A stretch of 64,000 nt of DNA. Source: a candidate division WOR-3 bacterium. GTDB taxonomy: Bacteria; Hydrothermota; 32-111. Under the pieces are notes generated by a model. It searched no databases and was not told the DNA's origin. It worked only from the letters and a program-made list of their open reading frames with translations. A program made the position numbers and the translations under genes. Within the stretch, counting starts at the first letter, position 1, and each line of letters starts with the position of its first letter. This document shows positions 1 through 64,000 of this stretch, in pieces. The DNA lies in contig JBDRZU010000002.1 in assembly GCA_039804105.1 (NCBI GenBank), forward strand, positions 160,001-224,000, read 5' to 3'.

Positions 1-594
1 CAAATAGTGGTTAATGTTTAGATTCTTTAACATAAAATTTCCATTTTTATATTCAAAAATCGTTGTTGACGCTGGATCGAAATGTATTTTCCAGAAATAG
101 GGTTTTGGTATTCCTAAAATACCAGCAACAAGAGGTTTTAAAACTGCTCTATGTGTAACTATCAAAATATTACCTTTTGAGTTTTCAACAATTTCTTTTG
201 TCCTTTTCAAACTTCTTTCCATAACATCATCAAGTTTCTCCATCCCATCAACATCAAGATATTCTGGAGTTTTTTTCCATATTTCCCATTCTTTTGGGAA
301 ATTCTTTTCAACATACTCTTTTGTCAAACCCTCCCACGGACCTAAGTTTATATTGTTGAAACTTTCATCCTTTTCAATTTGAATCTTTTTAAAATCAGCG
401 ATCGGCTGTGCTGTTTGAAGTGATCTTTTGAGTGGACTTGAAATTATTCTTTCAAACTCAAAATCTTTTAAAAATTCTCTAAGTTCTGTTGCCTGTCTTT
501 CACCTATTTCAGTTAAAGGGAAATCTACTCTTCCTCTGAATTTGTTATCCCTATTACCTTCGCTTTCACCATGTCTCACAAGATAGATAAACAT
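1..594 (-). CDS. Histidine phosphatase family protein (phosphoglycerate mutase-like), 3' end runs off the window
   Basis: Not in the ORF track. Manual translation from ATG at 594 gives MFIYLVRHGESEGNRDNKFRGRVDFPLTEIGERQA, with the RHG catalytic motif. The same frame reads NLNINHYL at the window edge. Confidence 0.9.
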   Translation of the reverse strand, partial: MFIYLVRHGESEGNRDNKFRGRVDFPLTEIGERQATELREFLKDFEFERIISSPLKRSLQTAQPIADFKKIQIEKDESFNNINLGPWEGLTKEYVEKNFPKEWEIWKKTPEYLDVDGMEKLDDVMERSLKRTKEIVENSKGNILIVTHRAVLKPLVAGILGIPKPYFWKIHFDPASTTIFEYKNGNFMLKNLNINHYL

Positions 595-595
595 G

Positions 596-2779
596 TCAAA
601 CTCCCATAAATTCGTTAAAATCTAAAATTTTGGGTTGAACAAAAAATTCAGAAACAACCCTTTTACCATATCTTTTTGTTAAAATTCTTTCATCTAAAAT
701 GTAAATTTCTCCACTATCTTCCTTACTTCTTATCAACCTACCCATTCCCTGTTTCAACTTCAAAATAGCGTAAGGCAAAGAATAATCAAAAAACGGATCA
801 AGACCTCTATTTTTCAAATTTTCACTTTTTTTTATAAAAACAGGATCATCCGGAACAAGAAATGGAAGTTTTACTATAACAAGTATTTCAAGAAGATCAC
901 CTGGAAGATCAACTCCTTCCCAGAAGGTATTCGTTCCAACAAGTATTGAGTTCTTCTTACTTTTGTATTCAAGAAGTACCTTTTCATTGTTTCCTTCTTT
1001 AATCTGAAAGATAAATTTCGGGTCTTTTAAATTTTCTTTCAAATAATCGATCTGTTGATAAGATGTTGTCAGAACAAGTGTCCTTTTTCTTTTCTCTTCC
1101 AGTTTTTTTATAACAGTTACAACATTCTCCATAAACTGTTCAGAATTTGGATCTCCAATGTTTTTAAAGCAAAAAATTTCCATCTGTTTTTCATAATCAA
1201 AAGATGAGACAAAAACTTCCTCTTTATACTTTCTTTTGGATAGTCCAACACCCACTCTCTCTTTAAAAAATTCAAAATCGTTGGATGTTTTAAGTGTTGC
1301 TGATGTAAAAACTATCGAAGTTTTATCTTTTTTTCTTAAAAAGTTCGAAAACTGTTCTCCAGTATTGACAAGCATCGCATAAAGCACAAGATTTTTTGTA
1401 TTTGTGTTCAGTTCATAAAAAAATGCATAATCTGAGTTGTTCGCTTCAGTTATAACTATAAAAGATTCATAGATTTTTTTAGATTCTTCAACTAAATATT
1501 TTATATTCTGTTTGATTTCAAGATTTTTGAATTTAGAGTCTTTTAAAATCTTTGTTGTTCTTTCTCCATTTTCCTTAATCGAATAAAGTAACTGTTTAGT
1601 TTTAAGAACATACATTTTAATATTCTCAAAAATTTTTGAATCGTATATATCTTTTTCTTTTTCTTTTTCTTCCATAAGAACTTTTTCTAAAATATTTTCA
1701 TACATTATCTCAAAATTTTCATAGAGTGTGTTCAAATAGGAAAGTATCTCCGTAAAAAAATTGTAGCAGTCAAAAGATAAAGATGACTCCTCTATCGTTT
1801 TTAAATGGTCTTTTATTTTTTTCATAAAATACTTCAGAATTTTGAAAATTTCAAAGAAATCTAAAGAATAAGAATAAACATCGGAAATAACATTTTCAAG
1901 ATTGTGTGCTTCATCAAAAATTATCATATCAAAATCCCCAAGAATGCTCTTAGGCAAAGTTTCATCTATTAAGCATAGATAATGGTTCGTTATAACTATT
2001 TGACTTGATAAAACTTTTTCCTTTAATTTAAGATAGAAACAAATATTTGAAAATGGACATTCAAGATCCTGACAGTATCCACTATCACATGTTATATCTT
2101 CATATGTTATACCTTTTATGAATTTTAATGTACTCACATCCCCTGTGTTAGATATCTGAATGAATCCTTCAGTTGCCAATTTCATCAAAGGATGAAAGTT
2201 TTCCATATTTTCATAATATTTTGAAAAGCAGAAATAATTAGATATACCTTTAATGTTTATTGTTGAAAAACTCTTTTTAGCATTATAGGATGCAAGTTTA
2301 ATATCCTTTACAAAAATCTGTTCCTGTAAACTTTTTGTGTTCGTTGATATCAGAAACCTTTTTTGATCAAGATTTTCCATCATTGGTAAAAGGTAAGCCA
2401 GAGTTTTTCCGATTCCAGGTGGAGCTTCAGCTACGAGTATTGTTTTTTCTTTTAAAACATTTTCAACATTCTCTCTGAAAAGTTTTTGTCCATCCCGTTC
2501 TTCAAGTTCTGGTTTTTTCTTTGAAGGATGAACAACCTTAAATGATTCCTCTTTTAATCTGAATTTTTTTTCTTCAACATTCTCTTCTTTTAAAAGTAAA
2601 AGTAACTCTAAAAACGGCCCTGAATTGTAAGAAAGTATGAATGAGTTTATCAAAGAATTACTGTATGAAAAAACTCTCTCTCTAAATTCTTTGAAACTAA
2701 AATTCCCTACTTTATCAAAAAGTATAGAATTTTTTTCCTCATCGGAAATCAGTGAAAAAAGTTTTTCTATTCTATCCAA
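596..2779 (-). CDS. dinG: ATP-dependent DNA helicase, DinG/YoaA family with Fe-S cluster cysteines
   Basis: Walker A APPGIGKT, DEAH box (IFDEAHN), Cys cluster (YFC...TCDSGYCQDLECPFSNICFY), FWEGVDLPG, KLKQGMGRLIRS. Confidence 0.92.
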   Translation of the reverse strand: MDRIEKLFSLISDEEKNSILFDKVGNFSFKEFRERVFSYSNSLINSFILSYNSGPFLELLLLLKEENVEEKKFRLKEESFKVVHPSKKKPELEERDGQKLFRENVENVLKEKTILVAEAPPGIGKTLAYLLPMMENLDQKRFLISTNTKSLQEQIFVKDIKLASYNAKKSFSTINIKGISNYFCFSKYYENMENFHPLMKLATEGFIQISNTGDVSTLKFIKGITYEDITCDSGYCQDLECPFSNICFYLKLKEKVLSSQIVITNHYLCLIDETLPKSILGDFDMIIFDEAHNLENVISDVYSYSLDFFEIFKILKYFMKKIKDHLKTIEESSLSFDCYNFFTEILSYLNTLYENFEIMYENILEKVLMEEKEKEKDIYDSKIFENIKMYVLKTKQLLYSIKENGERTTKILKDSKFKNLEIKQNIKYLVEESKKIYESFIVITEANNSDYAFFYELNTNTKNLVLYAMLVNTGEQFSNFLRKKDKTSIVFTSATLKTSNDFEFFKERVGVGLSKRKYKEEVFVSSFDYEKQMEIFCFKNIGDPNSEQFMENVVTVIKKLEEKRKRTLVLTTSYQQIDYLKENLKDPKFIFQIKEGNNEKVLLEYKSKKNSILVGTNTFWEGVDLPGDLLEILVIVKLPFLVPDDPVFIKKSENLKNRGLDPFFDYSLPYAILKLKQGMGRLIRSKEDSGEIYILDERILTKRYGKRVVSEFFVQPKILDFNEFMGV

Positions 2780-4457
2780 CTGTTGCTTGTATCACCTCTT
2801 CAAGAGTGGTTATTCCGGCTTTCACTTTTATCAAACCATCCTCTCTTAACATTATAACACCCTCTTTTCTTGCCTGCATCCTGATCTGATCAACAGGAGC
2901 CTCTTTTACTATCATTTCTGAAATCGTTGGAGTGATTGGAAGAACTTCAAAAATTCCAACTCTTCCTTTATATCCCGTAAATCCACAGATCGGGCATCCC
3001 TTGCCCATCATAAACTTTCCACCTCTCATATACTCGGGATTTATACCATATCTAATAAACTCTTCATCAGGTATATCTATCTGAACAGCACAATTCTTAC
3101 ATACTCTTCTGATCAACCTTTGTGCCTCTATAAGAACTACAGCAGAAGCAACTTTATAAGGTTCTATTCCCATATCCTCCATTCTTGCGATAGTTGCAAC
3201 AGTATCGTTTGTATGTAATGTTGAAAGAACAAGATGTCCTGTTAAAGCTGCCTTTATTGCAATATCTCCAGTCTCAAGATCTCTTATCTCTCCAACCATT
3301 ATTATATCTGGATCCTGTCTTAAAAATGCTTTTAGTGCCGTTGCAAAAGTGTATCCAATATTTTCTCTTACATTAACCTGATTTATTCCCACAAAATCAT
3401 ACTCTATGGGATCCTCAGCTGTTGTTATATTCACATTTGGAGTATTCAACCTTGCAAGGATCGAATAAAGTGTTACAGTTTTTCCTGAACCTGTTGGTCC
3501 TGTTACAAGTATTATTCCGTTTGGTCTTGATATTGCCTCAATAAAATCGTTATACGCTTTTTTAGAAAGTCCAATATCTTCAAGTTTCATCAAAGATGAT
3601 TTTTCAGCAATTCTCATACAAATCTTTTCTCCATGTGCAGTTGGAAGTGTTGATACTCTTAGATCTATCGATTTATCTCCAACCTTCATTCCAATTCTTC
3701 CATCCTGAGGAATCCTTCTTTCGGAAATGTTAAGCCCAGCCATTATTTTTAACCTTGAAACAATTGCAGGTCCAAGGGTATATTGAGGACTCATAACCTC
3801 TTTCAATTCACCATCAACTCTGTAACGAACCCTTAATATCTTATCAAAAGGTTCAATATGTATATCTGAAGCACCCTGTTTCACAGCTTCAATAATGATT
3901 CCATTAACAAGTTTTACAACTGGAGCAGCATCAACATCAATCAAAAGTTGTTGCGCATCAGGTTGTTTTTCCTCTTCAAGAATCTCTATCTCCTCTTCCA
4001 TTCCGATTTCCGAAAGAACTTCAGCCATCGAGCCTGCAACTCCATAATATTTTTCAATCGCTTTTGATATCATATTTTCACTTGCTACAAGTGGGATAAC
4101 ATTGTATCCAGTTGCAAATTTTATATCCTCTATAGTATAAACATCAACAGGATTAGCCATCGCAAGAAAAAGATTTTTACCTTCCCTTTTTACTGGAATC
4201 ACTTGAAACTTTTGTGCTATCTGCGGAGAAACTATTTTTAAAACTATAGGATCTATCTCCTCTTTGAACTCAAACACACCAACATTGTATTGTTTCCCCA
4301 ATGCTTTTGAAATCTGTTCATCTGTAACAAAACCCATCTGGACAAGAATACTCCCCAATCTTCCGCCATTCTCTTTCTGTTGGGAAAGCGCTTGATTCAA
4401 CTGTTCTTTTGTAATCAGCCCTTCATCTATAAGAAGATCTCCTAACCTTTTCCACAT
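2772..4457 (-). CDS. pilB: Type IV pilus assembly ATPase PilB (GspE family)
   Basis: N-terminal MshEN-like RLGDLL..GLIT..QL..AL..Q...GGRLGSILV, ASDIHIEP, GPTGSGKT, LRQDPDIIMVGEIRD, two CxxC motifs, GYKGRVG. Confidence 0.95.
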   Translation of the reverse strand: MWKRLGDLLIDEGLITKEQLNQALSQQKENGGRLGSILVQMGFVTDEQISKALGKQYNVGVFEFKEEIDPIVLKIVSPQIAQKFQVIPVKREGKNLFLAMANPVDVYTIEDIKFATGYNVIPLVASENMISKAIEKYYGVAGSMAEVLSEIGMEEEIEILEEEKQPDAQQLLIDVDAAPVVKLVNGIIIEAVKQGASDIHIEPFDKILRVRYRVDGELKEVMSPQYTLGPAIVSRLKIMAGLNISERRIPQDGRIGMKVGDKSIDLRVSTLPTAHGEKICMRIAEKSSLMKLEDIGLSKKAYNDFIEAISRPNGIILVTGPTGSGKTVTLYSILARLNTPNVNITTAEDPIEYDFVGINQVNVRENIGYTFATALKAFLRQDPDIIMVGEIRDLETGDIAIKAALTGHLVLSTLHTNDTVATIARMEDMGIEPYKVASAVVLIEAQRLIRRVCKNCAVQIDIPDEEFIRYGINPEYMRGGKFMMGKGCPICGFTGYKGRVGIFEVLPITPTISEMIVKEAPVDQIRMQARKEGVIMLREDGLIKVKAGITTLEEVIQATVG

Positions 4458-4481
4458 AGAATTTCCCCCTTTAAAAGATAT

Positions 4482-4509
4482 ATTTTACAAAAAAAAATAA
4501 GAAGGTCAA
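4482..4509 (-). promoter_or_regulatory. Putative sigma70-type promoter of pilB
   Basis: TTGACC-16 bp-TAAAAT, followed by an AGGGGG SD-like sequence before the ATG. Confidence 0.6.
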
Positions 4510-4518
4510 CAAAAAGTT

Positions 4519-5079
4519 TCAATCTTTTGAAAATTTACCAACAAGTTCACCATAAGAAATGATGTGATTTGTAACAATTTTTAGTATTTTTGTCTCCGTT
4601 AAAGTCGAATCCTGTGGAAGGAATGTATCAAGTGCAAAAACTTTAAAAAAATATCTGTGAGTTCCAAAAGGAGGATGGGGGCCAAAGTATGAATATTGGT
4701 TCAAAGAGTTTAACCCCTGTAAAATACCGTTTCCAAGTCGGAACGAATTTTTCGAAAATCCTTCAGGAATAAAAGAATCGGATGGTAAAATATTAAAAAC
4801 TATCCAGTGTATAAATTTCCCTGCTGGTGCATCGGGATCTTCCATAATTAAAAGTAAAGATTTCGTTTTTTCAGGAATATTTCTGATTTCTATCTTTGGA
4901 GAAATGTTTTCTCCTTTATATGAAAACTTTTTGGGTATAAAAGAATAGTTTTCAAAACTTGAAATGATCTTTAAACTATCTGCTCCACTTTCTTTTACCT
5001 TGAGTTCAGTTTTCGATTCACAACTGATTATTGATAGAAAAAATATAAATAAAAAAGAAAAAAAGAATTTTTTATACAT
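4519..5079 (-). CDS. YbhB/YbcL family (PEBP, Raf kinase inhibitor-like) lipoprotein
   Basis: GENISP, MEDPDAP..KFIHWIVFNI, YFGPHPPFGTHRYFF motifs; signal peptide ending IISC. Confidence 0.9.
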   Translation of the reverse strand: MYKKFFFSFLFIFFLSIISCESKTELKVKESGADSLKIISSFENYSFIPKKFSYKGENISPKIEIRNIPEKTKSLLLIMEDPDAPAGKFIHWIVFNILPSDSFIPEGFSKNSFRLGNGILQGLNSLNQYSYFGPHPPFGTHRYFFKVFALDTFLPQDSTLTETKILKIVTNHIISYGELVGKFSKD

Positions 5080-5086
5080 ATTTTAG

Positions 5087-5114
5087 ATTTTAGAACTTTT
5101 TAAAAATTTTTCAA
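5087..5114 (-). promoter_or_regulatory. Putative promoter, probably leaderless, for the YbhB gene
   Basis: TTGAAA-16 bp-TAAAAT-7 nt-ATG, with no SD. Confidence 0.5.
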
Positions 5115-5124
5115 CTCTTATTTA

Positions 5125-5152
5125 TTGACTGTAAATATTTTGACTATATAAT
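5125..5152 (+). promoter_or_regulatory. Putative promoter of the polysaccharide operon
   Basis: TTGACT-16 bp-TATAAT; AAGGAG SD before ATG 5177. Confidence 0.65.
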
Positions 5153-5176
5153 AATTTTTTTATATAAGGAGAATCT

Positions 5177-6061
5177 ATGAGGAGAATGGTGTTGCTTTCT
5201 TTTATATTTATCTCAACGATTATGCTCTTTCCTTCTGTACCTTCGACAGAAAATTATCTTTTTGGTATCGGTGATTCTGTTGAAGTTTATGTTGTTGACA
5301 AAAAAGGAGTAAACTCTTTTACATTTACATCGACAACACTTGACGATGGATCTTTCATTCTTATGGTTCCATCAACGACAAAAAGCGGACTTTTCGATTT
5401 AAAAACACAAACTTATTTTACAAACTGGAAAGTGGTAAGTTATAAAAATTTAACAAGAAGAGAGTTTGAGGACTCAATATTTAGAACCTACAAAAGAGAA
5501 TTCCTTGTTGATACAGTTATATTGAATGTTAAATATTATGGTTCCCATACTTATATCAACATATCGACAACACTTGACTCCACAAGATTTGTCAATTTTG
5601 AATGGGGCAAAAATTTTCTATATTATATTTCTCATGTTCAAACACATTTTTTAACAACTCTCGATTCAAATTTAACGATCTATACTATAAGAAAAGGTAA
5701 AAATAATCTTGAAAAGGTTTCCCCATTTGATACCGTATATCCAGGTGATAGGATCTATTTAAAACCACAAACAGTGTCTGTTGTTGGGCAGGTTGTAAAG
5801 GGTGGTTTATATCAATACTCTCCTGACTTTTCAATTAATGACTATATATCACTTGCAGGAGGACCATCTATAGAGGGTGATCTAAAAAATGTCAAACATT
5901 TTGATAAAAATGGAAAAAAGAAAAATGGGAAAGTTGAACCTGAGGATATGATTGTAGTTGGTAAATCTTTGGCGACAAAGATAAAAGATATGACATATTT
6001 TGTTTCTGTCATAATGAATTCAATAATGATCTATGTTTATATCTCGAACATTCTTAAGTGA
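5177..6061 (+). CDS. Polysaccharide export protein, SLBB domain (Wza-like)
   Basis: Signal peptide; YLFGIGDSVEV; VSVVGQVVKGGLY...DYISLAGG SLBB motif; first gene of a Wzx/Wzy locus. Confidence 0.75.
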   Translation: MRRMVLLSFIFISTIMLFPSVPSTENYLFGIGDSVEVYVVDKKGVNSFTFTSTTLDDGSFILMVPSTTKSGLFDLKTQTYFTNWKVVSYKNLTRREFEDSIFRTYKREFLVDTVILNVKYYGSHTYINISTTLDSTRFVNFEWGKNFLYYISHVQTHFLTTLDSNLTIYTIRKGKNNLEKVSPFDTVYPGDRIYLKPQTVSVVGQVVKGGLYQYSPDFSINDYISLAGGPSIEGDLKNVKHFDKNGKKKNGKVEPEDMIVVGKSLATKIKDMTYFVSVIMNSIMIYVYISNILK

Positions 6062-6071
6062 TGGAGGAGTA

Positions 6072-7220
6072 ATGAAGGATACGATCAAATTCATTATATA
6101 TATCATTAACCACAGAAAATTTATACTTATTTCTCTTTCTATAACGATCATTCTTTCTTCTATAATAGCATTTCTTATTCCACAACAGTTCACATCATCA
6201 GTTTCTTTAACACCACCAACTGGTAGTAGTCAATCGTTACTTTCTTCCTTAACATCAATATCTAAGATGGCTGGAAGTTTTTTTGATATCGGAGGATTCT
6301 CAGCGCAAACTGTTGACCTTTACATAGATATATTAAGAAGTAATTCGGTTGTTGACTCTCTTATTTTAAAATATGATCTCCAAAAAAGATATCATTTAAA
6401 AACTATTGAACATACAAGATTAAAAATAAAAAGGATCACAAAATTTGATATCGGTGCTTCGGAGATGCTTACTATCTCTTTCACAGACAGAGATCCCCAA
6501 TTTGCTAAAGATATATGTAACGATTATATATACTACTTAAAAAAACAGATCAATTTAATTAACATTCAAAAACAGCAGGAAAATTTAAAACTTTATGAGG
6601 ATCTTTATAAAAAACAGATTCTAATTGTAGAAGAACTTTCGGATAGATTGAATGAATGGCTTAAAAGGAACAGATCTCTTGGAGTCGAATTTTCAGTCCA
6701 ACAGAAAACCCCATCTATGGTTTCCCTATACGATGAACTGATAAAAGAAAAATCTGAATTTTACAAGATGAAATATTCTCTACCAGATACATCTATGGCA
6801 TTAAAAAACAAGATGTTAAAAATCAAAGAACTTGAAAAATCTGTTGATTCGATATCATATTCCCTATACGAAAAACCGGAAGAGGTTGTAAAATATACTG
6901 AGTTGAAGATAGATATGGAAGTCGCATTGAGAATAAAAAATGAACTTTTAGGACAACTAAATCTTATAAAAAGCAATCTTGAAAAACCAACAGACAATGT
7001 TTTTTTTGTGGATACGGCAACCGTTCCAACGTTGAAAAGTTTCCCTCCAAGAAAGGAGATAGTTATTATATCTTTTCTTCTTATTTTTGTGCTCGAAATA
7101 TTAGTTTTGGGAATAAAATATTATCTTGAGAACAATCTCGAAGATAACGAAAGAAAAGAGTTTTATAAATACTTAAAACTGGTTTTTTATGATCCATTCC
7201 AGAAAAGAAAAGATATTTGA
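6072..7220 (+). CDS. wzz: Polysaccharide chain-length determinant (Wzz/PCP family)
   Basis: Two TM helices flanking a coiled coil; VDTATVPTLKSFPPRK proline motif before the C-terminal TM. Start moved from 6033 to the ATG after GGAGGAG. Confidence 0.85.
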   Translation: MKDTIKFIIYIINHRKFILISLSITIILSSIIAFLIPQQFTSSVSLTPPTGSSQSLLSSLTSISKMAGSFFDIGGFSAQTVDLYIDILRSNSVVDSLILKYDLQKRYHLKTIEHTRLKIKRITKFDIGASEMLTISFTDRDPQFAKDICNDYIYYLKKQINLINIQKQQENLKLYEDLYKKQILIVEELSDRLNEWLKRNRSLGVEFSVQQKTPSMVSLYDELIKEKSEFYKMKYSLPDTSMALKNKMLKIKELEKSVDSISYSLYEKPEEVVKYTELKIDMEVALRIKNELLGQLNLIKSNLEKPTDNVFFVDTATVPTLKSFPPRKEIVIISFLLIFVLEILVLGIKYYLENNLEDNERKEFYKYLKLVFYDPFQKRKDI

Positions 7221-8667
7221 AAATCTCTTTTTGCTTTTACTTATCTCATTTTTTATTATATGTATAATCCTTTTTCTCATTTTTGGTTATAATATATTTG
7301 GAAGTAAAAGAGGATTACTCTTTTCAGCATCTTTTATAGTAATTCTGCTTGCAACCATGTTATCTTTACTTTTATCGTTAAAAGATTTTTCAATACTCTA
7401 CATATTAACTTTACCATTCTTTTTGAGGTTAAATGTAACAAGATTTTATTTTGAACTTTTTCAATTAAAATTCCATTTGATAACAGTATCCATAATCTTT
7501 TTTATAACCGTCGGAACACTTAAAATTTTTATCGAAGGAAAATTTCCGAAAACAAGTGATATCAAGGATTTTTTATTGAACTATTCTTTTGTTCTTATGA
7601 TCACAAGTGGTATAGTGTCTTCTTTAATAACTGAGACAGCTGTTGGAGGAGATAAATTTGTTTCATTTTTTTCTACGATCTTCGCATTTTTAATTCCATT
7701 TTTTATCTTTTTTATCTTTTCAAACGCATTCAACACTATTAACGATATAAAAACTGTTCTTCTATTTTTCATATTCTCATTCTTTCTTAACACTATTTCC
7801 GGTTTTTTAAACATCGTAACAAAATTTGATTTAGTGGAACTATTCCTTAACAGAGCATCATTCAATTTTATAGGTCCAAATGTTTATGCAGCCACCGCCT
7901 TAATTTTTGTTCCAGTAACCTTTTATTTTCTTAGTGAAGGAAAAGGAATCAAAAAATTTTTATTTTTCATATTCTTCATATTCATTAATCTCTCAATACT
8001 GATGACTATCAGCAGAGGTGGTCTTCTATCTTTAGTTTTAATTTATTTTTTATTCTTTTTCATGGTAAAAGATTTCAGAAAAAACGTTGCAATACTTTTT
8101 TATATATCTTCTGGGATTGGTGCCTTGACTTTTGGACTTCTATTCAATGTGATTTCAAGGTTTTTCAATATCTTTACAAGAGCAAAAGTCACTGAATTCA
8201 GTACCCTCATAAGAGTCAACGCATGGCAACTCTCTTTACATCAGATACCCCATCATCCTTTTGGTATAGGTGGCAACCAGTTTCCAAAACTCTGGAGAAA
8301 CCTGGGGGCTTTTCCTGAACAGTTGGTTTTGCATTCCCATAACCTGATTTTGGGTTTAACTCTCGAGTATGGAATAATAGCAACAGTTGGATTCGTGTTT
8401 TTAAACGGTTATCTGTTATACAATCTTTATAAAATCTCAAAAAAGTTTTCTGGAACAATAAAAAATATCTCGATCTCATTTTTTATATCAATCCTTTCCT
8501 TCTTTTTTATGGGAACAATTTCTGAAGGACCAAGAGCACATTTGAACAATGAAAGATTTTTGACAAACGATCCTTTGATAATCTACTATATGTTTCTTGG
8601 AATAGTTTATTCTTTTTTAAAAGTGGTTTCAAATGAAAAAAAAGATACTATTGATAGCACCTCCTGA
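7189..8667 (+). CDS. O-antigen ligase/polymerase family membrane protein (Wzy_C)
   Basis: Polytopic membrane protein; TISRGG, R..AW, HSHNLILGLTLEYGI motifs. Confidence 0.85.
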   Translation: MIHSRKEKIFENLFLLLLISFFIICIILFLIFGYNIFGSKRGLLFSASFIVILLATMLSLLLSLKDFSILYILTLPFFLRLNVTRFYFELFQLKFHLITVSIIFFITVGTLKIFIEGKFPKTSDIKDFLLNYSFVLMITSGIVSSLITETAVGGDKFVSFFSTIFAFLIPFFIFFIFSNAFNTINDIKTVLLFFIFSFFLNTISGFLNIVTKFDLVELFLNRASFNFIGPNVYAATALIFVPVTFYFLSEGKGIKKFLFFIFFIFINLSILMTISRGGLLSLVLIYFLFFFMVKDFRKNVAILFYISSGIGALTFGLLFNVISRFFNIFTRAKVTEFSTLIRVNAWQLSLHQIPHHPFGIGGNQFPKLWRNLGAFPEQLVLHSHNLILGLTLEYGIIATVGFVFLNGYLLYNLYKISKKFSGTIKNISISFFISILSFFFMGTISEGPRAHLNNERFLTNDPLIIYYMFLGIVYSFLKVVSNEKKDTIDSTS

Positions 8668-9709
8668 ATCTGCACATACTTTGGAATGGATAAATTTTTT
8701 AAAAAAACAAGATATATTTAAAATATTCTATATTTCACTCAAAAAAGATTTTAAACCAATAGAGAACAGTTTTGTTATAAATTTTAATTTTCCTTTCTAT
8801 AAACTCAATCTTTTGAAAAGTTATATTAAAGTTCAAAAAATTATAAGAACAGTAAAACCGGATCTTGTTCATGCTCACTATCTTTTTCCCTATGGAATAC
8901 TAACACTCAACGATCAAAAAAAAACTATAATCTCCTTCTGGGGAAGTGATATAACAAACGACTACAAAAATGCTAATTTCTTTTTCAAATATCTTGCTGA
9001 TCTATCCATAAAACAGGCAGATTACATTACCTTTGCCGGAAATCATTTAAAAAAATTTTTTAATTATCAAATCAATGAATCAGACCAATTGATCTGGGGT
9101 GTTGATAAAAATTTTATTGACAGTATAACCCCTTTTGAAAGAGAAAAAATAGGTTTTTCGAAAGATGATTTTATCATCTTAAACTTGCGCTTTATAAGGG
9201 AAATCTTTCAAATTGAGAGAGTTATAAAAACCTTAGAAGAACTGAACAAAAATTATGATAACATTAAACTTATTCTGATAAAAGGAGATGATTCTTCTTA
9301 CTATAGAATGATAAAGGAAAAATGTAAGAACTTAACTTTTATAAAAATCTTAGAAAATCTTTCAAAAGAAAATTTCATATCTCTGATCAAGGGTTGTGAT
9401 TTAACACTTTCACTCTCTTTAAGAGACGGTAGTCCAGTATCTGTTAAAGAAGCGATGATGTGCGAAAAGATCGTTTTATATCAGGATATAGAACCAATGA
9501 AGGAATTCTTTGGACAAAAAGATTTTTTTACTTCTCTGAAAACATTGGACATAAAAGAATTGTACGAAAAGATTTTGTTTTATTATAAAAATAAAGATAT
9601 TTTAAATGAAACAGGGAAAAATATGAAAAAGTTTGCAGAAGAAAACTTTGAAAGTGAAAAATGCTTTAAAAATGGTTTAGAAATTTACAACAAACTTCTT
9701 GGAGAGTGA
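8633..9709 (+). CDS. Glycosyltransferase family 4
   Basis: KPDLVHAHY, FWGSDI, DGSPVSVKEAMMC (EX7E-like region). Confidence 0.85.
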   Translation: MKKKILLIAPPESAHTLEWINFLKKQDIFKIFYISLKKDFKPIENSFVINFNFPFYKLNLLKSYIKVQKIIRTVKPDLVHAHYLFPYGILTLNDQKKTIISFWGSDITNDYKNANFFFKYLADLSIKQADYITFAGNHLKKFFNYQINESDQLIWGVDKNFIDSITPFEREKIGFSKDDFIILNLRFIREIFQIERVIKTLEELNKNYDNIKLILIKGDDSSYYRMIKEKCKNLTFIKILENLSKENFISLIKGCDLTLSLSLRDGSPVSVKEAMMCEKIVLYQDIEPMKEFFGQKDFFTSLKTLDIKELYEKILFYYKNKDILNETGKNMKKFAEENFESEKCFKNGLEIYNKLLGE

Positions 9710-10898
9710 TTTGAACAGAATTTTACATCTTTCAACAATACCAGTATGGGTCATGGGGAAAAGGTCAGGAATGCCTTCAGTAATGAAAACATTAAAATAT
9801 TATGATGAAAAAGGGTTTTATCAACTCTATATATACCCATCAAATAAAAATTCTATAGAAACTTTGTTTAAAAATTGTAGAATAGTATCATTAAAAGTCC
9901 CTGAAATATTTTTAAACCAAAAACATTTAAAATCATACCACCTTTTTAACAAATTAAGATTTATATATTTTTCAACCATTTACCCCATTAAATTAAAAAA
10001 TCTAATAAAAAATTTTAATCCCGACTTTGTTTATGCACATCTACAGTATATGCCTTTGACTTCTTACATACTATTTCGAAGAAGCAAACCGATCTTTGTA
10101 AGGTACTATGGCCTCGTTGATGCTTACAAATATGTTTTAAATAACAGGTTTTACAAATTTGAAGAAAATCTTCTATCTTTCAGATTGAACCTTACAGGAT
10201 ACATTCTTGTGAACGATGGAACAGGCGGTGATGATGTTGCTATAAAACGTGGGGTTGATAGGGAAAAAATTTTATACCTTATTAATGGAATCGATAACTT
10301 TCCCTCACTGACAGAAGAAGAAAGATCTGAGTTGAAAAAAAATCTCAAAATAAATGAAAAACCTGTTTTTCTTTTTCTTAACAGATTATCAAAACTCAAG
10401 GGTATTGATCTTTTTTTGAATTTTTTAGAAAATTTTTATGAAAGAACAAGCGTAACCTTTTTAATAATAGGAGATGGAGATGAAAGAGATAAAATGTTAA
10501 AATTTTTGGATTCAAAAAAAGTTGATTACAGATATATAAGAAGTATAGAACAAAATGAAACTTATAAATATTTTCAAATATCTGATCTGTTTTTATCTTT
10601 CAATATTCTTTCCTCTCTCAACAATCCTGTTCTTGAAAGTATTAAAAATGAAACTCCTGTTTTAAGTTTAAAAAGAGGTTTTAAAACTGAATTCATGAAT
10701 GATTTTATTTTTTCCTTTGATACTGTTAAAGAAATGTCAGAATTCGCAGCACTTTTTCTTTCTATTAGAAAAGATCAAAATGAGATGAATAAGATAAAGG
10801 AAAAACTGAAAAATTTTGAAAAACATTATATTTGGTCGTGGGAAGAAAGGATGAACACTGAATTTGTTTTTGTTAAAGAAAGGTTGAAAAATGTTTAA
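9699..10898 (+). CDS. Glycosyltransferase family 4
   Basis: PDFVYAH, NGID, FLNRLSKLKG, IIGDGDE, NPVLES. A TTG start at 9711 after GGAGAG is more likely. Confidence 0.8.
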   Translation: MESDLNRILHLSTIPVWVMGKRSGMPSVMKTLKYYDEKGFYQLYIYPSNKNSIETLFKNCRIVSLKVPEIFLNQKHLKSYHLFNKLRFIYFSTIYPIKLKNLIKNFNPDFVYAHLQYMPLTSYILFRRSKPIFVRYYGLVDAYKYVLNNRFYKFEENLLSFRLNLTGYILVNDGTGGDDVAIKRGVDREKILYLINGIDNFPSLTEEERSELKKNLKINEKPVFLFLNRLSKLKGIDLFLNFLENFYERTSVTFLIIGDGDERDKMLKFLDSKKVDYRYIRSIEQNETYKYFQISDLFLSFNILSSLNNPVLESIKNETPVLSLKRGFKTEFMNDFIFSFDTVKEMSEFAALFLSIRKDQNEMNKIKEKLKNFEKHYIWSWEERMNTEFVFVKERLKNV

Positions 10899-12144
10899 AA
10901 AATCACTTTTAACCTTTGTAAGTGAGCTGATCATTGTTTTTATAGGGATAGGTACAACAATTATAATCAATAGAGGTTTAGGTCCTGTGAACAAGGGTTA
11001 CTATGCTTATATAATTCTCGTGTCGTCAACTCTTTCTATGGTTCTCGAATTTGGATTTTCTACAGGTCTTTCTTACTATTCGGGGAAAAAGATATCATTA
11101 TCTCAGGACAAATGGAAAACACTTTCCATTATTTTAATGTTTGTTTTTTTTCTAATATCGATTGTAGCGACTTTCCTTTTAATATTATTTTATGATGATC
11201 AGAGAGGGTATTTTATCATTCCATTGTTATTTTTTGTCCAGATATCATCAAAATTCACTCTTGGACTTTATCTCGGATCACTAAAAATAAAACTTTTCAA
11301 CATAATCAGAACACTCCCTATATTCATCGAGATAACATTATTAATAACTCTAATAATTTTAAAAATTCAACTCACACCTGTGAACATATCCCTTGTATAC
11401 TTTTTCTCACTTTTTATTCCACTTGCAATGTCAATATATTTTTTGTTTCCGTTCAAGTTTCAAATTCCTAACATTAAAGAACTTGTATCCATAACCAGAT
11501 ACAGTTTTTTTATCTATCTTGCGAATCTAATGTCTTTTTTAAATTACAGAATCGATATGTTTTTGATATCTTTTTTTCTAAAACCTGAATACCTTGGATG
11601 GTATTCGGTTGCAGTTTTTATAATTGAAAAAACACGATTGTTATCCCAGTCAACCTCACTTGTGAATTTCGCATTAAAAGTAAATCAGGATGTAAAAGAT
11701 TCTTTTGAAATATCAATGAGGATTGTAAACAGCATCAACATTCTTGTTGCAACTTTTATAGTTATAACAGCGTATCCTCTCATAACCATTCTCTACTCTC
11801 CCGCATATAAAGAATCGATAATTCCAATGATCATTCTTGCACCAGCCATACTCTCAAATGGGTATGCAAAAATGTTGTCTTCTGAACTTTCAGGTGATGG
11901 TATTATAAAAGTTCAATTACTCGCTTCGATAATAAGTGTTCTAATAAACATCATTTTAAATCTTGTACTTATACCAAAATTTAAAATCATCGGAGCATCG
12001 ATTGCATCTTTATTTTCATATACTTTAAACACTTTAATAATTTTAACATTCTTTTTGAAACATTACAAAAAGAATTTTAAAAATATGATGATAATAAACA
12101 GAACCGATTTAATTAAAATTATTAACTATTTTAAATCTCTTTGA
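10891..12144 (+). CDS. wzx: Oligosaccharide flippase (Wzx)
   Basis: About 12 TM helices; RGLGPVNKGYY, NYRIDMFLI...LGWYSVA, LIPKFKIIGASIAS. Confidence 0.88.
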   Translation: MFKKSLLTFVSELIIVFIGIGTTIIINRGLGPVNKGYYAYIILVSSTLSMVLEFGFSTGLSYYSGKKISLSQDKWKTLSIILMFVFFLISIVATFLLILFYDDQRGYFIIPLLFFVQISSKFTLGLYLGSLKIKLFNIIRTLPIFIEITLLITLIILKIQLTPVNISLVYFFSLFIPLAMSIYFLFPFKFQIPNIKELVSITRYSFFIYLANLMSFLNYRIDMFLISFFLKPEYLGWYSVAVFIIEKTRLLSQSTSLVNFALKVNQDVKDSFEISMRIVNSINILVATFIVITAYPLITILYSPAYKESIIPMIILAPAILSNGYAKMLSSELSGDGIIKVQLLASIISVLINIILNLVLIPKFKIIGASIASLFSYTLNTLIILTFFLKHYKKNFKNMMIINRTDLIKIINYFKSL

Positions 12145-12145
12145 T

Positions 12146-14143
12146 ATGATTATTTTTCTTATTTTTATTTTAGGTTTTTTTTGTCTAAATCTTAATGGTT
12201 CAATAGAAAAAGAATATCTTGTTGGATGGTATTTAAACAATGATGAGAAAATTTCAAAATCTTTTCTTGGCATCGATGGTGGATATTACAAAGATGACTT
12301 TACTACCTATTATGATATTTTCATACAGTATACCCTTTATAACCGAGAAAAAGATTTAACAAAAATCGATCCTTTAAAATTTCAACCTTTGTTAAATTTA
12401 CCTCATACAAAATATGTAATCATAACTCTCCCTTCATACTCAACATTTTCGAGAAACCTTTTTTCCTTTTTTAACTCTGATTCAAACAATATTTCAATTC
12501 TTAAGTATGGAAAAGTTTTTCTTATAAACAAAAATAGTAGAAAAATATTGGATGAAGAAAATATTAAAAATTACATTTCCACATTCTGGGACAAAGAAAT
12601 TCCAACATATGGAGTTCTTAAAGTTAAAGATTTGAAAAAAGATGAAAAAATTTTGATCGAGATCTATAAAGATAAAATCTTCAATTTAAAGTCGAATGCA
12701 GCTGTTAACATCTATTTTGATATATTCGGTTTATCATACAAATTACTTAATAAAAACTCTTATATCAATATAATTTTTGATCTATCGTTTGAAGATTCTT
12801 TTTTCCATTTTATAATTGGAAATAGAACAAACACTTTTATCGATCAAAAATACAAAAATTTTATCAGAACAGATTTTAATATAAGCAAGATTTCAGGTAG
12901 CAAAAAAATAAATATATCAAAACAAGATCGAGAAAAATATATTTTGAACCTACCTTCAGATCAAACCCTTGATACAATCTGGCAAACTTTTCAATTCAAC
13001 ATAAAAGATTTTCTTGATGAAAAATTCGGATTAAAGAATTATAGGATAGTTGGACTAAGGATCATATTAAAAGACACATATCTTGGTAATTTCAATTTTT
13101 CTTACAAAAATCAAAAGAAGGTTCAGCAGGCAAAATTTATAGTTGACTCATTGTGCTCTCTTGGTGATAAAAGAATAATTGGATTTTATCTGGAAGATGA
13201 AATAGAACCAAAAACCATAATAAACCTTGATAGATGGTTTTTTGAGTACCGTAACGATATTTACAAAAATAATCTTCTAAAAAGAAACGATGAAACAACC
13301 ATTTACTATATAAACGAAATTATCGATTATATCAAAAGCAAAAACCATATTCCCTTTGTTTTACATTCAGCACAGTTTTATGATTATAAAAATGATGATA
13401 AACTGAAACTGATGATGTTTGAAGATACATCTTTTCTTATCACAAGCGATTATATAATGTTTGATGATTATCTATACGATGAGTACTTTTTAAAAAGGTT
13501 TAAAAAAATATACGATTTTGCAAAACAAAATTCGAAAAAGATTCTTTACATAGGAGATGCTTATAAAGATATAAAAAATGATAAATTAAAGTTTGATAAA
13601 ATAAAATGGAGATTCTTTTCTCCATATATTTTAGGTTCAAATGGAATAATTTTTTATGCATATTATTATAACAATACTGACAGTAGAGAAAAATTTCAAA
13701 ATGATTTTTATAAACAAAAAATAGGACTTTTTTCAAAATTTTTAAGTGAAACATCCCTAAAAAGGATCGAAAATTCCAAAGAATTTTTTGTTCAAAAAGG
13801 ATCATATGAAAGATACTCAAAAATAGTTTTAACAAATGATGAGAAAATATTTTTTCTATATCTAACGAATACAAAAGATGAGAATTACCCCCTTAATTGT
13901 CAATTTGATCTCGAAGACGAAGATATGATCCATTTAAAAACTTTTCTCCATGAAAAAAAATTTAAAATATATCAGGTCAATTTCAAATATTTTGAAAATC
14001 CTGAAAAGATAAAAGAATATCTCCTCCCCATATCAATAAAAAATGAAACAGGTCTAATTGAAATTTTTAAAAATTATGAACTATCAAAATTCAACAATAG
14101 ATTTGATATAAAAATAACAGTATTTAACAATATCAAAGAATAG
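12146..14143 (+). CDS. Exported hypothetical protein with a possible glycoside-hydrolase-like TIM barrel
   Basis: Signal peptide; IIGFYLEDE, DYIMFDDY and GSNGIIFYAY resemble clan GH-A barrel strands. Confidence 0.5.
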   Translation: MIIFLIFILGFFCLNLNGSIEKEYLVGWYLNNDEKISKSFLGIDGGYYKDDFTTYYDIFIQYTLYNREKDLTKIDPLKFQPLLNLPHTKYVIITLPSYSTFSRNLFSFFNSDSNNISILKYGKVFLINKNSRKILDEENIKNYISTFWDKEIPTYGVLKVKDLKKDEKILIEIYKDKIFNLKSNAAVNIYFDIFGLSYKLLNKNSYINIIFDLSFEDSFFHFIIGNRTNTFIDQKYKNFIRTDFNISKISGSKKINISKQDREKYILNLPSDQTLDTIWQTFQFNIKDFLDEKFGLKNYRIVGLRIILKDTYLGNFNFSYKNQKKVQQAKFIVDSLCSLGDKRIIGFYLEDEIEPKTIINLDRWFFEYRNDIYKNNLLKRNDETTIYYINEIIDYIKSKNHIPFVLHSAQFYDYKNDDKLKLMMFEDTSFLITSDYIMFDDYLYDEYFLKRFKKIYDFAKQNSKKILYIGDAYKDIKNDKLKFDKIKWRFFSPYILGSNGIIFYAYYYNNTDSREKFQNDFYKQKIGLFSKFLSETSLKRIENSKEFFVQKGSYERYSKIVLTNDEKIFFLYLTNTKDENYPLNCQFDLEDEDMIHLKTFLHEKKFKIYQVNFKYFENPEKIKEYLLPISIKNETGLIEIFKNYELSKFNNRFDIKITVFNNIKE

Positions 14144-14180
14144 ATTTTATTTCACAAATTTAAAGTTTGACCATTTAAAC

Positions 14181-14208
14181 TTGACAGAGATATTTATAGA
14201 GTTATTAT
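14181..14208 (+). promoter_or_regulatory. Putative leaderless promoter of the HD-GYP gene
   Basis: TTGACA-16 bp-TATTAT-6 nt-ATG(14215), with no SD. Confidence 0.6.
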
Positions 14209-14214
14209 TAAATT

Positions 14215-15366
14215 ATGAAAATAGATCAAAAAGAGATTTTGAATGAACTTATAGAAATTTCAATAATGATTAGTTCCATCCCCAATCTTAACCAACTTCT
14301 TGAAATAGTGTTAAAAAAAGCAAGAGAGATAACAAACTCTGATGCTGGTTCCCTTTATTTAAAAGATAAAAACAGATTGGTGTTTTTGATAACTCAAAAC
14401 GATACATTAAAGGACATACATAAAAAATTCAAGGCATTTCCTATAAACATTGATAAAACATCTATAGCAGGTTATGCTGCTTTTACAAAAAATATTATCA
14501 ACATTCCAGATGTTTATATGCTTTCCAATGAATATCCTTTCTCTTTCAATGACGAATTTGATAAGAAAAATAATTACAGAACAAAATCTATGCTCACAAT
14601 ACCAATGAAGGATAACGAAAATGAGGTTATAGGTGTTTTACAACTTATAAATTCAAAAGATGAAAAAGGTAATATCACCTCATATTCAAAGGAGATCGAA
14701 AAGATAATAGAATCTTTTGCATCAATAGCCGCTGTTTCGATAAAGAATGTTCAACTTAAAGAAAACATCAAAAGAGCGTATCTTGAAACGATATATAGAT
14801 TATCAGTCGCTGCAGAATACAAGGACACCGATACAGGTACACACATAAAAAGAATGAGTAAATATTCTGAACTTATAGCAAAAAAACTTGGATTTTCAGA
14901 TGAGTTCTGTGAATTGATCCTTTATGCTTCACCATTACACGATATTGGAAAACTCGGTATACCAGATGCCATTCTTACAAAACCAGCAAAACTTACACCT
15001 GAAGAATGGGAAATAATGAAAAGACATACAATAATGGGATATGAGATTCTTGCTGGGTCAACAGAAAAATTAATAAATTTTGCCTCTTCAATCGCGTTAA
15101 ACCATCATGAAAGATTTGATGGAACAGGTTATCCAAGTGGAAAAAAAGGTGAAGAGATTCCTATAGAAGGAAGGATTGTAGCACTTGCCGATGTTTTCGA
15201 TGCTCTTGCTACTAAAAGACCCTATAAGGATGCATGGCCATTGGATAAGATATTAACGGAAATAGAAAATCAGAGAGACAAACAGTTTGACGGAAAGATC
15301 GTCGATGTTTTTCTATCAAATCTTGATGAGTTTTTAAAAATACAAAACGAGTTTAAAGAGGATTAA
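14215..15366 (+). CDS. GAF + HD-GYP cyclic-dinucleotide phosphodiesterase
   Basis: GAF domain (SDAGSLYL, YRTKSMLTIPM, IGVLQLIN); LHDIGKLGIPDAIL, HHERFDGTGYP, ADVFDAL..KRPYK. Confidence 0.93.
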   Translation: MKIDQKEILNELIEISIMISSIPNLNQLLEIVLKKAREITNSDAGSLYLKDKNRLVFLITQNDTLKDIHKKFKAFPINIDKTSIAGYAAFTKNIINIPDVYMLSNEYPFSFNDEFDKKNNYRTKSMLTIPMKDNENEVIGVLQLINSKDEKGNITSYSKEIEKIIESFASIAAVSIKNVQLKENIKRAYLETIYRLSVAAEYKDTDTGTHIKRMSKYSELIAKKLGFSDEFCELILYASPLHDIGKLGIPDAILTKPAKLTPEEWEIMKRHTIMGYEILAGSTEKLINFASSIALNHHERFDGTGYPSGKKGEEIPIEGRIVALADVFDALATKRPYKDAWPLDKILTEIENQRDKQFDGKIVDVFLSNLDEFLKIQNEFKED

Positions 15367-15623
15367 ACCTTTAATTTTAAACTCACCATTTTTGCCGTAA
15401 CTCCAGTGATTTTTTGTAAATTCTCAAACAATTCTTTTCCCTGTTTGTCGGTTCCAGCAAGTTCAACGATCAAAAGTCCACATTCTGAACATTTATTTTC
15501 AACACCATCATGTACACCAAGTCTTGTTTTTATTATGCAACCATATTTTGTGAGTGTCTCCTGAACTTTAACAGCAGATTTACTTCTGTTTGAAACAAGA
15601 ATGAGGATAACATTTTTTTTCAT
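15363..15623 (-). CDS. Small ACT-like protein related to TM1266 (iron-only hydrogenase system regulator family)
   Basis: NRSKSAVKVQETLTKYGCIIKTRLG pattern; AGGAGG SD. Confidence 0.7.
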   Translation of the reverse strand: MKKNVILILVSNRSKSAVKVQETLTKYGCIIKTRLGVHDGVENKCSECGLLIVELAGTDKQGKELFENLQKITGVTAKMVSLKLKV

Positions 15624-17077
15624 ATAACCTCCTTAAAATTGAATTTTAATTCCTTTTCCACAAAAACTTTATCCTTCATGTAAAATTTTAAATCATAATC
15701 GGTTAAATTGTCAACAAAAAAACTTTTACCTTCTATTTTCACACTCTCTTCCCTTTGTTTTAAAATCTTTTTGAGTTCATCTATTGATACACTTTTAAAT
15801 TCTTTTTCTCTTGTTAACTTTATAATTTCAAAAAGATATTTTGAATATCCCTCATAGGTAAACCTATCCAAACTGGAAGGATGAAATATAAAGTTGAATA
15901 CGCCTTTTAAATTTTTAATCTCAATTAAGACCTGTTCTATACTTTCTGTAAATTTTATTCCTCTCATCTCTTCTAAATTTAGAGCACTGTCCATAGATAT
16001 AACGGGGAACTCCACAAGATCCTTATCAAGAAAAACTGGGTTTGCAAAACCTGTAAAAAAAGAGGAACTTTTTCTGTCACCGATTGAAGAATCGGTTTTA
16101 ATATTCAACTTTTTAAAAATTTCCACATGCTTTTCTGTCAACCTGTTAAGGAAATGGAATCTCACATCGATAGATTCTTTGTCGGTTATACTCTTAAATT
16201 TTTCGACCTCATCCATTATCATGTTTTCACTCAAGAAAGATTCATAGGAAAGATGTAAACCAACAACATATTTTTTTATAAGTTTTTTAAAAAGTTTTTC
16301 CGATTCTTTGTAACTATACCTTGTTGTGAAAATATCTTTTTTTTTGGCGAAAATATAAAAAGTCGCTTTTAAACAATTTTCTTCAAGTATCTTTTGAATC
16401 TCACCTATTCTATTCCACGGATCTTTAGTTTTACAATTTTTTTTGATTTTAAAATATTGAGAAGAGAATTCGTCTTTAAAAAAATTTTTCTTTATTCCAT
16501 AATAGATATCTTTTTTCCAGTCAAAATATCTGATTCTGTCTACATCAAAAGTCAAAAGTAAAAAAGGTTCTCTTCTTTGAATTTCAAGATAATAACCATT
16601 TTTCTTTAAAAAAAATTCTCTAACAGTTTTTCCAATCTCTAAGAGAATCCTTTCAAGATAAGGTTTTTTTCTCAAAAGTTTTACTTTCTCAAAATCATCT
16701 CTTTTTGTGAATTGAAACTCTTTGAGTATAGAAGAATATATTAAAGCAAAAATATCAAATTTAAGGATCAACGAATTTGAATGTATATAAAAAAAATCTG
16801 ACTCATATTCTTTAAAAACAAGATGATGTCTGTTAAAAATTGGATGATCACCTGAAAAATCTATTCTTTCAACCTTTCCCTGATATAGAAGTGGATCTTC
16901 CAAAACATAAACAACATTCTCTTCTATTTTCTCAAGAGAGTCAGTATAAATTATTCTATTATTCGAAACAGGTATTTCAATTGTCAATGTACCAAGAACA
17001 AAATTCTTTTTTAAAGTTTCAAAATCTACTTTTTTTAATTTTCTTCTATCTTCAAAAGTTAACATATTTTTTTTCAA
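15620..17077 (-). CDS. Polysaccharide deacetylase-like protein (NodB/CE4-like C-terminal domain)
   Basis: LTFDVD, VGLHLSY, RFHFL, DSSIG...FFTG, FIFHP. Confidence 0.75.
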   Translation of the reverse strand: MKKNMLTFEDRRKLKKVDFETLKKNFVLGTLTIEIPVSNNRIIYTDSLEKIEENVVYVLEDPLLYQGKVERIDFSGDHPIFNRHHLVFKEYESDFFYIHSNSLILKFDIFALIYSSILKEFQFTKRDDFEKVKLLRKKPYLERILLEIGKTVREFFLKKNGYYLEIQRREPFLLLTFDVDRIRYFDWKKDIYYGIKKNFFKDEFSSQYFKIKKNCKTKDPWNRIGEIQKILEENCLKATFYIFAKKKDIFTTRYSYKESEKLFKKLIKKYVVGLHLSYESFLSENMIMDEVEKFKSITDKESIDVRFHFLNRLTEKHVEIFKKLNIKTDSSIGDRKSSSFFTGFANPVFLDKDLVEFPVISMDSALNLEEMRGIKFTESIEQVLIEIKNLKGVFNFIFHPSSLDRFTYEGYSKYLFEIIKLTREKEFKSVSIDELKKILKQREESVKIEGKSFFVDNLTDYDLKFYMKDKVFVEKELKFNFKEVI

Positions 17078-17897
17078 GTTTAAAGTACAATTTTAAGGAA
17101 GGATCAATTTTGCTTTTATATTTAGCGATCCTTTCCGTATTAGCTCCAACAAGATCAACCTTATAACCCTTAAAATATCCTCCTTTATAGATCTGGTTCA
17201 AAAGTTCTATGGTATCTTTACCGGTTATCACATAAAGGTATGCCACTTTACTTCTATTATCAAAAAGAACAGCAACACTCGCTTTCGAATTTGAAAAAAT
17301 TTTCAACAAATCTTTTTCCCTTAACGAATCTATTATGTATATAAAATCTTTTTTATCTATATGGCTCTTCCCTTTATAAGAAATTAAATAATCCTGATAG
17401 AGTTTTTGAGAATCGGTTATCAATTTTAACCCATCAAGGGAAATCGAATCGTTTTCTTTAAATTCATCCACCATATAAGAATAACAGGGAACCACATTTA
17501 TTCCATTCCATTTAAAAATCCTAATATCATAAAAATCATAATGTAATGGTAATGAAAAATAAGCAAAATTCTTTTTAAGAAAAATAGAATATGTTGATAA
17601 TATTTCTCTAAATCTAAAAAATTTCTTTTTCTCATGCTCTGGATTATTTTTCAATATAATATTAAAGAACTGGGTGAACTGTGGAGTTAAAAATATTTTA
17701 CTGAAAAATAATTTTTTCTCGTTGACAGGAAAAAATGCTTCAATTCCATTTTCAGAAGATATAGAGTAAATTTTAATATTTTTTATCCCTCCAAAGGTTT
17801 CAAGATATTTTCTTGAAACAAAAACATTGAATCCAAAAAAATTTTCAGAATTTTTTTCATAAAAATCAAAATCGATTCTATCTATTTTCATCAACAT
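17052..17897 (-). CDS. GNAT/FemAB-like hypothetical protein
   Basis: TPQFTQF, D.R.FKW.G..V.P.YSY, DLVGANTERIAKYKS resemble GNAT proteins of polysaccharide loci. Confidence 0.55.
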   Translation of the reverse strand: MLMKIDRIDFDFYEKNSENFFGFNVFVSRKYLETFGGIKNIKIYSISSENGIEAFFPVNEKKLFFSKIFLTPQFTQFFNIILKNNPEHEKKKFFRFREILSTYSIFLKKNFAYFSLPLHYDFYDIRIFKWNGINVVPCYSYMVDEFKENDSISLDGLKLITDSQKLYQDYLISYKGKSHIDKKDFIYIIDSLREKDLLKIFSNSKASVAVLFDNRSKVAYLYVITGKDTIELLNQIYKGGYFKGYKVDLVGANTERIAKYKSKIDPSLKLYFKLEKKYVNF

Positions 17898-18231
17898 AAA
17901 GATATTCTTTTAGTTTTTCCAACCTTTTGGTTTTTATACCATCAACATATAGAAGTTCTTCTATCTTTTTGAACCCGTTCAAACTATCTCTCATCTTAAT
18001 AATTTTTTGAGCAGTTTTTTCACCTATTCCCGGGACTCTAATAAGATCATTCAATGTTACACTGTTGAGTTCATATTTTTCAGTATTGGTTTTAAGATCA
18101 CCTGTTTGAAATTCTTGAAACTCAATTTTTTTATTTTGAATTTTCTGGTTGAATAAATACAGAAATATTGAAAAAAATAGTATGACCAAAGATAGTATAA
18201 AGAAAACTCTATCTGTCATATATTGTTTCAA
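17878..18231 (-). CDS. comEA: ComEA-like helix-hairpin-helix DNA-binding membrane protein
   Basis: N-terminal TM; LNSVTLNDLIRVPGIGEKTAQKII...GFKKIEELLYVDGIK. Confidence 0.85.
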   Translation of the reverse strand: MKQYMTDRVFFILSLVILFFSIFLYLFNQKIQNKKIEFQEFQTGDLKTNTEKYELNSVTLNDLIRVPGIGEKTAQKIIKMRDSLNGFKKIEELLYVDGIKTKRLEKLKEYLYVDENR

Positions 18232-19090
18232 TTAAAACCTCCCCAACATCTTTTAAACTCTTTTCACTACATTTATTGGGAGTATCATATATCGTATGCC
18301 AGTATCTATATTCAATATCTATTATATTAACACATTTAAATCCTTTTTTGTTTAAAGGTATATGATCATCTTCAACAAAAAAACCTATTCTATTTATAAA
18401 ACTTTTTTTATTTAACTTTTTTGCTTTTTCAAATATTTTGTCATAAAGTTTAGAATTTGTAAATTCAGAGTTGATTTCCCTTTTTATCGTTAGATCACTA
18501 TCTCCCACCATATCAACAAGTATTGCAATTTTGGGAATCTTTCCTACATAGTTTTCTGCAAAAAACTTTGAACCCAAGAACCATTCCTCGGGGTGTGCGA
18601 CAGTTCCCCCATCTTCTCCATCAAAAAAAATAAAATCTATCCTCTCACTGTATTGGTTTTCTTTAAAAAATTTAGCAAGTGTTAAAAGAAGAGCAGTTGA
18701 AGAAGCACCATCATTTGCGCCAGGAGTTGCTTTCCCTTTTACATTGGAAAAGGGTCTCGAATCAAAGTGTGAAAATAACATAACATTTTCTTCTTTTTCT
18801 TTATTTAAAATTCCTATTATATTACAGAACTCGATCTCTTTTTTTGAATATGAAACTTTTTGTTTAAATTTTTGAACATAGACAGTATCAACATAATTTT
18901 TCAAAAAATTAATGATAAAATCAACTGTTTTTCTGTGTGCTTCACTACCTGGAACTCTTGGGCCAAAAGAACATTGCTTTTCGAGAAGTAAAAAGGAGAG
19001 TTTTGCATCAAAATCAAGGCAAAAAAAATCAACTTTTAAAAAAAGAAAAAAACTAAGAAGTAAAAATTTTTTTAAAAATTTCATCAGCAC
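18209..19090 (-). CDS. M28 family peptidase (glutaminyl cyclase-like), exported
   Basis: FGPRVPGSEAH, SHFDSRP, GANDGAS, FFDGEDG, DMVGD, DDHIP, WHT. Confidence 0.9.
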   Translation of the reverse strand: MLMKFLKKFLLLSFFLFLKVDFFCLDFDAKLSFLLLEKQCSFGPRVPGSEAHRKTVDFIINFLKNYVDTVYVQKFKQKVSYSKKEIEFCNIIGILNKEKEENVMLFSHFDSRPFSNVKGKATPGANDGASSTALLLTLAKFFKENQYSERIDFIFFDGEDGGTVAHPEEWFLGSKFFAENYVGKIPKIAILVDMVGDSDLTIKREINSEFTNSKLYDKIFEKAKKLNKKSFINRIGFFVEDDHIPLNKKGFKCVNIIDIEYRYWHTIYDTPNKCSEKSLKDVGEVLIETIYDR

Positions 19091-19616
19091 TCTTCTTTAA
19101 CTGTTCTATAGAACCAGTATTTTCAACAATAAAATCACTGAAAAGTATTTTTTTATCATCAGACCATTGGTATCTATCAAGCAACTTATATAGTTCTCTG
19201 TCAGCACCTCCCCTTTTTTCAAAAATTCTTCGAAATCTTTCGTCAAAATCACCGTCCTTTATGAGTATTATTGTATCAAAATAATAATCTATCTGCCATT
19301 CAAAAATGAGGGCTGCATCTAAAATTACATCATCATACTTTTCACAATTTTCTATTATATAATCGGGAAGATGAGTGTACATCCAGTTGTTATATTTGAC
19401 GAAAAGATTTTCATCTTTAATAATACTTTCCTTTAACCTTTCTACATAGTTTTGATCATGTTTTAAACCAAGGAAAGCAAAAATTTCTCGTTGATTTTCT
19501 CTCAAAAGTTCTTTTCCAAGTTCATCACCAAAAATTATTTTGATCTTTCCCTTTGAAAGGAATTGTGCGAATGTAGTTTTTCCAGACCCGAATTTACCGG
19601 TTATTCCTATTTTCAT
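19053..19616 (-). CDS. coaE: Dephospho-CoA kinase
   Basis: MKIGITGKFGSGKTT, LDAALIFE, SDFIVENTGS. Confidence 0.8.
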   Translation of the reverse strand: MKIGITGKFGSGKTTFAQFLSKGKIKIIFGDELGKELLRENQREIFAFLGLKHDQNYVERLKESIIKDENLFVKYNNWMYTHLPDYIIENCEKYDDVILDAALIFEWQIDYYFDTIILIKDGDFDERFRRIFEKRGGADRELYKLLDRYQWSDDKKILFSDFIVENTGSIEQLKKSADEIFKKIFTS

Positions 19617-20443
19617 TTTTTATAGCAGAATGTTATAAAACTTAACCATTTCCTTCTTGGATCATCGGTTATTATAACTCTTCTTGACAGATATCTTTCA
19701 TTGAAAACAGGTTTTCTTTTCTTTCTAGATACAATTTTAAGGATATCCTTTCCTCTAAAAATATCCCATAAAAACTGAAGAATTTTCAACTTCAATCTGT
19801 TTGGAACAAAAACATTTGTGAAGGGATAAAGAAAAATTTTAAGTTTTGTGATCCTTCCGATTTCATTTTTTAAAGGGATTCCGGTGAATGTTATCCCGAA
19901 TATCTTATAAAAATCAAAATACTTTGCAAGAATAGAATCAAGTTCGTAGTAGTTAAACTCTATTATATGGTGATGGTTCCAGGGAGTTTGGAAAGGTAGT
20001 AACCTTAAGTTTGAGTTTGGAGTTGTCAGTATCAAAATACCATCATCTTTTAAAATTCTCTTCATTTCAAAAAAGAATAGATCTATGTTTTCAATATGTT
20101 CAAGAACCTGAAACGCAACAACAACATCAAAATTTTTATCCTGAAACATCAGTCCTTTTTTTTCAAGTTTATCTATAAGTAAAAATTCAAGATTTTCCTG
20201 TCCATATTTTTCCCTCGCGATTTTGATCACATCCGGAGAAAGGTCTACACCAACAACTTTTTTTGCATATTTTTTTAATATTTGACTTCCGTATCCATAA
20301 CCACATCCAAAATCAAGCACAATTTTATCTTTCACATAATCTTGTATAAGTTCATAGGACATTTTATGAAAAATCAAAAGAGGAAACGATTCGTTATTCT
20401 GAGTTAATATCTCAGGATCCAACCTTTCACTTGTTTTTTCCAT
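19613..20443 (-). CDS. Class I SAM-dependent methyltransferase
   Basis: VLDFGCGYGYG, FDVVVAFQVLEHI, ILILTTPN. Confidence 0.9.
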   Translation of the reverse strand: MEKTSERLDPEILTQNNESFPLLIFHKMSYELIQDYVKDKIVLDFGCGYGYGSQILKKYAKKVVGVDLSPDVIKIAREKYGQENLEFLLIDKLEKKGLMFQDKNFDVVVAFQVLEHIENIDLFFFEMKRILKDDGILILTTPNSNLRLLPFQTPWNHHHIIEFNYYELDSILAKYFDFYKIFGITFTGIPLKNEIGRITKLKIFLYPFTNVFVPNRLKLKILQFLWDIFRGKDILKIVSRKKRKPVFNERYLSRRVIITDDPRRKWLSFITFCYKK

Positions 20444-20454
20444 TTTAATCCCCT

Positions 20455-21342
20455 TCAGTTTAAATTTGTTTTACCTTTAACATTGGTTAACAATTTTTCA
20501 AAAAGAGAGAACAAAAAAACAAAATATAACCTTATGATGATTCCACAATAAAGCACGAATTTTAAGATTCCAGTTTTTATAAAATGTTTTCTAAAGAAAT
20601 TAAACATTCCAAGGTTATGGTAAACCTGAGCTCTTGAAAAACCTTCTCTCACACTCGCTCCATGGAAATGGAAAACTACAGCATCGGGTAAAAAAACAAC
20701 CCTTTTTCCAATTTTCTTGATCCTATAACATAGATCTGTATCCTCAACAAAAAGTTTAAAATTCTCATCAAAGAAACCAATCTTTTCTAAAAGATCTCTT
20801 CTTAACATTACGGCTGCTCCCATCATCCAATCAACATCTTGTATTTTATCATAATCAAGATATTCAAGCATAAAATCTTTGCTTATCGGATTATTCGGGA
20901 AAATGTTTCTTAAAAGTGATTTTCTACCAAAGAAAACATTCAGATAGTTTGGAAATCTTCTACATGAGAGTTGTAAACTTCCATCAAAATTTTTTAATTT
21001 CGCTCCAACCATACCAACATCATTGTTTTTTTCAAGAAAATCTGCCATCTTTTCAAGTGCATTTTCGGTAACTATAGTATCAGGATTTAGCAAACATATA
21101 AATTCACCATAACTTCTTTCCATTGCAATGTTGTTTGCATAAGCAAATCCTTTATTTTTTCTCAATCTTATGAACCTAACATTTTTGAACTCATCATAAA
21201 TTATTCTCGTAGTCCTGTCAGAGGAACAGTTATCTACAACTATTATTTCAAAATCCATTTTCTTAAAAGATGAGATAACACTCTTTAAACAACTTTTTAT
21301 AAATTTTTCTGAATTGTAGGTTACGATTATTACACTTATCAT
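20455..21342 (-). CDS. Glycosyltransferase family 2 (WbbL/rhamnosyltransferase-like)
   Basis: ISVIIVTYNS, VVDNCSSD, LLNPDT, GFFDENF..FVEDTDLC. Start moved from 21399 to the ATG overlapping the upstream TGA. Confidence 0.9.
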   Translation of the reverse strand: MISVIIVTYNSEKFIKSCLKSVISSFKKMDFEIIVVDNCSSDRTTRIIYDEFKNVRFIRLRKNKGFAYANNIAMERSYGEFICLLNPDTIVTENALEKMADFLEKNNDVGMVGAKLKNFDGSLQLSCRRFPNYLNVFFGRKSLLRNIFPNNPISKDFMLEYLDYDKIQDVDWMMGAAVMLRRDLLEKIGFFDENFKLFVEDTDLCYRIKKIGKRVVFLPDAVVFHFHGASVREGFSRAQVYHNLGMFNFFRKHFIKTGILKFVLYCGIIIRLYFVFLFSLFEKLLTNVKGKTNLN

Positions 21343-22052
21343 AATTTTTTTAAAATGGTTAGAATCCTCAATCTCCAGACAAGCCAAAAGGCTTCCCATA
21401 TTATCTTTTTGTTCATCTTTGAATAACCATCAATTCTATCTCTGAAAATTATTGGGATCTCTTTAACTCTTCCATTTTTTCTATAAATTTTTACATCTAT
21501 CTCTATCTGAAAAGCGTATCCATCGGACTTTATTTTTGAAAGATCTATATTTTTCAAAAAGGATACTCTATAACATTTGAAACCACCAGTAAGATCATCT
21601 ATTGGAACACCTGTTATCAATTTTGCGTAAATGTTTGCAAAATATGAAAGCAAAAGTCTTTTCATCGGCCAGTTTACAACACTAACTCCATTGCAATACC
21701 TTGATCCAATCACAAGATCATAATTTTGGATTTCCTTCAAAAACCTTTTTATGTCATCAGGATCATGAGAAAAATCAGCATCCATCTCGAAAACATAATC
21801 ATAACCTTTTTCTATCGCATACTTGAATCCAAGAACATATGCGGTTCCAAGACCCATTTTTTTAGATCGTTGAATAAGATTTATCCTTTTATCCTTTTCG
21901 ATCATTCCTTTCACAATATCCGCTGTTTTATCAGGTGAGTTATCATCAATAACAAGTACTTCAATAGATTCATCCTGTTTTAAAACTGAATTGATAATTT
22001 TTTCTATGTTATACTTTTCGTTGTAAGTTGGAATAATTATTAAAGTTCTCAT
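21339..22052 (-). CDS. Polyprenol monophosphomannose synthase (Dpm1/Ppm1-like GT2)
   Basis: IIPTYNE, DDNSPD, GLGTAY..GF, EMDADFSHDP, IGSRY, DLTGGFKCY, GYAFQIE. Start set to the ATG after GAGAGG. Confidence 0.92.
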   Translation of the reverse strand: MRTLIIIPTYNEKYNIEKIINSVLKQDESIEVLVIDDNSPDKTADIVKGMIEKDKRINLIQRSKKMGLGTAYVLGFKYAIEKGYDYVFEMDADFSHDPDDIKRFLKEIQNYDLVIGSRYCNGVSVVNWPMKRLLLSYFANIYAKLITGVPIDDLTGGFKCYRVSFLKNIDLSKIKSDGYAFQIEIDVKIYRKNGRVKEIPIIFRDRIDGYSKMNKKIIWEAFWLVWRLRILTILKKL

Positions 22053-22083
22053 ATGACAACCTCTCATAAATTATACAAAATTT

Positions 22084-24576
22084 TTATCTTCTGTTCAACA
22101 TAATCCTTTTTTCAAAAAAGAAAACTAAAAAGGCGATGATTATCCCCAAAATTGATATCAGAAGTGAAACAATTTGCAAATTTGGGGAGAAAGAAAATAC
22201 AATCTTATTTTTCCCTTTTTCAATCTTCACTCCTCTGAAAATTCCATCGACCTTCAACAGTTGAGAACAATTAGCGTTAACATTTACCTTCCATCCTTTA
22301 TAGTATTGGTCAAGCATCACAAGTATAGATTCTTTATTCGTTTGAACTGTAAGTGAAACTTTATTTGGTGTATAAATTATAGAATCGATACGATACTCTA
22401 AAACACTATCCATTTTTTGTAAATCCACTTCTGAATTTTCAACAATCGCATATTTTCTTGGATTGAAATATTCTCTATCGATTATATTTAAAGCTTCGTT
22501 TATGTTATCTACTTTTATAAAAGAATCCACAACAAAAAATCTGGGTACAAAATCAGTTGAAATATGTAACATATAATCGTTTCCATAGAAGAATGGTTGA
22601 AATCCCATATTTCTAAAAAGGTTCTGATAAAAAATAATCATATTCTGTGTTGAAAGGGGGTATCCAGTTGTATCCTCTGGAATTTTTGGTGTTATAAGGT
22701 ATTTTACATTCAACAATCTTAACCTGTTCTTCTTATCGAAGAGTGTTTGTGGATTGAACATTACAGAACCTGAATTATTGATAAAAATCTGGTATTCATA
22801 AAAAGGACTTGGATGGATACCGGATATGGTCTGGATTCCATAGAGATTTAAGAAATCGTTTTCACCATATGAAATTGGAAAAACTCTAAAAAGATCCATA
22901 TCTTTTTGGATCTGTGAAACAATTTCATCCTTTTTATAGTATTCACCAGGTGATGGTACCGAAACCACATAATCTTTTGAATAGTAATACATTTCAAAAA
23001 ATTGAAACAAACTCATAGAGAGTAAAAGATAGAATCTGTTGATATTTTTAAATTTTGAAATAACAAAAAAAACCGAAACTATAATAATTATGTTGAAAAC
23101 AATTATTAATTTTAGATTGTTCAAACAATACCTTAGGTTGTTGATTCTCATCTGTTTTATGTTTTCAGGAAAAGTTTGTAAAATATTTTTTGAAAACAGA
23201 TTCTCATAAATAACTGGAAAAAGAATAATCGAAAGACCAAGAAGAGTTATCAGAATCAAAGATATTCTCAAAGATTTCAAATCGATATCCTTTAGCATCA
23301 AAGAGGATAGTGTTACGAGAGAGAAAATGTTTATAAAGATGATAAGTTCAGGTGCCCTGAATTTATCAAAATATGGAAACATTATCCAGAAAAATCTAAA
23401 AAATGGTGTCTTTCCACCAAGTGCTATTAAAAGAGTTATAAAAAAGACAATCGTGAAAAAACTTTGAACTCTATCCTTTTTACTCCTTAAAATTCCTGCT
23501 AATCCAAAAAACATTATCAATATTCCTGGATAAGAGTGGTGAAGCTTGAAAGGATTTTCACCCCAGTATGTGTTAATCTGTCCAACATTGACACCAGCGA
23601 AACCATGGAAGAACATATCTATTATATCAGGGAATCCCATCGACCAACTGATAGAATAATTGTAATCTCTTGATATTCCTCTTGCAGCTTCAGGTAAAAA
23701 TCTCAAAATTGGAACATATTGAACCGATGAAACAAGAAAAGTGATAAAGGTAAAAAAGATTAAAGAAGAATACACCATTAAACTTTTTTTATTAAAATAC
23801 TTATCAAGTATCATGGGTAAAAACACTGTTATCAAAAGAAAAATTAAAAAACCCAAATTTTTGTTTACAAATGAAAAAATCACTCCTAAAATGAATGAAA
23901 CAAGATAAGTCCAGTTTCTATATTTATTTTTGAAATCTCTATCAATATGTAAAAATGATACAAAAAAGAGTGAAGTTAGCAAAACATAGTAAGATGATTG
24001 AATATGACCTGAAAGAAACATGAATCCTGAAGCAATCCCTCCAAAACCATAATAGAACAATTTTTCTTTTTGAAAACCCATATAAACAAAATACAGAACA
24101 AGTGGTAGATAAGACATAACAATAACTCTTCCATCATGTCCACCATAGGTTTCAGTCAAAATTATTCCTGTGAACATATAAGCAATGCTTCCAAAGAATG
24201 AAATATCTTTATTGTCCGTTAATTCCTTCAGAAACATATATGTTCCAAATCCTGCTATAAATGAATGTATTACAAAAGTCAGAGTCCACAGGATAAACAT
24301 AGGAATAAACATTTTTAAAAATAGAGTTATAGGATAGAATATGTCTCCAAGAAAACCTTCACCTGTTGGAATACCCGTAAATTTCATTGGATTCCATAAA
24401 GGAAAATTTCCACTCATTATATTTTCTTGAACAAAATATCTCTGTATATATTCACCCATAACCCAATCTGTACCAAATAACATTTTTCCTGTGAAAAGAA
24501 CTTTACCAAAAATTATCAATGGCAAAATCGCAAGAACAACAATGTAAACAGTGTCTTTTCTAATACTATTTTTCAT
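22084..24576 (-). CDS. YfhO family GT-C fold membrane glycosyltransferase
   Basis: PLWNP..FTG.P, FYP, HSFIAGFGTY, about 13 TM helices, C-terminal PRFF...YTPN...YYKGW...FRGV..G domain. Start set to the ATG after GGAGG. Confidence 0.85.
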   Translation of the reverse strand: MKNSIRKDTVYIVVLAILPLIIFGKVLFTGKMLFGTDWVMGEYIQRYFVQENIMSGNFPLWNPMKFTGIPTGEGFLGDIFYPITLFLKMFIPMFILWTLTFVIHSFIAGFGTYMFLKELTDNKDISFFGSIAYMFTGIILTETYGGHDGRVIVMSYLPLVLYFVYMGFQKEKLFYYGFGGIASGFMFLSGHIQSSYYVLLTSLFFVSFLHIDRDFKNKYRNWTYLVSFILGVIFSFVNKNLGFLIFLLITVFLPMILDKYFNKKSLMVYSSLIFFTFITFLVSSVQYVPILRFLPEAARGISRDYNYSISWSMGFPDIIDMFFHGFAGVNVGQINTYWGENPFKLHHSYPGILIMFFGLAGILRSKKDRVQSFFTIVFFITLLIALGGKTPFFRFFWIMFPYFDKFRAPELIIFINIFSLVTLSSLMLKDIDLKSLRISLILITLLGLSIILFPVIYENLFSKNILQTFPENIKQMRINNLRYCLNNLKLIIVFNIIIIVSVFFVISKFKNINRFYLLLSMSLFQFFEMYYYSKDYVVSVPSPGEYYKKDEIVSQIQKDMDLFRVFPISYGENDFLNLYGIQTISGIHPSPFYEYQIFINNSGSVMFNPQTLFDKKNRLRLLNVKYLITPKIPEDTTGYPLSTQNMIIFYQNLFRNMGFQPFFYGNDYMLHISTDFVPRFFVVDSFIKVDNINEALNIIDREYFNPRKYAIVENSEVDLQKMDSVLEYRIDSIIYTPNKVSLTVQTNKESILVMLDQYYKGWKVNVNANCSQLLKVDGIFRGVKIEKGKNKIVFSFSPNLQIVSLLISILGIIIAFLVFFFEKRIMLNRR

Positions 24577-25480
24577 TTTTCCTCCATATTTTTTTATCAC
24601 CTATAAAGAAGAAAAGATAGAATATTTCACCTATGGTAACTTGAATTCTTGAAAGTAAAGATCCGATAGCAGCCATTTCTGTTCCAGTATATCCTTTCAA
24701 AAGAAAGAATATCATACCTTCTCTTACACCTATACCAGCGGGCATTAAAATAGATAAGAAGCCAACAACCCAGCTGGAAGGATAAACGCTCAACAGTCCT
24801 ATAAAATCATAAGTTTTTAATGTGAAAGAGTATATCAAAAGATAAAACTCAATACCTGAAAAGATCCATACCAAAAAATAAAGAAACATTATAAAAATGT
24901 ATTCATCAAAACCAATAACAAATTCAAACTTTTCCTTTTTCAAAAATCTGAACATAAGATTTATAACTTTTGTAAAAACAGCAGGCAGAGAGAACAGTAT
25001 GAAAAATAGAAAAAGTGTTAAAGATAGAATGATATATAAAATGTTTTGATTCGATCTGATTATTGTAACAAGAAAGAAAAACGCACCCGTCAAAAGAAGC
25101 AGATATGTTTCAAGAACAACAGCGGTAAAAGATTTTTTCTTTGGAACACCAACCCGTTCAAGTAGAGCGATTCTGCCAACTGTAAACCAGAGTTTTCCTG
25201 GAATATACTTACCAAACATTGAAATCCCTATTATCCTCATCAAAGTATAAAGATCAACATCATGCCCCAAAGATATTAAAATCCTTTTAAAGGAAAAACA
25301 CATAAAAAAATACCATACAGGTATCATCAAAAAGGAAAGTGTAAGAAAGTAGAAATTGAATTTAATAGATTTGAAATCGACCTGTTTTATATAACCAAAA
25401 AGTTTATAGAATATAAAAAAAACTATCAGAATAACTATTATAACCAAAACAAAATTAAAAATTTTTTCTTTTTTATTCAT
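24566..25480 (-). CDS. Lysylphosphatidylglycerol synthase TM / flippase-like domain protein
   Basis: GKYIPGK.W, GFLSILMPAGIGVREG, LLSR motifs. Confidence 0.85.
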   Translation of the reverse strand: MNKKEKIFNFVLVIIVILIVFFIFYKLFGYIKQVDFKSIKFNFYFLTLSFLMIPVWYFFMCFSFKRILISLGHDVDLYTLMRIIGISMFGKYIPGKLWFTVGRIALLERVGVPKKKSFTAVVLETYLLLLTGAFFFLVTIIRSNQNILYIILSLTLFLFFILFSLPAVFTKVINLMFRFLKKEKFEFVIGFDEYIFIMFLYFLVWIFSGIEFYLLIYSFTLKTYDFIGLLSVYPSSWVVGFLSILMPAGIGVREGMIFFLLKGYTGTEMAAIGSLLSRIQVTIGEIFYLFFFIGDKKIWRKNEK

Positions 25481-26639
25481 TGATTAAATCCATATATTTT
25501 CTGTTTACGCTATCGATCGAAAACTTTTCCTTTATCTTTTTGAAACCATTTTCTTGCAACTCTTTATACATTTTTTCATTTTCAATAATATAATTTATTT
25601 TATCTGCGAGTTCTTTTTCATCCTTTTCTCTAACAAGAAGCCCTGTCACTCTATCCTCTATTATATCAACTATTCCTCCAACATTCGTGCCTATTGAAAC
25701 AGTTCCGTTAACGATCGCTTCAACGAGAACCATACCAAGTCCTTCTGTATCACCATTTCTGTCATGGATTGCAGGAAGAACAAATATTTTACTTTTTCGA
25801 TAATATTCGATCAAATCCTTATCACCTACAAAACCAAGGAATTTTACACGCTCTGAAAGTTTTTCTTTTTTTACTAGTTTTTCAAGTTCACTTTTTTTAT
25901 ACCCATCACCAACAATATAAAGTTTATAATCAGTTTTTACAAACTTCATCGCTTTGATAAGATAATCCACCCCTTTTCTCTCAACCAACCTTCCAACAAA
26001 AAGAATTATGTTCTCTTTTTCTGAAAAATTGATTTTTTCTTCAATCCGAACACCATAGGGAATAACCTCTATACTATATTTTTTGTTGCAAGTAATCTCT
26101 TCTATCTGTTTTTTTGTATATGAAGAGATAGCAACTATTTTATAAGAATTCTTCAAAATCAAATTGAGGATAATTTTTTTACCAAAAAAACTTTTTTTGA
26201 AAAGTTTTAATTCAGCCCCGTAGAATACAGAAATTATTTTCTTTTTAAAAAATAGTTTTGCAGGAAAAGAGATAAAAAAAAGTGGAAATGGCCAATGCAC
26301 AAATATAAAATCTATCTTTTCATTTTTTAAAATTTTTAAATTTTCAATTATTCCCGTTAAAAAAAATAATGGTAAAAGAAAGAATGCCTTTTTGTTAAAT
26401 TTTAAATAATCCATTATAGTATAATCATGAGTAATTTTCATGAGGTTGTTTGGCGCATAGTTGAATCTAAAAATTTTAATTTTTTTATATTTCTGTTTTT
26501 TGGATACATTTTTATAACCTGAGGTTAAAACAAAAACCTTATTCGTTTTTGATTGTTCTTCCAGAAGATCAACAAGCCATGGAGTTATTATATCTTCTTT
26601 ATTCCTTTTAAATGCGGTTGTTATATGGAGTAATTTCAT
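25473..26639 (-). CDS. Glycosyltransferase family 4
   Basis: ILFVGRLVERKGVDYL, DTEGLGMVLVEA, GGIVDII. Confidence 0.93.
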   Translation of the reverse strand: MKLLHITTAFKRNKEDIITPWLVDLLEEQSKTNKVFVLTSGYKNVSKKQKYKKIKIFRFNYAPNNLMKITHDYTIMDYLKFNKKAFFLLPLFFLTGIIENLKILKNEKIDFIFVHWPFPLFFISFPAKLFFKKKIISVFYGAELKLFKKSFFGKKIILNLILKNSYKIVAISSYTKKQIEEITCNKKYSIEVIPYGVRIEEKINFSEKENIILFVGRLVERKGVDYLIKAMKFVKTDYKLYIVGDGYKKSELEKLVKKEKLSERVKFLGFVGDKDLIEYYRKSKIFVLPAIHDRNGDTEGLGMVLVEAIVNGTVSIGTNVGGIVDIIEDRVTGLLVREKDEKELADKINYIIENEKMYKELQENGFKKIKEKFSIDSVNRKYMDLINE

Positions 26640-26640
26640 A

Positions 26641-27321
26641 TCAGTTCAAAAAACCTATTTTTAAAATTGTATAAAAGGTTCTAATCGCATCTTTTATTCT
26701 GATTTTTTTACCCTCTTTGTAACTTCTCGGATAATAGTTGATCGGGATCTCTTTAATCTTTACTCCCATCCTTTTCAATTTCATCGTTATCTCTGGATCT
26801 ATTCCAAATCCTTTTGAAGTAATTTCAATTTTTTTAAAATAATCACTTCTTACCATCTTATAACATGTTTCCATATCCTCTATTCTCTGCCCAAGAAAAA
26901 AAGATGTTGAGAAAGTCATAATCATATTTCCCAGAAATTGTAGGAAAGTTAATTTTTTTATGTTTTGTTTAGTGAACCTGTTACCATAACAAGCAATACT
27001 TTTTCCTTCAACGATCGGTTTAATGAGTTTTAGAAGATCGTTTGGATCATATTCAAGATCAGCATCCTGAATAACAACCACATCTCCTGTAACAAATTTC
27101 TGTCCCGTTTTTATTGCTCCCGCTTTACCAACATTTTTATCATGGAATCTAACTTTGACGACATCATCTTTTAAATCTCTTAAAATCTCTCTTGTGCCAT
27201 CGGTAGACATATCGTCAACAACAATTATCTCTTTATCTAATGGTACACTTTTCACTTTTTCTATTATCTTTAAAATATAATCTTTTTCATTATAAACTGG
27301 AATAATAACGGAGAGTTTCAT
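26641..27321 (-). CDS. Glycosyltransferase family 2 (DPM/DPG synthase-like)
   Basis: IIPVYNE, VDDMSTDGT, IQDADLEYDP, DMETCYK, EGKKI. Confidence 0.92.
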   Translation of the reverse strand: MKLSVIIPVYNEKDYILKIIEKVKSVPLDKEIIVVDDMSTDGTREILRDLKDDVVKVRFHDKNVGKAGAIKTGQKFVTGDVVVIQDADLEYDPNDLLKLIKPIVEGKSIACYGNRFTKQNIKKLTFLQFLGNMIMTFSTSFFLGQRIEDMETCYKMVRSDYFKKIEITSKGFGIDPEITMKLKRMGVKIKEIPINYYPRSYKEGKKIRIKDAIRTFYTILKIGFLN

Positions 27322-28226
27322 AACTTTTTTTTCAACTCTTCGATATCCTCAATAACTATCGATAAAAGTTCAGAAACAAAACCAAGAATGAACATCAAAA
27401 GACCTGAAATTATTAAAAGTATCACAAGATATAGAATTGGCCTAAAACCAAAACCAAAAAATAATCTAACGATCAAAGCAATAATACCTATTAAAAAACC
27501 AAGTATAAAAAGAATACCTCCACTTATTCCAAAAAATATCATCGGTTTTTTCAAAAATGTTGTTAAAAATTTAACAGTCAAAAGATCAAAAAATCCTATC
27601 AGGATTCTGAAGGAATTTGAATATTTTGAAACACCGTGTTTTCTTGGGTAAAGGGTCACTTTTTCCTCGGTCACAGAGAACCCTTTTTCAATTGCAAGAG
27701 ATACAATATATCTGTGCCAATCTCTTCTTAAATGTATAGAATCAAGAACCTCTTTCTTGAACGCTTTAAGTCCATTCTGATCATGTATTGGAAGATTAAA
27801 AAATTTTCTTGAAAGATAGTTATAAATCTTTGAGACGAATGCTTTTTTATATTTACCCTGCTTCCAACCAGTACAGATATCAAAATCATCATTTTCTATT
27901 CTCTTCACGAGTTTAAGACAATCATCAAAAGAATATTGCATATCAGCATCATAGATTACAAAAATTTCTCCTGCAGAGATTTCTTTCGCTGTTAAAATAC
28001 CGGCTGTTTTTCCAAGATTTTTTTTATGTTTTAAAACTTTTATGTTCTGGAATTTTTTTGACAATTCAAAAGCTTTTTTGTAAGTCCCATCATTCGAACC
28101 ATCATCCACAAAAACAAGTTCCCATAAATAATTTTGACTTTGATTGAACTTGTCGAAAGTTTCAAAAAGTTCATCAACATTTTCAACTTCATTGTACGCT
28201 GAACATAAAACCGATACCTTTATCAT
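27318..28226 (-). CDS. Glycosyltransferase family 2 (ArnC/GtrB-like, two C-terminal TM helices)
   Basis: AYNE, VDDGSNDGT, DADMQ, HDQNGLK, HRYI, R.HG.SKY, C-terminal TM hairpin. Confidence 0.9.
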   Translation of the reverse strand: MIKVSVLCSAYNEVENVDELFETFDKFNQSQNYLWELVFVDDGSNDGTYKKAFELSKKFQNIKVLKHKKNLGKTAGILTAKEISAGEIFVIYDADMQYSFDDCLKLVKRIENDDFDICTGWKQGKYKKAFVSKIYNYLSRKFFNLPIHDQNGLKAFKKEVLDSIHLRRDWHRYIVSLAIEKGFSVTEEKVTLYPRKHGVSKYSNSFRILIGFFDLLTVKFLTTFLKKPMIFFGISGGILFILGFLIGIIALIVRLFFGFGFRPILYLVILLIISGLLMFILGFVSELLSIVIEDIEELKKKL

Positions 28227-30760
28227 TTTATCCTCAACACTTTATCAACTATTTCTTGATATCCGTTTTTAAACTTAATATAGTAAACACCTTGCGGAAG
28301 TTTATCATCGATAACTATTTCAGTTTTTTCATTCAAATTAAATTTTCTGTTGATCACTTTTTGTCCCAAAGCATTGATAACATCCATTTCAACTTTTCCA
28401 GTGCCTTCTAAAAAAACTCTGTATGGATTTTTTTCAGACCAGTAAAAACTGTTCGTATAGAGTATCATTTCATTCCCAAAAGAATCGATATTTACGCTTC
28501 CTACTTTAATCTTTAAACCACTCGTTCTTATCAAAAATAGATTATATGTGCCACCATCAACATTTTTATGAACAAATCTATTGTTATTCTTCTCACTTTT
28601 AAAAATTTCTTTTTCATTAAATTCAATTGAAATTTTAGAAAAATATGGATCCTCGATTTGATACTCGATTATCACATTTTCACCATCCCTTCTTGAAGTT
28701 ATGTCTATATTTTCAAGTTTTGTATCAACTGAAAAAGTGCCTGTTCCACCTGCTTCTTTATACCTTGCAACAAACTCCTGTAAAAACATTTCAGCAAAAT
28801 ATTTTGAATGCAATATAACACAGTTCTCATCGTTACCTGTTTCAGCAGCATCTGTCCAATTGTATGAGCCCGTAATCACTATTGGATTTGAATTCCAAAG
28901 ATCAGCATCGATAAGCATATACTTGTGGTGTAAAAGATTCCCAGAAACATTATCTTTGAAAACATCGGCAGGTGGAGACCACGGGTTATTTGAAAATGAG
29001 CTGTTATAAAGCCCTCTCATATCAAGTGATTTTGAATAATCAGCATTCCAATATGTTGCGTCAAAAACTCCTCTCACAACAACTCCATTATCATATTTTG
29101 ATTTCATTGCATCACATATACCCTGATGAGAAAAAGTAAATATACAAAAGTAAATCGATTTATTTGCAGTGGAAATTGCGTTTATTATTTTTGAGGCAAC
29201 ACCATCCGACGGTGACATATATACTTCAACAGTATCATTTGCAACAATAAATTTATGTGTAATATTATCGGTTTTTTGAGTTGAAAACTTTGATTTTGTA
29301 GAATCAGGTATCATCGTTGTAGAACCCCACATTTCTGAAAATTCTTTAATAAAATTTTCTGCAACCTGTCTATCTTTGATAATTATTGAATTGTTTGCAT
29401 TCAGATCTGTACAGTTGTCAGTTACATTCCAAGACCCTGTAAATGTTATCGAACTATCGATAACACAAAATTTGTTATGCATAATATTTGAACCACCATA
29501 AGTTAAAGGATAATCATCGTCAATAACTTTAATGCCCGCACTTTCGAGTTGTGCAACCTCAGGTAAAGTTCTGTTATCTTTATCCGTTATAAATCTTATT
29601 TTCACTCCTCTATTATGTGCAGCAATAAGTGAATCAGCAACAATTCTTCTATCAAAATCATAGAAACAACAATCAATCGTTTTAGTTGCATTATGTATAT
29701 AAACACAAAGAATGCTATCGAGTGATGAAGTATCCTCTGCAATATTGTATATCCCAAGTGTTTCCTCAACAGTTTTGTTAAAATGAACATCAAAAAAAGT
29801 ATCAAGTGTATCTATAACTATATATCTATAATAATCTGTCGGGGCAAGTGGCGGTAGAAATCTTATTCTGTTTTTATCATCATAACCTTTAATATAATAT
29901 CTTAAATCAGTATGTATAGGATAAGACGGAATGGTTTCAACATAAGTAGTATCATCTATCTTTGCCATTAGAATTGAATCTTTTGTATAAAAATTGTTTG
30001 TTGAATAAAATATTTTTAAATACTGAATCGTAGTATCAGAAAAAGCGTTACATGAGATAACAGTCTTATCGAGAAATGTTGGTGAGGATGGTGTCCTTAT
30101 TTGATTTTTAAGAGAAAAATAAGATGGATTGAGTCCTCCTGTATCAGGACCTGATGTTGATTGTCCTGATGCTCTATTCCAGACATAAGACAATGATTCT
30201 GAAACCTCTCCATAATATTCAACACCTTCAAGATCCTCAGGCCATCTAATGTATGACAGATCGGTAACAGGTGTTACAGGTATAGGATACCAGACACTTT
30301 CAGGATTTGCGGTTGTATATTTTGTTATATAAGCAAAACAATCGATTATCGAATCGGAACTATTTTTTAAATATATCTGATCACCGGTATTGGCGAGTGC
30401 GAAACTACCATTGATTTGGAGCGCTCTTGTTCCACTTGTTCCAGGATATGCAGCGAAATCAGGATAAAAACCATACTGTTTGTAAAAAGAATCAGCATAC
30501 ATTGCAAGAGTTATTTTTCCTTTAGGATAAAGGTAATAGTTATTCGAAGGGATAGTCCAGATTCCCTCTCCATCTGTTATTTTCCATCCATCGATAAGAA
30601 CCGGTGCGTCACTTTTATTAAAAATCTCTATCCATTCAGATCGATCTCCTCCTATACTTGGATCAACAAGAACTTCTGTTATCAAAGGATTATGTGAAAA
30701 CAGAAAAACATAATAAATTAGAGAAATTACAAACAAAAATTTTTTTTTCATAATCAACAT
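28223..30760 (-). CDS. Secreted phospholipase D-family protein with lamin-tail domain and T9SS-like C-terminal domain
   Basis: Signal peptide; LTD (ITEVLVDP...EWIEIFN, LANTGD); two HKD motifs (MHNKFCVID, LHHKYMLID); C-terminus INALGQKV...LPQGVYYIKF. Confidence 0.88.
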   Translation of the reverse strand: MLIMKKKFLFVISLIYYVFLFSHNPLITEVLVDPSIGGDRSEWIEIFNKSDAPVLIDGWKITDGEGIWTIPSNNYYLYPKGKITLAMYADSFYKQYGFYPDFAAYPGTSGTRALQINGSFALANTGDQIYLKNSSDSIIDCFAYITKYTTANPESVWYPIPVTPVTDLSYIRWPEDLEGVEYYGEVSESLSYVWNRASGQSTSGPDTGGLNPSYFSLKNQIRTPSSPTFLDKTVISCNAFSDTTIQYLKIFYSTNNFYTKDSILMAKIDDTTYVETIPSYPIHTDLRYYIKGYDDKNRIRFLPPLAPTDYYRYIVIDTLDTFFDVHFNKTVEETLGIYNIAEDTSSLDSILCVYIHNATKTIDCCFYDFDRRIVADSLIAAHNRGVKIRFITDKDNRTLPEVAQLESAGIKVIDDDYPLTYGGSNIMHNKFCVIDSSITFTGSWNVTDNCTDLNANNSIIIKDRQVAENFIKEFSEMWGSTTMIPDSTKSKFSTQKTDNITHKFIVANDTVEVYMSPSDGVASKIINAISTANKSIYFCIFTFSHQGICDAMKSKYDNGVVVRGVFDATYWNADYSKSLDMRGLYNSSFSNNPWSPPADVFKDNVSGNLLHHKYMLIDADLWNSNPIVITGSYNWTDAAETGNDENCVILHSKYFAEMFLQEFVARYKEAGGTGTFSVDTKLENIDITSRRDGENVIIEYQIEDPYFSKISIEFNEKEIFKSEKNNNRFVHKNVDGGTYNLFLIRTSGLKIKVGSVNIDSFGNEMILYTNSFYWSEKNPYRVFLEGTGKVEMDVINALGQKVINRKFNLNEKTEIVIDDKLPQGVYYIKFKNGYQEIVDKVLRIK

Positions 30761-31114
30761 TTAAGATTTCGAAAGTTTTCTGTCCATCTCTCTTAACCTT
30801 CTGACAAGGGTTGTTATCAAAGCACCAAGGAGTGGATCCTCTTCAATCTGTTTTAGAAGCGATTTTCTATCAATAATGATAACAGTTGAATCCTCTAAAG
30901 CAGCAGCAGATGCAGATCTTGGCCTTCCGTCTATGATAGCCATTTCACCGAGAAATTCACCTTCGGTTACTATATTTAATCTCTTTTTACTTTCTCCTTC
31001 GTTTACAAAAATTTCAATTTTTCCACTTTTTACAAGGTAAACTTCATCCGGAGGATCCCCCTGTTTGAATAACAGTTCCCCTTTCAGAAAAGTTTTTTCA
31101 AATTTTTCTAAAAT
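30761..31114 (-). CDS. Stand-alone cyclic-nucleotide-binding domain protein (about 117 aa, putative ATT start)
   Basis: The frame is open upstream of the track's 30943 start: ILEKFEKTFLKGELLFKQGDPPDEVYLVKSGKIEI...FLGEMAIIDGRPRSASA. No ATG/GTG/TTG precedes the domain. Confidence 0.85.
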   Translation of the reverse strand: MLEKFEKTFLKGELLFKQGDPPDEVYLVKSGKIEIFVNEGESKKRLNIVTEGEFLGEMAIIDGRPRSASAAALEDSTVIIIDRKSLLKQIEEDPLLGALITTLVRRLREMDRKLSKS

Positions 31115-31117
31115 ATT

Positions 31118-32428
31118 TTACCCCCTTTTTTTCGAAGGTTTCTTTATCTCCCAATCAAGAACAATAGGAGCAACTATAAAATCTGAAGAATATGTTCCAA
31201 CCATTATTCCAATGAGTAAAGTAAAAGCAAAATCATTTAAAACTTTTCCTCCAAAAATAAAAAGCATAAAAACAACAAAAAGTGTAGTCAAAGATGTTAT
31301 CAATGTTCTACCAAGTGTTTGATTCAATGATTTGTTCACTATAGTTAAAAAATTATCTTTTCTCATAAGTTTTAAATTTTCTCTTATTCTGTCCGAAACA
31401 ATTATTGAATCGTTGATCGAGTATCCTATCAATGTTAAAAGTGCAGCTATTATTTGGACTGACATCTCTCTTCCAGTTATCGTTAAAAGACCAAGGGTTA
31501 TTGTAACATCATGGAAAAGTGCTATCACCGATGCGACTCCAAATCTGAAAGTAAATCTAATCCACACATAAACCATTATTCCAAGAAGTCCAAGTAAAAC
31601 AACCCATAATGACTTTAACTGTAACTCTTTTGACATTATCGCTCCAACAACTTCCTCCCTATCAACTCTTGGATTTTCCTGTGCAAATTTTTCTTTCAAC
31701 GAGTTTATTATTTTTTCTGTTGGTGAAAGTTCAACTCCTTTACTGGAAACCTTAAAAAGTGTATCCTGCCAATCTGAAACGACTTGAACATTCTTTAAAT
31801 TTGCATTTTTCGAACAAACAAAAATTTGTATCTCTTTTTCAATTCCTTTATTGTTTGTCCTGTCAACACCAAAAGCATAAAGTGTAACCAAAGAATCCTT
31901 CTTTAAATCATCTACGGAAAAGTTTAGAATACCCACTTCTTCTCTTGAATCGTAAATATCCGATGGAGTAAGTTCTTTTATTTCTTTAAAAATATCAGAT
32001 CTCACAAAAATATTTTTTATTTGAGATTTTTCATCATAAACTTTTATTTTTACGGTTACATTTTTTTCACCCAAAGTCGGATTGGGATAAGTTGAAAAAC
32101 CAACGACAACAGGACCGGTTGTATCCTGAACTTTCTCATAATTTTCTTGAACTTTTATCAAAAAATCATTTTCAGATCCATATTTTTGTATAACAGCATT
32201 TTTATACCCCAGAGAGTTCATAACCTCTCTTAATTGATCAATCTTAACCTCTTTATCAAAATGAACCTGTAAAACCATTCCACCTGTAAAATCAATCCCA
32301 AGGTTTAATCCTTTATTAAAAATTATCGTAAGTAAACTTCCGATTACAAGCACCAGTGAGATTATGTATGTTATTTTTCGTATTCCAACAAAATTTATCT
32401 CTGGAAGATTTATCTTCTTAAAATTCAT
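31118..32428 (-). CDS. secF: Protein translocase subunit SecF with a periplasmic insertion
   Basis: GLNLGIDFTGG, ALFHDV, IGYSINDSIIVSDRIRE, RTLITSLTT, GTYSS. Confidence 0.96.
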   Translation of the reverse strand: MNFKKINLPEINFVGIRKITYIISLVLVIGSLLTIIFNKGLNLGIDFTGGMVLQVHFDKEVKIDQLREVMNSLGYKNAVIQKYGSENDFLIKVQENYEKVQDTTGPVVVGFSTYPNPTLGEKNVTVKIKVYDEKSQIKNIFVRSDIFKEIKELTPSDIYDSREEVGILNFSVDDLKKDSLVTLYAFGVDRTNNKGIEKEIQIFVCSKNANLKNVQVVSDWQDTLFKVSSKGVELSPTEKIINSLKEKFAQENPRVDREEVVGAIMSKELQLKSLWVVLLGLLGIMVYVWIRFTFRFGVASVIALFHDVTITLGLLTITGREMSVQIIAALLTLIGYSINDSIIVSDRIRENLKLMRKDNFLTIVNKSLNQTLGRTLITSLTTLFVVFMLFIFGGKVLNDFAFTLLIGIMVGTYSSDFIVAPIVLDWEIKKPSKKRG

Positions 32429-32436
32429 CTTTCCTC

Positions 32437-33969
32437 CTATATGGACAATTTTTTAAAGTTTGGATTGGAAGTGATTATATCAAAAATGACTCTTGTAACG
32501 AATATCGCTGAGAAGAAACTTATAACAAGACCAAGTCCAAAAGTGACAGCAAAACCTTTTATAGGACCGGTTCCAAACCAATAAAGTATGATTGCAGTCA
32601 CAAGTGATGTGAGGTTTGCGTCAAAAATCGTTGAAAATGCTTTTGAATAACCTGCTGAAATTGCTGTTTTAATGGTCTTTCCTGATGATAGTTCCTCTCT
32701 TATTCTTTCAAATATCAAAACATTTGCATCTATTGCTGTTCCAACAAGAAGTATCAAACCAGCCATCCCTGGAAGAGTAAGAGTTGCTCTGAATAAAGAT
32801 AAAACGGCAAGAAGGATTATAAGATTTAAAATCATAGCAAAATCGGCTATCATTCCAGACAGACCATAATATATCGCCATGAAAATGAATACAACAATGA
32901 CACCATATATAAGAGATCTTATTCCTTTTCTTATTGAATCTCCACCGAGTGTTGGTCCCACTGATCTTTCCTCAATTATTCTAACTGGAGCAGGTAAAGC
33001 ACCAGCTTTCAAAATAACCGCAAGATCTTTTGCATCGTTTATTGTTGCATTTCCCATTGAGATTTCCGTATTTCCTGAAGGTATCCTTTCCCTCACAACT
33101 GGTGCTGAAACTATCACACTATCAAGTGAAAAAGCGATCCTTCTTCCAATGTTTGATCCAGTTATTGAAGCCCATTTGTTTTTGGCATTTTTATTCATAG
33201 TTAACTCAACTTTTACTCCATATGGATTATCACTCGTTCCTATTGCAGCTCTTGCATCAAGAATAGCATCACCTTTTAAAACAGGATTCTTTTCAACAAG
33301 GTAAAGTATCGTCTGGTTCACTCCATCCTTGTTTTTTTCCTTCCCCCACATAAAAACATAATCCGAAGGAATCAAATTTTTTATTTCTTCTTTTGAAAGG
33401 ATGTTTTTTACAAGCGATATATTTTCAGGATATACAATAAAGTCGACTCCATTGTTATCAACAAGAGTTGATATTAGCACCGTATCCTTCATCTCTTCAA
33501 GTTTTTTATCTATATTTTCAAAAACTTTTTGAACAACAGCATTTTCAGCAACTATTCTAAACTCAAGTTGTGCTGTTTTTCCAATAAGATTTTTTGCCCT
33601 CTCTCTATCGACGACTCCAGGTAACTGTATACTTATTCTGTCGTTTCCCTGTTTTTCAACAAGTGGCTCAGTTACACCAAACTGATCAATCCTGTTTTTT
33701 AAAATTTCAAGTGCTCTATCAACAGCACCGTCAGATTCCTCTTTACTTAAAGAGGTCTTATCAACTTCAAGAATAAGGTTCATTCCACCTTGAAGATCAA
33801 GTCCAAGATGGAGTGATCTATTTCTTAAACTATTTATCTGTTCATAGGTCATGTTGATTTTATCTTTATCAGATAATGTATAGTAGCGAAATGTATAGTA
33901 GAGTTGATATAAAGAAAGAACTAAAATCACTACAACAATTAAAATTCTCCATCTAAGATCAAGTTTCAT
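32437..33969 (-). CDS. secD: Protein translocase subunit SecD
   Basis: LGLDLQGG, RIDQFGVTEP, AGALPAP, VGPTLG, DANVLIFERIREE, GTGPIKGFA. ATG at 33969 follows AGGAGG. Confidence 0.97.
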   Translation of the reverse strand: MKLDLRWRILIVVVILVLSLYQLYYTFRYYTLSDKDKINMTYEQINSLRNRSLHLGLDLQGGMNLILEVDKTSLSKEESDGAVDRALEILKNRIDQFGVTEPLVEKQGNDRISIQLPGVVDRERAKNLIGKTAQLEFRIVAENAVVQKVFENIDKKLEEMKDTVLISTLVDNNGVDFIVYPENISLVKNILSKEEIKNLIPSDYVFMWGKEKNKDGVNQTILYLVEKNPVLKGDAILDARAAIGTSDNPYGVKVELTMNKNAKNKWASITGSNIGRRIAFSLDSVIVSAPVVRERIPSGNTEISMGNATINDAKDLAVILKAGALPAPVRIIEERSVGPTLGGDSIRKGIRSLIYGVIVVFIFMAIYYGLSGMIADFAMILNLIILLAVLSLFRATLTLPGMAGLILLVGTAIDANVLIFERIREELSSGKTIKTAISAGYSKAFSTIFDANLTSLVTAIILYWFGTGPIKGFAVTFGLGLVISFFSAIFVTRVIFDIITSNPNFKKLSI

Positions 33970-34054
33970 CAATCCTCCTTATAAATAAAATTTATTTACT
34001 CAATTTTAAAGGTTATCATATTTTAAAGATTTAGTCAATATTTGGAGTATTAAT

Positions 34055-35263
34055 TCAAAATCTAAAACTCTCAATATTTATATATTTGCTTCCCCATGTA
34101 TACGATAAACTCACTTCCAGAAAAAAAGCATAATCGGTTGCTCTCTCCTTTTGAAGAAGAAGCAGATCTTCATCTGTATATCCAGCTTTCTGAATGTTTC
34201 TTTTGTCTCTTGGGACAACAAAATCTCCATACAGATTAACAGAAAAACCTTTAAAAAAATATAATTTCATTCTTCCTTCAAGAGAGAGAGAATATTGATC
34301 AAAATACTGGATATAGTTAGATCCTAAAAGAGATAGAGAAATATTACCTTTTGGAAATAAAACATTATAAGACAATTTTATAATGTTTCGATGCAAAATC
34401 TCTCTTATCCTATCATAAACTGTAGTATCATAGTATATAATGAAGGATGGTTTAAATTCATAGGAAATTTTTAACAATCTCGTGTTTCCTTCAACATATG
34501 GAAATAAACTGTATTCTATTCCAATCGAAAGATCATTTTTCAATTTATAGTTTGAAAAAATTGAATTGTATCCATCAAGTTTCACTCTACTTGATATTCT
34601 ATCATTTATCGCTTGAATATATTCAACTTCTGAGAAAATATTTCTATTAAAACTTGTTAAAATTCTATTTGAATCAAGGTAAAAATATTTTTTGTTCACA
34701 GAAAAAGATATATCAAGTTTTATCTGATCATCATTTATAAATCTGTTTCCACCGAGTTTAACTTTTAAAAGATTATTCTTATATTGATTTTCAGAATAGA
34801 GTTCAGTCAACCCTTCAAGATTAAAATTCCACCCATATACTTTTTTCTCTTCAACAATTTTTTCCGTCTCAGTTATTGAAACTTTTTCCAAATAATCCTG
34901 TTCAAAAAAATTCCCCAATAACATTACTATAAAACTTTTATAGAGATTCTGGTAAATATCGTATTCAGAAATATTTTTGTCGAAAAAAAGTTTAATAGTA
35001 TCTGAAAGATTTTTATATTTGTTTTGTCCATACGAGAAAAGAGTAAACGAAATATTGGTTTCATTAACATCTCTTTTTAATACAAAAAAGACATCTGACT
35101 CTTCTTTTATATTTGAAAATTCAAAATTTTTAACTTTTGTCATCAGAAAACTTTTTAAATTTTGATCCTCACAATCAAGAAAAATTGTTAAACTCAATAA
35201 ATATGAGTGAAAAGTTAAAAAGAAAAATGAAACAAAAAAAATTTTTTTCATAATATTCATCAA
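34055..35263 (-). CDS. Putative outer-membrane beta-barrel protein
   Basis: Signal peptide, alternating aromatic-rich strands, terminal Phe (ESFRF). Confidence 0.55.
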   Translation of the reverse strand: MMNIMKKIFFVSFFFLTFHSYLLSLTIFLDCEDQNLKSFLMTKVKNFEFSNIKEESDVFFVLKRDVNETNISFTLFSYGQNKYKNLSDTIKLFFDKNISEYDIYQNLYKSFIVMLLGNFFEQDYLEKVSITETEKIVEEKKVYGWNFNLEGLTELYSENQYKNNLLKVKLGGNRFINDDQIKLDISFSVNKKYFYLDSNRILTSFNRNIFSEVEYIQAINDRISSRVKLDGYNSIFSNYKLKNDLSIGIEYSLFPYVEGNTRLLKISYEFKPSFIIYYDTTVYDRIREILHRNIIKLSYNVLFPKGNISLSLLGSNYIQYFDQYSLSLEGRMKLYFFKGFSVNLYGDFVVPRDKRNIQKAGYTDEDLLLLQKERATDYAFFLEVSLSYTWGSKYINIESFRF

Positions 35264-35270
35264 TTTTTTG

Positions 35271-35298
35271 ATTATATAAAAAAATTTCTTAAATTCAA
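35271..35298 (-). promoter_or_regulatory. Putative leaderless promoter
   Basis: TTGAAT-16 bp-TATAAT-7 nt-TTG ATG, with no SD. Confidence 0.55.
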
Positions 35299-35300
35299 TG

Positions 35301-35328
35301 TTTACATTACATTAAACTCTTATATAAT
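35301..35328 (+). promoter_or_regulatory. Putative leaderless promoter of the DUF711 gene
   Basis: TTTACA-16 bp-TATAAT-6 nt-ATG, with no SD. Confidence 0.55.
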
Positions 35329-35334
35329 AGATTT

Positions 35335-36444
35335 ATGAAGATCAGAAGTATTACACTTTTTTATAATTTTAAAGAATTTAAAATTAAAAAGAATCTCATC
35401 GAAAAAATTGAAAATATCAAGAAGATTTACAATGATGCAATAAGAAAGAATTTTACCGTTCAAACCCTAAGATTATCTACAAACATTGCTTCTTTAAATA
35501 CAGATTTTCTTACAAAAATTTCAATAGTAAGAGATCTCCAAGAGATCTTGAAAGAACAGAAAATTGAATTTTTCAATGTAGGAAAAGTAAACACTTTGGA
35601 AATAAATAAAACCATGAAACTTTTTGAAAAATTTAATGTTTCCGCTTTTTTTGAAATCTGTACTGGATCTTTTGATGAAAAATCTGTTATCAAAGGAGCA
35701 AAATTAATAAAAGAACTGTCATACATAAGCCCTTTGAAAAATTTCAATTTTGGAATTTCATTCAATATCATATCTGGAACACCTTTCTTTCCATCATCAT
35801 TTTCAATAAAGGATGGGTTTTCGATTGGATTTGAAAATGGTGATATCTTACAAAATATTTTTAAAAATGTGAAAAATTTTTCAGAACTTGAAAATACAAT
35901 TGAAAAAAGTTTATATCAAGAATATAAAATTTTTGAAAATTTCTTTGAAAAGGAAGCAAAAAAAAGAAATCTTGAGTTTTTAGGTTTGGATTTATCTTTT
36001 GCTCCCGGGATAAAAAAGAGTGAATCGGTTTATGAAGCGTTTTACATTTTGAAAAGAAATATTAAAAGAAAAAATATAAACGATATCTCAATAGCGGGTG
36101 CTATCACTACCACTTTGAAAAATTTAAAAATTAAAAAAACTGGATACTGTGGGCTAATGCTCCCCTTATCTGAAGATTACAGGTTATCAAAAATGAGTTT
36201 TGATAACAACATAAGAATAAAAGATCTTTTACTTTTATCATCTGTTTGTGGCTGTGGAATTGATACTGTTCCAATAAGTACCGATTCAAAAAACGAATTC
36301 ATTGAATCATTAATTATCGATTCCTATACAATATCAAGAAAGTGGAAAAAGCCATTACAACTAAGGATTTTACCAGTTCATAACCAAGAAATAGTCAAAT
36401 TTAATTCAAAATATTTACTAAAAACAAAATTTTTGGAGTATTAA
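35335..36444 (+). CDS. DUF711 (UPF0210) family protein
   Basis: MKIRSIT, VQTLRLST, TPFFP, GLDLSFAP, GYCGLMLPLSED, SSVCGCGIDTVP. Confidence 0.85.
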   Translation: MKIRSITLFYNFKEFKIKKNLIEKIENIKKIYNDAIRKNFTVQTLRLSTNIASLNTDFLTKISIVRDLQEILKEQKIEFFNVGKVNTLEINKTMKLFEKFNVSAFFEICTGSFDEKSVIKGAKLIKELSYISPLKNFNFGISFNIISGTPFFPSSFSIKDGFSIGFENGDILQNIFKNVKNFSELENTIEKSLYQEYKIFENFFEKEAKKRNLEFLGLDLSFAPGIKKSESVYEAFYILKRNIKRKNINDISIAGAITTTLKNLKIKKTGYCGLMLPLSEDYRLSKMSFDNNIRIKDLLLLSSVCGCGIDTVPISTDSKNEFIESLIIDSYTISRKWKKPLQLRILPVHNQEIVKFNSKYLLKTKFLEY

Positions 36445-37547
36445 AATTTTGTTCCAATTTGAAAAAGGAAAATTGTTGGAATTTTATAGAATTCTTCTTT
36501 TGAATCTCCATAAGTTCCAACAACCGAAAACGAGGTTATCAGATTATTAACAGGAATATAGGAAATATTAAAAATTGATATTAGAGAAAGATCATCAAGG
36601 TTGAATATCGAGTTTATAGAAAAATTTAACCTATCATTAAGGTTCAAAAGAGAAGTCAAAAACATATAGTATCTACCCAAAAGAAAATCCCCATTCAGGT
36701 ATTTATTTATTATGTTTATATCACTGTATGGGGCTTTGGGTGCTTTAAAGTTCGTATAAAATTCCTGACAGAGATAAAGTTTTTCAAAAAAAGTATAGTC
36801 CCAACCAAGAAGAAGATTCAAACCAAAATCATCATTCAATTTTAAAATGGTTATTTCATCATAAAAAGCGGGGCCAAAATATTCTGATAATAGTGATATA
36901 CCAACAAGATAATTCTCAGTAGAATCTATCGAAAGAAGATTTTTTCTAACCTGAGAATATCTTGAGAAAAAAAACCGTGAATTTAAATAATCGTTTAAAT
37001 ATTCCAAAAAGAGGCCTTCTTTGGAAGAGAAAAAGTCATTGTTATCCTGATATATCAATGTAGAAGTGAAATTATTTTTTGAGTAAGAAAAAAGAATGTT
37101 TGATGGAAACTCTTTCAAAGATAGCATATCAAATGGAGAATTGAAGTAGAATATATCAACTGGTGAGTATATCTCAGAAAAACTCCATTTAACAGGGAAT
37201 TTTCCTATTTTCACATTAATTCCATTTTTATACAGGGATAAGTAAAGTTGTGTAAACCTATATTGATTTGAAAGGTACATATACTTAGGCATTATACCTA
37301 TCATTGAAAAATCTATATCAGGATATGGGATCTCATATTTTGCATCACCCTGATATATCCTTGCATCGAATTGCGCAAAAAATTTTAAAATTTCATTCGA
37401 GTTTTCAAGATCCAAAACAAGATCATGTGAAGAAAAGTAATTTATTTTATAGAAATAAAAATAACTGTAATTATAGTTGAAAGATAGGTTAAAAGAGTTT
37501 AACAGAAGAAAACTAAAAAAATATATAAAAAACAGAAATTTTTTCAT
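36441..37547 (-). CDS. Putative outer-membrane protein of the Lol-like ABC export operon
   Basis: Signal peptide, KIGKFPVKW...SPVDIF, beta-rich, terminal Phe; operon context. Confidence 0.6.
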   Translation of the reverse strand: MKKFLFFIYFFSFLLLNSFNLSFNYNYSYFYFYKINYFSSHDLVLDLENSNEILKFFAQFDARIYQGDAKYEIPYPDIDFSMIGIMPKYMYLSNQYRFTQLYLSLYKNGINVKIGKFPVKWSFSEIYSPVDIFYFNSPFDMLSLKEFPSNILFSYSKNNFTSTLIYQDNNDFFSSKEGLFLEYLNDYLNSRFFFSRYSQVRKNLLSIDSTENYLVGISLLSEYFGPAFYDEITILKLNDDFGLNLLLGWDYTFFEKLYLCQEFYTNFKAPKAPYSDINIINKYLNGDFLLGRYYMFLTSLLNLNDRLNFSINSIFNLDDLSLISIFNISYIPVNNLITSFSVVGTYGDSKEEFYKIPTIFLFQIGTKF

Positions 37548-38263
37548 CTTTCAAGATATGATTTTGTGAAATAATTTTCGGGAAGTTTATCTTTTATACT
37601 TATATCCGTATACTCAATCGTGGTAATATTCTTTTTCTGTAAAAGATCTTTCATAACAACTTTTTTAGGGAAGTATATATCTTTTATTTTTTCATACTCT
37701 TCAATATAAAATTCTTTCAACAACCTGTTTGATGACGAATAGATCTCTTCTTTATAAGGGAGATAAACATCTTTCCTCACATAACTCTTTTTGTATTTAT
37801 AGGGTGCATCATTCACTTTTGCTTTCATTTCAAGTATATAAAATTTTTCATCCTCAACGAGTGATATATCATAAATATCTTTTAACCTCCTCCTTTCTGA
37901 AATATCCTCATAGGAAAAGGAACTTCCCATGAAACCTTCTTTAAGCATATGTCCCTTTATCAAAACGGACCTACCAGCTGAAGGTAAATAAAGCCACATC
38001 GAATTATCCTTTTTTAAAAATCTGCTCCTATTGCCGTCAGTTGAAGTAAGAACTTCAACATAAACGTTTTTTTCATCCTTTATATAGAGTAAAAGATCCA
38101 TTTCTCTCGTGTTATCACTCTCTTCTATTTTCATTTTCGCTCTGTAAACAACATTTTTTACACTCAAATTCTTTTCAACTTTATCAATTATGCTTTCAAG
38201 AGTTTCGCCAAACACTAGGATTGTCAGAATCAGTGATAAAAACAAAAAAACTTTTTTTAACAT
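37544..38263 (-). CDS. Outer membrane lipoprotein-sorting protein (LolA-like)
   Basis: FLKKDNSMWLYLPS, FMGSSFSYED, LPENYFTKSYLER. Confidence 0.88.
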   Translation of the reverse strand: MLKKVFLFLSLILTILVFGETLESIIDKVEKNLSVKNVVYRAKMKIEESDNTREMDLLLYIKDEKNVYVEVLTSTDGNRSRFLKKDNSMWLYLPSAGRSVLIKGHMLKEGFMGSSFSYEDISERRRLKDIYDISLVEDEKFYILEMKAKVNDAPYKYKKSYVRKDVYLPYKEEIYSSSNRLLKEFYIEEYEKIKDIYFPKKVVMKDLLQKKNITTIEYTDISIKDKLPENYFTKSYLER

Positions 38264-38265
38264 TT

Positions 38266-39468
38266 TTACTCCCTCAATATTTCGACAGGATTAACACTTT
38301 TGACTCTTTTTACAAGGAAAAGTGATGATAAAGAAGATGTCAAAATTCCAAGAACAAAACCTATCAAAACGTTCATAAAAGATAAGGAAGGATATATAAC
38401 TGGGACTATCGGTATCTGAATATCTTTTAAAGCAGCAGAATAATCGAATCCAATTTTTGAAAAAATAAACGTTATACTTGATCCAAGAATAACTCCCATT
38501 AAAGTCCCGATGATTCCGATAATCGTTGTTTCAAAAAAGAATATCAAAAATATTTTTCCAGATTTCAAACCAAGAGATTTCATCATTCCTATTTCCTTTT
38601 TCCTTTCATATAAAGCCATGACCATCGTATTTATTATTGCGATGGAAGCGAGAAAGAAAATTATCAAAAAAACTATACCCATAACCGAAAAAGAAACCTT
38701 TAACATACTTAAAAGTGTTTCACCTTCCTGCCAGTTTGAAAGAAAATAATCATCAGATAAAAAGTTTTTTATCTCTTTTGAAACTTTTAAAGAAGAACCT
38801 AAATCTTTGCAGTATATTAAAAGTTCTATCGCTTTTGTAGAATCCATAGCAAGCAGCCTTTGAGCATCATTTATATGAAGAAATACTATATTCGATGCGA
38901 TATATTCAATATCCGTCTCATAAAAATCTTTTACAAGCAAAGAGATTCCATTAAGATAACCGTAAACTGTCTGAGTTATCAAAACAAGTGTATCATTCTT
39001 GTTTATGTTAAATTTATCAGCAAATTTTTTAGAAATTAGAATTTCTCCCCTATTTAAAGATTTACCCTTAAGTAAAACAAAATCTTTTTCCCTTTCAGGA
39101 AGGATAGAAAAACCGATAACTCCATCAGCTTCGTTATCACCTTTTGCGATCAATGTTCCAAATTTTATCCTTGGTCTTATAAGCTTTACATTTTTTATTC
39201 CTGATATTTTGTTTTCAAGTTCAATGTAGTTTAAAGTATAATTTATCGGCATCATTCTTTCTTTCTCTTTATATTCTTTTTTGACAATCTTTATATGCCC
39301 TGTCTCCATATCTGATATGTTTTGAATTATAGGAACGAATTCACCATCTATAAAAGATTTTCCAAATATTGTCGCTGCAACTGCAATTGTAATACCCAAC
39401 GATGTTAAAAAAGTTCTTCTATGATTTCTAAAAATATTTTTGAAGGCAATCTTTAAAATAAAATTCAT
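38266..39468 (-). CDS. ABC transporter permease (FtsX/LolE-like)
   Basis: IAFKNIFRNHRRT, NTMVMALYERKKEIGMMKSLG. Confidence 0.92.
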   Translation of the reverse strand: MNFILKIAFKNIFRNHRRTFLTSLGITIAVAATIFGKSFIDGEFVPIIQNISDMETGHIKIVKKEYKEKERMMPINYTLNYIELENKISGIKNVKLIRPRIKFGTLIAKGDNEADGVIGFSILPEREKDFVLLKGKSLNRGEILISKKFADKFNINKNDTLVLITQTVYGYLNGISLLVKDFYETDIEYIASNIVFLHINDAQRLLAMDSTKAIELLIYCKDLGSSLKVSKEIKNFLSDDYFLSNWQEGETLLSMLKVSFSVMGIVFLIIFFLASIAIINTMVMALYERKKEIGMMKSLGLKSGKIFLIFFFETTIIGIIGTLMGVILGSSITFIFSKIGFDYSAALKDIQIPIVPVIYPSLSFMNVLIGFVLGILTSSLSSLFLVKRVKSVNPVEILRE

Positions 39469-40697
39469 TTTAAAATCCTGATTATGTTTTCCCTGATAGC
39501 CCTTCTTGCAGGATAAAAAGAAGCCAAAACACCTATAAATGTTCCAAAAATACCTGCCTGTAAAATCGAGATCAAATTAAAGGAACCCCTAAAAATACTC
39601 TTTATCGGATAACCTATATCCATGTCTCCTATCACACTAGAAAAATCTAAACCAACCCTATAAAGGTAAAACGAAATCAATCCTCCTAAAACCATTCCAA
39701 CAATTGATCCGATCAGACCTATCAATGCACCTTCAAATACAAACATCTTTAAAATCACATGGTTTGGGGCACCCATCGCTCGCATAGTTCCTATCTCTTT
39801 AAACCTCTCATAGATCGAAAGTAAAATTGTATTCGCTATACCAACACCACCAATTATAAGTATAACAAATATTACGATCCCTCCAGAGTATTTTTTAGCT
39901 GAATCTATAGCTTTTATCTCGAAAGCAAAATCCTCCCATGTTACCAGTTTTAAACCAGGGTATTTTGAAAGTACTCTATCAAACTTTTTAACAAAATCGT
40001 ATAGTGAACCGTTCTTTTTTAACTTTATAGAAACATTTGAGACCTTCTTTTCTACATCCAAAAAATTTCTCGCTTGATCGATATTCACAAACACTGTTGT
40101 CCTGTCAATGTTTGGATTTCCTGTTGAAACACATCCTATCAATTTTGTATCAAAAGCATCAAAAGTACCGCCTGAAGTTCTCGATTGAATTATCAATAAC
40201 GAATCTGTACTTACATCAAAATATTTTAAAATATCACTTCCAACAACTATACTTCCAGCGCTAAAATTTTCTATTCTGGAAAAACTCATATCAAAGGTTT
40301 TATATGTTTTTATATATGAGTTAAAATCTATACCTTTTATAAGAACAGGTAATTTGTTCAAACCATCCGAAAGATTTCCAATAAAAACTATTTCATAAGT
40401 AAAACTTTCTACCATGTCTGAATTGATCAAAAAACTAATTATCTCTTCAGGGACTATAAATCCTATCTCATTTATATCCATTTTTTTATCACTCAATGAA
40501 AAGTTCTTTGAAACCAATTTCAAACTTGCAGTTTCAAAGTTTATTAAATTGTTTATTGAATCCCTGTTCAAACCATCAAGTAGAGAAAACATTGTAATAA
40601 GAAGCATCACCCCAAAAACTACAGGGATAAGTGTAAGTATCGTTCTTTGTTTGCTTCTAAAAATATTTTTGAATGCAAGTTTTATCCAGAATACCAT
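39465..40697 (-). CDS. ABC transporter permease (FtsX/LolE-like)
   Basis: LAFKNIFRSKQRT, NTILLSIYERFKEIGTMRAMG, YPARRA. Start moved from 40712 to ATG 40697. Confidence 0.92.
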   Translation of the reverse strand: MVFWIKLAFKNIFRSKQRTILTLIPVVFGVMLLITMFSLLDGLNRDSINNLINFETASLKLVSKNFSLSDKKMDINEIGFIVPEEIISFLINSDMVESFTYEIVFIGNLSDGLNKLPVLIKGIDFNSYIKTYKTFDMSFSRIENFSAGSIVVGSDILKYFDVSTDSLLIIQSRTSGGTFDAFDTKLIGCVSTGNPNIDRTTVFVNIDQARNFLDVEKKVSNVSIKLKKNGSLYDFVKKFDRVLSKYPGLKLVTWEDFAFEIKAIDSAKKYSGGIVIFVILIIGGVGIANTILLSIYERFKEIGTMRAMGAPNHVILKMFVFEGALIGLIGSIVGMVLGGLISFYLYRVGLDFSSVIGDMDIGYPIKSIFRGSFNLISILQAGIFGTFIGVLASFYPARRAIRENIIRILK

Positions 40698-40698
40698 A

Positions 40699-41376
40699 TC
40701 AAACCTTCTCAACTATTTTTCCATCCCTTAAGAATATAACATTATCTGCATAATCCATAACAAGTTTATCATGGGTTGAAAAAATGAATGTTGTGTTCAA
40801 ATCTTTGTTCATCTTTCTCATTATTTCCATAACATTTTTTGCGTTTTCAGAATCAAGGTTTGCTGTTGGTTCATCAGCAAGAACAAGAATCGGTTTCTTC
40901 ACGAGAGCTCTTGCAATAGCAACTCTCTGCTTCTGTCCCCCCGATAACTCTTTTGGAAATCTGTTTTTGAGTTCAAGTATTCCAACCATTTCAAGTATCT
41001 CTTCAACAAGTTTTTTATGATTTTTGTTAAATTTTGGATTTATTGCAAGAGAAAATTCAACATTTTCGTATACTGTTAAAACAGGAATAAGATTGAAATC
41101 TTGAAAGATAAAACCTATATTTTGATTCCTAAAATATGTTAATCTGTTATCATCATATCCGACAACATTTTCCTTGTCAAAGTAAAGATTACCTGATGTG
41201 GGCTGATCGAGACAACCTATGATGTTCAAAAGCGTAGTCTTTCCACTTCCTGAAGGACCAGCAATAGATATAAAAGAGCCCTTTGTTATTTCGAGGGAAA
41301 CAGAATTTAAAGCCCTTACAACAACATCTCCAACTCTATAATCTTTAACAATATTCTCAACTTTTATATCCTGCAT
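40699..41376 (-). CDS. ABC transporter ATP-binding protein (LolD/MacB-like)
   Basis: GPSGSGKT, LSGGQKQRVAIARAL, LADEPTANLD, STHD. Start set to the ATG after GGAGGG. Confidence 0.95.
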   Translation of the reverse strand: MQDIKVENIVKDYRVGDVVVRALNSVSLEITKGSFISIAGPSGSGKTTLLNIIGCLDQPTSGNLYFDKENVVGYDDNRLTYFRNQNIGFIFQDFNLIPVLTVYENVEFSLAINPKFNKNHKKLVEEILEMVGILELKNRFPKELSGGQKQRVAIARALVKKPILVLADEPTANLDSENAKNVMEIMRKMNKDLNTTFIFSTHDKLVMDYADNVIFLRDGKIVEKV

Positions 41377-41938
41377 TATCCCTCCATCCAACTTTTTTTT
41401 GAATTTTTAAAAAATAAACAACCAGAAAATCCTTCAACAGATCACCTGGAAGAAAAGGAAAAACTCCAATATACAAAATTTTTCTAAGATTCACATTCTT
41501 ATGTAAAACAAAAGAAAAAAATGTAAACAGATACAATGTGCCGGTAACATATATCAAAAAATTACAAAAAATAAGAAGAAGTATCAAATTCTTATTAAAA
41601 GATTCTTTAAGATTCACAATTAAAAATGAAGAAATAAAAAAACCAATTATATAGCCATAGGTCGGAGAAAAGATTGAGAAAGTTGGATTGGTTGCGAACA
41701 ACGGAATTCCAAAAATTCCCAACATCACATATAAAAATACCGAAATAACTGCTTCTTTACCAAAAAGAAGTGAAATAAGAAATAATCCAAAAGTTTGACC
41801 TGTAATTGGAACAGGTGAAAATGGAAGGAAAATTTTTATTTTAGAAGTTAATGTCAAAAAAATAAGAGAGAATAGAATTTTTAAAACCTTGCTTGTTGTT
41901 GATTTTTCAATGATGAAAGTTTTATTTATAAAATACAT
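41357..41938 (-). CDS. bioY: Biotin transporter BioY
   Basis: PVPITGQTF, G..GIPLFA, PTYGYIIGF, GVFPFLPGDLLK. Confidence 0.92.
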   Translation of the reverse strand: MYFINKTFIIEKSTTSKVLKILFSLIFLTLTSKIKIFLPFSPVPITGQTFGLFLISLLFGKEAVISVFLYVMLGIFGIPLFATNPTFSIFSPTYGYIIGFFISSFLIVNLKESFNKNLILLLIFCNFLIYVTGTLYLFTFFSFVLHKNVNLRKILYIGVFPFLPGDLLKDFLVVYFLKIQKKVGWRDNAGYKS

Positions 41939-41969
41939 AAAAACTCCTTAATTTTCCTATTTTTAATGA

Positions 41970-41997
41970 ATTTTAAACTTTTAAAAATTCAAGTCAA
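41970..41997 (-). promoter_or_regulatory. Putative promoter of the bioY/ABC operon
   Basis: TTGACT-16 bp-TAAAAT; TAAGGAG SD. Confidence 0.6.
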
Positions 41998-42018
41998 GTT
42001 TAAACTGAAAATTTTCAA

Positions 42019-42046
42019 TTGACTATTGAATATATACAAATATAAT
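42019..42046 (+). promoter_or_regulatory. Putative promoter of yajC-fmt-purF
   Basis: TTGACT-16 bp-TATAAT; TAAGGAG SD. Confidence 0.65.
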
Positions 42047-42072
42047 TATGAAAAACAAAATAAGGAGTTTAT

Positions 42073-42396
42073 ATGTTAAATTATCTAATTTTTAACCAAA
42101 CAGCAACTCAACAGGCAAATCCTCTTGTTTCACTTTTACCTTTAATAATAATGTTTGCTGCATTATATCTTTTATTTATTTTGCCACAACAAAAAGCTGA
42201 GAAAAAGCATAAGGAGATGTTAAACTCACTGAACAAGGGTGATAAAGTTATATTATCTTCAGGAATAATAGGAACTATCACCAATATTAAAGAAGATATT
42301 ATCTTTCTCGAAATTTCACCAAAAGTCGAAATAAAAGTTTTAAAATCCACTGTTACAAAAAAGATAGAGGATGATTCTGAAGTAAAAAATGGATAG
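42073..42396 (+). CDS. yajC: Preprotein translocase subunit YajC
   Basis: YLLFILPQQK..KKHKEMLNSLNKGDKVILSSGIIG. Confidence 0.95.
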   Translation: MLNYLIFNQTATQQANPLVSLLPLIIMFAALYLLFILPQQKAEKKHKEMLNSLNKGDKVILSSGIIGTITNIKEDIIFLEISPKVEIKVLKSTVTKKIEDDSEVKNG

Positions 42397-43321
42397 TTTT
42401 GTTTTTATTGGAAACGATAACATATCTTTGAAATTCCTCGAAAAAATTATAGACAAAAAAAGACCAGAATATATAATAACAGGTCACGATAGAATATCGG
42501 GTAGAGGGAGAAAATTAACTCCCTCACCATTGGTTGAAATCGCAAAAAAAAATTCGATAGAGTTATTGAAAACCGATAATCCAAACTCTAAAGATTTTTT
42601 AAAACTGCTAAGAGAAAAAAAAATACCAGATTTCTTTCTTCTATTTTCTTTCGGTTATATACTCAACAAAGAATTTCTTGAAATACCAAAAAGGATGAGT
42701 GTTAACATACATCCTTCTCTTCTTCCCAAATATAGAGGAGCTGCACCGATCAATAGAGTAATAATTAATGGAGAAAAAAGAAGTGGTGTAACATTTTTTA
42801 AAATGGATGAAACTCTTGATGGTGGAGATATTATTTTTCAGGAAGATTTTGGTCTTGAACCTTACATTGATTCTATAGAACTAAAAGAAAAAATAATCGA
42901 AGTTTCCTCAAAAATGTTTTTAACCTTTGATTGGTCACACGATTTTAAACTCTATAAACAGGATGAAAGTCAGGCGACCTATGCAAAAAAAATAAAAAAG
43001 GAAGAACTGGTTCTTGATCTTAACAAAAATGCCTTGAATTTAACAAACCATATAAATGGCCTTGCAGAATATGGAATAAAATGTAGAATTGGTAAATATA
43101 ATGTAAAAATTAGAAAAGTTGTTCCATCAGAAATAAAGGTTGAAAAAGGGAATTTAAAAATTTCTGAAAAAAAAGAACTACTTTTAGGTTGCGATGATGG
43201 ATCAGTATCGGTTTTAAAAATACAACCCGAAGGTAAAAACATAATGGATTCAAAAAGTTTTATAAATGGATACAAAATAAAAGATGGAGAGAAAATATGT
43301 GTGGAATCTTTGGAATCATAG
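42389..43321 (+). CDS. fmt: Methionyl-tRNA formyltransferase
   Basis: DR.SGRGRKL, NIHPSLLPKYRGAAPI, LDGGDI, ATYAKKI, IQPEGK. Confidence 0.93.
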   Translation: MDSFVFIGNDNISLKFLEKIIDKKRPEYIITGHDRISGRGRKLTPSPLVEIAKKNSIELLKTDNPNSKDFLKLLREKKIPDFFLLFSFGYILNKEFLEIPKRMSVNIHPSLLPKYRGAAPINRVIINGEKRSGVTFFKMDETLDGGDIIFQEDFGLEPYIDSIELKEKIIEVSSKMFLTFDWSHDFKLYKQDESQATYAKKIKKEELVLDLNKNALNLTNHINGLAEYGIKCRIGKYNVKIRKVVPSEIKVEKGNLKISEKKELLLGCDDGSVSVLKIQPEGKNIMDSKSFINGYKIKDGEKICVESLES

Positions 43322-44712
43322 GATCAAAAAACGCTTTCATAGATATATACAAAGGGTTAAAAATGATCCAGCACAGAGGACAGGACACATGTGGGATCGT
43401 AACATTTTCAAATAAATTCAACATCAAACTCGCTGAGGGACTTGTAACAAACGCTTTTGATGAAAATGATATCAACAAACTTTCAGGATATACAGGTATA
43501 GGACATGTCCGTTACCCAACAATAGGAAAAGGAGGTTTGGAAAACGCTCAACCTGTATACACAAATACTCCCTATGGAATAGTTATGGCTCACAATGGAA
43601 ACGTTGTAAACTATTTCAGTTTAAAAAACAAACTGATCAAGGAATATCATAGATATATAAATTCAGAGGTAGATGTTCAAATAATATTAAATGTTTTTGC
43701 ATACTATTTGAGTTTTGAAAAAAATTTTAACTTTGACTCTCTCTGTAAATCTGTTGAAAAAGTTTTTGATGAGGTTAAAGGGAGTTATTCTGTTATAGCA
43801 TATATTGCAGGTCAAGGTTTTCTTGCATTCAGAGATCCTGTTGGTTACAGACCATTGGTATTTGGAACAGATGGTGAAAGATATGCATTCTCTTCTGAAT
43901 CGGTATCACTTGAAAGTATTGGAATAGATAATTTTGAAGATGTAAAACCTGGTGAGGTTATATTTATTTCAGATAAAGGAAAAATTAACAGAAAAATAGT
44001 AAAAAAATCAGAGCATAAGGCTTGTATTTTTGAATGGGTGTATTTTGCAAGACCTGATTCCATAATCGATGGTATAGATGTTTACAACGCAAGATACCGT
44101 TTAGGGGAAAAACTTGCAGAAGTTTTACAAAACAGAAGAAAAGATTTTGATGTGGTTATACCTGTTCCAGATACTTCAAGAACAGCAGCACTTGCACTCG
44201 CGACAAAATTAAACCTTCCATACAGAGAAGGATTGATCAAAAACAGATATGTTGGAAGAACATTCATAATGCCAGGGCAGAAAAAAAGAATAGATGCTGT
44301 AAGAGAAAAATTGCATCCAATAAAAATTGAACTTCAAAACAAAAGGGTCTTACTCGTTGATGATTCTATCGTAAGAGGGAATACTTCAAAAAGCATTGTA
44401 AAACTTGTTAGAGAGGCGAAAGCAAAAGAGGTACATTTTGCGGTTTATTCACCACCTTTAAAATTTCCGTGCTACTTTGGTATCGACATCCAGAAAACTG
44501 ACGAATTCATTGCAAATAAAACAAGTTTTGAAAAAATTGCTGACGAGATAGGCGCTGATTCTTTAACCTATCTTCCCCTTGAGAAGTTGATAGAAGGTGT
44601 TGGAATAAACAGAATAGATTTTTGTACTTCATGTTTCAGTGGTAAATACGATATATCTCTTGATCAAAAGGATATCGATGATATTAAGAAAGATAGAACA
44701 AACTCTTTTTAA
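43297..44712 (+). CDS. purF: Amidophosphoribosyltransferase
   Basis: MCGIFG, QHRGQD, GHVRYPT, FEWVYFARPDS, NRYVGRTFIMP, LVDDSIVRG. Confidence 0.97.
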   Translation: MCGIFGIIGSKNAFIDIYKGLKMIQHRGQDTCGIVTFSNKFNIKLAEGLVTNAFDENDINKLSGYTGIGHVRYPTIGKGGLENAQPVYTNTPYGIVMAHNGNVVNYFSLKNKLIKEYHRYINSEVDVQIILNVFAYYLSFEKNFNFDSLCKSVEKVFDEVKGSYSVIAYIAGQGFLAFRDPVGYRPLVFGTDGERYAFSSESVSLESIGIDNFEDVKPGEVIFISDKGKINRKIVKKSEHKACIFEWVYFARPDSIIDGIDVYNARYRLGEKLAEVLQNRRKDFDVVIPVPDTSRTAALALATKLNLPYREGLIKNRYVGRTFIMPGQKKRIDAVREKLHPIKIELQNKRVLLVDDSIVRGNTSKSIVKLVREAKAKEVHFAVYSPPLKFPCYFGIDIQKTDEFIANKTSFEKIADEIGADSLTYLPLEKLIEGVGINRIDFCTSCFSGKYDISLDQKDIDDIKKDRTNSF

Positions 44713-44720
44713 TTTAATTT

Positions 44721-47700
44721 TTGGTAATGTTTTGTTTTAAAACTTTTTACCTTTTACTTTTTTTCTATTTTCAACCCGATACTGTTAAACTTGAAAAAGC
44801 ATACGACTTTTATGTTTTTGAAAATCCCATATATAAAAACTCTTTACAGATACTATCAGAAAAGAAACTCTTAAAAGAAAATGAAGATTTTTATTTTGAT
44901 GGAAAAAGGATCAAGTTTACAAAGAATTTTAAAGATGTTGAGATAATCTTTTTAAAAGTGGATGAACAAATCAAAACCGAAAATTTTAAATACAAAGATC
45001 AACTACAAAAAGAGGAAATTTTTGAGAAAAAAGATGAATCAACAAAAAGTGTCTATATAACAGGCGTGAAAGGTTTCAATGTCTTAAACCAAAACAATAG
45101 AATCGATATAGAACAGGTAACAGATTTTTCAATAAACGGAAAAATTGATTCATTCTGGAGTGTCGAAGGTTACATAAACGATAACTCTTCTACAAACGAC
45201 ATCGGACTAAATGCTCCAATCTATCAGATTGAAAATTTGAAATTCTCTTTGTACAATACATCCGGAACAAAATTTTTTCTTGGAAATTCGAAATTAGAGA
45301 ATAAATGGTCAAAATTTTTAAACCTCAATAAAGATATTTTTGGACTTGGATTTTCTACGAGTTTAAAAAAATATCCTTTATCGTTTTCTTATGCGGCTGA
45401 AAAAGGAAATTTTAAATCATCATCCTTTTTCTGTATCGATGGTATTCTTGGACCATATAGGATAGTAGAAGAAAGAAACCTGTTCGATTATACGATAACT
45501 CCCGGAAGTGAAAAAGTTTATCTAAACGGCCAACTGTTGGAAAACGGAGAGGACAAAGATTATACTATCGATTATTACACCGGTGAATTAACTTTTACAA
45601 ACAAACATATCGTTGATCAAAACTCGTATGTTTATATTGAGTTTCAACAGTTTGATATAATTTCTTTAAACTCTGGATACTATATTTCTTTAGGAGATGA
45701 AAAAAATGATCTAAAAATGTTTTATTCCAGTGAAGGAAACCAGATAAATGATCAAAAATTGAAAGAAGAACTTTCTTTGTATCCTTCAGATTCATCCTAC
45801 ATTCTTCTTAAATCGTATGAATTTGTTGGTGAAAACAGAGGTGATTATTTTTTACAGGATTCGATTTTTGTTTTCGCTGGAGAAGGAAAAGGGGACTATA
45901 AGGTTGAATTTTATTATGTTGGATATGGAAAAGGAGATTATCTGTACTCACCTTCCAATTTTTCCTTTGTATATGTCGGTAAAAACAATGGTAATTATTC
46001 CCCTTTCAGAAGAGTTTCCCTTCCATTTTTTTACCATCTTCTCGATATTTCATTTACAAAAAATATAAAGTATGGTGGTTTTGATCTGGAAATATTAACA
46101 GGCCTTTACAAAAACAATAGATACAATTTACAATCCCAGTTTTTAAAAGATTTTTCGTATTATCTATCTTACAATACAAAAAGATTTTTATTTAAAAATT
46201 TTTCATCCTCATTCTTGTTTCAATACAGAGAGAACGATACCATATACAAAACAAGATGGAACAAAATGGTTAGTTTCGAATACATAAAAAATGATACAAC
46301 TTTTAAAACACCTTTTCGAGAGTTCACTTTTTCGTTTGATCCATCTTTCGAAAATATTTTCAATTCGAACCTTTCCATTTCTAAAATTGACTCCTTCAAC
46401 ACTGTTAAAACTATTATAAATACGGATACATTTTTCAACTATTCTGCAGATTTTAGAACAATCTATTTTATTTTAAAAGATTCTATTTACTATAAAAATG
46501 AGTTCATTTCATTAACAAAAAAATTTAAAATATCAAATTTTTCTGTTTTCATAGAAAATGAAAGTAGAACTCTTTTTTCATATAAGAGAGGTTTAAAAAT
46601 ATTTTCAGACAATAGAAATTTTCTCATGGAATATAGAAACGAAAAAATTTTTGAAGACAGTTTAAAAATTAAAAATATTGATGTATTTAAATTAGAAACG
46701 AACAAATCTGAACGAGAAAATTTTTTAGCACTATTTTCTGGAGAATATAAAGTTTTTGACTACAACGATACAAAAAGGAATATAGTTGCTATAAATACAG
46801 TTTACAAAAAAATATTCACAAATGTTTATGAATATTTTTTAGATACATACATAACATCTCTTTCTTTATACAATATAGTTGAAACTTATGTTTATGTCGG
46901 TAAAGGCAAAGGTGATTATGTTTACGATCCTATAACTAATTCATACATTTATGATAAAATATATGGTGATTATGTACTCATAAAGGAAAACAAACTATCC
47001 AACGACCCCTATTCGAAAAGAATGATCAAAACCTCTTTAAGATTATATCAATTTGAAACTTTTATTAACTTAAACTATTCAGACCTATCAAAAAATCTAT
47101 TAGAAACAAAACAAAATAATTTAAATGAAACAAATTTAAACTTTAAATTTTTTATAGACAAAATCCTAAACAGAAAATTAACTCCTTTTATGGGGTTAAC
47201 ATATGAAAAAATATATTACAAAAATCTATCTTCATTTAAAAATTTTTCTTTGGACTTAGGGATTAAAAACTTACTTGATATTAACTATTCACTTCTCTAT
47301 AGAAACGAAAATGAAAAAAGAGAAGAAATTACAGGAAAATATGATTTGAATTCAAACTCTATCATTTTTGAATTCAATTTGGGCGGGTTAAAACAAAACT
47401 ACAAATTCAAATTCTCTTATGGTTACTTCTATGGATTTTATGATTACGATGAAATAAATTTTTCACCATTAAAAGGAACAAAAGTAGAATTCTTTTCAGA
47501 TATAGAACAAAAAATTATTTCAAATTTTTCTTTCAATCTTATTCCAAAAATCTCATACACATTCTATAATGAAGGAGATGACCTTCCACTGAGTATAAAT
47601 TATAAATACCCTAAAGGGATATTCTTTGAAAATACTCTCTCTATAGTTTTTATTAACGATTTTATTAACTCAAGGATATCCTATATTTTGGATTATTCTT

Positions 47701-47753
47701 TAAGAAATTCTTTAAGACAGAGGGTTCTATTCTCTCTATTTACCTATTTTTAA
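44721..47753 (+). CDS. Large exported/outer-membrane hypothetical protein
   Basis: GPY...PGSEKVYLNGQLL....DYTIDYYTGELTF motif, repeated VGxGxGDY units, terminal Phe. Confidence 0.6.
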   Translation: MVMFCFKTFYLLLFFYFQPDTVKLEKAYDFYVFENPIYKNSLQILSEKKLLKENEDFYFDGKRIKFTKNFKDVEIIFLKVDEQIKTENFKYKDQLQKEEIFEKKDESTKSVYITGVKGFNVLNQNNRIDIEQVTDFSINGKIDSFWSVEGYINDNSSTNDIGLNAPIYQIENLKFSLYNTSGTKFFLGNSKLENKWSKFLNLNKDIFGLGFSTSLKKYPLSFSYAAEKGNFKSSSFFCIDGILGPYRIVEERNLFDYTITPGSEKVYLNGQLLENGEDKDYTIDYYTGELTFTNKHIVDQNSYVYIEFQQFDIISLNSGYYISLGDEKNDLKMFYSSEGNQINDQKLKEELSLYPSDSSYILLKSYEFVGENRGDYFLQDSIFVFAGEGKGDYKVEFYYVGYGKGDYLYSPSNFSFVYVGKNNGNYSPFRRVSLPFFYHLLDISFTKNIKYGGFDLEILTGLYKNNRYNLQSQFLKDFSYYLSYNTKRFLFKNFSSSFLFQYRENDTIYKTRWNKMVSFEYIKNDTTFKTPFREFTFSFDPSFENIFNSNLSISKIDSFNTVKTIINTDTFFNYSADFRTIYFILKDSIYYKNEFISLTKKFKISNFSVFIENESRTLFSYKRGLKIFSDNRNFLMEYRNEKIFEDSLKIKNIDVFKLETNKSERENFLALFSGEYKVFDYNDTKRNIVAINTVYKKIFTNVYEYFLDTYITSLSLYNIVETYVYVGKGKGDYVYDPITNSYIYDKIYGDYVLIKENKLSNDPYSKRMIKTSLRLYQFETFINLNYSDLSKNLLETKQNNLNETNLNFKFFIDKILNRKLTPFMGLTYEKIYYKNLSSFKNFSLDLGIKNLLDINYSLLYRNENEKREEITGKYDLNSNSIIFEFNLGGLKQNYKFKFSYGYFYGFYDYDEINFSPLKGTKVEFFSDIEQKIISNFSFNLIPKISYTFYNEGDDLPLSINYKYPKGIFFENTLSIVFINDFINSRISYILDYSLRNSLRQRVLFSLFTYF

Positions 47754-48227
47754 AAAATCAAGTTCCTTTGAAATATCTTTTTTTACTTTAAATGGAAAAA
47801 TATTTTTTCCATATTTTGTTTTTACCTGTATTTCTCCTTCAACATCAACAACGAGTTTCCCTTCTTTTATTTTTTCAATTATATCTGTTGAAAGTATTGA
47901 ATATTTGATTTTTAAATTCGTAGAATAAACCCCAGAAGAATTTTTTTTCAAAAGAAAAGTTTTTTCAGAGATTCCTTCTCCAACATTTTTGGTATCGATA
48001 TAAATTTTATAAACAACTCTTTCAAAATTTATATCAACTTTATTCGGGTTAAAAACTTTTAAATTAAGATCAAAATTCACACCAGTCAAATCAAACGATT
48101 TGTATTCGAATGACTCAACTTCATACTCAAGACTTTTCAGTGTTTTAACTTGATTAATATAAGAACAGTTTGACAGAGTACTCAAAAATATAACAATAGT
48201 ATTAAAGATCAAAATTTTTTTAACCAT
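47736..48227 (-). CDS. LEA type 2 (WHy domain) lipoprotein
   Basis: Lipobox-like LSNC; LKVFNPN...YKIYID..VGEG. Confidence 0.8.
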   Translation of the reverse strand: MVKKILIFNTIVIFLSTLSNCSYINQVKTLKSLEYEVESFEYKSFDLTGVNFDLNLKVFNPNKVDINFERVVYKIYIDTKNVGEGISEKTFLLKKNSSGVYSTNLKIKYSILSTDIIEKIKEGKLVVDVEGEIQVKTKYGKNIFPFKVKKDISKELDFLKIGK

Positions 48228-49480
48228 CTTTGTAAATCCTTTTTATAGCGCTTTGGATCAACATCTATCCTGTTAAGTTTTTCTTCAACAGCACATTTTA
48301 AAACAGCAAAAGATTCTTCAACAAAAACTCTTCTATCAAAAGGTTTTGGTATAAAATATTTTCTTGAAAATTTCAAATCCTCTTTGTATAATTTTTTTAT
48401 ATATTCTGGAACATCCTTTTTTGCAAGACATGCAAGTGATCTTGCTGCTTCAAGTTTCATATTTTCACTTATCTTCCTTGCACCGCAATCAAGAACACCT
48501 CTGAAAATATATGGGAATCCAAGAACATTGTTGATCTGATTCGGATAATCGGATCTTCCTGTTGCCATAATTATATCCTTTCGCGTATTAACAGCTTCAT
48601 AATAATCTATTTCAGGATCAGGATTCGCAAGTGCAAAAACTATTGGATCTTTTGCCATCTTTTTTAACATCTCTTTTTTCAAAACACCTTTGACCGATAA
48701 TCCAAGGAACATATCGGCATCTTCTATTGCTTCTTCGATTTTTAACTCTTTTTCTTTTGCAAAAATTTTGTTATATTTATTTAAATCTTTTCTTTTTTTA
48801 CAAAGCATTCCAAACTTGTCGAACACAAAAATTTTTTCTAAGGAAGCCCCAACTTTTAAAAACATCTTTAAAACAGGAATCGCAGCAGCACCAGCACCGG
48901 ATACAACTATCTTTAAATCATGGATATTCTTTTCAACAAGTTCACACGCATTCATAAGACCTGCTGTTGCAATTATTGCTGTTCCATGTTGATCATCATG
49001 GAACACAGGTATATCCATCATCTCTATCAACTTTTCTTCAATATAAAAACATTCAGGGCCTTTTATATCCTCTAAATTTATTCCACCAAAGGTTGGCTCT
49101 AAAGATTTCACTATCCGAACAAATTCATCTGGATCCTTTTCATCAACCTCTATATCAAAAGCATCTATGAATGCAAACTTCTTAAAAAGAACTGCTTTTC
49201 CTTCCATGACAGGTTTTGAAGCGTATGAACCTATGTCTCCAAGACCCAAAACTGCTGTTCCATTTGAAATAACTCCAACAAGATTTTTTCTATTTGTATA
49301 TTTGAATGATAAATTTTTATCTTTTGAAATTTCAATTGATGGGAATGCAACTCCTGGAGTGTATGCTAAAGAAAGATCCTCTTTTGACAGACACCGTTTT
49401 TTAACTTTTATCTCAATTTTACCACCTGTTGGAAAAGAGTGGTATTTGAGTGATTTAGATTTTAAATCGTTTTTCTTCAT
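48209..49480 (-). CDS. NAD(P)-dependent malic enzyme (no PTA domain)
   Basis: LSLAYTPGVA, SNGTAVLGLG, PVMEGKAVLFK, FHDDQHGTA, GAGAA, TGRSDYPNQINN. Start moved from 49519 to ATG 49480. Confidence 0.95.
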   Translation of the reverse strand: MKKNDLKSKSLKYHSFPTGGKIEIKVKKRCLSKEDLSLAYTPGVAFPSIEISKDKNLSFKYTNRKNLVGVISNGTAVLGLGDIGSYASKPVMEGKAVLFKKFAFIDAFDIEVDEKDPDEFVRIVKSLEPTFGGINLEDIKGPECFYIEEKLIEMMDIPVFHDDQHGTAIIATAGLMNACELVEKNIHDLKIVVSGAGAAAIPVLKMFLKVGASLEKIFVFDKFGMLCKKRKDLNKYNKIFAKEKELKIEEAIEDADMFLGLSVKGVLKKEMLKKMAKDPIVFALANPDPEIDYYEAVNTRKDIIMATGRSDYPNQINNVLGFPYIFRGVLDCGARKISENMKLEAARSLACLAKKDVPEYIKKLYKEDLKFSRKYFIPKPFDRRVFVEESFAVLKCAVEEKLNRIDVDPKRYKKDLQRWLKKF

Positions 49481-49488
49481 AATAAAAA

Positions 49489-49516
49489 AGTATATTAAAT
49501 AAATCTTAAAATTCAA
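49489..49516 (-). promoter_or_regulatory. Putative leaderless promoter of the malic enzyme gene
   Basis: TTGAAT-16 bp-TATACT-8 nt-ATG, with no SD. Confidence 0.55.
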
Positions 49517-49529
49517 CAAAAATTTATGA

Positions 49530-49557
49530 TTGACTATATTTTGAAGTTTTATATAAT
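49530..49557 (+). promoter_or_regulatory. Putative promoter of the 49577-51654 operon
   Basis: TTGACT-16 bp-TATAAT; AGGAGAG SD. Confidence 0.65.
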
Positions 49558-49576
49558 AACTAAAAAAGGAGAGAGG

Positions 49577-50023
49577 ATGAAAAAAGTTACCATTTTAATT
49601 TTAGTTTTTGTTCTTGTTTTTAATATTTCAGTTTTTTCCCAGAACTTACAACAACAAAAACCTTCTTATGAAGAGGGAAGAGAAGCAGGAAGAATCGCTG
49701 CTTCTTCTGAAAATTCTTTGATCTGGGGACTTATCGGATGCGGAGCTACTTGTTTTTTCGAAGGTTTAGGATGTCTTGGTGCAACTTTAGCCGGTTATCT
49801 TATTGAACCAACTGCTCCCTATGTTTCTTCTGAAAAAGGCGACGATTATATAAGGGGTTTCAGAGAAAGTTACTCCGCTGAAGTTAAAAAGAAAAGGGCA
49901 ACAAGTGCTTTTGTTGGAGGGTGTTTGTCAACCGTCGGTCAATTAATAGTATATATACCTGTTTATATTATTTATGGTGCATGGATAACAGCAATGTTAG
50001 CATCAATTTTTACAACACAATAA
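49577..50023 (+). CDS. Hypothetical membrane protein with signal peptide and Gly/Cys-rich hydrophobic segments
   Basis: ATG 49577 after the SD (track start 49526); WGLIGCGATCFFEGLGCLG; C-terminal TM. Confidence 0.7.
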   Translation: MKKVTILILVFVLVFNISVFSQNLQQQKPSYEEGREAGRIAASSENSLIWGLIGCGATCFFEGLGCLGATLAGYLIEPTAPYVSSEKGDDYIRGFRESYSAEVKKKRATSAFVGGCLSTVGQLIVYIPVYIIYGAWITAMLASIFTTQ

Positions 50024-50035
50024 AAAAGGAAAGCA

Positions 50036-50389
50036 TTGTTAACAAAGATTTACGATTCTTCATATAATATTGTCGGTTATATCCATGATAAGACTATTGA
50101 AGATGGTTCAGGTGCTCCTATAGGTTTCTTTGAAAGTGATAGAATCCTTGATCAACATTACAATATTATAGGATACTACCATTATGGGAGATATGAGGAT
50201 GCTTCTGGAACTATCCTTGCGTATCTTGAAGGAGATACTTTAACAGATAGTTCACATTCTCCAATAGCATATATTTTGAGTGAAAGAATAGAAGATTCTT
50301 CGCATAACACCATAGGTTATATTCATAACAATCTTGATAAAGCTCAAGTCGGAACTCTTATAGTTTTTGGATTCGTTTCATTGATATGA
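50036..50389 (+). CDS. Small repeat protein, beta-flower-like (six 16-aa repeats plus a hydrophobic C-terminal helix)
   Basis: IYDSSYNIVGYI / IEDGSGAPIGFF / ILDQHYNIIGYY / YEDASGTILAYL / LTDSSHSPIAYI / IEDSSHNTIGYI; AAGGA SD before TTG. Confidence 0.7.
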   Translation: MLTKIYDSSYNIVGYIHDKTIEDGSGAPIGFFESDRILDQHYNIIGYYHYGRYEDASGTILAYLEGDTLTDSSHSPIAYILSERIEDSSHNTIGYIHNNLDKAQVGTLIVFGFVSLI

Positions 50390-51654
50390 AAAAAAGATTT
50401 TATTTGTTTTTTTTAGCATCACTATTCCTTATTTCAAATTCATCAGAATTAAAATTTGCCATAATCTCAGATATTCATCTTTATGATACAACTCTTGGTT
50501 ATAAAGGAAGAGAGTTTGAAAATTATATTGAAAATGATAGAAAACTTTTAAAGGAAAGTTCTTTTCTGCTTGATCAGTTTTTTGAGGATGTAAAAAATTA
50601 CAATATCGATTTTATATTTATTCCAGGTGATATTACAAAAGATGGAGAACTTGTAAACCATAAACTTTTCCTTGAAAAAAGTTCTGAAATTTTAAACAAA
50701 GGTATCAAAATTTTTATAGTTCCAGGCAACCACGATATAAACAATTTCGATAGTTATAAATATGAAGATGATAAAAAGATTCGAGTTGAAACTGTTGATA
50801 GAGAAAATTTTTTATCACTCTATAAAAATTATGGTTTCAATAACTCCTATTCAAAAGATGAAAACTCTTTTAGTTATATTGCAGATTTGAATGGAGAATA
50901 CTTTCTTGTTGCACTTGATGGCTGTAAATATTTTTTAAACGATGAAAAAAATCCTTCAACAGTTTCAGGTAAAATAGGCAAAAAAACCTTAAACTGGTTG
51001 AAAGAAAATCTTGAAAAGTTAAAATCTCAAAACAAAAAGTTTATAGTTTTAATACATCATAATTTGATTGAACATTTTAAAGGACAAAAGAAAGGTTACC
51101 CTGAATATGTGCTTGAAAACAATGAAGAACTTTTAAAAGTTCTCGCTGATTATAATGTAAAAATGATTTTCACAGGACATTTTCATGCAAACGATATTGC
51201 AAAGATAAACTTGAAAAATGGATATATTTTTGAAATCGAGACAGGTTCTCCTGTAACCTTTCCATCCCCATACAGGATAGTAGAAATTTCTAACGATACT
51301 CTTGTAAAAGTTGAAACTTTTTCTCTTTTAAAATATCCAGAGTTATACTCGTACAGCAAAGAATATACAGAAAATGGAATTTACAAAATAGCTTATAGAA
51401 TAATAAAGAGTTTTAAAATATCTGATAAAGAATCTGATATACTTGCTAAAAAGATCTCTTTTTCCATGGTTTCACATTATCAGGGAGATGAAATTCTACC
51501 CGAAAAATTTTTTGATACAAAAGATTTTTCACTGAAATCAAAATTTATAATGTTTTTAAAAAGGGATATGTTCAAAAATCTTCTTGTTGACACTACACCT
51601 GATAACAATGTCTTGATAAATCTTTATTCAGGGGAAATTTCCAAAATCAAATAA
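50386..51654 (+). CDS. Exported calcineurin-like metallophosphoesterase
   Basis: Signal peptide; SDIH, GDIT, PGNHD, HH, TGHFH motifs. Confidence 0.9.
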   Translation: MKKRFYLFFLASLFLISNSSELKFAIISDIHLYDTTLGYKGREFENYIENDRKLLKESSFLLDQFFEDVKNYNIDFIFIPGDITKDGELVNHKLFLEKSSEILNKGIKIFIVPGNHDINNFDSYKYEDDKKIRVETVDRENFLSLYKNYGFNNSYSKDENSFSYIADLNGEYFLVALDGCKYFLNDEKNPSTVSGKIGKKTLNWLKENLEKLKSQNKKFIVLIHHNLIEHFKGQKKGYPEYVLENNEELLKVLADYNVKMIFTGHFHANDIAKINLKNGYIFEIETGSPVTFPSPYRIVEISNDTLVKVETFSLLKYPELYSYSKEYTENGIYKIAYRIIKSFKISDKESDILAKKISFSMVSHYQGDEILPEKFFDTKDFSLKSKFIMFLKRDMFKNLLVDTTPDNNVLINLYSGEISKIK

Positions 51655-51657
51655 TTT

Positions 51658-51730
51658 TGCGTCACCGGGGAATCGAACCCCGAACCTACTGATTAAGAGT
51701 CAGTTGCTCTACCATTTGAGCTAGTGACGC
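51658..51730 (-). tRNA. tRNA-Lys (CTT)
   Basis: GCGTCAC/GTGACGC acceptor stem; anticodon arm ACTGA-CTCTTAA-TCAGT; GGTTCGA T-loop; CCA not encoded. Confidence 0.95.
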
Positions 51731-51744
51731 TTATAAATAAAGAA

Positions 51745-51818
51745 TGCGCCTGACAGGAATCGAACCTGTAACCTACGGATTAGAAATCCGTTGCTCTATC
51801 CAATTGAGCTACAGGCGC
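51745..51818 (-). tRNA. tRNA-Arg (TCT)
   Basis: GCGCCTG/CAGGCGC acceptor stem; ACGGA-TTTCTAA-TCCGT anticodon arm; GGTTCGA. Confidence 0.95.
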
Positions 51819-51833
51819 TTGTTTTATTTTATT

Positions 51834-51911
51834 TGGGGTGAGTGAGGGGACTCGAACCCCCAACGGCTGGAACCACAATCCAGAGCTCTAACCAATTGAA
51901 CTACACTCACC
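51834..51911 (-). tRNA. tRNA-His (GTG) with encoded G-1 and CCA
   Basis: G-GTGAGTG...CACTCAC-C-CCA; CTGGA-TTGTGGT-TCCAG anticodon arm. Confidence 0.95.
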
Positions 51912-51918
51912 ATAAAAA

Positions 51919-51994
51919 TCGGGGCAGCTGGATTTGAACCAGCGACTTCCTGCTCCCAAAACAGGCGCGCTAAACCGGACTGCGCTATGCCCCG
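51919..51994 (-). tRNA. tRNA-Pro (TGG)
   Basis: CGGGGCA/TGCCCCG acceptor stem; CCTGT-TTTGGGA-GCAGG anticodon arm; GGTTCAAATCC. Confidence 0.95.
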
Positions 51995-52593
51995 AAATAT
52001 TCTTTTTCCAAAAAATCTATAAACTTGCTTACAGCTTTCGCTCTGTGTGAGATCCGATTCTTTATGGATTCATCCAGTTGAGCAAAAGTTTTTTCAAAAC
52101 CATCAGGTATAAAAACCGGATCGTAACCAAAACCTTTATCTCCTTCTGGCCTATATGCGATCCTTCCATTGCATAAACCTTCAAACTGCTCCATAAAATC
52201 TGATGTTTTGAATGTTATCACAGTTTTAAAATACGCTCTTCTTTCATAATCCTCTTTAAATTTTTCCATCTTTTTCAATAACAACATATAGTTGTCTTGG
52301 TAGGAAGGATTCTTTCCAGCATACCTTGATGTGAAAACTCCAGGTTCGCCATTCAAGGATTCGACAAAAAGACCAGTATCCTCAGCAAAAGTGTCCAACT
52401 TTGTAAAGCAATATCCGTTTAAAACTTTAATGATAGAGTTTTCTTCAAGAGTTTTACCGGTCTCTTCAACTTCAGGATAATCTGGAAAATCTTCTATGTA
52501 AAGAACTTTTATTTTTTTAGAAGTTAAAATATACTCAATTTCTCTCTTTTTGTCAAGATTATGAGTTGCAAAAAAAATCTTCAACTCTCTCAT
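51985..52593 (-). CDS. rdgB: RdgB/HAM1 non-canonical purine NTP pyrophosphatase
   Basis: ATHN..K..E, EETG.TLEEN, EDTGL.V..LNGEPGV..SRYAG, GFGYDPVF, KN.ISHR. Confidence 0.96.
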   Translation of the reverse strand: MRELKIFFATHNLDKKREIEYILTSKKIKVLYIEDFPDYPEVEETGKTLEENSIIKVLNGYCFTKLDTFAEDTGLFVESLNGEPGVFTSRYAGKNPSYQDNYMLLLKKMEKFKEDYERRAYFKTVITFKTSDFMEQFEGLCNGRIAYRPEGDKGFGYDPVFIPDGFEKTFAQLDESIKNRISHRAKAVSKFIDFLEKEYFGA

Positions 52594-53009
52594 GGAATAA
52601 CTGTAAAAGCATCAGAGTATCCTTTATCCTTAACAAGATCTCTGAATCTGTCAGCATCCTCTTTTGTTTTAAAGTGTCCTATTCTGACTTTATAGTATGG
52701 TGGAATATACTCAACATAAACATCTTCTGCAAATTTCGTTTTAGCTTCATCTCTGACTTTATAAGCTTTTGCTTCATCGTAAGTTGCAAAAATCTGTACT
52801 TTGTACTCACTAACCTTTGTTTGCTGAGTAATAGGAGTTTCTGCTGGTTTTTCCTCTACAATTTCAAGTTGTGGTTGCTTAACTTTTGGTTCTTCCTCTA
52901 TAACAACCACTGATGGCTGCTGGGTTGGTTGTGTAGTTTTTGCTTTTTTTGTACATCCAGTAAAAATAAGAGAAGAAAATAGAACTAAAATGATCAACTT
53001 TTTTAACAT
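52590..53009 (-). CDS. SPOR domain lipoprotein
   Basis: Lipobox FTGC, Q/P/E-rich linker, YKVQIFA...YYKVRIGHF...GYSDAF. Confidence 0.9.
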   Translation of the reverse strand: MLKKLIILVLFSSLIFTGCTKKAKTTQPTQQPSVVVIEEEPKVKQPQLEIVEEKPAETPITQQTKVSEYKVQIFATYDEAKAYKVRDEAKTKFAEDVYVEYIPPYYKVRIGHFKTKEDADRFRDLVKDKGYSDAFTVIP

Positions 53010-53020
53010 TTTAACCCTCC

Positions 53021-54091
53021 TTAAAGGTATTTTTTATATTTTTCATCTTTTTCAAGAATTTTTAGAAGATTTTTTATTTCCCCAGTTTCGTTCTTTTTAC
53101 ACACAAGTGTTTCATTTTCAGTTCGAACTATTATAAGATCAGATACACCTATAACAGTAACAAGTCCCGAATCAGAGATTATTATACTATTTTTTGAATT
53201 TAAAGAAACAACCTCCCCTTCAATTATATTTCCATCTTTATCCTTGTTTTTTATCCTTTCAAGTGCATTCCAATCACCAACATCATCCCAGTTAAACTGT
53301 GCTCTAACTATAACAATATTTTCTGCCTGTTCCATAACTCCAAAATCGATAGATGTTGCAGGAGAATTCTGATAGAGTTTTAAAATACTCTCTTTCTCAT
53401 CATCCTTTCCTATATGCTTTTCATATTCAATAAGTTCTTTATACATATCAGGTAAATATTTTTGGATACCTTCAAGAAGTGTTTCAGTTTTCCACAAAAA
53501 TATTCCACTGTTCCAGAGAGTATTGCCTTTTTTAAGGTATGAGATAGCTCTTTTCACATTCGGTTTTTCTTTGAAAGATTTTATTTTGTAAACTTTATCA
53601 TCGAGCAACGCTTCACCGAGTTCAATGTATCCATAACCTTCATCAGGTCTTGTTGGTGTTATACCAAAAGTTACAAGATTACCTTTCAAAGCGAACTCGT
53701 ATCCTATTTCTATGGTTTTCTGAAAATCCTTATCAGGGAAAATACTGTGATCAGCAGGACAAATGAGCATAACAGAGTTTTTGTCAATACTTCTTAACTT
53801 CATAGCTCCAAAACCTATAGCAAGTGCTGTGTTCTTTCCAAATGGCTCATAAAGTAAATTCTGTTTATTAAAAATTTCAAAAGAATCTATTGACTCTTTC
53901 AAAATTTCAGTACCTATGATAAATATTCTATCTTTTTCAATAAAGTTGTTCAACCTCAAAAACGTCTCTTCAAGCATAGTTTTTTTTGATATAACTGGAA
54001 GAAGTTGTTTAGGTTTTGTTTTCTTTGACCTTGGCCAAAACCTTTCTCCTCTTCCACCTGCAAGTATAACTGCATATAAATTCTTGTTCAT
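53021..54091 (-). CDS. manC: Mannose-1-phosphate guanylyltransferase
   Basis: ILAGGRGERFWPRS...PKQ, EP..KNTA, PADH, GYGYI, FKEKP, WNSGIF, SIDFGVME, WDDVG.W. Confidence 0.95.
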   Translation of the reverse strand: MNKNLYAVILAGGRGERFWPRSKKTKPKQLLPVISKKTMLEETFLRLNNFIEKDRIFIIGTEILKESIDSFEIFNKQNLLYEPFGKNTALAIGFGAMKLRSIDKNSVMLICPADHSIFPDKDFQKTIEIGYEFALKGNLVTFGITPTRPDEGYGYIELGEALLDDKVYKIKSFKEKPNVKRAISYLKKGNTLWNSGIFLWKTETLLEGIQKYLPDMYKELIEYEKHIGKDDEKESILKLYQNSPATSIDFGVMEQAENIVIVRAQFNWDDVGDWNALERIKNKDKDGNIIEGEVVSLNSKNSIIISDSGLVTVIGVSDLIIVRTENETLVCKKNETGEIKNLLKILEKDEKYKKYL

Positions 54092-54113
54092 AAATTTTGT
54101 CCTGTTTTTCTCT

Positions 54114-54141
54114 ATTATATATATTTTACCTTTATAGTCAA
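54114..54141 (-). promoter_or_regulatory. Putative promoter of manC-SPOR-rdgB-tRNAs
   Basis: TTGACT-16 bp-TATAAT; the -35 box overlaps the upstream gene's TGA stop. Confidence 0.65.
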
Positions 54142-57100
54142 TTATATTCGATTTTTCTTTTCATCATTTTGAATTCTAAAGATTCCGCTGATTCAATAAC
54201 TTTATTAGCAAACGAAAGAAAAAGTGTTTTGTATTCTAAATTTTTTGTTTCTTTAAACAAAAAATAGAACAATCTTGCTTTGTTTTCTAAATTTTCATTT
54301 TCGTCAACCATTTTTCTTAATCTTTTTTCAATATCCATTTCACCTTTTCTTAAAAGAAACAGATTATTATAAAGGTCGTATACGAATTTCTTTTCTTTAT
54401 CCTCTTGTTTTTCTAAATAATTTTCTAATTCTTTCAATTTGATCTCTAGATTTTCCATATCGCCAACCTCATAAAAATATTGAATAAGAAGAATAACAGA
54501 AGCGGCAATCTCATCGTCAAGATTCAGTTTCAAAGCCATATTATAACTTTTTTCAGCAAAATTTTTCATCTGATCAAGATCATCTTTGTAAAAGTTTATT
54601 TTTGACATTTCATAGAGAGCAAGATGTAAAGCCCAATAATTTTTTATCTCTTCAAAAATCGAAGCAGCTATTAAATAGTACTCCTGTGCTGTATCGAACT
54701 CTTCTAAAGCGGAATAGATGTTACCGATATTTCCAAGGTTTATCCCCATAAAATATTTGTTTCCAATCTCCTCATTAATCGTAAACGCTTCCTGATAACA
54801 TTTTAACGCTTCGTCATACTTTTTTTGGAAATAATAGATCATACCTATATTACTTATTGAAGCGGACATAGAATACCTATCACCCTGTTCTTTTGCAACA
54901 TTTAAAATTTCTTGAAAAATTTTAAGTGCTTTATCAAGTTCTCCTTTCCTCCACAACATCAAACCAAGATTTCCCATAGCATAGCACATCTCTCTTTTTT
55001 TATTGTTTTTTCTATCGTATTCAATTTTTTTGTTTAAAAGTTTTATCCCTTCATCATATTCACCAGTTTCAAAATAGTATAAAGCCATACTTCCCAAGAT
55101 ATCATGTTCCAACTGATCAAATTTTGCCTCTTTCGCTTTTTTTAAAGATTCTTTAAAATAAGCCAAGGATTTTTCATACTGATTCATATCATAATATATC
55201 TTACCTATATTTTTAATCGATCGAATCTCCTCCTTCAGGTTATTATTCTTCTTAAATATTTCATAAGCACGATTTGCATTTTCGAGAGCATTATCATAAT
55301 CGGATAACCTTATCTGTAATTCTATCATAACATTAAGATATTCTGCATATATTTCAGATTCTTTATCTTTGATGATTTTAAATATTTCATTTAAAAAATC
55401 TTCCTCTTGCTTGTATTGTGAAAGATAAAACAAACTATGAGCTATAAGAATACCTGTTTTTAATTTTTCGAAATTATCTTTTTGTATATTAAAAAGTTTT
55501 TGATTTAATCTTAAAGCATCCTCTTCCCTATACTCTTTTTTTGCGAATTCAGCTGCCTTTTTTAAATATTCTTCATATTTTTCATAGTTTTTACTCTTTT
55601 CATAATGAAAGGCAAGATCAGCAAAATAAACTGGATTATTCTTGTATTTTTCCTCTATCGATAAAGCAGCAAGTTTGTGTAATTCTATTAGATCTTCTTC
55701 TAGTTGCATCTCGTATGCAGCATCCTTGATAAGTGAATGCGAAAAAATATATTTCATCTCACCTGAAGGGTACCAGATATTTTGTTCTGTTCCCTCAACA
55801 AGTTCTACCTCAATATCTTTCATACCTGCCATTTTATTTAAAATTTCTATATCAAATTCTTTCCCCAACACGGATGCATGCTGGACCAATCTCTTCAATT
55901 TTTTACTTAACCGATCGAGACGTGCGATTATTATTGAGTTTATGCCTGAAAAAATATCTATATCAATTTTTTCAATATCAAAACCATTATTATCATATTT
56001 TATATAACCATTTTCATTCAAAAATAAAAGAATCTGTTCAAGAAAAAAAGGATTTCCTTCAGATTTGGTTTCAAGAAAATTTAAAAGTTTATCCTTTATC
56101 GGTCCTTTGAGTATAGTTTCCATCATCAGTTTCACATTTTCCCTTTCAAATCTTTGTAGTTGGAAAGATTTAGCATTTTTAAGATTGGAATACAAATTTT
56201 TTATCCTCTCATCATCCCTTGACAAAATTATTAAACCAAAAGGATAATCTGAGACATTTGTCATAAGTTCAGGAATGAATTTTAAAGATACTTCATCCAA
56301 CCATTGGGAATCATCAAAAATTAAAATTAAAGGCTTTAAAGAGGATTTAATTTTTACAAACTCTTTTATTGCGATCTTTATATTATCCAGAATTACTTTA
56401 TCATCATAATTTTTATTAAGATCGGTATCAAAACCCAAAAAACTTTTTAAAAAATTTTTTGTTCTTTTAAACTCTTCCACTGGAACATTTTTTTCGTTTT
56501 CAACTTTATTTAAAAGTTCATAAAAAACAGTTTCAAAATTTTTTTCATTCTGTTTGTTATTTTTATAAAAATCAATTTTAAAATTTTTAGCCAAAAATTT
56601 CCTGAACACTTCAAGAAAATCTTTAATTATCTCATCAGTTTGTTCCCAAAAAATATCAACATCGTTATCAAGCGATTTTAGTGACTCTTCCACAAACCTT
56701 GTTTTTCCGATACCTGCCTGTCCAAAAACAAAAAGAATTCCCATATTTTTATCTTTCCCTTTAAAGATCTCAGTTAATCTTTTTAACTCTTCTTCTCTTC
56801 CAATAAATCTGTTGATATATTTTTTTTCAAAAACAATTTTTTCACCAAGTTTAAATACTTGTCTTTCTCCAACAATACCTTTAAATTTAAAAAAACCTTT
56901 AGATTGAAGATCAAAATTCTTTTGTAACTTGTTCGCATAAACAGAATCACACCAAATTTCACCCCACAATGCCCTCATCGCAATCCTTGCAGCAAGGTTA
57001 ACAACCGATGATATTGATGTATAAGCATATTTTTTTTCACTTCCAATTTTTCCAAAATATACGCTTCCAAAAGTAATTCCTATCCTCACATCTTTCCCTA

Positions 57101-58004
57101 ACACGAAAACCAACTCTTTGACAAAATCAGATGATTTGCTGATATCGTTCTCAAAAGCTATTGGTGCACCAAAAATGATATAGCATAAAAGGCCTTTATC
57201 TGAATACTCAACCATACTTAAAAAACCACCATATTTTTCTTTTAGTTTTAAAAGATTTTCAACATAAAACCTAACATTTTTTTCATTTGAAGAATTTTTA
57301 AAATTTATAAATATAGAGATAACATTCCGAAATTCACCTTTAAGATCAGAACGATAAACTTCATCAACAAAAAAAGTATCATCATTTTGATAATCGTCTG
57401 TTTTTTCTTTGACACTGCATCTTTTTGGCGATACATGTAAAATTTTATAAAACTCCTCTTTTTTTTCAAATTTAGCAATTTCAACTAAATTCTCATAAGT
57501 TTTATTATCACACAAAATCTCATTCTCTTCACATATATCCTGCATTTTATGAATCTTTTTTATCGGACTCCCTTTCAAAAGAAAGATTTTCTTTTTTTCA
57601 CCTATGAAAAGAATTTTGAAACGACCTGAAACTATACTTATTTTAACAGAAAGTTTTATTTCTTCATTTGGTAGGCCAAAATTTTTATTTTCTATTTTTT
57701 TTATTATATTGTAAGCGGAAACTGCACAACAAAAATTTTTCTTACCATCAAAAACTGCAGTGAAAGCATCTCCTGCAAATGTTGTTACAAATCCATCGTT
57801 TTTGTATATTTCATCAATTATGTCGTTGTAAAAAAAGTTTATAATTTTTGAAAGTGTTTCTGCACCACTTTTACCAGATTTCATAAGGTTTTCTGTCAAA
57901 GAGGTAAAACCTTTAATATCAAGGAACAGAATCGATCCTTCAAAATTCTTTTCAAAATTGTTTTTATCATACCATTTTAAAATTTTTGATGGAACAGTTT
58001 CCAA
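54138..58004 (-). CDS. Tandem class III nucleotidyl cyclase + STAND/AAA ATPase + TPR protein (soluble adenylyl cyclase-like)
   Basis: C1 LFLDIKGFT...FAGDA; C2 SDKG..FGAP...VNLAARI; Walker A GQAGIGKT, Walker B LIFDDSQW, GNPFF, many C-terminal TPRs; TTG start after GGGAGG. Confidence 0.9.
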   Translation of the reverse strand: METVPSKILKWYDKNNFEKNFEGSILFLDIKGFTSLTENLMKSGKSGAETLSKIINFFYNDIIDEIYKNDGFVTTFAGDAFTAVFDGKKNFCCAVSAYNIIKKIENKNFGLPNEEIKLSVKISIVSGRFKILFIGEKKKIFLLKGSPIKKIHKMQDICEENEILCDNKTYENLVEIAKFEKKEEFYKILHVSPKRCSVKEKTDDYQNDDTFFVDEVYRSDLKGEFRNVISIFINFKNSSNEKNVRFYVENLLKLKEKYGGFLSMVEYSDKGLLCYIIFGAPIAFENDISKSSDFVKELVFVLGKDVRIGITFGSVYFGKIGSEKKYAYTSISSVVNLAARIAMRALWGEIWCDSVYANKLQKNFDLQSKGFFKFKGIVGERQVFKLGEKIVFEKKYINRFIGREEELKRLTEIFKGKDKNMGILFVFGQAGIGKTRFVEESLKSLDNDVDIFWEQTDEIIKDFLEVFRKFLAKNFKIDFYKNNKQNEKNFETVFYELLNKVENEKNVPVEEFKRTKNFLKSFLGFDTDLNKNYDDKVILDNIKIAIKEFVKIKSSLKPLILIFDDSQWLDEVSLKFIPELMTNVSDYPFGLIILSRDDERIKNLYSNLKNAKSFQLQRFERENVKLMMETILKGPIKDKLLNFLETKSEGNPFFLEQILLFLNENGYIKYDNNGFDIEKIDIDIFSGINSIIIARLDRLSKKLKRLVQHASVLGKEFDIEILNKMAGMKDIEVELVEGTEQNIWYPSGEMKYIFSHSLIKDAAYEMQLEEDLIELHKLAALSIEEKYKNNPVYFADLAFHYEKSKNYEKYEEYLKKAAEFAKKEYREEDALRLNQKLFNIQKDNFEKLKTGILIAHSLFYLSQYKQEEDFLNEIFKIIKDKESEIYAEYLNVMIELQIRLSDYDNALENANRAYEIFKKNNNLKEEIRSIKNIGKIYYDMNQYEKSLAYFKESLKKAKEAKFDQLEHDILGSMALYYFETGEYDEGIKLLNKKIEYDRKNNKKREMCYAMGNLGLMLWRKGELDKALKIFQEILNVAKEQGDRYSMSASISNIGMIYYFQKKYDEALKCYQEAFTINEEIGNKYFMGINLGNIGNIYSALEEFDTAQEYYLIAASIFEEIKNYWALHLALYEMSKINFYKDDLDQMKNFAEKSYNMALKLNLDDEIAASVILLIQYFYEVGDMENLEIKLKELENYLEKQEDKEKKFVYDLYNNLFLLRKGEMDIEKRLRKMVDENENLENKARLFYFLFKETKNLEYKTLFLSFANKVIESAESLEFKMMKRKIEYN

Positions 58005-58016
58005 GATTCCTCCCTT

Positions 58017-58046
58017 TCATTCTATTTCTATCTATTCTATTTCTAT
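58017..58046. repeat. 15-bp imperfect tandem duplication spanning the alpha-2-macroglobulin stop codon
   Basis: Minus strand reads ATAGAAATAGAATAG ATAGAAATAGAATGA, 13 of 15 identical. Confidence 0.7.
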
Positions 58047-61000
58047 TATTTTTGAATCGGTATGTCCAAAAATTTCAGGATCATACATTTCAAAAACTGA
58101 GGCAGGTGGGACACCAAATCTTCCAGATACTGTTGCTTTGACAAAATATGTGAAAACATGTTCTCCTTCGTAAAGGTATATAGAACTTGTTAAAACTTTA
58201 TCCCTATAGAACTCTTCATGATAAAAATCCCCCCACCATGAATTTTTGAAATTAAAGCCTGCAAGGTTCAAGAATTCTGTTAGAAACTCCCTCTTTACTA
58301 TTTCAAAACCTGCAGGAATGTTGTCTTCAAGAACAACAAAAGTTCTTGGTTTATCTGTTGTAATTTTTAGTTTGATCTTATAGAATTCTCCCTTTTTGAA
58401 ACTTTTTACTGGTTCATCGTTAATATTTAAATATTCCCTTTCAATTGTAAAACCATTAAACAGTTTTTTTTCTATTTCTGTTTTTGTATATCTGTATTTT
58501 AATGTGTAATAAAATCTGCCTTTTCCTTTTTTTTCAAACTTTAATATATTGATACTATCGTTAAAATTCTTTCCCTCTAAAATATAAGTTGAACCATTAT
58601 CTCTTTTTCCCTTAAAACTCTTTTTATAAAATGTTTTATCATTAAACTTCAAAAATATTTTAAAATCTGTTGGTTCTTTTTCATATATTTTATAGTACTC
58701 GTTCAGAGCCTCAAGAACCAAAGATGTTGTATGTGTATTCAACCAGAATCCATTTTTTAAGTTTTTAAAAATATAGTTAACAACAAACTGTGCATATTCA
58801 TAATTACCTTCTGTTTTTAAAATTGAAGTAAGAAATGTTGCAGTTGCCTTTAAATTGTTGTTAAAAAACCACCAATCTGAAAATTTTTCCTCAAAGAAAA
58901 GATAATCTGATTCAAATTTTGCGTTTGATTTTATTTCAGATAGAAGAGTCTTTTGTTCATTTATTAAAGAATAATTTTTTAGTGTTTCAACCAATCTCGC
59001 CTTTTCTGCAAGATACAGTTTGTCTCTGTTGGTAAATATTTCCTTGATTTTCTCGCGATGGTTCAATCTTCCATATAATGATAAAACATAAAGAGAAAAT
59101 GCTTCCAATGAATATTTTGCATTTAAACTGTATCCCCATAAACTATTATGATTTTCTTCCAACAAACTCTCTAAATAGTTTAAACCTTTTTCTTTTACTT
59201 TGTCACTAATCATATACCCTTTAGCAATTGCATGATAGATAACATACATCGTATACACTGAAAGATACTCATTTTCATAAACATCACTTTCAAAATATTT
59301 GAAACCGCCATTCTCAGATTGAAAAGTTCCTATATCCTTTAAAATTGAAGCAACGAATTTTCGTAAAGTCGTTCCTTTCAATTCTGATAGACTATAAAGG
59401 TTTATAATATCCTCACCTACAATCAGTGGAAAAATTCTTGAAAGTTTTTGTTCCAAACACAGGTACTGATAATCTTTAAGATAATCAAATGGAAGAATCA
59501 TTCCACCTATTAAAGTAGAATTTAGATTTATTTTTATAGAACTTTTACTTTTGTTAACACCTTTTGAAACATTGAAATACTCTATCACTTCAGAACTATC
59601 AGAAGAAGAAAATAACGAAGAATACTCATAAAGATTATGGTTTATTATTGGCAGATTTAAAACCATTCCATCAGTTATCGAATCTTTCTCAACCTTTATA
59701 TATATTTTGGCACTATCTTCGAAAAGCACATTTCCTTTAAAATCCACTAAAATCTTTTGGTCTGAACCGTTAAATTTTTTGGTCTTCTCTAAAAATTCTA
59801 TCTCTTTTGAAAAAATCGTTGCTTTAACATCCCCCTTTTTGTTAGAATTATCAAGTACAACAAACGAAAAATCCACTTCATCAAAAGGTCTCAAGAATAA
59901 TGGGAAAGAAGGACTAACAATAATTTCTTTATCAACTCTTATACTTTTTTCTTTTATATTAAATTTTTCTTCATCAAAAGTAATACACACGATTCTGAAT
60001 TTTCCCATATTATCAGGTAACTTAAACTTTATTTTCAGATCTTTTCTATTCGAAAACTCAATATCCTTTTTGTAAAAAACAAGTGATTTAAAATCTTTTC
60101 TAAATTTTATATCCATTTCTTTTTCAAAATATTCTTCTGTTTTTATATCGGATGATACATCTAAATTTTCCGTGTACTTTTTATCTTTGTAAGATACAGA
60201 ACTCAACTCCTCTGAATGATACCCGTCCATCATCTTAGAACCATAATATCGAAAAATCGATGGAGGATAAAAATTGTCAGAGTTAACGAAACTCACATCG
60301 TTTGAATAATATGAATAAAAAATATTTAAAGGATCATTATAATTATAACCAGTTAACATGAGAACAGATTCATCAACAACAAAAAGAACAGCATTACACT
60401 TCTTTTTTTCATCCGTCTTGAGTTCAACTGTAACAGAATCACCAGGCGAATATTTTTCTCTATCTGTTAACATTTCAAACTTCAATCTTTTCGATTCACT
60501 TGAAACATCTATAAAATGTGTTGTTATCTTTGGATTGTTGTACAAAGAATCAGATTTTAAATTAAAAATTGAAAAGTAAAATCCTCCATAAAAATTTTCT
60601 TCAACAGGTATTTTCAAAAGCAGAGTATCATTATCTTTAAAAGAAAGATTGTCAAACTTAAAGATAGAATCTTTATTTATATAGTAGTAATGTTCAACAT
60701 CCTTATCATTTGAAGTGATTTTCAAAATCACTGTATCTCCAACATTATATTTATCTTTATTTTTTAAAACATGAATTCCACTATCATCGTCATCATAATA
60801 AAAAAATCCCTTATAAAACCTATCTACTATTCTGTCACCGTCATAAAGTAATTCCACTTTATAATATGAATTTTTTGGAAGTTTTATCCAGAAAGAATCA
60901 ACCTTCTGATCTGTAAAAAATTGAAAACTTTTTATTGTATCATGTAACGAATCGTTGTATGTAAAAGGTTTAAAAATATTCAAAATAATTTTTTCTCCTT

Positions 61001-63464
61001 TAACAGGCAAATCATATTCATCAACTACCACAACCTCTATAAGACAAGAATCATCATTTTCAGATATATGAGATATTTTAAGTCCAGCATACCTATCTTT
61101 TATATTTTTTGTAAACGATATATTTTTTGAAACCATTTCCTTATTCAAATCTTTCACAGTTGCAATAAAATTTATAGAAACAGGATTTTTTCTCTTTTCT
61201 ATTGGAATCTTTTCTTTGAACAAAAATTTACCATCACGATCAAGAACATATCTTTTTTCGAAAATATTTTTTTGTTCTTTATCAATTTCAGAATAAATAT
61301 AAAAATTAAAATCGTAAAATTTTTGTGAAAAGAATGGAACTTCTGTTATCTGAAGATAACAGAATAAAGAATCGTTTGCCATTTGAAAACCTGAAAGATA
61401 TTTTGCCTCGATAGAAACTTCTACATCGTCATCATATAAAAATTTATTTTTTGAATTTACAATAACTTCAAACTTGGGCTCTTTAAACTCCTGAACCATA
61501 AAAGATGTTTGACCCACAAAAATCTCTTTAGAATAAAAATTAACATAATAGTAGCCGGTCTTAAAAGTATCCTCTATGCTAAAATTCAATAGAAAAGATC
61601 CGTTTTTATCAAGTTTTATGGATCCTTCTTTTATCTGCTTATATTCTGGATTTAAAATGAAATATTCAATATTCTTTATTTTGGGTAAAAAAATTCTATT
61701 CCCTTTAGATTCTCTTATTATTCCAGTTATCAGAACACTATCGTTTAAAGTGTAAAGATTTCTATCAGTAAACAGATAACCTTTGTAAAAATTCTCACTT
61801 TTTTCAAAATATAATGGAAAAATTAAATTTTTGCTTCCATTTTCCACATAGATAAACCTTGCTGTTTCAGAATTATTTTTTTGAAAAAATTTTATCTCAT
61901 TATTTTTTAACTGAAAGATTCCATCTTTTAGATTCTTACTGAATCTTTCTTTACCATTTTGATCAAATATTTTCAGTTTTACATTACCTTTAAATGTTTG
62001 GTTCGATTCATAATCTGAAACAACAAGAAAACCATTTTTGTTTGATAAAACCCCACTAACTTTTAATGGCGTTTTTTGATAAATAAACTCAAATCCATAA
62101 TCGTTATTATCCAAATAGTATTCAAGATAACCAAAACCAATGTTCTCTTTCAACGAAAATTCTTTTAAAAGATCTATACTATCCGTATATAGAAAATTTT
62201 TATTTACATCAAATTCAAATTTTTTATTTTTCCAGCTTTTGTAATCATTAGCATAATTTAAATTTATAAAATCTTGGATGAATTCTCGTTTGGTTCTTTC
62301 TTTTACATATACTTTAATATTGTTAAGATTCATCAATGAAAAATTCAACATCAAATTGTTACTTTTTCTTAAATAACTTTGGTTGAAAAGAACAAAAGGT
62401 TGATAATCTTTTACAAATATTTTATATTTACCAGGATTTTTTATTTTTTGATTGAAAATGTCTTTCAAATTACCATTGATCTTTAGAAAATACTCTCCGT
62501 CAGGTTTTAGTTCCTTGGTCAGATAAAATATCGTCGACTCATCATGGTAAAAATAATCCAAAATATTTTCTTCTTTGCCATCTGAGACGAATTTTACATT
62601 TTTAATGATTTCATCAACCTTTACCGGTGTAGAAAACTCTATATAAAAAGAGGTTTTTTGATTGAAAATCGGTAAACAGGAATCAGATTTATGAACAAAT
62701 TTGAAATCATCATATATTGAAAATCTCAAAACAATCTTTTCTCTCATGAATTCTTCATTGAAGATTTCCAAAGAATAATCTTTTGCCTTTTTAAAACCTC
62801 CCTTTTCTTTTACCCTAACACAATAAAAAGAGGATGTATCATTTTTACTATAAAAATATTCATAATTGTAATATGTTTCTTTACCTGTTCTTTTTGATTC
62901 TTCAATAATCTTTTCAACCGCTTTATCCCCACATTTCAATATAATACTTTTACTCAAAATCTCAAAAGGAATCTTATAGTTAAAAATTATATAAAAGAAA
63001 GAATCTGAATGGATCTTGTAGTATGAGGTTTTTACGATATTCAAACTCACAGGTCTGATTGTTAAATTAAAATCTTCTGAAAGAACAGAAGAATCCAAAG
63101 ATAAAACACCTTTCTCCAGAATAAATCTATAAGATTGTGATGGTATGAAAGAATCAGTATAAAAAACTATACTATTTTTTCCTTTACTTTTAAAAACACC
63201 TTTTAAAGGTGGATCACATTTATATTTTACATTCAAACTTTCAACATCCTGTAAAGGAAGAATATCCTTTGAAAAAGTAAAAACTATCTCCTTTATTCTT
63301 TCATCAACAAAAACATTACTCTCTGGGATTGTTGAAACAACCTCAATTTTTCCATAATTTGATTCAAAATGACTTATTTTATCTGTATAAACAATGTCAT
63401 TGAACGAAAATAAATTCAACGGTAAAGATATAAAAATAAAAGTGAAAAAATAATAAATCATCAT
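58032..63464 (-). CDS. Bacterial alpha-2-macroglobulin family protein
   Basis: FTDRNLY (MG2), QEFKEPKFEV, TDREKYSPGD, FKLPDN, thioester motif CLEQ at 59448-59459, EDNIPAGFE, PPASVFEMY. Confidence 0.93.
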   Translation of the reverse strand: MMIYYFFTFIFISLPLNLFSFNDIVYTDKISHFESNYGKIEVVSTIPESNVFVDERIKEIVFTFSKDILPLQDVESLNVKYKCDPPLKGVFKSKGKNSIVFYTDSFIPSQSYRFILEKGVLSLDSSVLSEDFNLTIRPVSLNIVKTSYYKIHSDSFFYIIFNYKIPFEILSKSIILKCGDKAVEKIIEESKRTGKETYYNYEYFYSKNDTSSFYCVRVKEKGGFKKAKDYSLEIFNEEFMREKIVLRFSIYDDFKFVHKSDSCLPIFNQKTSFYIEFSTPVKVDEIIKNVKFVSDGKEENILDYFYHDESTIFYLTKELKPDGEYFLKINGNLKDIFNQKIKNPGKYKIFVKDYQPFVLFNQSYLRKSNNLMLNFSLMNLNNIKVYVKERTKREFIQDFINLNYANDYKSWKNKKFEFDVNKNFLYTDSIDLLKEFSLKENIGFGYLEYYLDNNDYGFEFIYQKTPLKVSGVLSNKNGFLVVSDYESNQTFKGNVKLKIFDQNGKERFSKNLKDGIFQLKNNEIKFFQKNNSETARFIYVENGSKNLIFPLYFEKSENFYKGYLFTDRNLYTLNDSVLITGIIRESKGNRIFLPKIKNIEYFILNPEYKQIKEGSIKLDKNGSFLLNFSIEDTFKTGYYYVNFYSKEIFVGQTSFMVQEFKEPKFEVIVNSKNKFLYDDDVEVSIEAKYLSGFQMANDSLFCYLQITEVPFFSQKFYDFNFYIYSEIDKEQKNIFEKRYVLDRDGKFLFKEKIPIEKRKNPVSINFIATVKDLNKEMVSKNISFTKNIKDRYAGLKISHISENDDSCLIEVVVVDEYDLPVKGEKIILNIFKPFTYNDSLHDTIKSFQFFTDQKVDSFWIKLPKNSYYKVELLYDGDRIVDRFYKGFFYYDDDDSGIHVLKNKDKYNVGDTVILKITSNDKDVEHYYYINKDSIFKFDNLSFKDNDTLLLKIPVEENFYGGFYFSIFNLKSDSLYNNPKITTHFIDVSSESKRLKFEMLTDREKYSPGDSVTVELKTDEKKKCNAVLFVVDESVLMLTGYNYNDPLNIFYSYYSNDVSFVNSDNFYPPSIFRYYGSKMMDGYHSEELSSVSYKDKKYTENLDVSSDIKTEEYFEKEMDIKFRKDFKSLVFYKKDIEFSNRKDLKIKFKLPDNMGKFRIVCITFDEEKFNIKEKSIRVDKEIIVSPSFPLFLRPFDEVDFSFVVLDNSNKKGDVKATIFSKEIEFLEKTKKFNGSDQKILVDFKGNVLFEDSAKIYIKVEKDSITDGMVLNLPIINHNLYEYSSLFSSSDSSEVIEYFNVSKGVNKSKSSIKINLNSTLIGGMILPFDYLKDYQYLCLEQKLSRIFPLIVGEDIINLYSLSELKGTTLRKFVASILKDIGTFQSENGGFKYFESDVYENEYLSVYTMYVIYHAIAKGYMISDKVKEKGLNYLESLLEENHNSLWGYSLNAKYSLEAFSLYVLSLYGRLNHREKIKEIFTNRDKLYLAEKARLVETLKNYSLINEQKTLLSEIKSNAKFESDYLFFEEKFSDWWFFNNNLKATATFLTSILKTEGNYEYAQFVVNYIFKNLKNGFWLNTHTTSLVLEALNEYYKIYEKEPTDFKIFLKFNDKTFYKKSFKGKRDNGSTYILEGKNFNDSINILKFEKKGKGRFYYTLKYRYTKTEIEKKLFNGFTIEREYLNINDEPVKSFKKGEFYKIKLKITTDKPRTFVVLEDNIPAGFEIVKREFLTEFLNLAGFNFKNSWWGDFYHEEFYRDKVLTSSIYLYEGEHVFTYFVKATVSGRFGVPPASVFEMYDPEIFGHTDSKIIEIE

Positions 63465-63468
63465 ATTT

Positions 63469-64000
63469 TTATTTTAATATAAAAAATTTACAGGTATGAC
63501 TTTCATCACCGTCCTTTAATATTATAAAATAAGTTCCAGCTTTTAAACCTTTCAAATTTATTGTGTTAGATCCTATTTTTAATCTCTTCATTCTTTTTAC
63601 AATTTTTCCTGAAATATCATAGATAAAAAATCCATTATCACTTTTTGAGATATTTATTATCATTTCTCCTTTTAAAAATTCTACTTTTGAGTTTTTATTA
63701 ATTCTTTTTTCGATTGGACCTGAGAAAGTTGATTGTAAAATGTAAAACTCTTGACATGCGAGATAAACTTTATCAGATTTGACATCTAAACCCATAGAGT
63801 TACCAATAGGTCTTGAGTAGGCAATCTCTTTTATATTCGTTACATCAGATACATCAAGAATTCTTATACCGTTGTAATAATCGCAAGCATACAAATTGTT
63901 TCCAGATTTTACCAACTCAAAAAAATCACCTGTTGTAGGATAGTAATTTGTTTCTATTGGGAAAGATGGATTTGAAATATCAATAATTCTTAAACCTTCA
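63469..64000 (-). CDS. LVIVD-repeat protein with T9SS-like C-terminal domain, 5' end beyond the window
   Basis: The frame is open to the window edge (GLRIIDISNPSFP...GIRILDVSD); C-terminus IYDISGKIV...LKAGTYFI. Confidence 0.85.
   Translation of the reverse strand, partial: EGLRIIDISNPSFPIETNYYPTTGDFFELVKSGNNLYACDYYNGIRILDVSDVTNIKEIAYSRPIGNSMGLDVKSDKVYLACQEFYILQSTFSGPIEKRINKNSKVEFLKGEMIINISKSDNGFFIYDISGKIVKRMKRLKIGSNTINLKGLKAGTYFIILKDGDESHTCKFFILK

Follow-up and report, generated by a model that had tools for sequence, protein, structure and literature searches.

PMT enzymes, which work with a Dol-P-Man/Ppm1 synthase in eukaryotes and Actinomycetota, modify Ser/Thr-rich regions without an Asp-led motif, and the PglL/PilO O-oligosaccharyltransferases act on disordered regions without a sequon. 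The O-glycosylation system of Bacteroidota is described in a 2025 review as the only known sequence-specific one and as unique to that phylum; its first core sugar is mannose, the pathway is likened to O-mannosylation, and its transferase, core flippase and ligase are listed as undiscovered (PMC12871550). The preferred acceptor is DS(L/I/V), with R, H, K, W and Y excluded (PMC12871550 and the available part of PMC10897501). In the accessible text and Fig. 2A legend of PMC12871550, motif enrichment is also noted in Fibrobacterota and the system is taken to be older than Bacteroidota, while YfhO was independently predicted as the Bacteroidota OTase in the available portion of a 2026 preprint (bioRxiv 10.64898/2026.07.27.740950). 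In these two respects our results are partly anticipated.

The window analysed here is a DNA stretch of 64,000 nucleotides. The nearest named homologues belong to candidate divisions TA06 and WOR-3 and BamA is present; the organism is TA06/WOR-3 and, as originally proposed, a non-Bacteroidota diderm. Counted over the genome, D-[ST]-[AILVMT] occurred 1094 times against 401 expected (2.73x) in 332 signal-bearing proteins and 699 times against 612 (1.14x) in 835 proteins without an N-terminal signal; localisation was assigned by our own hydropathy heuristic, not SignalP, and since this files some exported proteins (e.g. that at 44721) as cytoplasmic, the contrast shrinks. The excess was retained in single-copy families alone (483/188, 2.57x) and, at 1.66x, after removal of the 100 strongest contributors. 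Among proteins with an expectation of at least 1, the expected count was exceeded in 103 of 120 exported versus 75 of 179 cytoplasmic ones. Lipoproteins of the WOR-3/TA06 genome reached 3.06x and T9SS-tail proteins 2.61x, and 67 motif-defined cytoplasmic ATPases and signalling proteins gave 64/77 (0.83x). Control motifs in the exported set stood at 0.80 (E[ST]x), 0.81 (N[ST]x) and 1.17 (reversed motif), and shuffling in 20-residue windows yielded 436 ± 17 motifs with a maximum of 475 (30 shuffles); the enrichment survives all the controls that had been proposed for it. When 334 dipeptide-hydrophobic classes were ranked, DT-x and DS-x came first and second. A topology heuristic for membrane proteins, which did not discriminate, gave 1.69x outside and 1.50x inside; in a small set of six motif-anchored membrane proteins, periplasmic parts held 5 motifs against 2.3 expected and cytoplasmic parts 4 against 5.7. 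The motif excess in exported proteins is confirmed.

The claim had started from hand counts, which proved exact for all five exported proteins (Table 1: phospholipase D (PLD), alpha-2-macroglobulin, the 44721 protein, Wza-like and YbhB) and for cytoplasmic DinG (0), PilB (1), STAND (2), malic enzyme (0), ManC (0) and PurF (4). Relative to their own composition, the exported five hold 35 motifs where 11.9 are expected (2.95x, Poisson p = 4e-8) and the cytoplasmic six hold 7 where 7.0 are expected. The protein set was somewhat selected, as seven further likely exported window proteins gave 9 against 6.2 (1.46x, p = 0.17), but the genome-wide ratio decides the matter. Further sites named in SecD, SecF, Wzz, YfhO and the permeases are present in the sequence; SecF DSI340, Wzz DTI16 and YfhO DTV16 among them are conserved or cytoplasm-side motifs.

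At the third position, observed/expected ratios were 3.9 for L, 3.0 for C, 2.6 for T and I, 2.4 for V, 2.2 for F, 1.8 for M and 1.4 for P and S. Ala (1.14x) and Gly (0.74x) were not enriched, and K, E, D, Y, Q, R and W were depleted (K, Y, R and W to 0.5-0.7x), with H at 0.87x. This profile agrees with the preference measured in Bacteroidota, which supports a shared system; the D-S/T-hydrophobic motif, its favoured and excluded third residues and its confinement to exported proteins are alike. Across 53 exported orthologue pairs formed with a relative, the whole motif was kept in 138 of 165 cases (controls 51/104), its Asp in 151 of 165 (258/359) and its hydroxyl residue in 143 of 165 (581/847), with Fisher p values from 1e-7 to 2e-9, whereas 188 cytoplasmic pairs showed no motif-conservation effect (p 0.2-0.4). 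S/T swaps made up 40 of 88 changes at the motif versus 22-25% in controls, both directions being counted. Gemmatimonadota carried the same signature (68/100 kept versus 4/21 in controls), and Bacteroidia kept the Asp in only 76 of 88 cases (463/561). We conclude that the motif in exported proteins is under purifying selection.

Samples of other WOR-3, Gemmatimonadota, Zixibacteria and Fibrobacterota showed ratios of 1.8-3.6x, and a Chitinispirillaceae genome (Fibrobacterota) gave 112/47. Non-FCB controls gave 133/116 (1.14x, 141 proteins), and no specific D-S/T excess was found in the Acinetobacter and Neisseria controls. The excess is a trait of this lineage, as had been suggested, but not one special to it, since several related phyla are enriched and Fibrobacterota is already in print. 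That report uses the same statistic and draws the same pre-Bacteroidota inference; the available text of PMC12871550 does not cover WOR-3, TA06, Gemmatimonadota, Zixibacteria, a conservation test or candidate genes, although its figure may hold these phyla. Bacteroidia, which were to be the positive control, showed no net enrichment (190/201, 0.94x; 141 proteins from named records), and Flavobacteriales-like loci gave 138/133 (1.04x). As the glycan is proven in Bacteroidia, enrichment is no required signature; the net excess, 2.7x here and about 1.0x in the Bacteroidia samples, is a point of difference. Bacteroidia counts were overdispersed (chi2/n 3.5 versus 0.95), which fits the published selection against surface sequons (PMC8729774) yet weakens enrichment as a diagnostic. 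In one WOR-3 family, signal proteins had 4/4 motifs and the heuristic cytoplasmic class 61/28.

Predicted substrates in the window are listed in Table 1. The SecD/F, Wzz, macroglobulin, FtsX, BamA and YfhO families are proven glycoproteins in Bacteroidota: alpha-2-macroglobulins carry glycans in both P. intermedia and P. gingivalis, and SecD/F do so in P. gingivalis, so that substrate families are a further likeness.

Table 1. Features of the window that bear on the predicted O-glycosylation system (sequons, D-[ST]-[AILVMT]; expected counts where available).
Feature	Position	Strand	Remarks
YbhB/PEBP lipoprotein-like protein	4519..5079	-	2 sequons in 186 aa, 0.3 expected; predicted substrate
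Capsule-type cluster: Wza-like, Wzz, Wzy_C ligase/polymerase, two GT4, Wzx	5177..12144	+	Wza-like, 5 sequons in 294 aa; Wzz, 4 sequons
GT2, 314 aa ORF	20455..21399	-	rhamnosyltransferase-like among weak matches; second-sugar candidate
GT2 like dolichol-phosphate-mannose synthase, 242 aa	21339..22067	-	predicted polyprenol-phosphate hexose (mannose) synthase
YfhO-like GT-C membrane glycosyltransferase	22084..24600	-	ORF of 838 aa, or 830 aa if begun at the second Met; predicted to be a protein O-glycosyltransferase
DSV sequon, YfhO periplasmic linker	22402..22410	-	aligns with Bacteroidota linker sequon
LPG_synthase_TM family membrane protein, 304 aa	24566..25480	-	PF03706; predicted lipid-linked-sugar flippase
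GT4 (388 aa), GT2 (226 aa), ArnC/GtrB-like GT2 (302 aa)	25473..28226	-	upstream, same gene run as yfhO
Secreted PLD, lamin-tail domain and T9SS-like C-terminal domain	28223..30760	-	9 sequons in 845 aa, 3.6 expected; predicted substrate
SecF and SecD	31118..33972	-	SecF, 3 sequons in periplasmic insertion and 1 conserved membrane motif; SecD, 3; predicted substrates
Two MacB/FtsX permeases	38266..40712	-	periplasmic MacB part with 2 and 3 sequons; predicted substrates
Probable outer-membrane protein, no Pfam match	44721..47753	+	6 sequons in 1010 aa, 2.4 expected; predicted substrate
ManC, mannose-1-phosphate guanylyltransferase	53021..54091	-	TIGR01479 E 1.3e-97, below curated cut-off and N-terminal domain only; would supply GDP-mannose
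Alpha-2-macroglobulin	58032..63464	-	13 sequons in 1810 aa, 4.4 expected; predicted substrate

YfhO had been considered as a substrate only, and its linker sequon is indeed present; a P. intermedia YfhO peptide that contains DST (site 728), equated with this site by sequence context, is a proven glycopeptide. In 52 of 113 YfhO homologues, a sequon falls in the 25-residue stretch leading up to the YxPN motif, versus 15 of 113 for the E control. YfhO is also candidate machinery. It matches PF09586, a model that covers its last 90 residues only, and PMT_2 weakly at its N-terminus (E 1.7e-4); no PDB match was found at sequence level. Its AF2 model (pLDDT 96) matched AftD best (Z 23.2, rmsd 5.4, 587 aligned), with STT3 at Z 19.5, PglB at 15.0 and Pmt at 14.9-15.0 (about 370 aligned). 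Judged by this model, YfhO is a GT-C-fold protein, and the conserved acidic residue of that superfamily is present. This residue, Asp37 (830-aa numbering), lies just after TM1; 90% or more of 113 homologues have it, and it is invariant in a set of 27. His147, Gln193, Arg299 and Phe406-Arg407 are likewise invariant. PMT shares the fold, the acidic residue and the polyprenol-monophosphate-sugar donor predicted for YfhO, but the periplasmic C-terminal part is larger in YfhO.

An FCB YfhO profile built without Bacteroidia members scored Bacteroides YfhO at 348 bits over its full length and Listeria YfhO at 77. Nine motif blocks are common to the WOR-3/TA06 and Bacteroides proteins, whereas Listeria YfhO lacks the GH, HxQ, KFR and GGxH motifs, and a quick tree placed it apart from the other two, on long branches. 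Membership of the Bacillota clade was therefore rejected, with Listeria as the one comparator. Bacillota teichoic-acid glycosylation is similar in its PF09586 protein and its three-component GT-A/flippase/GT-C layout; exported proteins of Listeria give 10/7, with control motifs at 1.07-1.27. Of 120 genomes of the phylum, 116 had a strong YfhO match, as did all 26 Gemmatimonadota, and no such match was found in Fusobacterium, E. coli or Acinetobacter. The preprint bioRxiv 10.64898/2026.07.27.740950 deals with the same YfhO subfamily, proposed role (predicted in both studies) and PMT-like N-terminus; its search covered Bacteroidota only, and its available part names no flippase or donor synthase.

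Candidates for these two functions adjoin yfhO. Of 54 yfhO loci with full flanks, 49 have the PF03706 gene, a predicted flippase by its family, no more than 1.5 kb away, 42 have the DPM-like GT2 within 5 kb, and 40, from several phyla, have all three together. This GT2 matched DPMS (5mlz) best in the PDB (E 6.8e-30; next family E 6.7e-10), reached no NCBIfam equivalog at its cut-off, and has counterparts, 54-100% identical, in 39 of 41 genomes of the phylum. Among 80 yfhO loci, relatives of the neighbouring GT4, 302-aa GT2 and 314-aa GT2 were found in 37, 29 and 15. Prevotella has a 51% identical DPM-like GT2 and one PF03706 gene. In Bacteroides and Flavobacteria, yfhO is away from the flippase and DPM-like genes; in Bacteroidota it adjoins ahcY/luxS or GT4-wzx instead. 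Conservation of gene order across phyla provides candidates for a donor synthase and flippase that are unlinked in Bacteroides. In our literature search, neither WOR-3 glycosylation nor the flippase-YfhO-GT2 triad was the subject of any paper.

We consider it probable that the excess reflects a general O-glycosylation system shared with Bacteroidota, with YfhO as the predicted transferase. The original interpretation, glycosylation at the Bacteroidota sequon, is supported, glycosylation itself being what we infer. The motif would have been kept because a sugar is likely attached to its Ser/Thr in the periplasm, and the 2.7x excess over chance, together with its evolutionary conservation, makes it likely that this bacterium coats its envelope proteins with sugar in the manner of Bacteroides. 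ManC would provide GDP-mannose, from which the DPM-like GT2 would load a hexose, probably mannose, onto undecaprenyl phosphate; the PF03706 protein would flip the lipid-linked sugar, YfhO would transfer it, via Asp37, to the Ser/Thr that follows Asp in Sec-exported chains, and adjoining GT2/GT4 enzymes may lengthen the glycan. ManC and the GT2, with their predicted sugar specificities, are compatible with the Bacteroidota core glycan, which begins with mannose-deoxyhexose. Such a system would be older than the divergence of Bacteroidota from WOR-3, Gemmatimonadota, Zixibacteria and Fibrobacterota.

An artefactual origin in amino-acid composition, in low GC, or in gene or signal calls has been largely refuted and retains a negligible probability. 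Gene calls and localisation were heuristic and ORF calls noisy in high-GC loci, but expectations were controlled for per-protein and 20-residue-window composition, the excess is present from 30% to 66% GC, and misfiling would blur the contrast rather than create it. It is very unlikely, too, that the motif is an unmodified structural preference of beta-rich exported proteins, in Asx/ST turns of hairpins or metal-binding loops. Its flanks at -3, -2, +2 and +3 are beta-branched or aromatic, the largest paralogue family has 39 members, and two Leptospira macroglobulins are mildly enriched (1.9x and 2.2x). An Asx turn would accept Asn in place of Asp, however, and N[ST]x shows no excess; single-copy families are equally enriched, the low-GC diderm Fusobacterium gives 30/30, and same-fold macroglobulins reach 2.1-3.5x in the WOR-3/TA06 group versus 0.2-1.2x in Treponema (3/5.5), a Spirochaetia record, Pedosphaera (0.69x) and Bacteroidia.

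Selection for Asp and hydroxyl would suit any O-modification, and the motif could be a target of phosphoglycerol, phosphoethanolamine or phosphosugar addition, or be recognised by a sorting or chaperone factor, with no O-glycan. The excess far above Bacteroidia and the third-position differences at Ala and Phe are in its favour; we hold it improbable, since the motif with its exclusions is that of the only known sequence-specific O-glycosylation and relatives with that motif share the YfhO subfamily and homologous linker site. Somewhat less remote, though still unlikely, is O-glycosylation of the motif by another enzyme, the triad decorating a glycolipid or wall polymer. The genome encodes further GT-C candidates, and the transferase would be the 705-aa YfhO paralogue, the 519-aa PMT_2 protein or a Wzy_C protein; the top fold match AftD extends glycans, genome G031 has the full triad with only 61/50 motifs (1.22x), eight genomes of one family carry a second YfhO copy 1.4-3.7 kb from lpxC, and Bacillota YfhO modifies teichoic acid (PMC10584680, available part). 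Yet YfhO is near-universal in the phylum and far nearer to Bacteroides than to Listeria YfhO, and the 705-aa paralogue and PMT_2 protein lack most shared YfhO motifs. P. gingivalis, said to be without YfhO in the accessible part of bioRxiv 10.64898/2026.07.27.740950, carries the 94.6-kDa YfhO/PMT-family protein PGN_1968. As for other known systems, PglB/STT3 N-glycosylation was rejected, as PF02516 had no match in the genome, which is 85% complete, and the N[^P][ST] sequon stood at 1.06x; for comparison with PglL/PilO, the genome has two Wzy_C matches.

If O-glycosylation by YfhO is correct, at least five phyla have the system, Prevotella homologues and cultured Gemmatimonadota bring a question that is 15 years old within reach of tests in tractable strains, and the motif statistic would serve as a phage host clue and a metaproteomics warning for these phyla. 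More tentatively, and less likely than not, D-S/T O-glycosylation may be ancestral in the entire FCB group and weigh more heavily on the proteins of WOR-3, Gemmatimonadota and Fibrobacterota than on those of Bacteroidota, with the triad as core machinery adding a PMT-style single mannose from undecaprenyl-phosphate-mannose via a sequence-reading GT-C; protein O-glycans might then be the main surface sugar coat of the TA06 class, in which no lipid A genes were seen. In Bacteroidota, the outer glycan is served by an LFG-type locus with metG, wzx and glycosyltransferases; the wzx gene in the window is part of the Wza-Wzz-Wzy cluster, without metG. Wza and Wzz are predicted substrates, and this capsule-type cluster may be unrelated to the protein glycan or may extend it.

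ORFs were called genome-wide and then sorted by a hydropathy rule into signal-bearing and other proteins, and occurrences of the sequon D-[ST]-[AILVMT] were compared with the number expected from each protein's own composition (written below as observed/expected). The original prediction, that exported proteins encoded here are enriched in the Bacteroidota O-glycosylation sequon, drew on hand counts that were every one exact on recount: its five exported proteins hold 35 motifs where 11.9 are expected, and its six cytoplasmic proteins 7 where 7.0 are expected. The excess stands for that exported set and is slight in the seven exported window proteins left out of it, which have only 9 motifs versus 6.2 expected. 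In the genome as a whole (1.81 Mb, 30% GC, 85% complete; the window is C2:160001-224000) the contrast holds, with 1094/401 = 2.73 for signal-bearing proteins (n=332) and 699/612 = 1.14 for the others (n=835). Control motifs in the exported set show no comparable excess (E[ST]x 0.80, N[ST]x 0.81, reversed motif 1.17), and composition-preserving local shuffles yielded 436 ± 17 motifs versus the 1094 observed. The ratio is 2.57 in 223 single-copy families, 3.06 in lipobox proteins and 2.61 in proteins with a T9SS tail; DT-x and DS-x take the top two places, in that order, among 334 classes. At position 3, L, C, T, I, V, F and M are favoured and K, E, D, Y, Q, R and W disfavoured; this choice agrees with a measurement in P. 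intermedia (accessible part of PMC10897501) and with sections of a review (PMC12871550), but, unlike in the Bacteroidota system, Ala and Gly are not enriched. Motif counts on a hydropathy-based membrane topology did not separate inside from outside loops. N-glycosylation was considered and rejected (N[^P][ST] 1.06x; no PF02516 match in the 85% complete genome).

Selection on the motif was assessed in 53 exported and 188 cytoplasmic orthologue pairs between this genome and its relative G046, the exported pairs having a mean identity of 64%. Among exported pairs, the motif Asp was kept at 151/165 sites versus 258/359 for an Asp preceding a non-hydroxyl residue, the motif hydroxyl at 143/165 versus 581/847 in the control, and the whole motif at 138/165 versus 51/104 for the E/N versions. 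The 188 cytoplasmic pairs showed no preferential keeping of Asp, hydroxyl or whole motif. Since Asp and hydroxyl are both kept, and only in exported proteins, an extracytoplasmic factor needs both. Where a motif Ser/Thr had changed, the replacement was the other hydroxyl residue in 40/88 cases (tallied in both directions and hence non-independent) versus 22-25% in controls. In Gammaproteobacteria (two exported pairs) and Zixibacteria (five sites) the samples were too small for this comparison.

The WOR-3/TA06 phylum, Gemmatimonadota, Zixibacteria, Latescibacterota and Fibrobacterota are classed with Bacteroidota in the FCB group. By nearest labelled homologues, YfhO is 78% identical to a candidate division TA06 protein and the macroglobulin region 83-89% identical to WOR-3, and on this basis the organism is assigned to TA06/WOR-3. 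Using the identical pipeline on signal-bearing proteins, we found 178/65 in G046 and 266/101 = 2.64 in G005, another genome of the phylum; five further families of the phylum gave 147/49 pooled and 3.7, 3.0, 4.8, 1.1 and 1.6 individually. The excess extends to Gemmatimonadota (yfhO loci 142/40; cultured Gemmatirosa 37/17), Zixibacteria RBG-1 (83/47), a Chitinispirillaceae genome (112/47) and Latescibacterota loci (23/7). As negatives, for which Proteobacteria had been proposed, 1.16 Mb of sequence from outside the FCB group (Fusobacterium, E. coli, Acinetobacter, Listeria, Sulfurovum, Neisseria, Treponema, two Alphaproteobacteria and three marine Gammaproteobacteria) pooled to 133/116, with 137/133 for the E control. 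Of 57 homologues of the macroglobulin, the ten nearest are enriched 2.1-3.5x; of the other 47, two from Leptospira reach 1.9 and 2.2, named Bacteroidia, Ignavibacteria, Pedosphaera and Spirochaetia 0.2-1.2, and the more distant P0170, P0171, P0175 and P0211, probably from other FCB lineages, 2.6-4.5x. G005 was considered as a natural yfhO knockout, having no strong yfhO or DPM-synthase match; however, its flippase gene overruns the end of a 1.6-kb contig, so the absence is an assembly gap and G005 tests nothing.

Bacteroidota, the proposed positive control, did not serve as one: under per-protein composition there is no net enrichment in named Bacteroidia records (190/201) or Flavobacteriales-like loci (138/133), and when expectation is taken from proteome-wide frequencies Bacteroidia reach just 1.08-1.28, inside the range of the negatives (1.13-1.99). 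The statement in the consulted part of the review that enrichment of the motif is found chiefly in Bacteroidota (PMC12871550) was thus not reproduced in these small, non-random Bacteroidia samples. Counts were overdispersed, several SusC/SusD-like proteins having zero sequons, and a 640-aa lipoprotein-like protein of Phocaeicola (L083:1243) having 18 versus 2.1 expected, which makes it a good reporter substrate. Selection against sequons in surface proteins, described in the available portion of the P. gingivalis glycoproteome study (PMC8729774), would cancel an excess in Bacteroidia. Since Bacteroidia lack a net excess, enrichment is unnecessary for the glycosylation system, and the argument for glycosylation in TA06/WOR-3 rests on the enrichment being hard to explain otherwise.

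The candidate enzyme is YfhO, encoded within a glycosyltransferase run in the window (table). Its predicted structure (pLDDT 96) matches GT-C enzymes exclusively (Z: AftD 23.2, STT3 19.5, AglB 16.6, PglB 15.0, Pmt 15.0, ArnT 14.5), although a common GT-C fold in a model is no demonstration of YfhO function. Asp37, past the first helix (830-aa numbering), is conserved. A PDB sequence search with the YfhO profile gave no credible match; selected text of one paper links YfhO-like families to STT3/PglB (PMC10584680). An FCB profile built on 27 sequences, with Bacteroidia members left out, gave 348 bits for Bacteroides finegoldii YfhO, aligned along its full length, and 77 bits for Listeria YfhO, and motif blocks common to the window's YfhO and Bacteroides are mostly missing from the Listeria protein. 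A quick tree had long branches. Strong YfhO matches were found in 116/120 genomes of the phylum (weak in 3, none in 1) and in 26/26 Gemmatimonadota genomes. In B. finegoldii, yfhO adjoins ahcY; the excerpted text of a preprint predicts the O-glycosyltransferase (OTase) at an ahcY-adjoining locus and names YfhO for Bacteroidota (bioRxiv 10.64898/2026.07.27.740950). The same excerpts place P. gingivalis without YfhO, by a Pfam cut-off, although the glycosylated proteins tabulated for that species include PGN_1968, a YfhO/PMT-family member of 94.6 kDa (PMC8729774 Table S3). The YfhO of one genome, G018, is missed by PF09586, yet the FCB profile finds it at E 7e-190. In P. intermedia, YfhO is a glycoprotein too, modified in the linker ahead of the last domain (supplementary Table S2 rows); the corresponding linker of the window's YfhO contains a DSV that lines up with the DSL/DST of Bacteroides, Bernardetia and Flavobacterium. 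In family f11 of the phylum (G027, G051, G056, G060, G072, G080, G097, G100), lpxC has a YfhO-like copy 1.4-3.7 kb away, possibly tied to lipid A or envelope modification.

Coordinates of features in the window and in the window's genome (G000), with one further locus
Feature	Location	Strand	Remark
Glycosyltransferase run GT2, GT2, GT4, PF03706 membrane protein, YfhO, GT2, GT2	window 20455-28226	-	
SecF	window 31118-32428		
tRNA cluster Lys, Arg, His, Pro	window 51658-51994	minus	Rfam
Cyclase-NTPase-TPR protein, 1288 aa	window 54138-58004		named so in the original prediction; motif counts only
YfhO paralogue, 705 aa	G000:C2:44616-46733	-	GT-C candidate
PMT_2 protein, 519 aa	G000:C1:1152572-1154131	-	GT-C candidate; adjoins rRNA operon
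11-TM protein, 424 aa	L166:1135-2409		GT-C candidate
bamA-skp-fabZ	G000:C1 about 89-93 kb (L169)		fabZ directly after skp
Exported protein, 1785 aa	G000:C1:151396-156816		18 sequons; weak SprA_N match, E 3.7e-7

The GT2 downstream of yfhO is closest to Dol-P-mannose synthase. From 80 yfhO loci, 7 without a complete ORF and 19 more with short flanks were left out; in the remaining 54 (flanks of 3 kb or more on each side; WOR-3, Zixibacteria, Gemmatimonadota, Latescibacterota and Fibrobacterota), a flippase-family gene lies within 1.5 kb in 49, a synthase within 5 kb in 42 and both in 40, the loci not being independent because 44/80 are Gemmatimonadota. Over all 73 loci with a complete ORF the counts are 60, 53 and 46. 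A DPM-like synthase occurs in 39/41 genomes of the phylum. Prevotella has a 51% identical synthase homologue and one PF03706 gene, neither linked to yfhO. Since PF03706 is widespread (10/14 controls; four copies in G000), gene order alone singles out the window's copy. The Flavobacteriales-like loci L212-L290 link yfhO to glycan genes in another way: a GT4 and a Wzx-like gene with 10-14 TM segments usually come after it. In Zixibacteria-like loci (L011, L012, L047, L056, L063, L065, L068) a conserved gene run follows yfhO-synthase-GT2; from sizes and TM counts we guess mreC/mreD/PBP/rodA. The genome G031 (L051, L114-L119, L203-L210) carries a complete flippase-yfhO-synthase cluster, yet has no motif excess (61/50).

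What the analysis shows is the motif excess and its statistics, the fold, the homology and the synteny; the donor, the flipping, the transfer and the glycan itself are inferred. The signal is real and strong, and is best read as the known system in new phyla. We consider it probable that the motif sites are modified by an O-glycan and, should they be, equally probable that YfhO is the enzyme. GDP-mannose would likely supply undecaprenyl-phosphate-mannose, which is likely flipped across the membrane; YfhO would then likely move the mannose onto Ser/Thr following Asp in exported chains, and neighbouring transferases would likely lengthen the glycan. In its accessible sections, the review computes the same ratio across GTDB genera, finds it 'mainly in Bacteroidota' with Fibrobacterota noted, and says that neither the OTase nor the core flippase nor the ligase has been discovered (PMC12871550). 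Within the literature covered, which leaves most subscription journals outside, we found no report of glycosylation in WOR-3, TA06, Gemmatimonadota or Zixibacteria, nor of the flippase-yfhO-synthase triad; 'glycosyl' has zero occurrences in a WOR-3 genomics paper (PMC12542636). This analysis adds evidence of selection, shows how large the excess is outside Bacteroidota, and proposes candidates for the donor and flippase steps.

An Rfam search of the window returned four tRNAs and nothing else. A BamA gene is present in the genome, so the organism is a diderm. lpxC was found in 0/10 searched genomes of its class (G000 also lacks it) versus 48/50 other genomes of the phylum, and lpxB was absent in 4/4 class genomes and found in G023; the class may be diderm without lipid A. 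The SprA_N model matched 0/14 controls, and the SprA_N-like exported protein, together with 18 T9SS-tail-like proteins in G000, suggests a type IX-like secretion system. SecF has a periplasmic insertion of ~150 residues with three sequons inside.
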